From a bacterium (GTDB taxonomy: Bacteria; Zhuqueibacterota; Zhuqueibacteria; Residuimicrobiales; Krinioviventaceae): 64,000 bases of DNA. The position numbers and the translations under genes were made by a program. The DNA is taken from assembly GCA_963674595.2 (NCBI GenBank), contig CAXXFV010000003.1, positions 1-64,000 of the forward strand, read 5' to 3'. Position 1 is the stretch's first letter. Each line of letters begins with the position of its first letter. Under the pieces are notes generated by a model that searched no databases, was not told where the DNA came from, and saw only the letters and a program-made list of their open reading frames with translations. Of this stretch, positions 1-64,000 are shown piece after piece.

Positions 1-197
1 GCCGATGCCGTAACAGCCGTACCAAATGCAGCCGTAGCAGCGCCGACGGCAACAACAAGAGACTGGTTGATCAATTTTGTCGTATCGTCTACCTGCCCGT
101 TTGCCGTTTTAAGGGCATTTGCAAATTCTGTTGTGCCTGCTATTCCAAGATAGGCGACAATGTCGCCGCTTCCGAACGACCCGGAGAATAAAGACAT
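1..197 (-). CDS. phage tail tape measure protein, N-terminal part (runs off window)
   Basis: ATG at 197 after an AAGG RBS; MSLFSGSFGSGDIVAYLGIAGTTEFANALKTANGQVDDTTKLINQSLVAVGAATAAFG, Ala/Gly-rich; directly follows the tail chaperone pair. Confidence 0.75.
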   Translation of the reverse strand, partial: MSLFSGSFGSGDIVAYLGIAGTTEFANALKTANGQVDDTTKLINQSLVVAVGAATAAFGTAVTAS

Positions 198-205
198 TTA
201 TACCT

Positions 206-562
206 TTATGTTTTATTTAAAAACTTGCTTACCATACTTTTGACCTTCTTTTTTTCATTTTCACTTTTCACGTCCCGAAAGACACTTTTTATATTTTTCT
301 CTTTTGTGAAAATCCGTATGATGACAACGATCAATGCATCAAACAGATTTTCCAATATTCCCGGTAACTGCCTGGTTAAAAACTCTAAAATTACATCTGA
401 TGAGGTTTTAAAGTTTAATGATTCAATCAGTAATAGACGCCGGTCAGTGTGGTTCAAATCTTTCAAAAGCTCAGGATCAAAGGGTCCTCTGTATCCGAAC
501 TTTTCAGCAAGAGCTACCTGGAGTCTGTACTCTGTCCACTCTCCGGCGTCTCTGAGTTTTTT
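206..562 (-). CDS. tail assembly chaperone, frameshifted (GT-like) extension
   Basis: The -1 frame is open from slippery A AAA AAC (562-556) through ORF 206..466 (LRDAGEWTEYRLQVALAEKFGYRGPFDPELLKDLNHTD...). Confidence 0.75.
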   Translation of the reverse strand, partial: KKLRDAGEWTEYRLQVALAEKFGYRGPFDPELLKDLNHTDRRLLLIESLNFKTSSDVILEFLTRQLPGILENLFDALIVVIIRIFTKEKNIKSVFRDVKSENEKKKVKSMVSKFLNKT

Positions 563-1104
563 TCCGTACCGCCGGTCTCATCAGGTTTGATTAATTTTGA
601 CAACTTTATCCAGCTTTCGGTAATTAACGTGATAAGCCGGGTATTGCTTTTCATAATTTGCTTGAGGTATTCTATATCAGCCGTGTTTTTACAAAAGAGC
701 TCACCGGTATCCGCCTCTTTTAACATTTTCGGGATTAATTCAAATATGGTCCGGGTCCGGCTGGAATCATTGGCAAGATAATGCGCCAGAGTTTCCGGTT
801 TTGCCTTATCGAATTCCGCCAACAATGCTTTCTGAATGTCTTCCGGGTTGTTCGCAATTGCTTTTAAATAATCAGCCCTGTCTTTTTGCCATTCATTTTC
901 ATCAACCGGAAATTTGTCCAGACCTTCCAGTTTTAATTCGGCAAGACGTGTTTTATAAATTTTGTTTTGCTCATCCCGGATCGACCAGGCGTCAGGGGCT
1001 GATAACAACACCTGAATACCGTCACTGCCGTTTACCGGGATGGTAAATTCAACCGTATGAATTTTATACTCGTTGGCATTTTTTAATAGTTCAATGGCTC
1101 CCAT
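514..1104 (-). CDS. tail assembly chaperone (G-like)
   Basis: Between tail tube and tape measure; AAGGAG RBS before ATG 1104; slippery heptamer near the 3' end. Confidence 0.7.
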   Translation of the reverse strand: MGAIELLKNANEYKIHTVEFTIPVNGSDGIQVLLSAPDAWSIRDEQNKIYKTRLAELKLEGLDKFPVDENEWQKDRADYLKAIANNPEDIQKALLAEFDKAKPETLAHYLANDSSRTRTIFELIPKMLKEADTGELFCKNTADIEYLKQIMKSNTRLITLITESWIKLSKLIKPDETGGTEKNSETPESGQSTDSR

Positions 1105-1108
1105 TGTG

Positions 1109-1369
1109 TCAATTCTCCTTTTCATATTTTTGTAAAACCGGAAAAATCATCTTTTTCAATTTTAATATCGTTTGTTTGAATTTAAGGGGGTCCACTTTAA
1201 GGCGGCCCCCTTCAAGGTCTTTAATCACGTTGTAATCAACGTTTTTAAAATGAACTGTGGCCCGTGAACCGTATTCTGTTGTCATGGGTTCGATTTTTTC
1301 AGGTTCCAAACCGGTGACAATCATAAGGGCACTGGCCCGATAAAAACAATCTGTTGTATAGTTTTTCAT
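1109..1369 (-). CDS. small phage hypothetical protein (DUF5659-like)
   Basis: 86 aa; Y-x-T-D-x-Y-x-A start and VDP-x2-F-x6-LK C-terminus; lies in the tail operon. Confidence 0.55.
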   Translation of the reverse strand: MKNYTTDCFYRASALMIVTGLEPEKIEPMTTEYGSRATVHFKNVDYNVIKDLEGGRLKVDPLKFKQTILKLKKMIFPVLQKYEKEN

Positions 1370-1399
1370 TCGTTTCCTCTTTCATCTATCATCAATTTA

Positions 1400-2194
1400 T
1401 CAAGCGGCTGCTTTTGCATATAAAACTTCGATAACAGTGCCGTTGGCCGGAGGGGTTGCAAATACAATCTTACCTGTGGAAAAAGAGACGCCTGACTTTT
1501 GCCGTGCACCCTGGGCCGTCGCAGATGACCGGACCTTGACATAAACGATATTATCAAGCAGCCAGTCTTCCCGGCCTCTGTCCGTAACCGTGACCAGGTT
1601 CAGGGGTGTGCCGGAGAGGGTAAATTCAGTCGCCGCCCCGGTGCCGGTGAATTTGTCAAGACAGAGCATGGCACCGGATGCCAGCAAAAACCAGTCATGA
1701 CGGCCATAAAAATTTAAGGTCGCTTCGGCATTCAACATGGGCTGGTTCCAGTTAAAGGGTTTTATGATCACATCCTGTAAACAAACACTGGCAATATGGG
1801 TATTATCCGGTGTCCTTAAAACAGCTTCAAAAGCGGCAATCGGCGTCTGGGGAATGCGGCTTGGCAGGGCATACTCGCCGGTTGCACCCCATGTTTTGCC
1901 AAGTAATCCGGCGATAACCTGACCGAGATAACCGGCTTTGATTTTCATATTCCCGGTAAATCTAAAATTTCTCTCGGATATTAAAGAGTCTTCACCGGCT
2001 CCCTGGTGAAAAACTTCATTGGATTGCTGAGGGGCCATTTCTCCTATTGAAGCATCCTGAATACCGGAAATGTTTACCGGCTGAATATCCGTAGCAACAG
2101 CCGCCCCGATATTAAACATTCTCGTTAATGCATATTGACCGTCAACCATCAGGTCATCATTCAACGCCTCTAAAATTTCATAGATTGAGGCCAT
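1400..2194 (-). CDS. major tail tube protein
   Basis: 264 aa, AAGGAG RBS, canonical position after the tail terminator; beta-rich C-terminal extension (FTGTGAATEFTL...VFATPPANG). Confidence 0.65.
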   Translation of the reverse strand: MASIYEILEALNDDLMVDGQYALTRMFNIGAAVATDIQPVNISGIQDASIGEMAPQQSNEVFHQGAGEDSLISERNFRFTGNMKIKAGYLGQVIAGLLGKTWGATGEYALPSRIPQTPIAAFEAVLRTPDNTHIASVCLQDVIIKPFNWNQPMLNAEATLNFYGRHDWFLLASGAMLCLDKFTGTGAATEFTLSGTPLNLVTVTDRGREDWLLDNIVYVKVRSSATAQGARQKSGVSFSTGKIVFATPPANGTVIEVLYAKAAA

Positions 2195-2219
2195 AGTTAC
2201 TCCTTTGTTAAATTAAATG

Positions 2220-2711
2220 TCACGTTTTGATATATAAATCGAATTCATACCGAAATTCGTCTTTGTCCTTTGTAAATACCTCTCGCGGGCCTTGAAGTTC
2301 AAGCAGCTTGATACCCATATCAGACATTTTTTTGCCTGTATAGTTTGTAAGCCCAAGCGTGATATTAAAAGCCACGTCGTTGATTTCTTCTTTTTTCTCC
2401 ACGATCTTGAATAGCTGGGAGGAAATAATATTGATCTCCTCAGTCCCGCCGGTTTTACGGTCATCCCAGGCACCGATGGTACAGCGCCAGATTCTATTGG
2501 CCCTGCCGCCCTGGTGCGCGATCTTATCAACAAGCACCGGCTTTTCAAAATAAATCACCGGTTTTTCAAATTGATCAAGGACCTCCTGCAGGGGATAGGC
2601 TTCTACATATTCCCAGGCATCCCAGGGTGAAGCATCTGACAATTTCCGAAAAAACGTCAAAAGCGTTTTTTGGATATCGTCCAGTAAATGGGTTTCACGT
2701 ATCAGGCTCAT
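2220..2711 (-). CDS. tail terminator/completion protein
   Basis: Synteny and size (163 aa); overlaps the upstream gene (ATGA). Confidence 0.5.
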   Translation of the reverse strand: MSLIRETHLLDDIQKTLLTFFRKLSDASPWDAWEYVEAYPLQEVLDQFEKPVIYFEKPVLVDKIAHQGGRANRIWRCTIGAWDDRKTGGTEEINIISSQLFKIVEKKEEINDVAFNITLGLTNYTGKKMSDMGIKLLELQGPREVFTKDKDEFRYEFDLYIKT

Positions 2712-3139
2712 TGTCCCGCGTTCCTTATTTCGCTCATAACTTCATTCTCAAAATAGTTTCTAATTTCTTTCGATTTGCTGTCAACAGCGTCCTTGATAAA
2801 ACGCCTCGGCTTTTGAGAGTTTGCTCCGTCATGCACAAACACATTATGCGGCGCTTTTTTGTTTGAGCTGTAAATGGCTCCCATTTCCGGGTTCCGCTTG
2901 TCATAAGACATTTGAACGGAACCGGCCAGATCAGCCGTAACTCTCGGCACCGGCATTTCTCCTGTGCCCGGCCCACGCGTACCCGGTTTGTAATGCGGAC
3001 CGGATACGTTTTGAATGACTTCCTGATGCAGCACATCCAGACCGTATTCCACAACCCTGGGAACGACTTTTAACAGTACGGCATTTACATCGTTTGATTT
3101 TTTAAACCAGCCGCTTGTATCGACATATCTCTCAGGCAT
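2708..3139 (-). CDS. HK97 gp10-like neck/tail completion protein
   Basis: P-x2-T-x2-L-x2-S and HNVFVHDG...KPRRFIKDA motifs typical of HK97 gp10. Confidence 0.7.
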   Translation of the reverse strand: MPERYVDTSGWFKKSNDVNAVLLKVVPRVVEYGLDVLHQEVIQNVSGPHYKPGTRGPGTGEMPVPRVTADLAGSVQMSYDKRNPEMGAIYSSNKKAPHNVFVHDGANSQKPRRFIKDAVDSKSKEIRNYFENEVMSEIRNAGQ

Positions 3140-3612
3140 TATTCGGATCTCCGTAAAAAAGCCAGTTGCCCGATGAGTCCGTCGGTCGTTAAATCATAAA
3201 AGTGTTTGATATAACAGGCATAGTTGTAAACGGACGGGGTCACTTTAAAAAGCTCAAGGTTGATAATGTTTAAGTTAAAAAATGAACAATCAGCCAGGTT
3301 CACCGCTCCGATCATGGCCAGGTCATCTTTTTTAATGTCACCGATGATACTTTTCAGGTCTTTGGATTCCAGCAATGTGTTGACAGCCGCCTTTAAAGGC
3401 ATAAACCGGGCTTTAATATGAAAAGTGACGGGTGTTGTATTTATCAATTTTGTCCCGTTACAGTTTGCAGCAGACGGATACAACCGGTGCCATTCCGCAC
3501 TGTAGGTGCCGCGTTCAACGGTACAGGGGCATGTTGTCCCTGTTGTGCCGGTAACGACTGCAGCCTGGCCGCTCATAAAAAGATCACTGATAAAAACATC
3601 CTGGTCCGTCAT
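3139..3612 (-). CDS. head closure / head-tail joining protein
   Basis: Synteny; N-terminal CPC...C motif seen in such proteins. Confidence 0.5.
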   Translation of the reverse strand: MTDQDVFISDLFMSGQAAVVTGTTGTTCPCTVERGTYSAEWHRLYPSAANCNGTKLINTTPVTFHIKARFMPLKAAVNTLLESKDLKSIIGDIKKDDLAMIGAVNLADCSFFNLNIINLELFKVTPSVYNYACYIKHFYDLTTDGLIGQLAFLRRSE

Positions 3613-3614
3613 TG

Positions 3615-4070
3615 TTACAACTCGAAAACTGTTTTGTTATTGGTTAAAACCTGACCTGTTAAACTGTAATCATCCCCGCCCGCAGATGTAAAATACATCT
3701 GTTGCAACGGGATACCCAGCTCGGACAGACAGTCTTTCCACTCCTGTTCCAAAAGCAATGCAATCCGTTCCAAATCAGAAGCTTTGACATTTTTGATCTT
3801 GATGGGTCCGGTCTCAGAGTCCCCTCTTGGAGGAGCGGCGACAATCTTTTGAGCGACAAAAGCAATCTCTGCCGTTTTGGCAATGATTTGATCGCCTGCG
3901 TTTAATCCGCTGAATGTCTGTGATTTTCTGCCCAGCATCTTGTCGATCCACTGATCGGCAAAGGGAATAAAAGCAACCGAATTCAGCAAAGCGTCTGAAA
4001 CCTCAATAACGGCCATTGTCCGCAACCGGAACCGAACTTCATCGGGAGTTATGTTATAACTGTCAGCCAT
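3615..4070 (-). CDS. head-tail adaptor protein
   Basis: ITPDEVR...VSDALL N-terminus; position after capsid. Confidence 0.55.
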   Translation of the reverse strand: MADSYNITPDEVRFRLRTMAVIEVSDALLNSVAFIPFADQWIDKMLGRKSQTFSGLNAGDQIIAKTAEIAFVAQKIVAAPPRGDSETGPIKIKNVKASDLERIALLLEQEWKDCLSELGIPLQQMYFTSAGGDDYSLTGQVLTNNKTVFEL

Positions 4071-4072
4071 TG

Positions 4073-4402
4073 TTATTTTTTAGTGTTTGCCGTTGGTGTG
4101 GTTTTTGGCTGATTAGAATTTGCGTTTGGACCGGGCGCTGTCTTTGGCTGATTAGAATTCGCATTTGGACCGGGTGCTGTCTTTGGCTGAACAGGATTTT
4201 CAACCTTATCTTTTTCCGGGTCACCGGCAGCCGTCAGCTTGCCGTCAATAATCAGTTTCATCCAGAACCCGGTCTCCGGGACTTTGTAAACCTTGTCAGG
4301 CTCTTTTTTAAAAGCGGTCCTGGAAACATCGAGCGTAAAACCGTTCTCATCTGTTCGCCAGATAGGTTCCTTCACTCTGACAGGTATCATTTTATTTGCC
4401 AT
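4073..4402 (-). CDS. phage hypothetical protein with low-complexity repeat tail
   Basis: GGAG RBS; QPKTAPGPNANSN twice. Confidence 0.6.
   Translation of the reverse strand: MANKMIPVRVKEPIWRTDENGFTLDVSRTAFKKEPDKVYKVPETGFWMKLIIDGKLTAAGDPEKDKVENPVQPKTAPGPNANSNQPKTAPGPNANSNQPKTTPTANTKK
4104..4190. repeat. 39-bp tandem repeat, about 2.2 copies
   Basis: tttggctg recurs at 4104, 4143 and 4182 with near-identical units. Confidence 0.9.
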
Positions 4403-4448
4403 GTTTTATTACTCCAATTAAGCAGTTACTTACTCGTAAAAAGTTTCA

Positions 4449-4468
4449 CCCGCTTCATGAGAAGCGGG
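4449..4468 (-). terminator. hairpin downstream of major capsid gene
   Basis: CCCGCTTC-atga-GAAGCGGG stem-loop just after the capsid stop. Confidence 0.55.
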
Positions 4469-4477
4469 GTTTATAAA

Positions 4478-5599
4478 TTAATGTTCAATATCAAGACAGC
4501 CGATTCCGTCGGAATCGTTGATATTAAAATGAGATCGTTTCGAGACTGTAGACAAAACTTTTTGTTTGGTGATGATCTTGTCCATTTCGGTCATGTTCAT
4601 GGTATCATTGGTGATATAGGAAACAGTAGATGAGGAATCCACACCGATAAAACGGTCTGCGGTCACAACATCTTCATCCCAGTCCTTACCAACCGGCAGT
4701 TTCATTCCGGTCATGCCCCATTGAGCAGACGGGTTCTGCATATTTGAAAGGGTGTCCCAAAATTCCTGCATATAGGCTTTACGGCCTACAAAAACATCGA
4801 GTTCATATCCGGATGGCAGCACAGATGCCAGTTTGATAATATCTTTCTTTTCAATCGAACCGGATGTTACAGTCGTGTCGGTATTTGCCGCTTTTAATCC
4901 GTTTCCGTTGCCGTCACCATTCTGTAAGATGTAAATGAGGTCGTTGGTCTCATCGACGCCGATCTGTCGGCCAATCCGGTCCAGAGTCATTCCATACAAA
5001 TTCAAAGGACTCAGGTAATAGACTTCATAGTCAAACTCGATACCGATGGCATATTTATCCAATGAAACGTTTTGTTTACCGGCTTTAACACGTTTGATCG
5101 GAATGTCCTCATCCCGGTTGACTCTTGATGTCCGGCGGTCCCCTTCGGTATCTTCAAGGTAAATGGACTTGTAATCCAACGCATCAATGGATACCATATT
5201 GGCGACAAAATCCGGATAAAGAGCATTTCGGATGGACCCGGCAAAGATGGTATTGGCAACAAATTCCAGAAACAGAATACTGTTGCTGCTTACTTCAAAA
5301 AACTTGCCGACCAGGTCTGTTTTATCACCATAGGCCCGAATACCCGACATCTCAAGCGCCATTTCAAAAGCATTTTTTGGAATCGGCTGGTTGCTTTTTA
5401 CAAGCTGCCGTCTGTATTTGATCATCTCAAACTTTGACATGCCCTTGTAAATGGTTGGTTCAATGCCCTTTTCTTCAAAATAATCTTCAAGCCAGGCTGT
5501 AAAGGATTTTCCTTTATTAGCGGCTTCATCAAACATCCCTTTCTCAAATTTTAGTTTGACATCAGGAAGTTTTTGTTTTTGTGTATTTATAAAAATCAT
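4478..5599 (-). CDS. major capsid protein (HK97 fold)
   Basis: 373 aa; V-x-L-x-KY-x-I-x-I-E-x-x-YE and RIGRQIG-x-DE patterns; follows protease and decoration genes. Confidence 0.85.
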   Translation of the reverse strand: MIFINTQKQKLPDVKLKFEKGMFDEAANKGKSFTAWLEDYFEEKGIEPTIYKGMSKFEMIKYRRQLVKSNQPIPKNAFEMALEMSGIRAYGDKTDLVGKFFEVSSNSILFLEFVANTIFAGSIRNALYPDFVANMVSIDALDYKSIYLEDTEGDRRTSRVNRDEDIPIKRVKAGKQNVSLDKYAIGIEFDYEVYYLSPLNLYGMTLDRIGRQIGVDETNDLIYILQNGDGNGNGLKAANTDTTVTSGSIEKKDIIKLASVLPSGYELDVFVGRKAYMQEFWDTLSNMQNPSAQWGMTGMKLPVGKDWDEDVVTADRFIGVDSSSTVSYITNDTMNMTEMDKIITKQKVLSTVSKRSHFNINDSDGIGCLDIEH

Positions 5600-5653
5600 T
5601 GTGTCCTCATGTTAATGAATGAATTGTGTACATGTATTTATCACACAGAGCGA

Positions 5654-6109
5654 TCAAAGTAAAATGTCGGCGTACCCTGAAGCCGGTACATCAACAGCCA
5701 GCACTTTACCGAATCCGCCAGTTGTGCCGTCATCAACCGCTTTCGCTGTTGAACCGTTGATAATGACCGTGTCACCAAGAGCAATGGTGCCGCTATAGGG
5801 TTTGTTTCGGATGCGTGTGGCCGGGTAACGGTTGCCGTTCTGATCGGCAAAGGTCTCCAGGTCAATGGTTAAATGATAGGTGTTGTAATTATCATTCTCA
5901 TAGGCTACGATCTGACCGTCCGGTATAGCATCATTGGCTGCCAGTCCGACCGTGTAAGCGGCTGAGGTGTCTATGCTGACATGAGTGCCCTCAACCTTTG
6001 AACCTGCATTGATCAGAGAAGTAATATGTGTAATCAAAGCGGAGTTTGGTTTAAAACCGATTCGCAACGAGTGTCCCCGGTCACCACCTCCGTAACTTCT
6101 GCGTCCCAT
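5654..6109 (-). CDS. capsid decoration/cement protein
   Basis: 151 aa, Gly/Ala-rich, between scaffold and capsid; AGGAG RBS. Confidence 0.55.
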   Translation of the reverse strand: MGRRSYGGGDRGHSLRIGFKPNSALITHITSLINAGSKVEGTHVSIDTSAAYTVGLAANDAIPDGQIVAYENDNYNTYHLTIDLETFADQNGNRYPATRIRNKPYSGTIALGDTVIINGSTAKAVDDGTTGGFGKVLAVDVPASGYADILL

Positions 6110-6159
6110 TTAAATATCTCCTAAAAAATTAATCGTTAATAAATTCTCACTTGGTCCGG

Positions 6160-7452
6160 TTATATGACCGGGGCCATATATCTGTCTATGGCTTCTTTTT
6201 TCGGCTCTTTTTCATCACCGTTCTTAGTATCGGTATTGTCCGGCAATTGACCCGAGTTCGGATGTTTTTCGTTAAAGACCTTTAAATAGTCGGTAATCCG
6301 GTCGTTCAGCTCATCGATGCTGAATTTCTGGAACATGGCTTTCCGCTCTTCCAGTTTATCATCCTCGATCATCCCGGACAACTTGCCGATCTTTAAAGCA
6401 TCCTGTACTTTTTCAGCATGGTAATCTTCAGCTTGCTTTTTTAAAGTTTTAGTTTGTTCAACTGATATATTTTCATTGCCCAAAGCTTCTTTAAAAGCTT
6501 TCAGGTTATTTTCAACGGTTTCTTTGGCTGTTGCGGCATCTGATACATCTTGAGAAAGATCAGATATTTTCTTCTCAACAGCCGTCTCAATTTCTTTTAT
6601 TACACTTTCTATGTTTTCCTCGGACACTTGTTTTGCAAGGCCCAGTGATTTGATTTGAATCAGTGCCATTCTGGTCTCCTGTTTTATGTGTGAATCATGT
6701 CTGACATCCTGTATATCTTTCATAAAGGGCGAGTCGAAAATCTCTTTTCGTTTATCTTCAGGTAACTGCCCTACAAATTTTAAAAATGAGGGGTCTATCT
6801 TTTTAACGGCTTCAGCTCCATATTGTGCACCCAGGAATACAAAAGACCCCTCTAACGCTTCTGCTTCCCATTCGTCCGTATTTTGATATTCGGCCCAGAG
6901 AAGCTTTTCGTTCATGTCGCGTATTGCCATGCGTGCCGGAGCATTAAAGCCGATGGAAACGTGTTTAATAATGCCTGCATCTATCTTGTCAATGTCCTCA
7001 TGACTGGAAAGGAAATAACAGGTCGGTACGAGAAAATATAAACCGCCATCCATTTCCTGAACTTTTTCCAGCATTTGTTTGAATTTCCTGTATGGAACAT
7101 TGCCGACTAACGCCAGTACCTCGTCGACGGTCAATTTTTCCAAACGGGATTTATAAAAAGTACCTTCACCCGGAGGTCCCCACCAGTGGCCATAAAGAAC
7201 CGATTTGCCGGAGATGGTATTGTTAAAACTCTTTAAAACCGGAAGTGAAAACCGCTCACCATCCCGGTCACGAAAGTTATTGGCCAGCCACAGGTCATAG
7301 GTTTTAAAATTCTCTTTTTGCCACCGATCAGGATTGGGCATGCCTTTTTTCATCAAATCAAAATCATTGTCAATCAACTCAACGGATTTGATGGATATGT
7401 CCCGCAGGACCTTTTCCAGTTTTTCACCTTCTTTAAAATGTGTATCTTGCAT
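6160..7452 (-). CDS. prohead protease fused to coiled-coil scaffold
   Basis: DRDGERF, GH-x-W, VSIGF, EGSFVFLGAQ protease motifs, then a charged coiled coil; likely ATG 7452. Confidence 0.8.
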   Translation of the reverse strand: MQDTHFKEGEKLEKVLRDISIKSVELIDNDFDLMKKGMPNPDRWQKENFKTYDLWLANNFRDRDGERFSLPVLKSFNNTISGKSVLYGHWWGPPGEGTFYKSRLEKLTVDEVLALVGNVPYRKFKQMLEKVQEMDGGLYFLVPTCYFLSSHEDIDKIDAGIIKHVSIGFNAPARMAIRDMNEKLLWAEYQNTDEWEAEALEGSFVFLGAQYGAEAVKKIDPSFLKFVGQLPEDKRKEIFDSPFMKDIQDVRHDSHIKQETRMALIQIKSLGLAKQVSEENIESVIKEIETAVEKKISDLSQDVSDAATAKETVENNLKAFKEALGNENISVEQTKTLKKQAEDYHAEKVQDALKIGKLSGMIEDDKLEERKAMFQKFSIDELNDRITDYLKVFNEKHPNSGQLPDNTDTKNGDEKEPKKEAIDRYMAPVI

Positions 7453-7474
7453 AATGCCCTCAATACCTGATGAA

Positions 7475-7771
7475 TTATTTACCAAAAATGCTGTCAACAA
7501 AAGCATTCAACCGGCGCAGCCATTTGACACGGCAATAGACCAGACCATAAAGCCGGTGTAGCGGACTCTTGTAATCGGGATGTGATCTGCCTTTGATGTG
7601 CTGGTAAAAATCATCAATAAAAATAAACAAGCCGGCAGTTCCGGTCAAAACCGGACAAAACCAGTGATCAGCAAACCAGATCATGACAAAACCGATATAA
7701 AGAATCAAAAGGCCCAAATAGCCGTGATGAAAGCCTTTCATGGAATGATTGTAATGGTCTTTGTCCGCCAT
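7475..7771 (-). CDS. small membrane protein
   Basis: HHGYLGLLIL...IFIDDFYQH, two TM segments. Confidence 0.55.
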   Translation of the reverse strand: MADKDHYNHSMKGFHHGYLGLLILYIGFVMIWFADHWFCPVLTGTAGLFIFIDDFYQHIKGRSHPDYKSPLHRLYGLVYCRVKWLRRLNAFVDSIFGK

Positions 7772-7981
7772 TTACTTTTTTCCCTGATATTTTTGTCCTT
7801 TAAAATGCGAATCCTGAGATTCACTTTCCTTGACATCTCCAATATTCACGGTGAACTTGCCGCCAGCCGCTTTTTCAGCCTGGTCCTTTTTCTTTTTCAT
7901 TGTTTTGAATATCTTTTGCGGATCATCACGTCTCCCGTATACAAAAGAGATCCCGGTTTCTTTATCGTAATATGTCGGCAT
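7772..7981 (-). CDS. hypothetical phage protein
   Basis: GGAG RBS; abuts the next gene. Confidence 0.5.
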   Translation of the reverse strand: MPTYYDKETGISFVYGRRDDPQKIFKTMKKKKDQAEKAAGGKFTVNIGDVKESESQDSHFKGQKYQGKK

Positions 7982-8004
7982 ATCTAAACTCCATATTTAA
8001 ATGA

Positions 8005-8397
8005 TTACTGTTTGGCCAGTTCTGCCTTGATCTCATCCAAAGCTTTAAAAATACTTTCCAGTTGATTGTTTATGACCGGTATGGACTCGATCACGGTATC
8101 ATGTTTTTCAAGTTCTTTCATCAAACTCTGAAAACGATTGTCCGTGATCTTTTGCCTCAATTCCAGTTTGGTCGACTTTATATGTAAATTCTGAATCTTA
8201 TCCTTGTTCTCATCGACGTCTTTTCTTAAAGAGGCATGGTCGGCAACGATGGTGTTGTGAAGCGTGCAGGGTTCGCCAGGTTTTTGCCCTTTTTGATTGA
8301 GAAAAATATCTGAAAAAACCTTGATCGCATACAAAACCACAAGCGCTCCAATCAAAAAACCATTACCACCGGAAGCAATTTTCAACAGTTCATCCAT
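8005..8397 (-). CDS. N-terminal TM plus coiled-coil protein (holin/XhlA-like)
   Basis: GFLIGALVVLYAI TM segment then coiled coil; start overlaps the upstream stop. Confidence 0.5.
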   Translation of the reverse strand: MDELLKIASGGNGFLIGALVVLYAIKVFSDIFLNQKGQKPGEPCTLHNTIVADHASLRKDVDENKDKIQNLHIKSTKLELRQKITDNRFQSLMKELEKHDTVIESIPVINNQLESIFKALDEIKAELAKQ

Positions 8398-9500
8398 TAG
8401 GCGGCTCGCCTCAAATTTTCCCGGATTCGTAAAACATCATCGGCTGTGTATCGTTGTTCATAGGGGCTCGGTTCTGCCCAGGCTGGTTGAACAGGCTTTT
8501 CAGTATTAAACTTTGGTACTCTTACGCACAGACAATGAGGGTGTGTACCTGAAACCGGTTGTGGTCCTTCACCCAGTATCCACACATGACCGTTTAAAGC
8601 CGAACAAATCGGACAGGCATTCGCCGCAGAACTCCATTGTTCATATCGAACACCGGAGGCCCTGCTCTGAATATCAAAAGCAGAGTTCATGGACAAGACA
8701 CTCTCGGACCGGGAAAACCTGAGCCAGTACCAGGATTGTCCTTCGCCGACGGCTTTATGTAAAAACCGACCAGCCCTTAAGGAACTGACGCCCTCTTTTG
8801 TCATGGAGCGTAGTTCTTTTAAAACCTCATCAAGGTAAGGCCCGCTTAAACGATCAATAACCCGCTTTTCCAGTCGTTTATAAAATCCCTGGGAATACAT
8901 ATCATCAAAAGAGGGTACGATTTTATATTTTGCAAAATCCTCAGGATCAACAGCGTCCGGTAATTCATCCAGAATATCAGACCAGGTTTTATCAATGCCG
9001 ATGTTAAAAGACTGGTAAGCAAAGGTTGAACAGATCGCCACATCTTCCGGACTGGCCTCTTTAATAGAAGCTTCACCGCCGATCAGGTCCTTTTTCCATT
9101 CACCCAGGATTCTTTTATATCCCTTGACCTTTGCCGGGGTCAGTTCAAAGGGTCTGCCTTCAAGGACTTCTTCACCTTGTAAGGACCGTCGGATATCTTC
9201 AATATCCGGTAATCCGAACAGTTCGATCATATCTTTTTCATATTCGGTCGTTTTATGAATCAGGTTGGTGAAAAAATCTTTCTGGACCGTCCGCATGGAA
9301 CGCAGGCGATGTTCACGGGCGGAAAGATCAAGTTCAATCAAGGATGGTGTTTCAACTTTTACAGCCGGATAATACCCGAAACAACTGGAACACTCTTTTT
9401 CAGGGGGAACCGTACCAAGTAATAAAGATCGGGCGTGGTAATCGCTTTCAATTTTAAAATCTTTTAACGAGATAATATTGCTGACACCAGAGTACGCCAA
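8397..9500 (-). CDS. phage minor head / head morphogenesis protein (SPP1 gp7 / Mu F-like)
   Basis: C-terminal ACPIC-x2-LNG...HPHCLC motif; directly after portal. Confidence 0.8.
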   Translation of the reverse strand: MAYSGVSNIISLKDFKIESDYHARSLLLGTVPPEKECSSCFGYYPAVKVETPSLIELDLSAREHRLRSMRTVQKDFFTNLIHKTTEYEKDMIELFGLPDIEDIRRSLQGEEVLEGRPFELTPAKVKGYKRILGEWKKDLIGGEASIKEASPEDVAICSTFAYQSFNIGIDKTWSDILDELPDAVDPEDFAKYKIVPSFDDMYSQGFYKRLEKRVIDRLSGPYLDEVLKELRSMTKEGVSSLRAGRFLHKAVGEGQSWYWLRFSRSESVLSMNSAFDIQSRASGVRYEQWSSAANACPICSALNGHVWILGEGPQPVSGTHPHCLCVRVPKFNTEKPVQPAWAEPSPYEQRYTADDVLRIRENLRRAA

Positions 9501-10904
9501 TTACACTCCCCTCTTATCAGTACCGGAACAGGAAACAGATACTTTTTCACCCAATAGAAAGTCGATGGATTGTTTGGCCAGATGTCGCTTTTTCCGGTTT
9601 ACAAAATTCTGAGCAACTCTTTTGATAGAGGCATCTTTATTAACCTTTGAGACAAATCCCAAACCGGCAACATATTCGACGGCTTCCTGTTCTTCCATAA
9701 GTTCATGGTCCAGTAGCCATTCCAGGGCCTTTAATTCTTTTTCCAAAGCAGAAGCATTCAAGTGTCTGGCTCGTGCCATTTCGGTCTCATCAAACAGTCC
9801 CACCGGGTTCCATTCATGATACCATTTTGCTCCGGTAAATCCTTCAAACATTAAAAAGGTGTTGGTGACTTTTTCTATAACGGAATCAGCAGAATCCCTT
9901 CTCTCTTCAATACTCGATATCAACAGGTCTTTCTGGTCTTCACTCATTTTGAAATTAGAGTTCCAGTTGTACAATCCAAAACTAAAAGGGGGTAATTCTG
10001 TCCGTGCAATGATCTGTTCTATAATGATTCTGGAAGGGATTTCCATATCCATTAATTGAGCGCCTTCACCCAAAACTTTAACACTCACTTTGGATTCACT
10101 GGGAACAGCTCCGCCGATGTCCCGGACCTGGCCGCGTTTTCGATCTTTATTAACATCTTCCAACTGGGTCAACAGCTTATCGGCGGAATCTTTCAGGTCA
10201 GTATAATTTGTACCTCTCCCGCCTTCAATCAGTAATACAAATGTCGGGTCGCCGATCCTGACAACAGCATTCTTTATAGATTGCTGAATCCTTAACAATA
10301 TCTCAGCCACAAAAGGCATGGAATTAAACAGACTCACTCCCTGGGGATGGCCGTCTCTTAAATCAAATGTCAAATACTGAACAAATTCAGGGTGTTCTAA
10401 AATAACAGGTTTTGCAGCATCATGAGGTATGGAAGCCAACCACAGTCTGCCGTCTTTTCGGATAAAACGAACTTTGGCAGCATCACCGACTTTTAACCGG
10501 TCAACACCATTCAAACCGGCAAAAGGAACGGTCTCAAAGACACCGTAACCATTTGCCAGAGCTGAATCATAGACTTGTTGTAAACACCCGTGAAGTCCTT
10601 TGTGGAAATATCCGACCCTGATCTCTTTTTTAAAGTTGTTCAAGGCTTTTAAAACATTCGGATTATCACAACGGTATTCAAAATCCCCGATCAATCTCCG
10701 AAGCTTTAACACAGCGACATCTAAAATGGGAATGGCTTCTCGGAGAATATTATAAATCTTTAAATTGTATCGTAACGGTTCGTATCCGTTTAAATAGGTC
10801 TGGAATGGGCTGTCACTTGCAGAATAAAGTTGGGATTTAACAATAACATTGTTGGATTGTTTTGGTGGGAAATATTTATTAAGATTGAATTTTGGAAGGT
10901 TCAT
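9501..10904 (-). CDS. portal protein
   Basis: 467 aa; LREAIPILDVAVLKLRRLIGDF and HPQGVSLF-x-SMPFVAEILL, typical of this portal clade; first head gene. Confidence 0.85.
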   Translation of the reverse strand: MNLPKFNLNKYFPPKQSNNVIVKSQLYSASDSPFQTYLNGYEPLRYNLKIYNILREAIPILDVAVLKLRRLIGDFEYRCDNPNVLKALNNFKKEIRVGYFHKGLHGCLQQVYDSALANGYGVFETVPFAGLNGVDRLKVGDAAKVRFIRKDGRLWLASIPHDAAKPVILEHPEFVQYLTFDLRDGHPQGVSLFNSMPFVAEILLRIQQSIKNAVVRIGDPTFVLLIEGGRGTNYTDLKDSADKLLTQLEDVNKDRKRGQVRDIGGAVPSESKVSVKVLGEGAQLMDMEIPSRIIIEQIIARTELPPFSFGLYNWNSNFKMSEDQKDLLISSIEERRDSADSVIEKVTNTFLMFEGFTGAKWYHEWNPVGLFDETEMARARHLNASALEKELKALEWLLDHELMEEQEAVEYVAGLGFVSKVNKDASIKRVAQNFVNRKKRHLAKQSIDFLLGEKVSVSCSGTDKRGV

Positions 10905-11026
10905 TAACTGCCCATATATAGAATATATTTAAATAACGCATTCTATATATAGCAGAATCGGAGTAATTAATCAATATTTTGTGGGTAATTCACCCATAGC
11001 ATGAAGAAAATTGTTAGATATAAGGA

Positions 11027-11063
11027 CAAGAACTCGGAGGGTAAATAAGTCCCCGAGTTCTTG
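11027..11063 (-). terminator. conserved 3' cassette hairpin, copy A (terminator or REP-like)
   Basis: CAAGAACTCGG-N15-CCGAGTTCTTG just after the stop codon; near-identical at 15364 and 29531. Confidence 0.75.
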
Positions 11064-11072
11064 AAAGTCAAT

Positions 11073-13802
11073 TTACTTAAGGAGGATCATCTTTTTTACC
11101 ACATTCATACCACCGCCGTCAAGACGATAAAAGTATGTACCTGTTGGCAGATTTGAAGCATCAAACAACACTTGATGTGTACCAGCCTGACGGTGTCCAT
11201 CCAGTAAGACAGCAACTTCCTGCCCGCGTATGTTGTAAACCTTAAGTCTGAAATGATCATCCTTCGCAGCCTTAAAACTAATAGTCGTTACAGGATTAAA
11301 GGGATTGGGATGGTTTTGGAAAACAGTTGATGTCGCCTCAACTTCTTCAGTAAACTGTTTTTCCATTTCCGGGGTCCATTCACCCAGGGTTGTTAGGGCT
11401 GAATAACTCAACTCGTCTTTTGGAAACTCTTCTATCAACTGGCGGTAATATTTTTCTCCGGTTGACTTGTCTTTCAGGTGCATCCAATACACATTACCCA
11501 AATCATAAAGCGCGTATTTATAATAGGAAGATGTTTTATGGTTTCCTACAATCTCCTCTGCTGCGGCAATGGCATCGTCATATTGTTGTGCTCTCAACAT
11601 ATAAGCGGTTTGAAGAGATTTTGCCAGTACTGCAATGTCCGTATTTTTATATTGACTGTTTACCTGTTCCAGTAAATTTCCAACATTACTTTTACCATTT
11701 TGTTTATATGAACACTTTGCAGCAAAAGCCAAGGCTTGCTTGCCGATAGGACTGTTCGGGTATTCTTGATAAACAGCCTGAAATAAAGGCAAAGCAGCTG
11801 TTAAATTTTTATTAGCATAAGCATCATAAGCCTGCTTGAATTCTTCCTGACCGCGTTTGTCCGTGCTGTATATTTTTTCTTCTGCAAAATTTAAAGGCAC
11901 AATCCGCTGTTGCGCATTCATCTTTGGATAGGTGGTTGAAGTAGGATCTGAAGATAAGTAGGGCGTATAATCTACCGTTCCTTCAAAATAGTTAGGATCT
12001 GGTGGCGCTGAACCAAACCAATTATTTTCAGCATAAATGGTATTGACATTTGAACTATAGATGGCATAATCGAGATTGGCCATGTCATTACGACCATAAT
12101 TATATGTTGTGCCGACATCAGGATAAGATGTTGCATCTACATTGATACCGATCAGACTGTTTGTAAAGTCATTATACGAATGAATGTCAGGAGAGGCATA
12201 TTGATTACAGTCAATGGCATCACCTCCTGGTTTTGAAAAATTGCTGTATTGCACCCATCCATCTCCTGTGTTATTGAATGAAATACAATGATAAGCACAG
12301 CTATTGATGGCCGATCTATAAATATGAGTCGATGCGTTATAGTTTCGAACACCATAGGAAGCATTTTGCACATAACAATACTCCAATTGCACATATCCAT
12401 CGACAGCATCTATACCATACCAATAACCACTGACACTTTGAAACGTAATGGGATTGGCAGCTGATCCCTGAGCGATCAGCCACCCATTGACAGTCAGCTT
12501 TTTGCCGGATGCCATTCTTAAAACCACACCAGGATCTAATTCAAGCGTTATATTTGAAGGAATAGTAATATCATCAGTTTCTGTATAAGTTCCGGCAGAT
12601 ACTACTATTTTTTTTACAAAAGTAAGCTGTGAGGCTTGGGAAATTGAAGAAATCTGTTGAGGAACCTTGACATATGGCAAGGGAGTTAGCATCGCACGTG
12701 GCGAAGTTGCATTGACACTATGTGAATGAAGAGATGTATCATAAGTATTATAATAATAGAGTGTACTACCATCATTCGCATATCCAACAACAACTTGACA
12801 ATGACCAGTTATAACATAAGCAAAAGGGCGGTCTTGATCAATTTGCTTTTTAACATCACTGCTCACAAACTGTCCTTTTTCTTGATAAGAAAAAGTATAA
12901 CCATGAGAGTTCGCTATAGAAACAATAGAATTTGGAACATACGGTTTCATATCGTCTGGATCATAGCCATAATCATCTCCCTCACCTCCACTTGAGGGCC
13001 AGCCATAATAATCAGAAAAGTGATCAACGAGGTTTTTAGCAGTATATCTTGGATCACTTCCTGGGCCGTCCCAATTAAAGGTACTAACAGTATGCCATAA
13101 ATTAGAAAAAGCATTGACACTTCCATAATAATTAAAAATCATTGCCAAGCTTGTTGAGATACATCCACGATACCAAGTGAATGCATCTATACCAGAAATA
13201 ATTTTTGAAGTACTGCATGATTTATATAATCTATTATCATTTATATTGGCCCATTCAGTAATATTAACTTTACCGTATTCTTTTCTACTTTCTTCAGCGC
13301 TCTTTTCAAAAGAATTAATAATATCAACGTCAACAATACTTTTATAGATTAAATCCATATAATATTTACCTTTTGGTGTATCAAATTGGATAAAATATTT
13401 GTCACACCAGGACCATATATACTTTTTTATTCTAATATCATCAATATTAGTTTGTATTTTTTTTGATAATATTTTTTTGCAAATTTGAGTATTTTCTTGA
13501 GGAGGTCGTGCATTTGTTGCATCTACATGAATAGGAAGGTCATTATATGCACCTGTAACATAATAACCGACATACTTTTCTTCAACTTTAACAGTAAATA
13601 AATATGCAGCGGAATCACCATTTAAGTTGTAAAAAACGAATGGTTTCGTACTTGTCTGTCCTTGTGACCACTCTGGAAATAGCAAATCAACATCATTACA
13701 AATTTTATAAAAAGCTTCTCTTCCAGTATGTATTGAAATTCTTTCATGAGAATAACTATTTAAAAAAGTAAATATTATTAAAAGAAATGTTATGTTTTTC
13801 AT
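11073..13802 (-). CDS. secreted papain-like (C39/C10-like) peptidase - beta-helix - TPR - secretion CTD protein
   Basis: Signal peptide; Spi-like prodomain; GC-x2-TSLAM (Cys), GH-x-QVVVGY (His), YNTYD; parallel beta-helix; TPRs; QNHPNPFNP...KKMILLK CTD. Confidence 0.8.
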   Translation of the reverse strand: MKNITFLLIIFTFLNSYSHERISIHTGREAFYKICNDVDLLFPEWSQGQTSTKPFVFYNLNGDSAAYLFTVKVEEKYVGYYVTGAYNDLPIHVDATNARPPQENTQICKKILSKKIQTNIDDIRIKKYIWSWCDKYFIQFDTPKGKYYMDLIYKSIVDVDIINSFEKSAEESRKEYGKVNITEWANINDNRLYKSCSTSKIISGIDAFTWYRGCISTSLAMIFNYYGSVNAFSNLWHTVSTFNWDGPGSDPRYTAKNLVDHFSDYYGWPSSGGEGDDYGYDPDDMKPYVPNSIVSIANSHGYTFSYQEKGQFVSSDVKKQIDQDRPFAYVITGHCQVVVGYANDGSTLYYYNTYDTSLHSHSVNATSPRAMLTPLPYVKVPQQISSISQASQLTFVKKIVVSAGTYTETDDITIPSNITLELDPGVVLRMASGKKLTVNGWLIAQGSAANPITFQSVSGYWYGIDAVDGYVQLEYCYVQNASYGVRNYNASTHIYRSAINSCAYHCISFNNTGDGWVQYSNFSKPGGDAIDCNQYASPDIHSYNDFTNSLIGINVDATSYPDVGTTYNYGRNDMANLDYAIYSSNVNTIYAENNWFGSAPPDPNYFEGTVDYTPYLSSDPTSTTYPKMNAQQRIVPLNFAEEKIYSTDKRGQEEFKQAYDAYANKNLTAALPLFQAVYQEYPNSPIGKQALAFAAKCSYKQNGKSNVGNLLEQVNSQYKNTDIAVLAKSLQTAYMLRAQQYDDAIAAAEEIVGNHKTSSYYKYALYDLGNVYWMHLKDKSTGEKYYRQLIEEFPKDELSYSALTTLGEWTPEMEKQFTEEVEATSTVFQNHPNPFNPVTTISFKAAKDDHFRLKVYNIRGQEVAVLLDGHRQAGTHQVLFDASNLPTGTYFYRLDGGGMNVVKKMILLK

Positions 13803-13818
13803 TATAAATCAATCCTTT

Positions 13819-14568
13819 CTATTTGAAAAGTGGAATCTTTAATGTTAATGTGAAATCTTGAATTTTAAATTGAGTAAATTCTAGTTGATTTGCACTCCCT
13901 ATTTTACCCTGCCAGTCTTTTTTCATTGGTGAAGAAAATTGTATACCTAATAATAAACTGGGATAATTAAAAAAGTTTGAAGGAATTCTTATACCTGTAC
14001 CCCAAAAAGAGAGAAAAGAGGTTTTTTTAATAAATTTTTCCATATTTGTTGTACCTGCCCATTCATATTGAGTTTCTTCATAAATACTTGAATATTGCTC
14101 ATGAGCTGAAATGAGATTTGCCATACCAATTCCACAAAAAAATTGAGGTCTCCATTTATTGTTGAATGGCTGGAAGCATGTGGTTAATTTAATTACAAGA
14201 TAATCAACATTTACATTAATATTGTACCCAAGCCAATCATCTACGTCAAAATCTTGATTATTTTTGATTTGAAATCCCATCACTTCATACATTAATGATG
14301 CTTCACAGTAGAAGCGTGTTGATAACTTTATTTCCCCAAATATTCCTAAATGTGGCTTTAAATTATCTGACAATTTATCATACTTTAACCAATCATTTTC
14401 AATTTTTACATTTATCAATCCCATTCCCAATTTTAAACCTTTTGAAAAATTGGATGTTGATTCTTTTTGAATATCCACATTTTCATTGGACTGTAAATAT
14501 AGATTTTTAGCGGATACTATATTTGTAAAAATTAATGTCAAGTAAATACAAATATAAGAGTATCTCAT
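13819..14568 (-). CDS. outer-membrane beta-barrel (porin/PorT-like) protein
   Basis: Signal peptide, GLKLGMG, amphipathic strands, C-terminal ...LKIPLFK; GGAG RBS before ATG 14568. Confidence 0.65.
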   Translation of the reverse strand: MRYSYICIYLTLIFTNIVSAKNLYLQSNENVDIQKESTSNFSKGLKLGMGLINVKIENDWLKYDKLSDNLKPHLGIFGEIKLSTRFYCEASLMYEVMGFQIKNNQDFDVDDWLGYNINVNVDYLVIKLTTCFQPFNNKWRPQFFCGIGMANLISAHEQYSSIYEETQYEWAGTTNMEKFIKKTSFLSFWGTGIRIPSNFFNYPSLLLGIQFSSPMKKDWQGKIGSANQLEFTQFKIQDFTLTLKIPLFK

Positions 14569-14959
14569 AATTAATCTCCAAATTGTCAATAAAAACATTG
14601 TGAATCATTTTTTAATTATATATTACATATATTTTATTATCTGATCTATAATTTGATAAAAATTTACTATGGTGGCCTACCGCTAAAGTAACCGTAATAA
14701 AAAAATAGCGTAGTGCTTTTTCTAAATATAAATAAAATAAAAAATATCGAATTTGAAAAATTACTATCTATAAAAAATACATTAATGATCAAACGAAAAA
14801 ATTTTTTATAAAGGCATATCCCCAAATTAATCAATCAATTTACTCCATTTAAATATCTATTCCATTAATAATACCAACCAAATAAAATTAAAAACAAAAT
14901 ATTATTTAGCTTTCCACCAATTGCCCAAGTTAACAAAAATTGAAAAAAACATCCATTAC

Positions 14960-15230
14960 ACCCCGAGCCCCAACATACAAAAATAGAAATATAACTGTTA
15001 GCCCCGGATATAACAATCCCGTTACATTAATTTTGTCGATTATGTACTTTTAAATTATAAATTTGTTCATTGACACTCCCCGTAGAGTAGTTAATTTGAT
15101 TTTGATTAGGTCATTTTAGTTACTTTTATTGACAAAGTCAAGGATATTTAGATTTGAAATTCATTTTTTATTTTTTTTAGGGGGGGTAATCCCCAGTTAT
15201 TTGCATTATTAAATACAAATTGCGTTACAG
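14960..15230 (-). repeat. conserved 5' cassette element, copy 1 (promoter, SD, mini-ORF, leader)
   Basis: Aligns by eye with 27317-27510 and 35835-36100. Confidence 0.85.
15113..15141 (-). promoter_or_regulatory. sigma70-like promoter with palindromic operator, copy 1
   Basis: TTGACT-N17-TAAAAT; TTGAC-N3-GTCAA palindrome (15129-15141) over the -35. Confidence 0.75.
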
Positions 15231-15363
15231 TTAGAACTATCGCTTTATATAAGCCATTTTGAATATTGGAGCAAGCGGTTTTTAAGAAATTTATCAAATA
15301 TCCCAAGGCAATATTTTGTAGATTATACACCCATAGCTTGGAAAAAATTTTTAGGTATAAAAT

Positions 15364-15400
15364 CAAGAACTCGGAGAGTAAATAAGTCCCCGAGTTCTTG
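15364..15400 (-). terminator. conserved 3' cassette hairpin, copy B
   Basis: CAAGAACTCGG-N15-CCGAGTTCTTG after the stop at 15414. Confidence 0.75.
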
Positions 15401-16711
15401 AAAATCAATTTACTTATTTGAGTAAAATCATTTTTTTAACCACATTCATACCGCCACCTTCAAGACGATAAAAATAAGTTCCTGAAGGTAAATTTGAAGC
15501 GTCAAACAATACCTGATGTGTTCCAGCTTGACGGTGACCGTCCAGCAATACGGCAACTTCCTGGCCACGGATATTGTAAACCTTGAGAGTAAAATGAGCG
15601 TCTTTTGCGGCTTTAAAACTAATAGTCGTTACAGGATTAAAGGGATTGGGATGGTTTTGGAAAACAGTTGATGTCGCCTCAACTTCTTCAGTAAACTGTT
15701 TTTCCATTTCCGGGGACCATTCACCAATAGTTGTTAGGGCTGAATAACTCAGCTCGTCTTTTGGAAACTCGTCTATCAACTGGCGGTAATATTTTTCTCC
15801 GGTTGATTTATCTTTCAGGTGCATCCAATATACATTACCCAAATTATAAAGCGCATATTTATAATAGGAAGATGTTTTATGGTTTTTTACAATCTCTTCT
15901 GCTGCTGAAATGGCATCGTCGTACTGTTGTGCCCTTAACATGTAAGCGGTTTTTAAAGATTTTGCCAGTATGGCAATATCCGAGTTTTTATATTGATTAC
16001 TAACTTGATCCAGTAACCCTTTAACATTGCTTTTATCCTCTTGTTGATAAGCACACTTGGCAGCAAAAGCCAAAGCTTGCTTGCCGATGGGACTGTCTGG
16101 ATACTGTTGATAAACAGCCTCAAACAATGGCTGGGCAGTCGTCAGGTTTTTCTGGGCATAGGCATCATGGGCCTGCTTGAATTCTTCCTGACCTCGTTTG
16201 TCCGTGCTGTATATTTTTTCTTCTGCAAAACTTAAAGGCACAATCCGCTGTTGCGAATTCATCTTTGGATAGGTGGTTGAAGTAGGGTCTGAAGACAAGT
16301 ATGGTGTATAATCAATAGTTCCTTCAAATAATTCATCATCAGGTGGCGCTGAGCCAAACCAATTATTTTCAGCATAAATAGTATTGACATTTGAGCTGCT
16401 AATAGCATAATCATTATTCGTTATATCATTTCGACCATAATAATATGTTGTGCCGACATCAGGATAAGATGTTGCATCTACATTAATACCGATCAGGCTG
16501 TTTTTAATATCATTATACGAATGAATATCAGGCGAAGCATACTGGTTACAGTCAATGGCATCACCTCCTGGTTTTGAAAAATTGCTGTATTGCACCCATC
16601 CATCACCTGTGTTATTGAATGAAATACAATGGTAAGCACAGCTATTGATGGCCGAATAATAAATATGAGTCGATGCGTTATAGTTTCGAACACCATAGGA
16701 AGCATTTTGCA

Positions 16712-18143
16712 GAGACTGTAAACTTTTTTGTGTAAATGAATATTACTATATTTGAATGATCATACGGTCCTTAAAAATAATAGACAATTGCGACACAATA
16801 ATGGGCCAATTAGCGATAGGTTTATTCCACTTTTTAGCAATGTCCCGATAAGCCAGGAACAACATTTTTTTCAAAGCGTCATCATGGGGAAACAAAGATT
16901 TCGTCTTGGTCACTTTGCGTAATTGCCGATGAAGTGCTTCAACGCTATTGGTAGTATAGATCAGTTTTCTGATTTCTTCCGAATACTGGAAATAGTTTGA
17001 CAGGTTGCTCCAATTATTTTTCCACGAGTTTGTCACCACAGGATATTTTTTGCCCCATTTTTCTTCAAGATGTTCCAGTTGCAGTTCAGCATTCTCTTTG
17101 GTCGGACTCTGATAGACCAGTTTCAAGTCTTTGATGAATTCCTTTTGATGTTTGGACGCTACATAACGTAATGAATTCCGGATTTGGTGGATGACGCATA
17201 ATTGTACGACTGCCTCAGGGAAAATCGTGGCAATGGCATCAGGGAAACCTTTTAATCCATCAACGCAGGCAATGAGTATATCTTCAACACCACGGCTCTT
17301 TAAATCGGTCAACACGGACAACCAGAAATTAGCGCCTTCGGACTGGTCGATCCAGATGCCAAGCATTTCCTTCAATCCGTCACTGTTGATCCCCAAAACA
17401 GTATAGGCAGCTTTGTTGATAATACGACTTTCTTCGCGGATTTTATAATGAATAGCATCTAAATAAACAATAGGATAGAGTTTATCCAGAGGACGGGCCT
17501 GCCACTCCACGACAAACTCCCTGACCCGTTCGGTGACATTGGATATAAACGCCGGAGAAACTTCCAGCCCATACAATTCATCAAGGTGCTCCTTGATGTC
17601 TCGTGTGGTCAATCCTTTAGCATACAGGGAGATGATGATCTCATCGATTTTGCCCAGATCACGCTGATGTTTTTTGATCAAAGCCGGATCAAATTCACCG
17701 TTGCGGTCGCGGGGGACTTTGATTTGAATTTCACCAAAGTCTGTTTTTACGGTTTTGCTACTGGCACCATTTCGGCTGTTACCGCTATTATCGCCTTCTG
17801 AAGAATGCTTCTCATAACCCAAATGTTGGGTCATTTCCGCTTCCAGTATCTGGTCGGATAAACCACGAATTAAATTCTTGACCACACCGTCTTTACCCAA
17901 AAGATCGTCTGCGGTCTTGCAGTTTTCAAAGTCTTTTTCAAGTTGCTTAATAAGTTCTGATGTGAGTTTCATTGGTAAATTCTCCTGTGTTATTTTAAAA
18001 TGTCATTTTCTTTGGTAAAACACAAGTGAATTTACAGTCCCTGGTAAAAAAAATGTCAGTAAATCAAATTAGGCCGAAATTCAATAACCCTACGGGTCAT
18101 TGAATCCTATGAAATTGATTTACACAAAACTTTTGACACCTCC
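16712..18143 (-). mobile_element. IS256-family element, copy 1 (1432 bp)
   Basis: Terminal IRs; 8-bp TSD ATTTTGCA at 16704-16711 and 18144-18151. Confidence 0.95.
16746..17972 (-). CDS. IS256-family (mutator-type) transposase
   Basis: VPRDR, YLDA, DGLKGF, QLCVIH, YTTNSVEALH motifs. Confidence 0.97.
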   Translation of the reverse strand: MKLTSELIKQLEKDFENCKTADDLLGKDGVVKNLIRGLSDQILEAEMTQHLGYEKHSSEGDNSGNSRNGASSKTVKTDFGEIQIKVPRDRNGEFDPALIKKHQRDLGKIDEIIISLYAKGLTTRDIKEHLDELYGLEVSPAFISNVTERVREFVVEWQARPLDKLYPIVYLDAIHYKIREESRIINKAAYTVLGINSDGLKEMLGIWIDQSEGANFWLSVLTDLKSRGVEDILIACVDGLKGFPDAIATIFPEAVVQLCVIHQIRNSLRYVASKHQKEFIKDLKLVYQSPTKENAELQLEHLEEKWGKKYPVVTNSWKNNWSNLSNYFQYSEEIRKLIYTTNSVEALHRQLRKVTKTKSLFPHDDALKKMLFLAYRDIAKKWNKPIANWPIIVSQLSIIFKDRMIIQI

Positions 18144-20198
18144 ATTTTGCACATAACAATACTCCAGTTGTACATAACCATCGACAGCATCTATACCATA
18201 CCAATACCCACTAACACTTTGAAAGGTGATAGGGCTGGTATGTGATCCCTGGGCGATCAGCCACCCATTGACAGTCAGCTTTTTACCGGATGCAGTTTTA
18301 ATGTTAGAGCCAGGCAGTACAGTTAATGTTTTCCCTGAATTTACGGTAAGGTTGTCGGAAATGGTGACCGGAAAGCCCCATTGATTGTCCATTATTAATT
18401 CTCCACCGGTAAACACAATTCTTCGATCACTTGGAGAAAAGGTAACAGGACCTTCAGCATAAATTGCACCACTGTCGTTAACAGTTATGTAGGAAGTCCC
18501 AGAAAAATTTAAAGTTGTTCCTGATTCAAATGTCAATGTAACACCAGCAGGAACAACTACGTTACTTGATATTGTATTTGTCCCTCTCACATGAACTATT
18601 GCTCCAGGTGATGCTGCATTTATTGCGCTTTGAATAGTTGGGAATATTTCAGGAACTGAAAGCAAAGCATCAAAAGCATCAACTCGACCCCATCCATAAT
18701 TTTCATTTTTTCCTGAGTCCCCCATATGGATTGCACTTTCCTCAATAATCGTTCTGACTTGGGTCGGACTTAGATTACTATTCTTTGAAAGCAGTAAGGC
18801 TGCTATTCCTGCTACCATTGGGGAAGAATATGATGTTCCATGCCATGTTCTTGTACTATTAGGCTGCCCCGACACAAGCAATATGTTATCTCCCGGGGCT
18901 GTGACATCAATATGGGGTCCCCAAGTTACCCAATCTGGTTGGGTACCATTTTGAGCTATCGCAGAAACTGACATAACATAGGAATCATAATTTCCTGGAT
19001 ACCTTGTAGTGCTCCTTGCACCAGTGTTACCACCACTTGCTACCATAAATACCCCTTTATTGAAAGCATACTCAACAGCATCTTCTAATGCACTTACATT
19101 TGTTTCAATATTCCATGAAAAGTTAGCAATTCTTGCTCCATTATCCGATGCAGTTTTTAGCTGATCTGCTCTCTCAGATGTTAAATCAGCTGTTGTAGCC
19201 CATAGTTTACTGTTGTAAGCTACTCCTGCAAGGCAGTTTGAGTTATTCGTAACAGCAGATGCTACGCCACAAACTTCATTTAAATGGCTCCAGGTTGGGC
19301 CATCTAACAGTTCTTGATAGAAAATATTATTGTTCAAATCGTTATGGTTTATTGATGAAAATGAACCATCTATATGATATTCGTTTATATGGATCAGAAT
19401 ACTTGTATTATCGTTGGCTATTTCCCAAGCCTCTTCTGCATTTATACTATATGTTTCGCTTTTTTTCAAATACCACTGTTGACTAAAATTACTGTCATTG
19501 GGAGGCACATCTCCATCATTTGATGTTTGGGCCGGAGTTGGTGGTAAAAATGCGATTTCTTTATTTTTTAACTGATTTAAATCTCTTATGAAATCAAGTT
19601 GCTTATTTTGATTACATAACTTGATTCTATAATGTATTGATAAATCGGGAACCTTAACCTGTTCCCCCTGATGATTATATTGAGTTGTTTCAAATGGTGG
19701 ACTAAAAATTCTTTCAATATACTCAGGTTGATATTTTAAAAATAGGGTTTTTAAGTTAGCAGAAAAAAAAAGGGAACTTTCAAGGATAAAATTTTTATTT
19801 AACTCCTCTCCATTAAAATCAAAAATATGACTAATTAAAGCGTTATCTTTTACAGTCTCTGAGAGATCAAGTGTGTTTAAAGATTCGAAATCAAAATGAA
19901 CTTTTTTAATCGTGTTAGAAATACTGGCTAAATCCTTATCAGCTTTTATTAGTATGACTGTATTAAAATAATCTTCATTAGCAAACCCAGATGTTGAAAA
20001 TAGTACAAGCGTAAAAAAAATAATTAAACTTAATCTCAATTTAGTTTTCATTGCTCCTCCAAACTGTTTTCTGATTTATAAAAATTTAGATGGCTTATTA
20101 GTAATTTGTATTGGTTCTAATTAGCATAAAGTGAAATTTTACCAACATTCTTATATATAAATGTTGTGATTCAAGCTTTTAAGATGTTCATTTATACA

Positions 20199-20851
20199 TT
20201 ATTTAAATTGAAGTCCAAACAAAAGCTGCAAGCCCATATTCCTCCATTTTCCGATTTCGTAATAATTATACTTAGTTAATCCCAATTGTCCTCTCATCTC
20301 GAAAATGAAAAATAATTTTGAGATGTCAATTTTTTTTCCAATCCCAAATATTATCGAGTTATCAAATTTTGGAAGAGCATTGGTAATTTCAGAAGTTTCA
20401 AAAATAATATCAAATTCTGAAACTTCATATTTACTCTTGAGCAAATACCCCAAACAAGGGCCAGTGAGAGTATAAAATTTAAAAAAAACGTGGAAATTGG
20501 TATTTAAATAATATAGGCAAAGACAGATATTGAGCAATAAACCTTTGCCTTAAAAGGGTGTCGTATCCTGTGTATACTGTAATTTCAGTTTGTTTTCTTT
20601 GATAGGCTAATTCACTAATTAAAAAAAAAATTTGAGAATAGTTCAGTCTCAACTAAACCGCATATAGAAATCCCTATCGGATAAAAATTTTTAGGTGAAT
20701 TGCTTATATCAAGAGTTTCAGTTAATGACATCATTTTCCAATTACTTAAACCTATTTTAAATCCATATGAAAACTTTTCTGATCCCAAGCATACATTCAC
20801 AGTAGTTATTAGTACTGCAAATAAAAATATGAAAAGAAATTTTTTTTTCAT
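20199..20851 (-). pseudogene. outer-membrane beta-barrel gene with two homopolymer frameshifts
   Basis: Removing one T from the T10 (20621-20630) and T8 (20481-20488) runs gives one frame: signal peptide, GFKIGL, YLSLPILFKY, GPCLGYLL, ...LLFGLQFK. Confidence 0.75.
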
Positions 20852-21173
20852 CGCAATTACTCCTTACTTGAAGACTAATATTTATAAGCTATTTGACTCA
20901 AGGTGGCACACCTCTACAAAAATCATAGCACAAATTATAGTATTGGTTAAATAAAAATAGAATAAAAAATATTGTCTGCAATAACTCTTTATTTATAAAA
21001 ACTATATTTCTGGTAAATCAAAAGAGCTTTTTATCAATTGTTTTCCACAAAAGTATCATTGAAATCACCCCACTCAAATAGCCGTTTCATGCTTATTACC
21101 AACTTGATAATTAGGATCGATACCTTATTTAACAAAATTTTATACATAAAATAGATACTATCGGAAAAATATC

Positions 21174-22605
21174 GGAAGTGTCCAAAGTTTTGTGTAAATC
21201 AATTTCATAGGATTCAATGACCCGTAGGGTTATTGAATTTCGGCCTAATTTGATTTACTGACATTTTTTTCGCCAGGGACTGTAAATTCACTTGTGTTTT
21301 ATCAAAGAAAATGACATTTTAAAATAACACAGGAGAATTTACCAATGAAACTCACATCAGAACTTATTAAGCAACTTGAAAAAGACTTTGAAAACTGCAA
21401 GACCGCAGACGATCTTTTGGGTAAAGACGGTGTGGTCAAGAATTTAATTCGTGGTTTGTCCGACCAGATACTGGAAGCGGAAATGAGCCAACATCTGGGT
21501 TATGAGAAGCATTCATCAGAAGGCGATAATAGTGGTAATAGCCGAAATGGTGCCAGTAGTAAAACCGTAAAAACAGACTTTGGTGAAATTCAAATCAAAG
21601 TCCCTCGCGACCGCAACGGTGAATTTGATCCGGCTTTGATCAAAAAACACCACCGTGATCTGGGCAAAATCGATGAGATCATCATCTCCCTGTATGCTAA
21701 AGGATTGACCACACGAGACATCAAGGAGCACCTTGATGAATTGTATGGCCTGGAAGTTTCTCCGGCGTTTATATCCAATGTCACCGAACGGGTCAGGGAG
21801 TTTGTCGTGGAGTGGCAGGCCCGTCCTCTGGATAAACTCTATCCTATTGTTTATTTAGATGCTATTCATTATAAAATCCGCGAAGAAAGTCGTATTGTCA
21901 ACAAAGCTGCCTATACGGTTTTGGGGATCAACAGTGACGGATTGAAGGAAATGCTTGGCATCTGGATCGACCAGTCCGAAGGCGCTAATTTCTGGTTGTC
22001 CGTGTTGACCGATTTAAAGAGCCGTGGTGTTGAAGATATACTCATTGCCTGCGTTGATGGATTAAAAGGTTTCCCTGATGCCATTGCCACGATTTTCCCT
22101 GAGGCAGTCGTACAATTATGCGTCATCCACCAAATCCGGAATTCATTACGTTATGTAGCGTCCAAACATCAAAAGGAATTCATCAAAGACTTGAAACTGG
22201 TCTATCAGAGTCCGACCAAAGAGAATGCTGAACTGCAACTGGAACATCTTGAAGAAAAATGGGGCAAAAAATATCCTGTGGTGACAAACTCGTGGAAAAA
22301 TAATTGGAGCAACCTGTCAAACTATTTCCAGTATTCGGAAGAAATCAGAAAACTGATCTATACTACCAATAGCGTTGAAGCACTTCATCGGCAATTACGC
22401 AAAGTGACCAAGACGAAATCTTTGTTTCCCCATGATGACGCTTTGAAAAAAATGTTGTTCCTGGCTTATCGGGACATTGCTAAAAAGTGGAATAAACCTA
22501 TCGCTAATTGGCCCATTATTGTGTCGCAATTGTCTATTATTTTTAAGGACCGTATGATCATTCAAATATAGTAATATTCATTTACACAAAAAAGTTTACA
22601 GTCTC
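21174..22605 (+). mobile_element. IS256-family element, copy 2 (1432 bp), inverted relative to copy 1
   Basis: Same IRs; 8-bp TSD AAAATATC at 21166-21173 and 22606-22613. Confidence 0.95.
21345..22571 (+). CDS. IS256-family transposase
   Basis: 408 aa; three visible aa differences from copy 1. Confidence 0.97.
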   Translation: MKLTSELIKQLEKDFENCKTADDLLGKDGVVKNLIRGLSDQILEAEMSQHLGYEKHSSEGDNSGNSRNGASSKTVKTDFGEIQIKVPRDRNGEFDPALIKKHHRDLGKIDEIIISLYAKGLTTRDIKEHLDELYGLEVSPAFISNVTERVREFVVEWQARPLDKLYPIVYLDAIHYKIREESRIVNKAAYTVLGINSDGLKEMLGIWIDQSEGANFWLSVLTDLKSRGVEDILIACVDGLKGFPDAIATIFPEAVVQLCVIHQIRNSLRYVASKHQKEFIKDLKLVYQSPTKENAELQLEHLEEKWGKKYPVVTNSWKNNWSNLSNYFQYSEEIRKLIYTTNSVEALHRQLRKVTKTKSLFPHDDALKKMLFLAYRDIAKKWNKPIANWPIIVSQLSIIFKDRMIIQI

Positions 22606-22641
22606 AAAATATCCCCCCAACGGCTATTAAACCACTGAGGG
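22606..22641 (-). terminator. intrinsic terminator after the caspase-domain gene
   Basis: Minus strand CCCCTCAGTGG-loop-CCGTTGGGGG then ATATTTT; IS256 copy 2 inserted in its tail. Confidence 0.55.
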
Positions 22642-22653
22642 GCATAATGTTAT

Positions 22654-25146
22654 TTATTTTAATAAAATCATTTTTTTGACCACATTCATACCACCGCCTT
22701 TAAGGCGATAAAAATAAGTTCCTGAAGGCAAGTTGGAAGCATCAAACAACACATGATGCGTTCCAGCTTGACGGTGTCCATCCAATAAGACGGCAACTTC
22801 CTGGCCGCGAATGTTATACACTTTAAGACTGAAATGATCGTCTTTTGCCGCTCGAAAAGTGATGGTCGTAGCCGGGTTAAAAGGATTGGGATGGTTCTGG
22901 AATACAGTCGGTGTGTTATCAACTTCTTCAGAAGACTGTTGTTCAATACCGGGCTCCCATTCACCAATCGTTGCTAATGCGGATATGGAAAGATCATCTT
23001 TGGGATATTTTTTTATAAGCGTCTGAAAATATTCTTCACCTGTTTTTTTGTCTGCAAGATAATACCAATGAATGGTTCCAAGATCATACAATGAATATTT
23101 TTCAAGATTAGTATCCGGGAACTTTTCAACAACATCTTGTGCGATAGAAACAGCTTGGTTATAATCACCTTCTCTAAGCGATTGAATCACACGAATAGAA
23201 TTAGCAACACCAGAAATTTCTTTTCCGTCATATTGACTCGTCATTGTCTGCATTCGTGCTTTCGATTCAGCTTTTCGACCTTCCTTTTCTAGTATTTGGT
23301 ATTCAAAAGCCAGAGACTGCCTTCCCACATTATAATCAGGATAGCGGCTGATCAAATCCCTTAATATCATCAACGCCTCTTCTGTTTTTTCTTCTGAAAC
23401 CAACAATTGTGCCTGATCAAATTCTTCAAAGCCCACTGTTTCTTCAAAGCTGAACTCAATCTTTTCTGCCGGGGCATCCGCTAATCTGGCACTCCGCTTT
23501 GCTAAGGGGTCTGTAGCCAGGGCTGGTGACCAGAGAACATTACCATAAATACTCGGATCACCGCCACCCCAGTAATTGTATTGGGCATTGACACTGCTCG
23601 CATTCGTAGAGTAAACATCATACATAACACTGCAGATGCTGTTATATCCCTGACCGGCATAAGTACCTAAATCCGGGTGTGATGTATTATCGATCTTAAC
23701 GCCGTAGTAATTGTCCTGGATTTCATTGTACGAGCGAATATCTCCCCATGAATATTGTGTATACTCAACCCCTGTACCGCCATATTCATTGATAGTATTA
23801 CGAATTAGCCAACCATATGAATAATTATCATACTTTAGCGCTTTGGTATAGTTCATAAAATTACAATATATAACATCATACATTCCACTATGATATGTTA
23901 TAGGATATTGTGCATGATTAAAATTACAATAGCGTGGAGCAAAAATCCCTGTACTGTTTACCTCAATCCCATACCATGTGCCTCCCGTGGAATTAAAAGT
24001 TATTTGACCAGAGGTGCCATTAGCTGTGAGAGTACCGTTGACTGTAATCTTTTTGCCGCTTACAGTGCTGACAGTTATACCTGGATCAACATTAAGCGTG
24101 ATGCCTGAAGGGATTGTTAAATTGTCGCTTATTGTACAGGAAGAATACACATGCACTGTTTCTCCAGACGAAGCATTTGATATGGCAGATTGCAAAGAAG
24201 GGTATTGAGCTATTATTGTTGAACCGTCTAATAGTGGAATATCGGGTTGTATTGTGCCTTTATTAATAATACATCCCGTTCCTTCACACACAATGGAATA
24301 ACCATTTAAATTAACAGTAGAGTTATATATTACTAATTTTTTACCGCTAGAAATTGTAACATTTCCTGTTAAATTAATTGTTTGGTCCCAAAGCTCATCA
24401 TCAATCATTGTACCGGATGTTGTCCTTAAATCAGATAAATTGAGCACACCTAAGTTACTTTCGAACTGAGGATGCATACTCACATTTACTGCAGAATCAG
24501 CATAAGCTGTTGCCTTCGGAGCAGCATAATTATAAAGATCCCGTACTGACACAACATGACCTGCTGTTGGATCTGCTTGATCGTTTTTAATACCTTCCAA
24601 AACAAAATAAGAAAAGATAGAGTTATCATCTGGACCAGCAGTGTCGGAGTACTCATCGTCTCTACATGAAGTTAATATTTCACCATGTGACATTGAAGAC
24701 AAAAAACTACCTGAAAGACACGCGTCAAGAATACAACAATATTGATCAAAAGAGCTTCCGAATTTACTTGTCACTTCTGCTGGGGATATGTAATTTATGT
24801 TATAGGTCGTTAAGCCTATAGATTCACCATGACCGGAAAAAAAGAACATATCTGTATTGCCTGTAGTGTTAGGCATATCGTCAATTGCATTTAAAATAGT
24901 TGACTCTGTGGCGTCACTTTGGGTTATTGCTATAACATTATCTATAGGCCATAATTGGTAGTTTATTAAATAATCATGCATATCCGTTGCATCACGAACA
25001 CAAGCAATTGGCAAGTCATACCTGCCACCATAGTAATTGCTTATACCAACACAAACAGCATAGTACGAAGTAGCTAAAAGAGGTGATCCATTTATAATTA
25101 AAAAGAGAACCACTAATATCTTTACTTTCCAACCAAATTTATTCAT
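22654..25146 (-). CDS. secreted caspase-like (C14) peptidase - beta-helix - TPR - CTD protein
   Basis: Signal peptide from ATG 25146; AVCVGISNY, FFFSGHG (His), LDACLSG (Cys); same downstream chassis and CTD as 11073. Confidence 0.85.
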   Translation of the reverse strand: MNKFGWKVKILVVLFLIINGSPLLATSYYAVCVGISNYYGGRYDLPIACVRDATDMHDYLINYQLWPIDNVIAITQSDATESTILNAIDDMPNTTGNTDMFFFSGHGESIGLTTYNINYISPAEVTSKFGSSFDQYCCILDACLSGSFLSSMSHGEILTSCRDDEYSDTAGPDDNSIFSYFVLEGIKNDQADPTAGHVVSVRDLYNYAAPKATAYADSAVNVSMHPQFESNLGVLNLSDLRTTSGTMIDDELWDQTINLTGNVTISSGKKLVIYNSTVNLNGYSIVCEGTGCIINKGTIQPDIPLLDGSTIIAQYPSLQSAISNASSGETVHVYSSCTISDNLTIPSGITLNVDPGITVSTVSGKKITVNGTLTANGTSGQITFNSTGGTWYGIEVNSTGIFAPRYCNFNHAQYPITYHSGMYDVIYCNFMNYTKALKYDNYSYGWLIRNTINEYGGTGVEYTQYSWGDIRSYNEIQDNYYGVKIDNTSHPDLGTYAGQGYNSICSVMYDVYSTNASSVNAQYNYWGGGDPSIYGNVLWSPALATDPLAKRSARLADAPAEKIEFSFEETVGFEEFDQAQLLVSEEKTEEALMILRDLISRYPDYNVGRQSLAFEYQILEKEGRKAESKARMQTMTSQYDGKEISGVANSIRVIQSLREGDYNQAVSIAQDVVEKFPDTNLEKYSLYDLGTIHWYYLADKKTGEEYFQTLIKKYPKDDLSISALATIGEWEPGIEQQSSEEVDNTPTVFQNHPNPFNPATTITFRAAKDDHFSLKVYNIRGQEVAVLLDGHRQAGTHHVLFDASNLPSGTYFYRLKGGGMNVVKKMILLK

Positions 25147-25750
25147 TTTCAGCCTCCTTTTCAGAATATTGACATGGGGATGGCATTGTTTTAATAAAAT
25201 TGGGTTTAAATGGTTTTTCATTATTTTGACTTTTTACTCTTGAATAACTTTTTAAATCTTCTGATAAAGGCACAACAAAGTCACCTAATTGATTTTGAAG
25301 TTCTGATGTATATTCAGGAGCGCCATATCGAATGATGTCAATACCACTTTCACCAAAATCTCTTGTCGACATTGAGAAAAACCCTCCTTTTCCAAAACAG
25401 GCAATCCCTGGAACCTCTATGAATTCCAATTCTCCACTAAAGGAATTATTGGAAAACTTATTATTTGCGCACAGCACAATACACTTTTTAGAAGGAATTT
25501 CTATTCCACCTTTTTCTATTATATCTCGCGGTAACATATTTGTAGTTTTGATATGATAAACACGAAAATTTTCTAATATTACAGTAGCAGATGTTGGATT
25601 ATATATTTCTAACCAACTTTGCTCTGGTTGGTTCTTATCAAGATATACCTCACTAAAAATTAAACCTTTATATGTCATTTGAGCTGAAAGAGGGGTAGTG
25701 ATGCATATTAAGATAATAATAATCATCAAATACTCATTTTTACATCTCAT
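25139..25750 (-). CDS. secreted lamin-tail-domain (LTD) protein
   Basis: Signal peptide; LIFSEVY...SWLEIYNPT...SYSR...PSP motifs; overlaps the next start. Confidence 0.65.
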   Translation of the reverse strand: MRCKNEYLMIIIILICITTPLSAQMTYKGLIFSEVYLDKNQPEQSWLEIYNPTSATVILENFRVYHIKTTNMLPRDIIEKGGIEIPSKKCIVLCANNKFSNNSFSGELEFIEVPGIACFGKGGFFSMSTRDFGESGIDIIRYGAPEYTSELQNQLGDFVVPLSEDLKSYSRVKSQNNEKPFKPNFIKTMPSPCQYSEKEAENE

Positions 25751-25964
25751 AATTAGAGTTCTCCTAATAGATTTGATTTGTAAATTATTTTTGAGTCACT
25801 GAAAACTTTGGTATGCATACATTTTTTTAATTATTCACTTATTTAATTCCCATTATATATAATATTGGGATGGAATAACTATAAAAATTTGAGAACCAAG
25901 TAAAGAAAATTGTAATAAAGACCATATCTAATCATTACTGTCATTTCTCTCCCCCTCCTTAATA

Positions 25965-27200
25965 TCACCAGGTTATGTAAATCCCGCGAGACTGTAATAT
26001 CGGAATGTATTGATTGATGGAAACATCGTCAAGTGGATTACCATCCAGGCCAACAATATCGCCTTTTCCAATGTTTGGATTATTCACAAGGGGTTTTATA
26101 TTCACAATCTGATTGTCCCAAACCCTTACATACCTCAATTTTGTTAAATTTTGCAACGGTGAAAGATTGGATATCTTGTTCTTTTCCAGAGCTAACCATT
26201 CCAGTTTTTCCATTCTGGCAAGGGGTGATATATCAATGATATTCGCAAAGGACAATTTCAGATCTACTATATTAGTTAAGCTGCTTAATGGGGAAATGTC
26301 TTCAACACCACAATTTGTAAACCATAATATCTGGAGTTTTGTTAAATTATTCAGCGGAGCCAAATCGGTTATTGATGCTGCTGCCATTTTCAAGTCAACC
26401 AGTTGTGTCATATTTTTTAATGCTGATATATCATTAATTTCTTCATTATACCTTAAATTTAAATATTTTAGCTTTATTAAATTAGCTAGTGGAGATAAAT
26501 CTTTAATTAAATTGCCAAAAATATCCAAATATTCGAGTTCCGTTAAGTTTGCCAAAGGTGAGATATCTTTGATGAGGCGGTTTTGGTTTAAAGAAAGCTC
26601 TTTTAAATTGGTTAAGGTCGCTAATGGTGATATGTCTGATATATTTTGCAGACTTAAAAAGAGAACTTGCAAATTTTTACAACTTTCCAAACCAACGAGC
26701 GATGTGACTTTATCAGGAGTAGGGAAACTGTATAAAAGGCTATCCAGCTTTAACAATGCTTCATCGGTGAGCTCGTCCATCTGCTTTTTTAAAGCAGCTC
26801 GAACATATATTTCCAAATTAACGTCTTCAAATCTGGAATTAAGATTGGGTAATACATTTATATTTATTTCATCGGGATTGCTGCTTTCTTCACCACTTTT
26901 GACTATTAATTTAAATTTATACAATCCTTCCTTGTTAAAGCTAACAAGTTGTTTGTCTTTATCTTCCCCGGAAAAAAGTATGACCTTTCCAGGATTACCT
27001 CCAACCTGTTCCCATTCATACCAATCAATAGCTCCGGTACTTTTACCGGCATCTAAAACTACATAACTGCCCGCAAGCGTTGTCTGGTCCGGTCCCGCAT
27101 CTGCAACAAGCTTATTGTCTTTCGAGTCCAATGCATTTTTACATGAAAAAAGTACGAGAGTTAAGAATAAAAGAATTAAAGTGAATTGTTTAAAATTCAT
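25965..27200 (-). CDS. lipoprotein with PKD-like domain and internalin-type leucine-rich repeats
   Basis: Lipobox LFSC; VADAGPDQT; FED-x-NLE cap; 22-aa N-x-I-x-DISPL repeats. Confidence 0.85.
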   Translation of the reverse strand: MNFKQFTLILLFLTLVLFSCKNALDSKDNKLVADAGPDQTTLAGSYVVLDAGKSTGAIDWYEWEQVGGNPGKVILFSGEDKDKQLVSFNKEGLYKFKLIVKSGEESSNPDEININVLPNLNSRFEDVNLEIYVRAALKKQMDELTDEALLKLDSLLYSFPTPDKVTSLVGLESCKNLQVLFLSLQNISDISPLATLTNLKELSLNQNRLIKDISPLANLTELEYLDIFGNLIKDLSPLANLIKLKYLNLRYNEEINDISALKNMTQLVDLKMAAASITDLAPLNNLTKLQILWFTNCGVEDISPLSSLTNIVDLKLSFANIIDISPLARMEKLEWLALEKNKISNLSPLQNLTKLRYVRVWDNQIVNIKPLVNNPNIGKGDIVGLDGNPLDDVSINQYIPILQSRGIYITW

Positions 27201-27316
27201 TTTAGTATCTCCATCTGGTTCTTTATCATTCTATGTTGCTGGCAAAATTTATTGTTTACTATACTCGTCAAGTTTAACAAATATACTATTTATAAAATAG
27301 ATGAATTATATATTAT

Positions 27317-27561
27317 ACCCCGAGCCCCAGAATGCAAAAATAGAAAAGGAACTATTAGCCCTGGATACAGTAATCCCGCAACACAAAAATTCTTATTGCT
27401 ATGTAATTTTAGAATATAAATTTGTTCATCGATACTCCCCGTAGAATAGTTAATTTGATTTTGATTAGAACATTCTAGTTATTTTTATTGACAAAGTCAA
27501 GGATATTTAGACTTGTTATTCATTTTTTATAGTCAAGCCCCGCATCACTGCAGGGCTCGAC
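27317..27561 (-). repeat. conserved 5' cassette element, copy 2
   Basis: Same promoter/leader as 14960-15230; upstream hairpin GTCAAGCCCCGCATCACTGCAGGGCTCGAC (27532-27561) shared with 36200-36229. Confidence 0.85.
27472..27500 (-). promoter_or_regulatory. sigma70-like promoter with palindromic operator, copy 2
   Basis: TTGACT-N17-TAGAAT; TTGAC-N3-GTCAA. Confidence 0.75.
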
Positions 27562-27590
27562 AAACCATTATATTCTCCACTTTTCACGCT

Positions 27591-27785
27591 TCAATACTTG
27601 TAATAAACATCACGCAAATAACTCTCAGAAAATCCAGTCTTTTTAGACACCTCCCGGATTGCATCACTTGCCGGACTTTTAGAACCACTCTTTTCAAATG
27701 ATTTACTCATTTTATAAATATGATTTCTTAATATCGTTAACCGTTTCTTTGTCGATTCTAATTTTGGATTTATTTGTACTGGCAT
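27591..27785 (-). CDS. small helix-turn-helix protein
   Basis: AAGGA RBS; DAIREVSKKTGFSESYLRDVYY. Confidence 0.55.
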   Translation of the reverse strand: MPVQINPKLESTKKRLTILRNHIYKMSKSFEKSGSKSPASDAIREVSKKTGFSESYLRDVYYKY

Positions 27786-27806
27786 ATCATTCCTTTCTAT
27801 TAAAAT

Positions 27807-29357
27807 TTATCTGGCCTTTCCAGCCCTGCTCCACACCATCGATCCTCCTATCGTTCCACCAATTTCTTCACTGATTAAAGAATAAGCTGCTGCATGGAGT
27901 AAGTGGTCTCCACTAATCGGCTTACTCCAAACCTGACGATTTGTATTAGGGTCAAAATATCTGACTGGTAATGTAAAATGATCCAATAACTCACCATCAG
28001 ATACTTTTCTCCAGTTTCTCGGAAGGATAAATCCATCTTGTTCACTTTTTAAAACATTCTTTAAAACACGATCAAGAGCTTGTGTCCGGTCCAGAGCAAT
28101 GATTTTATTATCTATGTCAACTGTCTGATCCTGTAAACTGCCCCCTTTTTTATACCAACATAACCACACCTTGCCTGGTCGGGATGCTTGCAGTTCTTTG
28201 GCTTTCGTGGTATCATATTCACCATCAATTGTACAGACTTCAACATTATATTGATCGATGAGAAAATCCAGTGTGTCCCAATCATAAGCGGCACCACAAG
28301 CAACCAACCGTTTTCTTCCATTGTATCGTTCCCAGATGAAATAATGATGCCGACCACCTGGATCAACTCCCATAAAAGTATTATTTCCTGTCGACGGCAT
28401 GAGATAATCATCTTTACATTTTTCCATTAATGCTTCAGTTATCTTACTTCCCTTTGGAGCAAACGCACGACCCAGGTTTGAATTGTGAAACAACTGTGTC
28501 TTGGTCGTATCTCCCAGAGCTTCCTGAAATTCATTCCATAATTCCAAAAGGTCTGTATCAAAACTGATCAACCTTGAAAACCTGTAACCGACTCTCGGTT
28601 TATCCGGATATTTGGCAATCCACTCACCGATCCATGGTTCATGTATAATCTTTTCACATTTATCACAGATAATTTGCGGTTTGCCTTTTTCCTCTCTTAT
28701 GGGTTTAAAAATCAATCCTTCAGAATCAACCTGCCTGACAACATGTTTAAACCAATCCAGTTCAATGTATTTGTTACAATGCTGACACCGGGTCAGGTAT
28801 CGGGATTGATTTGTAGACCTGTATAAACCATCCACTCCACAATTCTCAACAGTCGGACGTGAGGAATACCGGAGCATTTTATATTCAGATGCTTTCAATC
28901 GGTCTTTTAACTGGTCCAGGTTGTCCATGTCTGATTCATCATATTCATCAACAAATGCGATATCCACAGGATTTTCTACAAACTCTGTTCTTGAATTTGA
29001 TCCCACAAACCGCATGGTCCCTTTGCCATAATGTTTCTGCAAGACACTGTCACTTTCACCCCCTTCATCCAAATGACTTTTGTACAGGGGAACAAAGCTC
29101 AAAAGTTTGTCAATCCGGTCATGTACAAAGTTTGATCTCAGGGTTTGGTTCGGCATGACATACAGACCGCGTAATCCACTGGAAACATAGTGCAAGAGTT
29201 CAACCAACAACCGCTCTGTAATTCCAACCTGTACCGGTTTGATGAACACGATAAACTGGGGCATTTCGGTTTGAGGTTTTATACCTTTGGCAATGTCATT
29301 GAAAAAGCCAGGCGGAGCATATAAATCCTGTAACCAGTCCCGATTAATAAATGACAT
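27807..29357 (-). CDS. terminase large subunit (GpA-like ATPase plus nuclease), possibly 5'-truncated
   Basis: K-x2-QVGITE Walker A-like, FVDEYD Walker B, CQHC...CDKC, MGVDPG, DHLLHA. Confidence 0.9.
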   Translation of the reverse strand: MSFINRDWLQDLYAPPGFFNDIAKGIKPQTEMPQFIVFIKPVQVGITERLLVELLHYVSSGLRGLYVMPNQTLRSNFVHDRIDKLLSFVPLYKSHLDEGGESDSVLQKHYGKGTMRFVGSNSRTEFVENPVDIAFVDEYDESDMDNLDQLKDRLKASEYKMLRYSSRPTVENCGVDGLYRSTNQSRYLTRCQHCNKYIELDWFKHVVRQVDSEGLIFKPIREEKGKPQIICDKCEKIIHEPWIGEWIAKYPDKPRVGYRFSRLISFDTDLLELWNEFQEALGDTTKTQLFHNSNLGRAFAPKGSKITEALMEKCKDDYLMPSTGNNTFMGVDPGGRHHYFIWERYNGRKRLVACGAAYDWDTLDFLIDQYNVEVCTIDGEYDTTKAKELQASRPGKVWLCWYKKGGSLQDQTVDIDNKIIALDRTQALDRVLKNVLKSEQDGFILPRNWRKVSDGELLDHFTLPVRYFDPNTNRQVWSKPISGDHLLHAAAYSLISEEIGGTIGGSMVWSRAGKAR

Positions 29358-29530
29358 GCGTTTGAAATGGGTTGATTATGGTTTTAATAGATTAGATAAT
29401 TTTAGTGAGATGGATGTTGAGAGGTGTTTTGGAAGGATGGTTAACTGACCATATAGAGCAGATTAGGGTAATTAATAAATATTTGTGGATTATACACCCA
29501 TAGCCAGTAAAAAATTGTTAGATATAAGGA

Positions 29531-29567
29531 CAAGAACTCGGAGGGTAAATAAGTCTCCGAGTTCTTG
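29531..29567 (-). terminator. conserved 3' cassette hairpin, copy C
   Basis: CAAGAACTCGGAG...CTCCGAGTTCTTG after the stop at 29577. Confidence 0.75.
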
Positions 29568-29576
29568 AAAGTCAAT

Positions 29577-31493
29577 TTACTTCAGGAGGATCATTTTTTT
29601 AATTTCATTCATACCACCGCCTTTAAGGCGATAAAAATAAGTTCCTGAAGGCAAGTTAGAAGCATCAAACAACACCTGATGCGTACCAGCCTCACAGTCA
29701 TCGTCTAACAATACGGCAACCCTTTGTCCACTAATATTGTAAACCTTGAGACTGTAATGATCGTCTTTTGCCGTCCAGAATGTGATTGTCGTTTCCGGAT
29801 TAAAGGGATTTGGGTAATTTTGATCAAGTGCTAATTCCTGCAGTAATAAATTCGGTCCATCGTCTTTTTTCTCAACACCGGTCGAACCGCTATTTTCAAA
29901 GGACAAGGCCAAGCGATAGGGATAAGACAAACCGGTATACAGTTCTTCTATGTCTGTTCCGTCCAAATTTGCCCGTTTTATTTTACCGGGTTCTCTTTCA
30001 ATCCAGTATATTTTATTACCTTCAACATCCAGGGCAAGACCACAAGGCCATTTAAGACCGGTAACAATAGCCTGAATATCACTGCCGTCTAAATTGGCAC
30101 GTTTAACACCTCTAAAATCTACAGCCCTTTCGGTCCAATATATCTTTTTATTTTTTAAATCAAGAGCAATATCGTCCGGTTGTCCTGAAGACTTTATAAT
30201 TTTTTCAACATCATTACTGCTGTTATTCAAATTGGCACCTAGAACCGTATTAAGTGAATTACTCCAATATAATGTTCCATCAAAAGGGTCAACTGCAACT
30301 CCATACGCAAATCCATGAATGTAATAAGGGTATTCAACCCGGCTGCCATCTAAATTCTTACAACCAATAGATTTACCCTCTGACTGTCTAGCCCAATACA
30401 TCTTTTCATTCACAACATCCAAAGCAATGTCATATATATATATTCCATATTCTACTACATTTGTAAGAAATTCAACATCTGAACCGTCCATATTACATTT
30501 AAAAATACTGGCATAAGAACTTGCCCAGTATATCTTATCATTTTCCCGGTCAAGAGCAAGGCATACCGGACTTCCATAATTAACAATCAACGGTTTAATA
30601 TTTCGTCCGTCCAGACGGGAACGATAAATCGTACGGGACCAATAATAATCATACCAGTACATCTCTCCCGTTGATAGATCCAAACATAGATAAAGAGCAA
30701 TTAAATCATCTCTTTTAATCAGCGCTTCAAATTCAGTTCCATCGGTGTTCATTCTCCATACACCGAAATAATGTGTCAGATAAAGCTTTTTATTTTTTGA
30801 ATCAAGCTGTAGCCTTTTTTGATGATTCCAATATCCAACAACATAAACAATCTCTTCTTCATTGCCGTCCAGATTTACACCCTTGAGAACACGACCGTTA
30901 TCATCAAAAAAATAAATTCGACGACCTCTTCCATCAACAACATAATCAATTATCTTTTCATTGTGTTCTATGATTGATCTTATTTTTTCACCATCCAAAC
31001 CAACACAATAAAGAGTATCACTTGAGGCATTCATCCAATAGAGATTTTCATAGACCAGATCCAGGGCCAGATTGTTGGGCCGGGTCAGACCACATAAAAA
31101 TTCTTGCTTGTTTGAACCGGTTATATCAGCTTGCCAAATTTTTCCGCTGTCTGATACGCTCCAATACATTTTGTTGTGGAGTGTGTCAATAACCATACTC
31201 TTTACCAGGCCTGTTCCGGAAACCAATGTTTTAATCCTTCTTGTTTCCATATTCTCACGCCGGATGGCATCATCTTCATAATAATAAATATATCCTTGGG
31301 CTGCTGCCAACAAAAATACTACACGAGAAGAGAGCAGTTCCCTATATTGGCTACCGTCAGCATCTCCGCAATATATCTTGTCGTCTTGTTTATCTGTCCA
31401 GTAAATTAATCGTTCCTTTGCTGTTACAACATTTAAAAACGTGAAAAGGTTGGATACAGTAAAGAAAAACACAAATGCTGCTCTTTTTATCAT
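29577..31493 (-). CDS. secreted YWTD/LDL-receptor class B beta-propeller protein, paralog 3 (chassis-type CTD)
   Basis: Repeated P-x2-(I/L)ALD-x4-KIYW(T)...RANLDG blades; signal peptide; QNYPNPFNP...KKMILLK. Confidence 0.88.
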   Translation of the reverse strand: MIKRAAFVFFFTVSNLFTFLNVVTAKERLIYWTDKQDDKIYCGDADGSQYRELLSSRVVFLLAAAQGYIYYYEDDAIRRENMETRRIKTLVSGTGLVKSMVIDTLHNKMYWSVSDSGKIWQADITGSNKQEFLCGLTRPNNLALDLVYENLYWMNASSDTLYCVGLDGEKIRSIIEHNEKIIDYVVDGRGRRIYFFDDNGRVLKGVNLDGNEEEIVYVVGYWNHQKRLQLDSKNKKLYLTHYFGVWRMNTDGTEFEALIKRDDLIALYLCLDLSTGEMYWYDYYWSRTIYRSRLDGRNIKPLIVNYGSPVCLALDRENDKIYWASSYASIFKCNMDGSDVEFLTNVVEYGIYIYDIALDVVNEKMYWARQSEGKSIGCKNLDGSRVEYPYYIHGFAYGVAVDPFDGTLYWSNSLNTVLGANLNNSSNDVEKIIKSSGQPDDIALDLKNKKIYWTERAVDFRGVKRANLDGSDIQAIVTGLKWPCGLALDVEGNKIYWIEREPGKIKRANLDGTDIEELYTGLSYPYRLALSFENSGSTGVEKKDDGPNLLLQELALDQNYPNPFNPETTITFWTAKDDHYSLKVYNISGQRVAVLLDDDCEAGTHQVLFDASNLPSGTYFYRLKGGGMNEIKKMILLK

Positions 31494-31555
31494 GACTGCA
31501 TCCTTTTCATTTTTTACTATTCATTTAATAACTTTTATTAAATATAACTACAAAC

Positions 31556-33496
31556 TTATTTGATGAACATCATTTTACCGGATTGGGTAAATGTACCTGC
31601 GACGAGTTTGCAAATATAAGCGCCGCTGGATACCATTTCACCGCTGTTGTCCCGGCCGTCCCATACAACCGATTTATAACCTTGTCCCTGCGGTCCGTTC
31701 GCCAAAACACGCACCTCTTCTCCCAGCATGTTGTATATTTTTAGGCTGACATGACAGGCTTCCGGTAAGGCATATTTTAGTACGGTTTGCGAATTAAAGG
31801 GATTGGGATAATTTTGAGCCAGTTCAAATTCCTGCGGGATTAAATTCGGTCCATCGTCTTTTTTCTCAACATCGGTCGAACCGCTATTTTCAAAGGACAA
31901 GGCCAGGCGATAGGGATAAGACAAACCGGTATACAGTTCTTCTATGTCTGTCCCGTCCAGATTTGCCCGTTTTATTTTACCGGCTTCATGTTCAATCCAA
32001 TATACTTTACCGCCGTCAACATCCAGGGCAATACCGGAGGGCCATTCAAGACTGGTAATTACATTCTGGACATCACTGCCATCCAAATTGGCACGTTTAA
32101 TACCTCTATAATCTATAGCCCTTTCGGTCCAATATATCTTTTTATGTTTTAAATCAAGAGCAATATCTTCCGGTTGTCCCGAAGACTTGATGATTGTTTG
32201 CACTTCGCTGCCATTATTCAAATCAGTACATCCAATCGTATTATATTTTCCATTACCCCCATTACTCCAATAAATCTTTTCACTAAACGGATCAACTACA
32301 ACTCCAAACGAAAACCAATAATTGTAATAAGGATATTCAACCTGGCTGCCATCTAAATTTGCGCGGCCAACAGTCGATTTTTCTGACGCCCTACCCCAAT
32401 ACACCTTTTCATTCACAATATCCAAAGTGAGGTCATATATATATGCTCCATAATCTATCACATTTGTAAGAAATTCAACATTGGAACCGTCCGTATTACA
32501 TTTGTAAATACTGGCAAAAGTATTTGCCCAGTATATTTTATCACCTTCAGGATCAAGAGAAAGGCACACCGGTTTTTGATAACTAACAATCAGCGGTTCG
32601 ACATTTTGACCATCCAAACGAGAACGATAAATCGTCATAGACCAATAAAGATGAAACCAATACATCATTCCTTTTGACAGATCCAGACTTAGATTTTGAA
32701 CACCATAATTAAAACCTGTAACCAGTTCCTCAAATTCAGTTCCATCAGTGTTCATTCTCCACACCCCGAAATAATGTGTCAGATAAAGCTTTTTATTTTT
32801 TGAATCAAGCTGTAGCCTTTTTTGATGATTCCAATATCCAACAACATAAACAATCTTTTCTTCATTGCCGTCCAGGTTCACACTCTTGAGAACTCGACCA
32901 TTATTATCAGTAAAATAGATTCGATGCGCTCTTCCATCTACAACATAATCAATTATCTTTTCATTGTGTTCTATGATTGATCTTATTTTTTCACCATCCA
33001 AACCAGCACAATAAAGAGTATCACTTGAGGCATTCATCCAATAGAGATTTTCATAGACCAGATCCAAGGCCAGATTGTTGGGCCGGGTCAGACCACATAA
33101 AAATTCTTGCTGGTTTGAACCGGTCATATCAGCCTGCCAAATCTTGCCGCTGTCTGATACGCTCCAATACATTGTGCTGTGAAGCGTGTCAATAACCATA
33201 CTGCTTACCCGGCCCATTTCGGAAACCAGTGTTTCAACATTTCTTGTTTCCATATTCTCACGTCGGATGGCATTCTCTTCATAATAATAAATATATCCCT
33301 GGGCGGCAGTTAACAACAGCACTCCACGGGAAGAGAGCAGTTCCCTATATTGGTTACCGTCAGCATCTCCGCAATATATCTTTTTGTCCTGTGTGTCTGT
33401 CCAGTAAATTAATCGTTCCTTTGCTGTAACAATATTTAAAAGCGTGAAAAGGTTGGATACAGTGCAGAAAAACACTAATGCTGTTCTTTTTATCAT
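31556..33496 (-). CDS. secreted YWTD beta-propeller protein, paralog 2 (FlgD-Ig-type CTD)
   Basis: Same blades; CTD with VWDGRDNSGEMVSSG; ATG 33496 (GTG 33520 alternative). Confidence 0.88.
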   Translation of the reverse strand: MIKRTALVFFCTVSNLFTLLNIVTAKERLIYWTDTQDKKIYCGDADGNQYRELLSSRGVLLLTAAQGYIYYYEENAIRRENMETRNVETLVSEMGRVSSMVIDTLHSTMYWSVSDSGKIWQADMTGSNQQEFLCGLTRPNNLALDLVYENLYWMNASSDTLYCAGLDGEKIRSIIEHNEKIIDYVVDGRAHRIYFTDNNGRVLKSVNLDGNEEKIVYVVGYWNHQKRLQLDSKNKKLYLTHYFGVWRMNTDGTEFEELVTGFNYGVQNLSLDLSKGMMYWFHLYWSMTIYRSRLDGQNVEPLIVSYQKPVCLSLDPEGDKIYWANTFASIYKCNTDGSNVEFLTNVIDYGAYIYDLTLDIVNEKVYWGRASEKSTVGRANLDGSQVEYPYYNYWFSFGVVVDPFSEKIYWSNGGNGKYNTIGCTDLNNGSEVQTIIKSSGQPEDIALDLKHKKIYWTERAIDYRGIKRANLDGSDVQNVITSLEWPSGIALDVDGGKVYWIEHEAGKIKRANLDGTDIEELYTGLSYPYRLALSFENSGSTDVEKKDDGPNLIPQEFELAQNYPNPFNSQTVLKYALPEACHVSLKIYNMLGEEVRVLANGPQGQGYKSVVWDGRDNSGEMVSSGAYICKLVAGTFTQSGKMMFIK

Positions 33497-33562
33497 GACT
33501 GTATCCTTTTCATTTTTCACTTCTCATTTAATATCTTGATACTTATAAATTTCACTACCAAC

Positions 33563-35500
33563 TTATTTGATAAACATCATTGTACCGGATTGGGTAAACG
33601 TGCCCGCGACAAGTTTGCAAATATAAGCGCCGCTGGATACCATTTCACCGCTGTTGTCCCGGCCATCCCATATAACCGATTTATATCCATCTCCCTGTGG
33701 GCCGTTCGCCAAAACACGCACCTCTTCTCCCAGCATGTTGTATATTTTTAGGCTGACATGACAGGCTTCCGGTAAGGCATATTTTAACACGGTTTGCGAA
33801 TTAAAGGGATTGGGATAATTTTGATATAATGCGAATTCCTGCGGTATTAAATTCGGTCCATCGTCTTTTTTTTCAACAGCAGTCGAACCGTTATTTTCAA
33901 AAGACAAGGCCAGGCGATAGGGCCAGGTTAGACCGCTAAACAGTTCTTCTATGTCTGTTCCGTCCAGATTTGCCCGTTTTATTTTACCGGGTTCTCTTTC
34001 AATCCAGTATATTTTATTACCTTCAACATCCAGGGCAAGACCACAGGGCCATTTAAGACCGGTAACAACATCATGAATTCCACTGCCATCTAAACTAGCG
34101 CAACAGATTCGACCAACTTTTAAATGTTCGGTCCAAAAGATTTTATTATCTCTCAGGTTGAGAGCAATATCGTCAGGAAATTCAAGACTATCAACAAGCA
34201 TTTCAATGTTTTGACCATTTAAATCAGCACAACTAATTGAAGTGGTCCTTGTTGATCCAAGTTGGCTCCAGTAAACCTTTTCCTGAGACGGATCAACCGC
34301 GATACCGAATGTCCAATGCCAACGAACATTATAGGGAAATTCTACATCAGTGCCGTCAAGATTTGCTCGGCCAAGAGCTTGACCTTCTGCTGCACTGGCA
34401 AAATATAGCTTTTGGTTTACCATATCCAGGTCAATATCCAATAATTCAGCATTTGCAATAAAATCATATATAAGGAACTCTACTTCAGAACCGTCAATAT
34501 TAGAACGATAAATATTATAAAAATTACCTGACCAATACATCTTTTCTCCCTCAAGATCAAGAGCAAGGCAAGTCAAATTTTTATAATTAACAATCACTGG
34601 TTCAATATTACGCCCATTCAAACGGGAACGATAAATCGTATAAGTCCATAGAGGAGTATACCAGTACATGTCTCCCCGTGACAGGTCAAGACTTAAATAT
34701 TGACTGCCTAAATCATAATTATTAACCAGTTCCTTTAATTCTGTTCCATCGGTATTGATTCTCAATATCTGGGAATGATGTGTCAGATAAAGCTTTTTGT
34801 TCCTGGAATCAAGTTGAAGATCTCTATGAAAACTCTCAAATTCAAAGGTATAAACAATCTCTTCTTCGTTGCCGTCCAGGTTCACACTCTTGAGTACGCG
34901 ACCATTATCATCAGTAAAATAGATTCGATACGCTCTTCCATCCACAACATAATCACTTATCTTTTCATTGTGCTCTATGACCGATCTTATTTTTTCACCA
35001 TCCATACCAGCACAATAAACGGTATCACGGGTATCATTCATCCAATAGATATTTTCATAAACATCATCCAGCGCCAGATTGTTGGGCAGAACCAGATTAC
35101 AAAGAAACTCTTGCTTGTTTGAACCGGTTATGTCAGCCTGCCAAATCTTGCCGCTGTCTGATACGCTCCAATAAATTATGCTGTTAAGCGTGTCAATAAC
35201 CATACTGCTAACCCGGCCCGTTTCGGAAATCAGGGTTTCAACCGTTCTTGTCTCCTTATTCTCACGCCGGATAGCATCCTCTTCATAATAATAAATATAT
35301 CCCTGGGCTGCAGTTAACAACCTTACATAACGGGAAGAAAGTACTTTTTCATAATGACCGCCGTCAGCATCTCCGCAATATATCTTGTCGTCAACTCTAT
35401 CGATCCAGTAAATACATCTTTCTTTGGCTGTAACAACATTTAAAAGCGTGAAAAGGTTGTATACAGTGAAGAAAAACACAAACGTTATTCTTTTTAACAT
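33563..35500 (-). CDS. secreted YWTD beta-propeller protein, paralog 1 (FlgD-Ig-type CTD)
   Basis: As above; ATG 35500 (GTG 35524 alternative). Confidence 0.88.
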   Translation of the reverse strand: MLKRITFVFFFTVYNLFTLLNVVTAKERCIYWIDRVDDKIYCGDADGGHYEKVLSSRYVRLLTAAQGYIYYYEEDAIRRENKETRTVETLISETGRVSSMVIDTLNSIIYWSVSDSGKIWQADITGSNKQEFLCNLVLPNNLALDDVYENIYWMNDTRDTVYCAGMDGEKIRSVIEHNEKISDYVVDGRAYRIYFTDDNGRVLKSVNLDGNEEEIVYTFEFESFHRDLQLDSRNKKLYLTHHSQILRINTDGTELKELVNNYDLGSQYLSLDLSRGDMYWYTPLWTYTIYRSRLNGRNIEPVIVNYKNLTCLALDLEGEKMYWSGNFYNIYRSNIDGSEVEFLIYDFIANAELLDIDLDMVNQKLYFASAAEGQALGRANLDGTDVEFPYNVRWHWTFGIAVDPSQEKVYWSQLGSTRTTSISCADLNGQNIEMLVDSLEFPDDIALNLRDNKIFWTEHLKVGRICCASLDGSGIHDVVTGLKWPCGLALDVEGNKIYWIEREPGKIKRANLDGTDIEELFSGLTWPYRLALSFENNGSTAVEKKDDGPNLIPQEFALYQNYPNPFNSQTVLKYALPEACHVSLKIYNMLGEEVRVLANGPQGDGYKSVIWDGRDNSGEMVSSGAYICKLVAGTFTQSGTMMFIK

Positions 35501-35566
35501 GGCTGTATCCTTTTCATTTATCACTACTCATTTAATATCTTAATACTTTTAAATTTCACTACCAAC

Positions 35567-35629
35567 TTATTTGATAAACATCATTGTACCGGATTGGGTA
35601 AACGTGCCCGCGATCAGTTTGCATATATA
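35567..35629 (-). pseudogene. C-terminal remnant of a further (deleted) CTD-bearing paralog
   Basis: Encodes YICKLIAGTFTQSGTMMFIK-stop plus the same intergenic spacer as 33520-33625. Confidence 0.85.
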
Positions 35630-35834
35630 TACGTAAAACAGTTTTTAAAACAAATTGAAATTCTCGCATCAGTCAGCCTTTATTTTTGAATTAGTCGTTT
35701 AAAAATAATACGACTGGTGCGGGATTTAATCAATTAAGAAATATGCACAACGGATTATTTAATATTCAGATTATATATTCTTTTATTAACTGGTAAAATT
35801 ATTTTTTATGAGAAACTAAAAAAAATAATATCAT

Positions 35835-36229
35835 ACCCCGAGCTCAATATCAGATGAGGAAAAAATAACAAGTGAAAAATAGCCCCGGATATAACAATCC
35901 CGTTACATTAATTTTGTCGATTATGTACTTTTAGATTATAAACTTGTTCATTGATACTCCCCGTAGAGTAGTTAATTTGATTTTGATTAAATTATTTTAG
36001 TTACTTTTATTGACAAAGTCAAGTTTATTTAGACTTGAAATTCATTTTTTTGTGGGGGTAATCCCCCAGTTGTTTGCATTATAGAATACAAATTGCGTTA
36101 CAAATTTACAATCTCATTTTAAGAATCCTCTTGAATAACGAACTCTTTCAGACAAAATAAAATGAATTTATTTATCAAGCCTATAGATCGCTTTTTATAG
36201 TCAAACCCCGCATCACTGCAGGGTTTGAT
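35835..36229 (-). repeat. conserved 5' cassette element, copy 3
   Basis: Near-identical to 15001-15230; also carries the hairpin shared with 27532-27561. Confidence 0.85.
35994..36022 (-). promoter_or_regulatory. sigma70-like promoter with palindromic operator, copy 3
   Basis: TTGACT-N17-TAAAAT; TTGAC-N3-GTCAA. Confidence 0.75.
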
Positions 36230-36422
36230 AAACGATTGAATTCCATTATTAAGTTTCAGCTCTCTCTATAATCACCACCTCCTTCTGTATAATTCGATAA
36301 CTGTTTCTATCATCTTACATCAATCCAGACATGGGCAACAGTGCCTTAGTTGTCTATCACTTGAACAATCTTCCGGTCTAATAGTTGATTCTACCAGTCA
36401 GGAATGCATTATAATTCTTGTA

Positions 36423-37013
36423 CTATATATTAATACTTAATTGTTCCGAATAAACTTTTATTAGATCATTCCAAGGCTGTTTTTGAGATAATAAAGGCCA
36501 TTTATGACTTGTGGTTGCCAGTTGATGCAATGCTTCAAATGTCTTGTTCCCGACATACCGATTGGCAAATTGAAACACATATCTTCCAATTAAGGCACTG
36601 TCAATCTCTGGCATATTTCTTAAATTCAACTGTAGAGTCTGTAACGTCATTTGACGCTTCATATAATCCTGGTGTCCGGACCGGTTCCATTGTGACGGGC
36701 TGATGAGGATATGAGAATCAAATATCTCTTTACAGATCGTCAATTGAGTTTGAGTGACATGAGCATCCACTCCCCATGTCATTTTACTGTTTGTGGGCTG
36801 TTCATGGTCTTCAATCACTGCAAAAGCAATATTATGATGTTGCCTGGTTTTGAATAATCTTTCACTGTAATCAAGATGTTTAAAATATTTTATTGTTCCT
36901 GTGTTTATATATTTACCATACTGGTCCCAGACGGTCAACCCGGTAAAACTACCAGGGGAAATACTCACAAAAGTTATATTATTCATAATCACACCTTTTA
37001 TTTTAATTTTCAA
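36423..37013 (-). CDS. RuvC-like protein, paralog lacking the first catalytic Asp
   Basis: VSISPG-x2-TG, VIED, ISPSQW, DSALIG; similar to its neighbour. Confidence 0.65.
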   Translation of the reverse strand: MKIKIKGVIMNNITFVSISPGSFTGLTVWDQYGKYINTGTIKYFKHLDYSERLFKTRQHHNIAFAVIEDHEQPTNSKMTWGVDAHVTQTQLTICKEIFDSHILISPSQWNRSGHQDYMKRQMTLQTLQLNLRNMPEIDSALIGRYVFQFANRYVGNKTFEALHQLATTSHKWPLLSQKQPWNDLIKVYSEQLSINI

Positions 37014-37587
37014 GCCATGGTTTCAATTGATTGACAGTCGGATATGGCAGTTGTTTAAAAGCCATCTGTTTCATGGCAGTAAATCCACCCCCATTCGTAT
37101 CAAAATCAATAATTTCAAAAGTCAGTTTTCCCATAAGAGCTGAATCCGTCTGATGAGAATTTGGCAATTGTTCTCCGAATAGATCCCTTGCCCATTGTCG
37201 TTTAAATTTATCTTTACATTTATTCCGGTTCCACTGCGTGTGAAAGATCAGGATGTGATCCGGGAACACTTCTTTACAGACCTGGATTTGAATTGATACT
37301 TTATAAGAATTTTTTCTTTTTATGCCGATAAACGGTTTATAATCTTCCAGAAGGATAAATTCAAGGTTGTACTCTTTTTTAATTTGTTCCAGTAACAGTC
37401 TGTATTGTTGTGTGTCTTTAAAAGGTAAATTCTTTGAACAAACCTTTGATCCCATACTGTTAAACACACTGATCCCACCCGGATTACCCGGATCAACCGC
37501 ACCCCAAAATCTGTTTAAATTCGACATGGTTTCTGTCTTTCGAGATTCTACCAAAGCTGTAATCATATTATTCTGTAGTCGAATCAT
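37003..37587 (-). CDS. RuvC-like Holliday junction resolvase
   Basis: GAVDPG-x2-GG, ILLEDY, QW...K, HQTDSALMG. Confidence 0.7.
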   Translation of the reverse strand: MIRLQNNMITALVESRKTETMSNLNRFWGAVDPGNPGGISVFNSMGSKVCSKNLPFKDTQQYRLLLEQIKKEYNLEFILLEDYKPFIGIKRKNSYKVSIQIQVCKEVFPDHILIFHTQWNRNKCKDKFKRQWARDLFGEQLPNSHQTDSALMGKLTFEIIDFDTNGGGFTAMKQMAFKQLPYPTVNQLKPWLEN

Positions 37588-37601
37588 GTCAAACTCCTTT
37601 T

Positions 37602-38141
37602 CTATTTCTCATTGATACTAGATAATTCAATTTTTTTCCATTTTAATTCTCTGGACATTGTATCTGTCGCAAACTGTTTTTGTTCTTCCCCCTTGCGGTT
37701 ATTTTTATAAGCATCCAAAAAATGCTTACGTGTGGCGGCAATGGCAGTGGTTGATCTTATTTCAGGTCCCCACTGCACAAGAAGAGGATATAAATGTCCT
37801 TCACCGTTTTTCTGCATTCGTTTTTCTATCACCATCATCATACAGGAACCAATGGATGGATCATAAAAATGGTCAAGATACATTTTAATCCGGTTCCAGG
37901 CTACCTGAGCTTGCTGTTGAAGAGGATCCTGTCCCCGTAAATCTGCCGGTGATGGGAAAAAAGCATTTTTATTTCTAAAATATAAAACAGCATTCTTTTC
38001 AATTTCCTTAAAACTCAGGTCCTGTAATATCTTGAAATAAAAGTCTATCTTCTCTACCGTCAAGGGTTGTTTATTATTCACAGCAACAGTTTCCATTTGC
38101 CACATGAGTTTTGAAAAACATTCTCTATCTTTTTCAGTCAT
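37602..38141 (-). CDS. phage replication accessory protein (helicase loader/inhibitor-like)
   Basis: YF-x2-LQDL...FFPSPADLR, typical of phage replication genes downstream of the initiator. Confidence 0.55.
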   Translation of the reverse strand: MTEKDRECFSKLMWQMETVAVNNKQPLTVEKIDFYFKILQDLSFKEIEKNAVLYFRNKNAFFPSPADLRGQDPLQQQAQVAWNRIKMYLDHFYDPSIGSCMMMVIEKRMQKNGEGHLYPLLVQWGPEIRSTTAIAATRKHFLDAYKNNRKGEEQKQFATDTMSRELKWKKIELSSINEK

Positions 38142-38302
38142 ATATCAACCTCTATGATAAGACATTAAGATTTTTTCTTTTTATTAATTTCATCATCAAC
38201 GGATGTTACATCTGTTGATTGATTCTTTCTTAAATCAGACAGGTCGTCGTGTTTAAACGACGACCCGGAGTATTTATAGAACATGGCAACAAAACAAAAA
38301 TC

Positions 38303-38713
38303 CTAAAACGGCAGGTCATCTGCCGGTTCATCAGGGATATTTGTTTGTTGTTCCTGTTCATAGGTTTGACTGAATTGTAAAATCTGTACCTGTTCAGCTT
38401 GTATTTCTGTCATATATTGCTTGTTTCCATCTTTATCATCCCAGGAACGAGTAGCCAACTTGCCTTCGATATAAACCAGATCACCCTTTTTAGCATATTG
38501 AGAAATCATTTCTGCTGTTTTACGCCAAATAACGACACGATGCCATTCTGTTTTTTCGACAATTTCTCCGTCTTGGGATTTATAGGATGTATTGGTTGCC
38601 ATGTTTAACGTCACAACAGCGACCTCAGAAGGAGTATATTTGATTTCCGGGTCTTTACCTAATCGACCGATGAGCATGACTTTGTTTAATGTTGCTTTAC
38701 TATTGAATGCCAT
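38303..38713 (-). CDS. ssb: single-stranded DNA-binding protein
   Basis: LNKVMLIGRLGKDPE, TEWHRVV, acidic DDLPF tail. Confidence 0.97.
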   Translation of the reverse strand: MAFNSKATLNKVMLIGRLGKDPEIKYTPSEVAVVTLNMATNTSYKSQDGEIVEKTEWHRVVIWRKTAEMISQYAKKGDLVYIEGKLATRSWDDKDGNKQYMTEIQAEQVQILQFSQTYEQEQQTNIPDEPADDLPF

Positions 38714-38718
38714 TTTTA

Positions 38719-39435
38719 TTACCTCACTCTTATATCATCTTTTGAATAAACTCTAATGCCTTGAAATTTATCAACAGCATCTTTTTTTAGTTTTTGTACT
38801 TGAGCATTAATTTTTGAACGGGACGGTTCGCATAGTTCCGGATGATGTCTGCACACCAGGTCTGGGTCCGTTATGTCGTATTTCCAATAGGTCACAACAC
38901 TTGAAGTCGCTTGGATGGATTGAACCGAGGATTTGGCGACGATTTCCTGACTTGCAACATGTTTGACAGCCTTATCCAGTGCCTGTTTGGTTTCTTCATC
39001 TCCCGTCGCTTCTCTGGCTTGTTCAAGTTCTTTGATTTGCTGATCTTTCTCTGCCTTTAATCGTTCCTCTTCTTTGCGCTTTTTCTCTTTTTGATATTCC
39101 AAAAGTTTTGATCGCAGCATGCCATTGAGCTTATCAACTTCACTTATCAAATTTTTAAATGGCTGCTCTTTTGTTTTTATCTGTTCCTTTAATTCTTTTA
39201 CAGATTCTTTTTTAGCGTTTTCAAGGTATTTTATAAATTTTGATATTTTCCCGGTATAATCTGTCACCTCAAAAATAGTAGCATCATCAACCGTTATATC
39301 GACAACTGTTAACCGAATATCTTTATATGTTGATATAATCATGGCATCATTAATCTCTGCCAACTCCGGTAAGGTTTCTATTTCAATGACATCAGGTTCA
39401 CCATTCAAAATGCTGTCGAAAAAATCACTTTCCAT
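38719..39435 (-). CDS. coiled-coil phage protein (Gp157/Gam-like)
   Basis: Coiled coil then W-x-Y-x-I-x-D...GIRVY; between annealase and ssb. Confidence 0.55.
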   Translation of the reverse strand: MESDFFDSILNGEPDVIEIETLPELAEINDAMIISTYKDIRLTVVDITVDDATIFEVTDYTGKISKFIKYLENAKKESVKELKEQIKTKEQPFKNLISEVDKLNGMLRSKLLEYQKEKKRKEEERLKAEKDQQIKELEQAREATGDEETKQALDKAVKHVASQEIVAKSSVQSIQATSSVVTYWKYDITDPDLVCRHHPELCEPSRSKINAQVQKLKKDAVDKFQGIRVYSKDDIRVR

Positions 39436-40360
39436 TATCCGTCTCCTTTTTCTCTTGTTGAACCTGTTGCATTCTCTCTTTTAACTTTTGCAGGAAAAAG
39501 TTTTGTTTTTTCGTTTCGATTTTTTTGGCTGTTGTCACACCCATATCCTCCAGCATTTTTAAATAAACGGTATGCGTTCCAGTCTGTTTAAAAAGCCACT
39601 CTTTGGCATTTTTACATTTGTCCTCAAAGGATGGTTCAGTTTTTGACTCCTGATTTAATTGATTGCTTTTAGTCGTTTTCTTTGAGGAATTATCTTTATT
39701 GAGGGAATTTTGACCATTATTTCCAGAATCACCCTGAGTGTTATTGTTTGAAATTTCATAGGGCCAGCCATATTGAGGATAGTCTTTGCGCCGCCACAAT
39801 AAAACCTTATTATTATCTCTTTTATCTGTGTACCATTCACTAACGGCGAATTCTTCTCTCCATTCCATAATAAAATTGGGAGACCACAGTTCAGTAGCAA
39901 TTCCCAAATCTTTACAACATCGGGTCAGACAATCTGTTTTGGCTCCTTCAACAGCACTGGCATAGGTCATGGACTTGTTGTTTGGATGATACTTTTGTTC
40001 TCCCACAGCTTCAGATATAAACTGTCCGAGAACAAATAAGACCCCGTGATAACAGACCAGATTGATGTTTTTATCATAAAAAATATTTCGGCTATACAAG
40101 GCCCATCCGCCCGCATGAAAAGCCTCGATTAATCTTTTACGATAAAAAACACCCGGCAAATAAATAATACCATCTGGTCGGATGGCAACATCGTTTTTAT
40201 CTATTTCAGCAGACAATTTTCGTTGAACCTGATCTGTCACCGGATTCTCAGCAATGTTATTATACAGATCGATTTCACAATTTTCCTGAACAGTCACTTC
40301 TTTATTTTGATCTGATTTTATTGCCAAAGCAACTTGAGTTTGATTTCCATTTCCATTCAT
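39425..40360 (-). CDS. Rad52/Mgm101-family single-strand annealing protein
   Basis: IRPDGIIYLP-x2-FYRKRL-x2-AF-x2-GGWAL and EGAKTDCLTRCCKDLGIATELW match Mgm101 motifs. Confidence 0.85.
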   Translation of the reverse strand: MNGNGNQTQVALAIKSDQNKEVTVQENCEIDLYNNIAENPVTDQVQRKLSAEIDKNDVAIRPDGIIYLPGVFYRKRLIEAFHAGGWALYSRNIFYDKNINLVCYHGVLFVLGQFISEAVGEQKYHPNNKSMTYASAVEGAKTDCLTRCCKDLGIATELWSPNFIMEWREEFAVSEWYTDKRDNNKVLLWRRKDYPQYGWPYEISNNNTQGDSGNNGQNSLNKDNSSKKTTKSNQLNQESKTEPSFEDKCKNAKEWLFKQTGTHTVYLKMLEDMGVTTAKKIETKKQNFFLQKLKERMQQVQQEKKETDNGK

Positions 40361-40368
40361 GATTCACC

Positions 40369-40635
40369 TCAAAAATTTAATTTATCCTGATCTGTAAATC
40401 CTATTTGCATATTTTCAATGATTTGATTCATAAGGATTTCTTTGACATTCATATTGGAATAGGCTATTTTGACAGCACCTTGTAATGCCACCATTCCAAT
40501 AGAATTGTTTCCACCAAGAATGATTTGTGCAAGTGACACAATATCATGATCAATGGTGATGTCGATGTTTAAATTCTCAATCAGCATTTTTGCTGCTGAG
40601 ACTTGTCTCTCTTTTGAAGGAACTTCTTTTATCAT
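40369..40635 (-). CDS. hypothetical phage protein
   Basis: GGAG RBS; in the early operon. Confidence 0.5.
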   Translation of the reverse strand: MIKEVPSKERQVSAAKMLIENLNIDITIDHDIVSLAQIILGGNNSIGMVALQGAVKIAYSNMNVKEILMNQIIENMQIGFTDQDKLNF

Positions 40636-40684
40636 TTCTCATCTCCAATTATATTTATGTCATTTCTCATGGCCATACTAAAAT

Positions 40685-41005
40685 TTACATCCAGGTCTCA
40701 AAGAGTCCTGATGCCGGGTCATACTCGACATCAAACATCCTCTTACAATAGCTGATGGGACATGTTATAGAGTCTGTTTCGCCGGATTGAACCCCTTCAA
40801 CTATTTCAGAATCCAAATATCCATCCACAACAGTACCACAATGCGGACAAATAATATGAAAAGCTTTTGTGTTGATTCTTTCTTCTTCAGGAACATCAAA
40901 AGGCGCTACAAATAACGGATTCGTGTACATGTCATCATGATACATCATCGGGATCTCCGTCTCTGCTGCGTTTACTGGTATGATCATACAGATACAAATC
41001 TTCAC
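40685..41005 (-). CDS. small Zn-ribbon protein
   Basis: CPHC...CPISYC; start uncertain. Confidence 0.5.
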   Translation of the reverse strand: MKICICMIIPVNAAETEIPMMYHDDMYTNPLFVAPFDVPEEERINTKAFHIICPHCGTVVDGYLDSEIVEGVQSGETDSITCPISYCKRMFDVEYDPASGLFETWM

Positions 41006-41297
41006 AACCCATGATGTTTCTGGCCATGCGAAGCCATCTTAAACGATTAGCTTGTCTGATTAAATTGGATATAATCCGAAAGTCCCCGGCATCTATCGGT
41101 GTCCGGCCACCTTTACATAAATTGTTTAATCGCCCGATTGTCATTTTAGCTTCCTGAGCAAACCATTCCCTGGTCAGTTGTTTATTCTGTGAGATACAAT
41201 CTTTGATCGCATTGTCAATTTCTGAGGCAATAAACCGAAACATTTTCTCTTCTGCTGTTGAGAGTGTATCTTGTTTTTCAAATTGTCTTTCTTTCAT
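40935..41297 (-). CDS. putative phage transcriptional regulator (CII/HTH-like)
   Basis: TREWFAQEAKMTIGRLNNLC HTH-like segment; first gene of the leftward early operon. Confidence 0.45.
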   Translation of the reverse strand: MKERQFEKQDTLSTAEEKMFRFIASEIDNAIKDCISQNKQLTREWFAQEAKMTIGRLNNLCKGGRTPIDAGDFRIISNLIRQANRLRWLRMARNIMGCEDLYLYDHTSKRSRDGDPDDVS

Positions 41298-41427
41298 TTT
41301 TTTACTCGCTTTTTTATGTGGTTTTATAATGGACGATTAATTTTTGCACATTCCTGCAAAAATTAATGGCACTGCCCATTGAAAAAACCATTCACCCATA
41401 TTATATTGAATTGTCAACTTTTAAAAA

Positions 41428-41712
41428 ATGAGGTCAATTATGAAAGCAAAGAAAAGAGAACCTGTTGAATATACACTGAATTTAAGCTGTGAAATCAACT
41501 TTGATTTATTGATGATTATCGAAGCAGCATGTATTTTTCAGAAAGCTTTTATTTCTTTATTGTTAAAAGACAAGAATTTCACTATCTTAAAATACAAAGG
41601 CTGCTCTGGTGCTTATGTTGATATTCAACAAGCTCTTTGCAGTTCTTTTACGTCACCCTCTGGTTTGCGACGTTTGGCGACAGAACAGACCAGGGGGTTT
41701 TATTTTAATTGA
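41428..41712 (+). CDS. hypothetical protein
   Basis: GAGG RBS before ATG 41439; no motif. Confidence 0.3.
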   Translation: MRSIMKAKKREPVEYTLNLSCEINFDLLMIIEAACIFQKAFISLLLKDKNFTILKYKGCSGAYVDIQQALCSSFTSPSGLRRLATEQTRGFYFN

Positions 41713-42019
41713 CCTGAAAATTCTGTTTTAACAGGGATCACGGATTTTCAGGTAAGAGCAATTTAATTCCATGATAGTTAAATGCTCTATGGTTTGAATT
41801 GTGTCCTGACAGATCAATGGATTAAATGACCTTTTATTTATTATTGATTTTAAATGTTTTTTTCTTTAAAATAAAAATCAGCATAACCATATAAAAATAA
41901 ATGTGTACGGAGTCTGTTCCCGGTCCGCAGAGGGTCACCAAATTATAGGATTAAAAATTAATATGTCCTATCGTACACATTACACCATAGTTTAATTAAT
42001 GTTATTATAAGTAGTTAAC

Positions 42020-42427
42020 ATGACAATGGCAAGAAAAGAATATAATAATCACATTTTTTTTGAAAATCTTTTACATCTGTGCAAAGAAAAAAATTGGTCC
42101 CCAAACAGATTGGCAAAAGAAACACATGTGTCAGCGTCTTTTATATCAAAAATTAAAAATCTGGGTGCACATCCATCGAATACGCTTTTATTAAATTTGT
42201 ACAATATTTTTTCAGACGAAACCAAAATATTAAATCCGTTTTGGCTTTTTTATAATGAAGGTCCGCAATACTTGTACCTGAAAAAAGAAAATATTTTAAA
42301 ATCAGATCCGCTTCAAAACGAACCCGATCAAATTGTTCAGACTGTTAAAAAGATTCGGACCCTCCCTAAAGTAAAACAGGATTCCTTATTACAAATTGTT
42401 AATGGATTTATTACATTTAATAAATAA
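42020..42427 (+). CDS. XRE-family HTH repressor (CI-like)
   Basis: NWSPNRLAKETHVSASFISKIKN...PS...LNPFWLFYNEG; divergent from the early operon. Confidence 0.8.
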   Translation: MTMARKEYNNHIFFENLLHLCKEKNWSPNRLAKETHVSASFISKIKNLGAHPSNTLLLNLYNIFSDETKILNPFWLFYNEGPQYLYLKKENILKSDPLQNEPDQIVQTVKKIRTLPKVKQDSLLQIVNGFITFNK

Positions 42428-42745
42428 TTTGAAATGTCTGGCCGCTAACAGAATTATATAAAAATTGTATTAATTTCTGTAAGGACCACCCCGGGGATAA
42501 ACTGATAAATTACTTGTCGAATTAAAATGTTAACTTACTACATACTGCTCTACCCATCCGGCTTTGGATCATTCCGGTGAATTCTAAAATTTAATCAAAT
42601 CAAATATTATTAATTAAAAGATTACAAGAAATCAGGGGTATAAAGAAAATCAAAGCGTCAATACACCTTTTGTGGTACATTTTCAACTACCCCTTCACAA
42701 AATGGGTTACATCCATTCAGTTAACAACTGTTTTAACTATTTTTT

Positions 42746-43657
42746 TTATACATTGCTGTGTGGTCGTACTTTAATTAACCTGTCAAATAAATCTGTCTTT
42801 GTAATATATTTTATCGAATCAAATCCCTTACCTTTCTCATCAATTTTAATCAACCCGAAATAATCCAAAAATCTATCAAAAGTCCGGATTGAATAGCATC
42901 TTGTTGAATAACTCTCCAACGTTCCATAAGTCGGTTCAATCAAATCTAATAAGTTAGGATATGCATTAAAATATTTCTCAGCGTAAAATGAATCCATTCG
43001 TTTTGCTTGTCCGAATTTAGACAACAGAATCAATGAAAATCCAAACCCAAGTTGCCCAATTTGATTATCACCATATCCGTCATAATAAGCCCAATTAAAT
43101 TTCATCGCAAAAGTCTCAAAAATACTTTTCAAAAGTAGAAAATTATCTTGTATCGTTTTTTCTCCGTTTTTAGTCAAACTTAATTTTCCACTCCGCTTTT
43201 TAACTAATCCAGTCAGTTCAATTAATATTCTTGAAAGATTCACCGTCATTGAATCAGTCTCTTTACGCAACTTCGAAATCCCCTTTTCAATGTGTTCCTC
43301 CTTCATAAAGCCCTGTTGATAAAGCTCTGAAACAACTTTTGTCGGTAAAAATCCCTTGTTCGTTAGTTTAATTTCCCCATTTTTCGCAACCAAATCCGTT
43401 AAATATTTAATCTGATTGAGTATTGGAATTTTTTTTAAATCAGAATCAGAAAGTTTTTGAATTTTAATCGGACTTTCCGTTCCAAATGTGAAATGTAATA
43501 TATGGTGCATTTCAAACGGAGAATATCCTTCAAATTCAGGAATAGACCGATTGTTATGCTCAACCATAACCTTGTTTATATGTTTTTGTATGTCTTCTAA
43601 ATCCATGCAGTTATCTCTTAATTTGCTGCTAGTATGCAAAATAACGGTTGTGTACAC
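42746..43657 (-). CDS. conserved hypothetical protein
   Basis: Long ORF (likely ATG 43606): FEGYSP-x2-MH, KLTNKGFLP, FNWAYYDGY. Confidence 0.7.
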   Translation of the reverse strand: MYTTVILHTSSKLRDNCMDLEDIQKHINKVMVEHNNRSIPEFEGYSPFEMHHILHFTFGTESPIKIQKLSDSDLKKIPILNQIKYLTDLVAKNGEIKLTNKGFLPTKVVSELYQQGFMKEEHIEKGISKLRKETDSMTVNLSRILIELTGLVKKRSGKLSLTKNGEKTIQDNFLLLKSIFETFAMKFNWAYYDGYGDNQIGQLGFGFSLILLSKFGQAKRMDSFYAEKYFNAYPNLLDLIEPTYGTLESYSTRCYSIRTFDRFLDYFGLIKIDEKGKGFDSIKYITKTDLFDRLIKVRPHSNV

Positions 43658-44718
43658 TCATTTTTTTTATTTAACGAAAATAATAGTAAAAAAACAATTA
43701 TTATTTAAATCAAATAACCAGGTATAAATAAAAAACGGACCAATGAGCGACAATGCACTATAATGAAGGCAGGGCCGGGTACTCCATATCCTTCGGTTAG
43801 TACGATGCGGTCAGAGGTCCGATAAAGTCTCAATCCCTCCATAGAAATCAAGTCTCTACTCATAATTTCCGATCTTAAAATGTCTCAATCTCAGCGGAGT
43901 GTAGCGACGTAAGGCCGCCTGCCATAGGGTATTGCTTTTGAAACATTGCAAAGTACCTCATAAAGAACAGCTCTTTTGAACCAGCCTCAAACGGCCCCTC
44001 CGTAGTAATTAGGTCTATTTCCACGGAGGATATGATTAATTTACTTAATCAAATAAATGGTTTTGTGTCTCAATCCCTCCGTGTTGATTAGGTCTATTTC
44101 CACAAAGCCGGACCGATGAGGCGCTTACTCGTGCCCAGAAGTCTGTCTCAATCCCTCCGTAATGATTAGGTCTATTTCCACAAAAGAATCAGGCAGTTTC
44201 TAAACGGTTTAAAGAAAGGTCTCAATCCCTCCGTAATGATTAGGTCTATCTCCACAGTGGTATAAATATTACTTTAGTAGCCCGATTTTTAGTCTCAATC
44301 CCTCCGTGGTGATTAGGTCTATTTCTACATTAATATTGATTTGAATGACAAACAGTACTGTTTTAAAGGTGTCTCAATCCCTCCGTGGTGATTAGGTCTA
44401 TTTCTACTCGAAGAAACAGACAAAAAGGCATTCGGTGAACAAACCAAGTCTCAATCCCTCCGTGTTGATTAGGTCTATTTCCACTATTGACGATTGCGAG
44501 TGGGTTTATTTTATCCATCGTGGCAATCCGTCTCAATCCCTCCGTGTTGATTAGGTCTATTTCCACGGATTGAAATGAAAATAATAGACAATCACGCTTG
44601 TGTCTCAATCCCTCCGTAATGATTAGGTCTATTTCCACAAATAAATATTAAGCTTGCTATATTTTAGTGGACACAAAGTTAAGCACTTTTTATATTATAA
44701 ACCAAAGGAGGTGTCCAC

Positions 44719-45015
44719 ATGACAAACAGAAGACGACGTTACACAAAAGAATTCAAAATAGAAGCTGTTCAGCTTGTACTTTCTAAAAGCAATGGTAATG
44801 CTTCAGAAGTTGCCAGAAATCTTGGTATTGAGCCTAACCTTCTCTCCAAGTGGGTTCGAGAATACAAAATTGATAAAGAACATTCCTTTCCAGGACTAGG
44901 GAACAGCAAAGAAAGTGATGAAATACAGAAACTGCGTAAAGAACTTGCAGACGTAAAACTGGAGCGGGATATATTAAAAAAAGCTGTGGCCATTTTCTCA
45001 AAACCGTCCCATTAA
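44719..45015 (+). CDS. IS3 transposase OrfA
   Basis: RRYTKEFKIEAV...VARNLGI...ERDILKKA; A7G slippery run near 44976. Confidence 0.95.
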   Translation: MTNRRRRYTKEFKIEAVQLVLSKSNGNASEVARNLGIEPNLLSKWVREYKIDKEHSFPGLGNSKESDEIQKLRKELADVKLERDILKKAVAIFSKPSH

Positions 45016-45056
45016 AGTTTGGGTTTATCCAAAAGCATCAACAGGAATTCCCAATA

Positions 45057-45878
45057 GTGAAAATGTGCCAGGTTCTCAATGTCAGCCGGGGCGGGTTTTA
45101 TACCTGGAGCAAGCGACCAATGAGTCAACGAGAACTGGAAAACAAAAAGATACTTGAACGGATCAAACATATCCACAAGGAATCCAGAGGAAGCTATGGC
45201 AGTCCCAGAATAACACAAGAGTTACATAAGGAAAACTTGATTGTCAGCCGTCCGCGTGTTGCTCGTTTAATGAGAAAGAACAAAATTTGTGCAAAAACAA
45301 AACGTAAATTCAAAGTAACCACAAATAGTGATCACAGACTGCCAATATCACCAAATCTTTTACAACAGAATTTTACAGTCAATCAACCCAATAAAGTCTG
45401 GGTTTCTGATATTACATACATCCCGACTCGCAAAGGATGGTTGTACCTGACAGTGATCATTGATTTATACAATCGCCAGGTTGTCGGCTGGGCCATGAGT
45501 AACAACCTGCATGCTTCTTCAACAACAATCCCGGCCCTAAAACATGCATATCATCGTTTTCGTCCTTCAACAGATTTGATTTTTCATTCGGACCGTGGTG
45601 TTCAATATGCATGTAAAGAATTCAGAAAAATGTTAGCTCTTTTTCAAATGGTCCAAAGTATGTCCGGAAAAGGAAACTGCTACGACAACGCTGTTGCTGA
45701 AAGCTTTTTTGGTACTTTGAAAAAAGAACTGATTTATCATCATACTTATGAAACACGATTAATTGCGAAGCAATCAATATTTGAATATATTGAAATATTT
45801 TACAACCGAAAAAGAATTCATTCCTTTTTGGGCAATATGTCACCAGTACAATTCTTAAAATTTAATAAAGCAGCTTAA
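45057..45878 (+). CDS. IS3 transposase OrfB (DDE), -1 frame to OrfA
   Basis: WVSDITYI, HSDRGVQY, CYDNAVAESFF. Confidence 0.95.
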   Translation: MKMCQVLNVSRGGFYTWSKRPMSQRELENKKILERIKHIHKESRGSYGSPRITQELHKENLIVSRPRVARLMRKNKICAKTKRKFKVTTNSDHRLPISPNLLQQNFTVNQPNKVWVSDITYIPTRKGWLYLTVIIDLYNRQVVGWAMSNNLHASSTTIPALKHAYHRFRPSTDLIFHSDRGVQYACKEFRKMLALFQMVQSMSGKGNCYDNAVAESFFGTLKKELIYHHTYETRLIAKQSIFEYIEIFYNRKRIHSFLGNMSPVQFLKFNKAA

Positions 45879-48800
45879 ACTTAACTAGGTGTCCATTTTT
45901 TTATTGCAATTTCATATTGCCATGCTCATAGAACATGCAGAAAGATAGTCTCAATCCCTCCGTAATGATTAGGTCTATTTCCACTTGAGTTTCATGATCA
46001 TGTGAAACGTAAAATCCCACTGTCTCAATCCCTCCGTAATGATTAGGTCTATTTCCACAAAGCTGAGCTTTGGTGATGCTGGTGGCATTGATGCAGTCTC
46101 AATCCCTCCGTAATGATTAGGTCTATTTCCACTAGAATAATTAGAATTGCGGTTTCACCCTTTTAAAATGTCTCAATCCCTCCGTAATGATTAGGTCTAT
46201 TTCCACGGGAATTGGATTAGAATTGTACCAAACTGAGTATTTTAGTCTCAATCCCTCCGTAATGATTAGGTCTATTTCCACTTCTTATGCCGGTGGAAAA
46301 GCAACAAAAATCACGGTTGAACAGTCTCAATCCCTCCGTAATGATTAGGTCTATTTCCACTCTTAATGGTGATGTTCGCACAAAATTGCACAAAATTGAA
46401 GTCTCAATCCCTCCGTAATGATTAGGTCTATTTCTACTCTCTTGTAACAGCACACAAAGAAATAAAATCAATTCTCACAAAGTCTCAATCCCTCCGTGGT
46501 GATTAGGTCTATTTCTACAAGAAATAAAAGAAAGTCGCGACGAATATCGCAAACTTTGTCTCAATCCCTCCGTGGTGATTAGGTCTATTTCTACATAGAC
46601 ATCTCAACATCAAAAGTGCAAGTAACTGCGTCTCAATCCCTCCGTGGTGATTAGGTCTATTTCTACTTGGAGCGGTAGCCTTGTGTTTTACAATGGCCGC
46701 TGGTCCAAAATGTCTCAATCCCTCCGTGGTGATTAGGTCTATTTCTACACCTCATAAAAATAGAGCTATTGACTCTACCATTACCAGTCTCAATCCCTCC
46801 GTGGTGATTAGGTCTATTTCTACATTTACTGCCGTGCAGTTTTCCTTCTTTTAAATCACTCAAAGTCTCAATCCCTCCGTGGTGATTAGGTCTATTTCTA
46901 CAACACCTTACCTCTAATATCATGTCTTGAAAGAAATTCCAGTCTCAATCCCTCCGTGGTGATTAGGTCTATTTCTACCTTAACTGTGAAAGAGTTGGCA
47001 CTAAGGATTCTAACTGTGAAAGAGTTGGCAAGAATGTCTCAATCCCTCCGTGGTGATTAGGTCTATTTCTACAAAAGTGGCGTGACGATTGGTATTTAAA
47101 CCTTAATAACGACGTCTCAATCCCTCCGTGGTGATTAGGTCTATTTCTACCGCACCGGAAATTTTGTATAAAATAGCTGCTATTCCGCAGTCTCAATCCC
47201 TCCGTGGTGATTAGGTCTATTTCTACCATTCGTACTGATTGCTGAAAAGTTATTTGGTTGGTCTGGGTCTCAATCCCTCCGTGGTGATTAGGTCTATTTC
47301 TACTCTTTTTATTGGCTATCGTTGCGTTGAATGGTTGCTGTCTCAATCCCTCCGTGGTGATTAGGTCTATTTCTACGTATTTAATACACGTCAATACAAA
47401 TACGGCGTTGATGACCGTAAAAAGTCTCAATCCCTCCGTGGTGATTAGGTCTATTTCTACCACAATCATAAATGTTTTGGAGCACAGAAAGAAATAAGTA
47501 TTGTCTCAATCCCTCCGTGGTGATTAGGTCTATTTCTACACCTTCAAGACCATCAAGCTTGGCACCCTGAAGGACGTTGCCGGTCTCAATCCCTCCGTGG
47601 TGATTAGGTCTATTTCTACACGATTGAAGTACTAACACTGTCATTGGTCCCAATACCGTCTCAATCCCTCCGTGGTGATTAGGTCTATTTCTACAAGATA
47701 AATTTTTTGATTCACTAAAATCAAGTAGCGTATGTCTCAATCCCTCCGTGGTGATTAGGTCTATTTCTACAAATTCAATATTAACTTGGGAATTAAGTTC
47801 TCAAAAGAAGTCTCAATCCCTCCGTGGTGATTAGGTCTATTTCTACTTTTTAATAAAATTGGAATTAGGTTGTGACAATTGGATGTCTCAATCCCTCCGT
47901 GGTGATTAGGTCTATTTCTACAAAACCAGATGGAACATCATATTACGCAATCAATTCTGATGTCTCAATCCCTCCGTGGTGATTAGGTCTATTTCTACCT
48001 AACGACGAAGCGCTAAGTGTTATCTTCCGGGAAGGATTGAGTCTCAATCCCTCCGTGGTGATTAGGTCTATTTCTACATGGCTTGATGCCAGGTTGTCCG
48101 TATGGGTTGACGAACAGATCGAAAAGTCTCAATCCCTCCGTGGTGATTAGGTCTATTTCTACCACATCGTCACTGTCCGTCTCAGCAGAATTGGCAATGT
48201 CTCAATCCCTCCGTGGTGATTAGGTCTATTTCTACGACTTTTGGTCAACACATGCGTTGATTAAAAGGAAAGTCTCAATCCCTCCGTGGTGATTAGGTCT
48301 ATTTCTACAGCTTTTCAGAAGTTTGGGATTTAGTTGCTCAAGTTAAAGTCTCAATCCCTCCGTGGTGATTAGGTCTATTTCTACAGGTATAATAAAGGGG
48401 AAGAGAAAGAACAAAAATTTGTCTCAATCCCTCCGTGGTGATTAGGTCTATTTCTACTGCCGATCTTGTTGATGCATTCAAGGCCAGAATGAAAGAGCGG
48501 TCTCAATCCCTCCGTGGTGATTAGGTCTATTTACCACTACTTAATATGAACAGCAAACTCTGGAAACAATCGCCAAAAAAAGTCTCAATCCCTCCGTGGT
48601 GATTAGGTCTATTTCTACTTAAAGCTTTGCCGGACCGTATTCGGTATGCAATGCTGTCTCAATCCCTCCGTGGTGATTAGGTCTATTTCTACTCTTTCTC
48701 AGGATTAAAAGCGTCTCTTTTCGGAGATGAGTCTCAATCCATCCGTGGTGATTAGGTCTATTTCTACCCATTTGCAATAGTGAATTTTGAACAAGATATT

Positions 48801-50132
48801 AAGCGTCTCAATCCCTCCGTGGTGATTAGGTCTATTTCTACATATTCGTTAAATCAATAATGGCTTTACCGGCTTTAAAGGTCTCAATCCCTCCGTGGTG
48901 ATTAGGTCTATTTCTACGATGAGCTGGAGGAATTGTTTCAGGATTATCAGCTCTGGTCTCAATCCCTCCGTGGTGATTAGGTCTATTTCTACAGGAAGAG
49001 ATAAGAATGATCCAACAAGCTTACGGGGACCTTGTGTCTCAATCCCTCCGTGGTGATTAGGTCTATTTCTACTTTCTGGTAAAGTTGAGTTTGAAAGTTC
49101 AGAGAATACTGTCTCAATCCCTCCGTGGTGATTAGGTCTATTTCTACATCTTTAAATAACAGTGTAAAGATCTCGACCGGCGGTCTCAATCCCTCCGTGG
49201 TGATTAGGTCTATTTCTACGCTGAAAAAGTTGATCGTCAACTTAAGCACAGATGATGTCTCAATCCCTCCGTGGTGATTAGGTCTATTTCTACAAATAAT
49301 ACGTCTTCTCAGACCCAGCAGACCATAACGTCTCAATCCCTCCGTGGTGATTAGGTCTATTTCTACAAAAATTTACGACTGTTCCCTGGTTGTAAAAAGA
49401 CGTCTCAATCCCTCCGTGGTGATTAGGTCTATTTCTACAAGGATGTACGAATACACCCAACTCAGAAACCTGTTGCGTCTCAATCCCTCCGTGGTGATTA
49501 GGTCTATTTCTACAAATTAAAGAAGCTCAGAACCAAATTCTGAATACTTTGTCTCAATCCCTCCGTGGTGATTAGGTCTATTTCTACGAACATTTACTAA
49601 AAGACCTTAATGAAGCCGGAAAGATAAAGATGTCTCAATCCCTCCGTGGTGATTAGGTCTATTTCTACATTGCGGGTCCAGCAAGAACTCGTCTTCTAAC
49701 AAAACCTTGTTGTAAGTCTCAATCCCTCCGTGGTGATTAGGTCTATTTCTACTGGAATGGTATGGTACAGGTGCTTGGAGTAAGGTAAATGTCTCAATCC
49801 CTCCGTGGTGATTAGGTCTATTTCTACTGGAAATAATATCGCCGAGGTATCCCGCAGACTACAAATAAGTCTCAATCCCTCCGTGGTGATTAGGTCTATT
49901 TCTACTCCAAAAAGAGATTCCCTCTTTCAAAAATTTCTTTGTCGTCTCAATCCCTCCGTGGTGATTAGGTCTATTTCTACATAATATATTGTGCTTCTGT
50001 CTTTTAGTGCTTATGGTGATGTCTCAATCCCTCCGTGGTGATTAGGTCTATTTCTACACATGCTACACAGATTTGGAACAGACATGCTCAGAACCGTCTC
50101 AATCCCTCCGTGGTGATTAGGTCTATTTCTAC

Positions 50133-50341
50133 TGCCAGCTTTGCAACTCATTTATATTTAGATAGATACAAGGGTGATTACCGTTACCCCTTATTTTGGG
50201 CCACTTTTTGTGCATTTTTTCCCTTTTCTGGTTTAATTTTCTGTGCATTATTTAAATAATAATTAATTACTTACATTAAAGTCCGTTACCCCCTGTCAAA
50301 AAGTGCCGTATTTTTCTGGCATTTCGTTTGCATACACATTT
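50133..50341 (-). promoter_or_regulatory. CRISPR leader
   Basis: AT-rich, between cas2 and the first repeat; CCGTTACCCC twice (50181, 50283). Confidence 0.75.
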
Positions 50342-50617
50342 TTACGCAATGTAAATGTCTTTATCTTCCGTTATTTCCCCCTGACCCCATATTTTAATTT
50401 TGCTTTTACAGGTTTCACATATCGTATAGAGTCTGATGCTGTCGTTATCGTCCAGTTTAATTTTTGATAGCATGGTATCCATTTTTTCCAGTTCTTCCCT
50501 GGTAATATCTGCTTCAAATACTGAGTACTGAACGCGTGGCCCAAAATCTTTTAATTTTTTATGTAGCCGTGTGCGTTTTTTGTCTTTTTCTATATCGTAT
50601 GTAACAATTACCAACAT
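50342..50617 (-). CDS. cas2: CRISPR-associated endonuclease Cas2
   Basis: VTYDI, RVQYSVFE, DSIRLY-x2-C-x2-C. Confidence 0.97.
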   Translation of the reverse strand: MLVIVTYDIEKDKKRTRLHKKLKDFGPRVQYSVFEADITREELEKMDTMLSKIKLDDNDSIRLYTICETCKSKIKIWGQGEITEDKDIYIA

Positions 50618-50738
50618 AATCAATACCCGGCAGGCCGGAGTTCCTGCCTTTTTATGCCAAAGAACTGTTGTATCTTTACATGGTGTTTTTCATTATTTAT
50701 ATTATTTCTTTTTTTTGATCTGCTCTTCTATTATTAAA

Positions 50739-50767
50739 ATTGTAACAACATTTTTTGTATTTGTCAA
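50739..50767 (-). promoter_or_regulatory. internal sigma70-like promoter upstream of cas2
   Basis: TTGACA-N17-TACAAT right after the cas1 stop. Confidence 0.65.
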
Positions 50768-50768
50768 G

Positions 50769-51800
50769 TTAAAGTTTTAGAGGGGTATACATTGCATCAT
50801 GTTGGACTGTTTTGGCAAGTGCGGCAACCTGTGTTTGAAATTTTTTTCGGAATCCTGATTTTTCCGGGTGCATTGTATCGCTGTCAAATTGTCCAAGCAT
50901 TTGTTCGAATTGTTTGAAAAATACTTTCTTACCAGAAATGGATAAATAAACACCTCCGGTGGGTGGTTTATAAAAATCCTCTTCAGAAAGGGCATTGGTA
51001 TTAAAAAGATTTAATGCCAACCTGTCTATAAATCAATGACGGAATTCTTCCACAAGGTCTAAAGCCAAACTTGGTCGTCCATATTTTATTTGATGATAAA
51101 AGCCAAGATATGGATCAAATCCGATTCCATCCAGTAATGATTGCAACTCTGAAGATACAATAACATAGCCATAGGAGAGAACAGCATTTACCGGATCTTG
51201 TGGTGGTCTTTTTGTTCTGGCGTCAAAGTTCCACGGCGGTTTTATCATTTTGCTGAATAATTTAAAATAAAAAGCGCTGCCGCTACCCTCATATCCTCTC
51301 AGTTCATCCAAGTCTTTGGCATTTTCTGCTTTTGTTTTATAGTCTGAAAATTTTTGAACTTGCTGTGTGGTAAACAAACCCGGATGGTTTGCTAAATGTT
51401 TTTTTATGTTAATATATGCGCTGTTTAGTTTGGACGATACGATTTGTTTTGAAAAAGTGAGGCAAAAATCTGTTTGATGGAATTTTTCAAATTGAGCGAT
51501 TCTCAGTTCAATGTTCTTTTGTTTTGGAGGTGTTAATTGTCCTAATAATGTTCCTGTTAAGGTAAAAAAAGCAAGCTCAATGTTGTGGGTCAACAATTGA
51601 TGAATAGCCGGAGTTGTCACTTCAATATTCCCAAAAATCATGACCTGGTCTATATCAGCACACGGAAGATCCAGTTTTATATCATCCTGAGTGAGATGAG
51701 TTGTGGTGGTCTTTTTTGTTGACGGTTTTTTACATATAAGCAGCCGATCACCACTTTTTCGAAGTATCGTGTTTTGTTCAACAAGGTAAAGTGTAGCCAT
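50769..51800 (-). pseudogene. cas1: Cas1 with in-frame TGA at 51033-51035
   Basis: RGYEG, RPPQDPVNAVLSYGY, GFDPYLGFYH, SLALDLVEEFRH-TGA-FIDRLAL; both ORF pieces share one frame. Confidence 0.93.
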
Positions 51801-61622: not shown

Positions 61623-61903
61623 AAAAATCCTCCCGAAAAGTGTATTTTTTTAGAATATTATTTTACAAAATAATCTTTGTTGATTGATATAAAAATCCGG
61701 ATGTGTATTTAAATTTAATATGGATATTAATCTAATGCATATTCCGGATCAAAATTGCCACCCAATCCGGTGAAAGTTGCCACCTGTTCCGTTTGAAAAC
61801 TGCCACCCAATCCGGTTGAAAATTGCCACCCCAATTTTTTCGGTTTTCTTTTTCTCCAAACATTTAGACATAATTATTAATTTTCTCCATTGGACAAAAG
61901 CCG

Positions 61904-63493
61904 ATGGAGGAACATATTATGCCTATGAGGAGAATACCCATGGAAAAGATACGGGAAATCATCCGATTAAAAGAAACAGCAAATTTAAGCGACCGGGCCA
62001 TAGCTCGTGCGCTAAATATTTCCAGACCCGTTATAAAACAATATTTTGTACAAATCAAAAATGCCGGTCTAAATTATGATGCCATAAAAGACATGGATGA
62101 CGACACACTTGTAGCCCTCGTACAAGATAGAAATATATCCAACTCCCAACGATATAAAATTATATCCAGCCAATTCGATTATTTATCTAAAGAATTAAAA
62201 CGAACAGGGGTCACTCTACATCGACTATGGCAAGAGTATCTAGCTGAATATCCTGATGGGTATGGATATTCTCAATTTTGTTATCATTTCCAGCAATGGC
62301 GAAACAGCAGCGAATTGACCATGCATATTCATCACAAAGCAGGGGATAAAATGTTTGTCGACTTTACTGGTAAACATCTCGAGATTGTCGACAGACATAC
62401 CGGTGAAATTAAGGAGGTTGAAGTTTTTGTTGCCGTTCTTGGCGCCAGTCAACACACTTATGTGGAAGCCACCATCAGCCAGAAAAAGGAAGACTGGATA
62501 AAAGCAAATCAAAATGCACTTTACTATTTTGGCGGTGTTCCCAAAGCCATCGTGCCGGACTGTCTAAAGTCGGCAGTAAACATCGGAAATAAATATGAAC
62601 CTGATATCAATCCGGAGTATATAGATTTCGCCCGTCATTTTCAGACAACTATTTTACCGGCCAGACCAAACGCTCCAAAAGATAAAGCTCTTGTTGAAGG
62701 TGCCGTGAAAATCGTATATGCCTGGATATTTGCAAGTTTACGTAATCGTATATTTCATACCCTTGAAGAGCTTAATCAGGCGATTATGGAGGAACTCGAA
62801 AAATATAACTCAAAACCCATGCAAAAACTAAAAGTCTCAAGAAAAGCATTATTTGATGAGACAGAGAAGGCGGCACTCCGGGACCTGCCAAAAGAAAAAT
62901 ATACAAGACGTCGGTTTAAATGCCTGAAAGCTCAATTCAACTATCATGTTTACCTCAGTGAGGACAAACATTATTACAGTGTGCCCTATCGTTACCGTGG
63001 CAAGCAAATCACTGTAATTTATACCGATAGCATTGTCGAACTTTTTTTCAAAAACAAGAGAATTGCTTTTCATAAAAGAGACTGTTCTCCAAATCATTAT
63101 ACAACTGTAAAAGAACATATGCCGTCACATCACAGGTTTGTCAATGATTGGAGTCCGAATAGATTTATCAGTTGGGCACAAAAGTCAGGTGACCATGTAA
63201 AGCACGTCATAGAGCAGGTTTTGGCTCAAAGAAAACATCCGGAGCAAGCATATAAAGTCTGTATGGGGATACTTGGTTTAGAGAAAAAATATACCAAAGA
63301 ACGTTTGAACAATGCTTGTCGAATTGCTATTCGCTTTCAATATTATTCCTACAGAGGCATAAAAAGAATTTTAGAAAACAAAATGGACACATATCAACCC
63401 GAACAGTACAAACCATTGCCGGAGCATCAAAACGTCAGAGGACAAAAATACTATAACAGGGAGAATTACCATGATTCATCAAGCAACCTATGA
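61904..63493 (+). CDS. istA: IS21 transposase IstA
   Basis: YGYSQF, FVDFTG, VPD-x-LK, PKDKALVE, YYSVPY; real start probably 61919. Confidence 0.95.
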   Translation: MEEHIMPMRRIPMEKIREIIRLKETANLSDRAIARALNISRPVIKQYFVQIKNAGLNYDAIKDMDDDTLVALVQDRNISNSQRYKIISSQFDYLSKELKRTGVTLHRLWQEYLAEYPDGYGYSQFCYHFQQWRNSSELTMHIHHKAGDKMFVDFTGKHLEIVDRHTGEIKEVEVFVAVLGASQHTYVEATISQKKEDWIKANQNALYYFGGVPKAIVPDCLKSAVNIGNKYEPDINPEYIDFARHFQTTILPARPNAPKDKALVEGAVKIVYAWIFASLRNRIFHTLEELNQAIMEELEKYNSKPMQKLKVSRKALFDETEKAALRDLPKEKYTRRRFKCLKAQFNYHVYLSEDKHYYSVPYRYRGKQITVIYTDSIVELFFKNKRIAFHKRDCSPNHYTTVKEHMPSHHRFVNDWSPNRFISWAQKSGDHVKHVIEQVLAQRKHPEQAYKVCMGILGLEKKYTKERLNNACRIAIRFQYYSYRGIKRILENKMDTYQPEQYKPLPEHQNVRGQKYYNRENYHDSSSNL

Positions 63494-64000
63494 TAAAATG
63501 CACACCATGAAACTTTATGGCATGGCCAATGCTTTTCATGCGACTTTGCAAAAAAACTTTAACCAAAACTTTACTGCTGATGAACTGGTCGCTCATCTTG
63601 TCGATTCAGAGTGGGAAGAACGATACAACAGACGGCTCGAACGAATTTTAAAAGCTGCCAGGTTTCGTCATCAGTGTTGTTTGGAACAAATTGATTTTAA
63701 CTATAAAAGGGAATTGGATAAAAACTTGTTCCTTCGTCTTTCTAACTGCGACTGGGTACAAAAAAGTGAAAACATACTTATCACAGGACCAACCGGTATC
63801 GGTAAAAGTTTTATTGCTTGTGCTCTCGGACATCAGGCTTGCGTAAATGGTTTTACTGTTTTTTATTTCAATGCGGCCAAACTCTTTTCGAAATTGAAAT
63901 TTGCCAAGGCAGAGGGAACATATGTCAAAGAGCTGCTAAAAATTCAAAAACAAAACGTCTTGATAATTGATGATTTCGGCTTGCATCCTATCGATGAACA
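63471..64000 (+). CDS. istB: IS21 helper ATPase IstB (partial)
   Basis: GPTGIGKS Walker A, LIIDDFG Walker B. Confidence 0.93.
   Translation, partial: MIHQATYDKMHTMKLYGMANAFHATLQKNFNQNFTADELVAHLVDSEWEERYNRRLERILKAARFRHQCCLEQIDFNYKRELDKNLFLRLSNCDWVQKSENILITGPTGIGKSFIACALGHQACVNGFTVFYFNAAKLFSKLKFAKAEGTYVKELLKIQKQNVLIIDDFGLHPIDE

What the first reader, a model, noticed from the sequence alone, without database searches (positions are those of the whole stretch)
10895..36229. Three cargo cassettes with shared 5' and 3' ends nested in the phage packaging operon
Seen: the same promoter/operator/leader (200-270 bp) heads cassettes at about 15.1, 27.5 and 36.0 kb. The same CTD coding end (GGGMN-x2-KKMILLK), CAAGAACTCGG hairpin and CACCCATAGC tail close them at about 11.0, 15.35 and 29.5 kb. 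The interiors are different secreted-protein genes. Cassettes A and B lie between terL/HTH and portal; C lies between the RuvC genes and terL. Inference: a standardised, co-regulated expression slot whose payload is swapped by recombination between conserved ends, possibly helped by the prophage's Mgm101-like annealase and RuvC. This would be an integrase-free cassette system for diversifying the secretome.
Basis: partly seen in the sequence, partly recalled or inferred. Interest (0 to 1): 0.82.

Follow-up and report, generated by a model that had tools for sequence, protein, structure and literature searches.

The report
Prophage cargo slots with secreted-protein genes
A prophage carries two cargo slots filled with genes for secreted proteins that share reused promoter and tail sequences, which looks like ordinary phage gene-shuffling in an unusually tidy form and not a new cassette machine.

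Summary
The repeats are real. A ~220-bp promoter/leader stands at 14950-15175, 27312-27530 and 35835-36055. A coding end plus hairpin plus GCTATGGGTG tail stands at ~11.0, 15.35 and 29.5 kb. The payloads are type IX secretion (T9SS) cargo and outer-membrane genes, lying between TerL and portal and upstream of TerL.

The ends are not slot-specific recombination sites. The leader has 10 copies in the genome, 7 of them outside the prophage, all before surface-protein genes. The "tail" is three things joined: a T9SS sorting-domain coding end shared with chromosomal genes, a hairpin, and the first bases of the phage's own pre-portal backbone.

At least five sibling prophage copies in the same genome hold quite different cargo in the same two slots: an integron with canonical attC sites, defence genes, sensor kinases. 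Seven of nine sibling slots open with a second dispersed promoter/leader family of at least 43 copies.

Cassettes carry scraps of former neighbours, which points to sloppy homologous or illegitimate recombination between co-resident prophages and host paralogs. The phage encodes Mgm101, an exonuclease, SSB and a RuvC-like protein. No attC-like site occurs in the window.

Best reading: moron hot spots with modular regulatory repeats. This is a new variant of a known kind, of moderate interest.

The parts
9501..10904 (-). Portal gene; right-hand backbone flank of slot 2
   Evidence: phrog_30703 portal, E 9e-59
10905..11009 (-). Pre-portal backbone, including the motif GCTATGGGTGnATTACCCACAAAATATTG and a hairpin over the portal start.
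   Evidence: Present upstream of the portal in C10, C9, c3 and c2 siblings whatever their cargo
11027..11063 (-). Tail A hairpin (13-bp stem, 11-nt loop), about 10 nt after the stop codon
   Evidence: Only 4 copies in the genome, all on C3. Not scored as a canonical intrinsic terminator
11073..13802 (-). C39-like peptidase + TPR + T9SS type A sorting domain
   Evidence: PF13529, TPR, PF18962 42.9 bits; TIGR04183 36.5 bits
13819..14598 (-). Small outer-membrane beta-barrel gene
   Evidence: PF13568, E 4.7e-5, below cut-off; NF049866 weak
14950..15175 (-). Type-1 promoter/leader, copy A; promoter-like TTGACT-N17-TAAAAT at 15141-15113
15172..15229 (-). 58-nt element shared upstream of leaders A and C (second copy at 36045-36102)
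   Evidence: Family D14, 84%
15271..15346 (-). Footprint: GCTATGGGTG motif plus the 5' part of a promoter that in siblings drives a small RNA-like gene upstream of the portal
   Evidence: 84-87% to C25:13453-13529 and 53784-53850
15364..15400 (-). Tail B hairpin
15414..20051 (-). S8 subtilase + TPR + CTD gene, split by IS256-family element no. 1 (16712-18143; 8-bp duplication ATTTTGCA)
   Evidence: Pfam. Reading frames on both sides match the contiguous C39 paralog. 87% identical to 10972-12370 over 1403 bp
20199..20851 (-). Second small OMP beta-barrel gene, in two frames in the window
   Evidence: PF13568 weak. 1-nt differences at 20481 and 20621 in a contig of run X2
21174..22605 (+). IS256-family element no. 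2, inserted in the T-run of the caspase gene's terminator (duplication AAAATATC)
   Evidence: PF00872, E 2e-121
22654..25221 (-). Caspase-like (C14) + TPR + CTD gene with its own terminator at 22642-22613
25139..27200 (-). LTD-domain ORF (25139-25750) and PKD + LRR lipoprotein-like gene (25965-27200)
   Evidence: The LRR gene is 91% identical over 1161 nt to C8:20092-21252, which also keeps a leader remnant
27312..27530 (-). Type-1 promoter/leader, copy B. It starts 5 nt after backbone homology with the siblings ends (27535)
27535..29357 (-). Backbone: terminator 27524-27575, small ORF 27591-27785, TerL 27807-29357
   Evidence: PF05876; 90-93% identity to siblings
29430..29508 (-). Footprint: remnant of pre-portal backbone, including about the first 15 nt of the portal ORF, joined to pre-TerL backbone
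   Evidence: Alignments; 83% over 60 nt
29531..29567 (-). Tail C hairpin
29577..35524 (-). Three tandem YWTD/LDL-B beta-propeller + CTD paralogs (29577-31493, 31556-33520, 33563-35524). The first is a mosaic: its CTD and tail come from the protease-TPR family, with the breakpoint at ~29791-29822
35835..36055 (-). Type-1 promoter/leader, copy C
36192..36243 (-). Backbone terminator at the left edge of slot 1, 87% like the one at 27524-27575
   Evidence: Family D15; backbone homology to c2 and C9 ends at 36203
36423..40360 (-). Phage recombination module: two RuvC-like paralogs (36423-37013, 37003-37587), SSB (38303-38713), exonuclease (38719-39435), Mgm101-family annealase (39425-40360)

Best explanation
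The region is two cargo ('moron') hot spots of a temperate phage that is present in at least five related copies in this genome. One slot lies between the recombination module and TerL. The other lies between TerL plus a small ORF and the portal gene.

Each slot begins just after a backbone terminator with a reused ~200-bp promoter/leader repeat, which supplies transcription for whatever follows. In this copy the repeat is 'type 1', a host-wide element that otherwise heads chromosomal surface-protein genes. The cargo is nine genes for T9SS-secreted or outer-membrane proteins: three protease-TPR-CTD paralogs, two small beta-barrels, an LRR protein, an LTD-domain ORF and three YWTD propellers.

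The common 3' end is a composite. It consists of the coding end of one subfamily of T9SS sorting domain, a hairpin (probably a 3'-end or terminator element), and the first ~30-80 bp of the phage's own pre-portal DNA, dragged along when modules were copied.

Cargo is gained, duplicated and moved by relaxed homologous and illegitimate recombination between the co-resident sibling prophages and chromosomal paralogs. The dispersed leaders, the CTD coding ends and short backbone motifs provide the homology. The phage's Mgm101 annealase, exonuclease, SSB and RuvC-like proteins are the likely catalysts.

Shown: the anatomy, the copy numbers, the different cargo in siblings and the junction footprints. 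Inferred: promoter activity, co-regulation, secretion, and the recombination mechanism and its enzymes.
For: - The phage backbone is real: portal, major head and TerL.
- Sibling copies exist on C10, C9, C5, C25 and twice more on C3, at 90-98% identity in the backbone. Backbone depth is about 5x the cargo depth in two runs of one sample.
- Backbone homology stops at 27535 and resumes at ~11000-11009. For the other slot it stops at 36203 and resumes at 29369-29441.
- Sibling slots hold other cargo. One has an integron integrase (TIGR02249, 454 bits) with 2 attC cassettes. One has DrmD, PDC-S11 and PDC-S37/Hhe defence-like genes. One has PAS kinases and a lipase.
- 7 of 9 sibling slots start with a type-2 promoter/leader, which has at least 43 copies in the genome.
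- The type-1 leader has 10 copies, 7 outside the prophage. All precede ORFs with signal- or lipoprotein-like N-termini, and 4 of 8 loci have small OMP barrels.
- Footprints: a pre-portal remnant upstream of TerL, and a small-RNA promoter remnant after tail B.
- Mosaics: the YWTD1 CTD, and 1.4-1.5 kb of TPR-CTD-tail at 87-90% identity behind two different protease heads.
- Cargo G+C falls to 26-33%, against 40-45% in the late backbone.
- The genome has SprA, and all 150 scored candidates (of 214 found) match the CTD domain.
- Recombination genes are present.
- Precedents: phage-borne variable T9SS cargo (PMC7468147, passages read) and Rad52-like recombinases driving mosaicism (PMC3945230, abstract).
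Against: - All comparisons are within one 37-contig assembly with 5% estimated contamination. No conspecific genome or related phage was found, so 'swapping' is inferred from paralogous copies, not from populations.
- No RNA data exist. The number of promoter-like sites in the region is no higher than in shuffles (73 against 78.4).
- The hairpin is not a canonical terminator.
- The left junction (backbone to leader) is not explained by crossover within the leader.
- The imported LRR segment ends at its stop codon with no shared 3' sequence.
- 72-95% conservation over ~200 bp is more than a plain promoter needs, and that remains unexplained.
Confidence: 0.65

Rival explanations
1. A dedicated, integrase-free cassette system. 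The conserved 5' leader and 3' tail are the functional recombination handles of a standard slot, and payloads are exchanged precisely between them.
For: - Leaders sit exactly at the slot's left edge (27530 against the end of backbone homology at 27535).
- Tails sit at the right edges.
- Leaders A and C are 95% identical although they flank unrelated genes.
- A second leader family opens 7 of 9 sibling slots and heads tandem small operons on C29.
Against: - Sibling slots have neither the type-1 leader nor the hairpin tail.
- The GCTATGGGTG part is phage backbone.
- Junctions are imprecise and carry footprints.
- Unit B1 ends in a different terminator.
- 7 of 10 leaders are at ordinary chromosomal genes with no tail.
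Confidence: 0.12
2. Old segmental duplications, now static. Paralogous gene families simply kept their promoter and CTD/3' sequences, and nothing is exchanged today.
For: - Tandem YWTD paralogs and three tandem C19 paralogs each have their own leader.
- Divergence between copies is 5-25%.
- The laid contigs gave no credible alternative joints; all joints had sides of 27 nt or less, within repeats.
Against: - The same two positions hold unrelated cargo in the siblings.
- Leaders and tails flank non-homologous genes.
- The CTD and tail are about 80% identical at DNA level where the adjacent TPR regions are only 43-45% identical as protein, which suggests conversion or transfer of the ends.
Confidence: 0.2
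3. The leader is a MITE/Correia-like mobile promoter element that inserted itself upstream of these genes.
For: A dispersed lineage-specific repeat with 10 copies. It carries a promoter-like site and is preceded by hairpins. It was not found in 40 related genomes.
Against: No conserved terminal inverted repeats. No target duplication is evident. Copies are 72-83% alike outside the phage, so there is no sign of recent bursts.
Confidence: 0.1
4. Integron-type cassettes (an attC cluster without integrase), served in trans by the IntI encoded about 88 kb away in a sibling prophage.
For: A bona fide intI with two attC cassettes sits in the equivalent slot of the sibling at C3:112.7-117.0 kb. Its first cassette is itself a T9SS-CTD protein.
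Against: A scan that recovers 2 of 2 control attC sites finds none in the 14 intergenic regions of the window's slots, on either strand. The motif ACGTTAGGY gives only the two control sites as real attCs among 14 genome hits. The hairpin lacks R/L boxes and a GTTRRRY end.
Confidence: 0.03
5. Assembly artefact: repeats collapsed or mis-joined in a metagenome-like assembly created the apparent arrangement.
For: There are 37 contigs and 5% contamination. Many near-identical repeats exist. The window starts at a contig end.
Against: Independent Logan contigs bridge tail B to leader A (15079-15642), the leader B junction (27015-27678), and the C39 gene to leader A (12474-15028) without differences. 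They may, however, come from the sample the assembly was made from.
Confidence: 0.05

Closest known systems
Phage morons (independent transcription units inserted between backbone genes; 'The moron comes of age', PMC3594210, only the start of the abstract seen in a search listing)
   Same: Extra genes lie between conserved phage genes and are absent from close relatives. They have their own promoter-like and 3' hairpin elements and deviant G+C. They probably benefit the lysogen.
   Different: The inserts are very large (13.7 kb net of IS elements, and 6.8 kb). They sit between TerL and the portal. Several units reuse the same ~220-bp leader and the same 3' module. The leader is also used by chromosomal genes.
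[quoted passage not shown]
   Same: Fixed positions between core genes carry unrelated cargo in related elements. One sibling slot here carries DrmD/PDC-type defence genes.
   Different: This is a different phage lineage and different positions. The cargo in the window is secretome, not defence. The slots open with dispersed promoter/leader repeats.
'Cryophage' variable genes with T9SS type A sorting domains (Bellas et al. 2020, PMC7468147, passages read)
   Same: Phage-encoded T9SS cargo that varies between phage variants.
   Different: Here it is a multi-copy prophage in one genome, with protease-TPR and propeller cargo, shared leaders and tails, and recombination footprints. I did not compare the sequences.
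Integrons, including those reported in phages and prophages (Qi et al. 2023, PMC9892861, abstract and outline read)
   Same: An array-like series of accessory genes at a fixed platform. A true integron occupies the same slot in a sibling.
   Different: The window has no attC and no adjacent IntI. The cassettes carry their own promoters at the 5' end, and their boundaries are imprecise.
Promoter-bearing dispersed repeats such as Neisseria Correia elements or enterobacterial ERIC (recalled, not checked in any call)
   Same: Short lineage-specific intergenic repeats that can supply promoters and RNA hairpins to neighbouring genes.
   Different: No terminal inverted repeats were found. The copies are longer and always oriented towards the downstream gene.

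Membership tests
Phage moron | Lies between adjacent backbone genes and is absent from closely related phages | tested here: met
   Backbone homology to siblings breaks at 27535/11009 and at 36203/29441. The siblings carry other genes there
Phage moron | Own promoter and terminator | tested here: inconclusive
   TTGACT-N17-TAAAAT/TAGAAT, 10 of 12 matches. The number of such sites is no higher than in shuffles. The hairpin is not called as a terminator, and there are no RNA data
Phage moron | Base composition differs from the flanks | tested here: met
   26-33% G+C at 13-15, 19-21 and 25-27 kb, against 40-45% in the late genes. The TPR-CTD parts are about 39%
T9SS type A cargo | C-terminal sorting domain above the curated cut-off | tested here: met
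   PF18962 at 42.9-46.4 bits (cut-off 27) in 4 ORFs. TIGR04183 at 28.1-41.7 bits (cut-off 23) in 4 of the 4 CTD ORFs tested. YWTD2 reached only 21.5 bits in Pfam and was not run against NCBIfam
T9SS type A cargo | Secretion machinery encoded by the host | tested here: met
   SprA (TIGR04189), 656.7 bits, on C4. All 150 scored candidates match the CTD domain
T9SS type A cargo | N-terminal Sec signal peptide | tested here: inconclusive
   Hydrophobic N-termini were read by eye in the translations. No predictor was available
Integron gene cassette / CALIN | attC site (imperfect palindrome bounded by ...AAC / GTTRRRY) at the 3' end of each cassette | tested here: not met
   The scan recovers 2 of 2 control attCs and finds 0 in 14 window intergenic regions on both strands
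Integron gene cassette / CALIN | Adjacent integron integrase and attI | tested here: not met
   None in the window. The only intI found by these searches is at C3:115820-116812, in a sibling prophage
MITE / Correia-like element | Terminal inverted repeats | tested here: not met
   Only weak A/T-rich matches, not shared between copies
Structured cis-regulatory RNA (riboswitch-like leader) | Match to a described family, or significant fold with covariation | tested here: not met
   Rfam gave 0 hits at gathering score and only chance-level hits at E up to 1. Fold z-scores of 8 copies ranged from -0.74 to +1.52. The alifold helices have almost no double changes
Prophage cargo hot spot (P2/P4 type) | Same inter-core-gene position with unrelated cargo among relatives, including defence genes | tested here: met
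   PADLOC gave DrmD at 1e-170, PDC-S11 at 1e-116 and PDC-S37 at 1648 bits in C9 slot 1
RuvC-like resolvase (ORF 37003-37587) | RNase H-like fold resembling RuvC | tested here: inconclusive
   The model has mean pLDDT 58. The top 9 Foldseek hits are RuvC, with E 4e-5 to 3e-4 and TM 0.46-0.62. No Pfam, PHROG, NCBIfam or PDB sequence hit

The most novel reading that the evidence does not exclude
The two lineage-specific ~200-bp promoter/leader repeat families (type 1 with 10 copies, type 2 with at least 43) are portable 'cassette heads'. Each supplies an insulated promoter and also serves as a homology handle. Together with shared 3' modules (the CTD coding end plus hairpin), they would form a recombinase-independent, annealase-driven network. 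That network would move accessory genes (secretome, toxin-antitoxin, defence, even an integron) between the chromosome and the two slots of at least five co-resident prophages. In function it would be an integron-like gene-capture system without attC or IntI.
Probability: 0.15. Interest if true: 0.8.

Novelty: new variant of a known kind. Interest (0 to 1): 0.5.

Why it matters
If the reading holds, this prophage family rewires what its host secretes through the type IX system. It also shows how a phage can borrow host regulatory modules, so that imported genes join an existing surface-protein regulon.

Having five or more sibling prophages in one genome, with an integron, defence genes or secretome genes at the same two positions, gives a compact natural system. 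It could be used to study how cargo hot spots are filled, and whether dispersed promoter repeats guide that process.

Phage-borne T9SS cargo has been reported only rarely. One case turned up in my searches.

Tried and rejected
- External relatives. The leader DNA was not found in 40 related genomes; the one 37-nt hit at E 6e-4 I treat as chance. A degenerate leader pattern gave 0 hits in genome contigs and 0 in metagenome contigs. TerL gave no relative in viral contigs with a single sequence, none in genome contigs with a two-sequence profile, only three loci at 26% identity in viral contigs (not analysed further), and 0 of 42 other genomes of the order at E<=1e-30. The type-2 leader was likewise not found in 40 related genomes, apart from one 38-nt hit at E 6e-4.
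- RNA structure of the type-1 leader. There is no thermodynamic signal and almost no covariation. A mini-ORF (MNKFII-like, 7 of 9 copies) behind a GGGGAG motif was noted but is not conserved as a peptide.
- attC scanners. My first two failed their positive control and were discarded. A MAFFT alignment of the two attCs was too poor to build a covariance model from, so I built none. The third scanner found 1 of 2 controls. With looser thresholds it found 2 of 2, and that version is the one I used.
- Sequencing runs. No RNA holder is listed. The laid contigs gave joints only inside repeats, with sides of 27 nt or less, which I do not count as evidence for rearrangement.
- CRISPR self-targeting. 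75 spacers were tested and none matched elsewhere in the genome at E<=1e-4.
- The protein atlas gave only weak leads (0.88 and 0.78) with Bacteroidota/Ignavibacteriota taxa. The phylum was not determined.
- RNAalifold on a column-filtered alignment of type-2 copies gave no useful structure. Hand-chosen helices pair in 86% of cells, against 24-52% when shifted, but with few double changes.
- A profile of the RuvC-like paralogs against PDB sequences gave 0 hits.
I did not ask for supplementary files; those of PMC7468147 may list the Cryophage cargo genes and could bear on how similar that case is.
Full report
**What is there.** All genes between 8 and 41 kb lie on the minus strand. The backbone is that of a tailed temperate phage:
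- major head protein, 4478-5599
- minor head protein, 8397-9500
- portal, 9501-10904 (phrog_30703, 9e-59)
- gpA-type TerL, 27807-29357
- SSB, 38303-38713
- an exonuclease, 38719-39435
- an Mgm101-family annealase, 39425-40360 (PF06420, 7e-46)
- a divergent CI-like HTH gene, 42020-42427

A low-confidence model of the second (pLDDT 58) nevertheless has RuvC structures as its nine best Foldseek matches (E 4e-5 to 3e-4). In the first paralog the first Asp of the DPG motif is a Ser.

**The observation.** It holds.
- The 5' block stands at 14950-15175, 27312-27530 and 35835-36055. Identities are A-C 95% over 171 nt, A-B 83% over 219 nt, and B-C 79-81%.
- The 3' block stands at 10960-11075, 15300-15416 and 29470-29580, at 87-91% identity.
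- The payloads differ:
  - a C39-like peptidase-TPR-CTD gene preceded by a small outer-membrane barrel
  - an S8 subtilase-TPR-CTD gene preceded by another small barrel
  - a caspase-like-TPR-CTD gene preceded by an LTD-domain ORF and a PKD-LRR gene
  - three tandem YWTD-propeller-CTD genes
- The C-terminal peptide is the T9SS type A sorting domain. PF18962 scores 42.9-46.4 bits in four ORFs, and TIGR04183 is above its cut-off in the four tested.
- The genome encodes SprA, and all 150 scored candidate ORFs match the CTD domain.
- Two IS256-family elements are simple insertions with 8-bp target duplications. One splits the S8-TPR-CTD gene. The other sits in the terminator of the caspase gene. 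Without them 'cassette B' is two units, the first ending in its own canonical terminator.

**The ends are not peculiar to the slots.**
- The leader has 10 copies in the genome, 7 of them outside the prophage: three before tandem lipoprotein paralogs on C19, one each on C6 and C8, and two on C16.
- All ten precede ORFs with signal- or lipoprotein-like N-termini. Four of the eight loci include a small OMP beta-barrel gene.
- Across nine aligned copies the -35 CTTGAC and a TAnnAT -10 are kept, together with several downstream blocks.
- I found no Rfam match, no fold signal, no useful covariation and no terminal inverted repeats.
- The tail is a composite:
  - The CTD coding end is also found at 76-89% DNA identity in chromosomal genes on C13 and C26.
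  - The hairpin occurs only four times, all on contig C3.
  - GCTATGGGTGnATTACCCACAAAATATTG is the start of the phage's own pre-portal region, present in every sibling whatever its cargo.

**Sibling prophages give the natural experiment.** tblastn and blastn against the window's own genome show related copies:
- C10: full late region
- C9
- C5: early region
- C25: fragment
- C3, twice more: 'c2' at 66-84 kb and 'c3' at 112-131 kb
- C26: a distant relative

In two runs of one sample the backbone has about five times the depth of the cargo, and independent contigs bridge three of the critical junctions.

Backbone homology with the window stops at 27535, 5 nt before leader B, and resumes at 11000-11009. 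In the other slot it stops at 36203 and resumes at 29369-29441.

The same two positions hold other cargo in the siblings:
- In c3, an integron integrase (TIGR02249, 454 bits against a cut-off of 265) followed by two cassettes with canonical attC sites. The first cassette encodes a CHAP-domain T9SS-CTD protein.
- In C9, DrmD-, PDC-S11- and PDC-S37/Hhe-like genes in one slot, and PAS kinases with a lipase in the other.
- In c2, Hsp70-like and TerB-domain genes and a YWTD-CTD gene next to the portal.
- In C10 and c3, four more phage-like genes upstream of TerL.

None of these slots has the type-1 leader or, except c2, the hairpin tail.

Seven of the nine sibling slots nevertheless open with another reused element. 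This is a 'type-2' promoter/leader of ~200 nt that has at least 43 copies across 12 contigs. It precedes very diverse accessory genes, including a run of toxin-antitoxin-like pairs on C29.

**How the cargo moved.** The junctions are not clean.
- Downstream of YWTD1, the hairpin is followed by about 80 bp of pre-portal DNA, reaching into the first ~15 nt of the portal ORF. This is then joined to the pre-TerL backbone. That unit was therefore copied from a position next to a portal gene, as seen today in c2.
- After tail B comes the same motif plus the 5' part of a promoter. In the siblings that promoter drives a ~120-nt RNA-like gene upstream of the portal.
- YWTD1 is a mosaic. Its body is 82% like YWTD2, while its CTD and tail are 80% like the protease-TPR family, with the switch at ~29791-29822.
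- The C39 and S8 genes share 1.4-1.5 kb of TPR-CTD-tail at 87-90% identity behind unrelated protease domains.
- The caspase gene shares only the CTD at DNA level.
- The leader-plus-LRR block is 91% identical to a decayed chromosomal copy on C8.

These are the marks of homology-assisted and illegitimate recombination among diverged repeats. That is what Rad52-like phage annealases are reported to promote (PMC3945230, abstract). They are not the marks of precise cassette excision and insertion. A scan that recovers both control attC sites finds none in the window's 14 intergenic regions, so integron membership is rejected for the window.

**Limits.**
- Everything rests on one 37-contig assembly with 5% estimated contamination.
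- No conspecific genome, related phage or RNA data set was found.
- Promoter activity, co-regulation, secretion and the enzymes of recombination are inferred.
- It remains unexplained why ~200 bp of leader is kept at 72-95% identity. That leaves room for the bolder reading, in which these repeats are functional 'cassette heads'.

**Comparison with what is known.** The region behaves like phage morons and like the cargo hot spots of P2/P4 elements. Phage-encoded, variable T9SS cargo has been described once in the papers I could search ('Cryophage', PMC7468147, passages read). My searches for prophage T9SS cargo returned no other case. Integrons in phages and prophages are also on record (PMC9892861, abstract and outline).

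What is unusual here:
- the place, between TerL and the portal
- the size of the inserts
- the repeated use of host-wide promoter/leader repeats and of one CTD-hairpin module
- the coexistence of five or more differently loaded sibling copies in one genome

**Verdict.** This is a new variant of a known kind, with interest 0.5.

Noticed in passing
window 43881-61622: A type III CRISPR-Cas locus abuts the early end of the prophage. The array runs 44067-50132 with 63 copies of a 37-nt repeat and is interrupted by an IS at 44649-45914. The genes are Cas1 (51033-51800), a separate reverse transcriptase (51800-52765), an S_4TM effector-domain protein, four RAMP proteins, a Cas10-like protein and Cas6. 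75 spacers were tested and none matched elsewhere in the genome.
   Followed up: partly
G000 C3:66461, C3:111921, C9:149577 (outside the window): Three truncated sibling prophages end at the same nucleotide of the portal gene (after about residue 229). There they are fused to a degenerate CRISPR repeat, followed by a ~145-nt element that also precedes the window's array (43881-44024) and, in two of the three, by CRISPR arrays. I have no explanation for this.
   Followed up: partly
G000 C3:112700-117000 (locus L018): A complete small integron sits inside the TerL-portal slot of a sibling prophage. intI is on the same strand as two cassettes with ~131-135-nt attC sites ending in GTTAGGT and GTTAGGC. 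Cassette 1 is a CHAP + T9SS-CTD protein and cassette 2 is DUF5677.
   Followed up: partly
G000, at least 43 places, e.g. C3:116780-116986 and C29:46600-51150: The 'type-2' dispersed element has a strong promoter-like site (TTTAAAAACnnCTTGC-N17-TATnAT) and ~170 nt of conserved sequence with a possible three-part hairpin (86% of cells paired, against 24-52% when shifted). It has no Rfam match and was not found in 40 related genomes. It precedes very diverse accessory genes and heads tandem toxin-antitoxin-like pairs on C29.
   Followed up: partly
window 43730-43854 (minus); siblings C10:45765-45951, C9:148575-148760, C3:112738-112864, C25:13502-13687: A conserved ~120-nt RNA-like element ends in a GC hairpin and a T7 run. 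In three of the four siblings it has its own promoter. It lies just upstream of the pre-portal region, and in the window next to the CRISPR leader. It has no Rfam match.
   Followed up: partly
window 61904-63493 and 61733-64000: An ORF with a Mu-transposase C-terminal domain. The last 2.27 kb of the window are 100% identical to C25:48439-50706, which lies next to a third IS256 copy.
   Followed up: no
window 20199-20851: The second small OMP barrel gene reads in two frames. A contig of run X2 lacks one base at 20481 and one at 20621, so the frameshift may be a polymorphism or an assembly error.
   Followed up: no
window 36423-37587: Two adjacent paralogs, 27% identical, with a RuvC-like predicted fold. 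The upstream-encoded one keeps D (in DPG), E and D. The other has S in place of the first D.
   Followed up: partly
G000 C9:41155-44928: Two more tandem YWTD-CTD paralogs, up to 95% identical in DNA to the window's third copy, lie far from the C9 prophage and have no type-1 leader.
   Followed up: no
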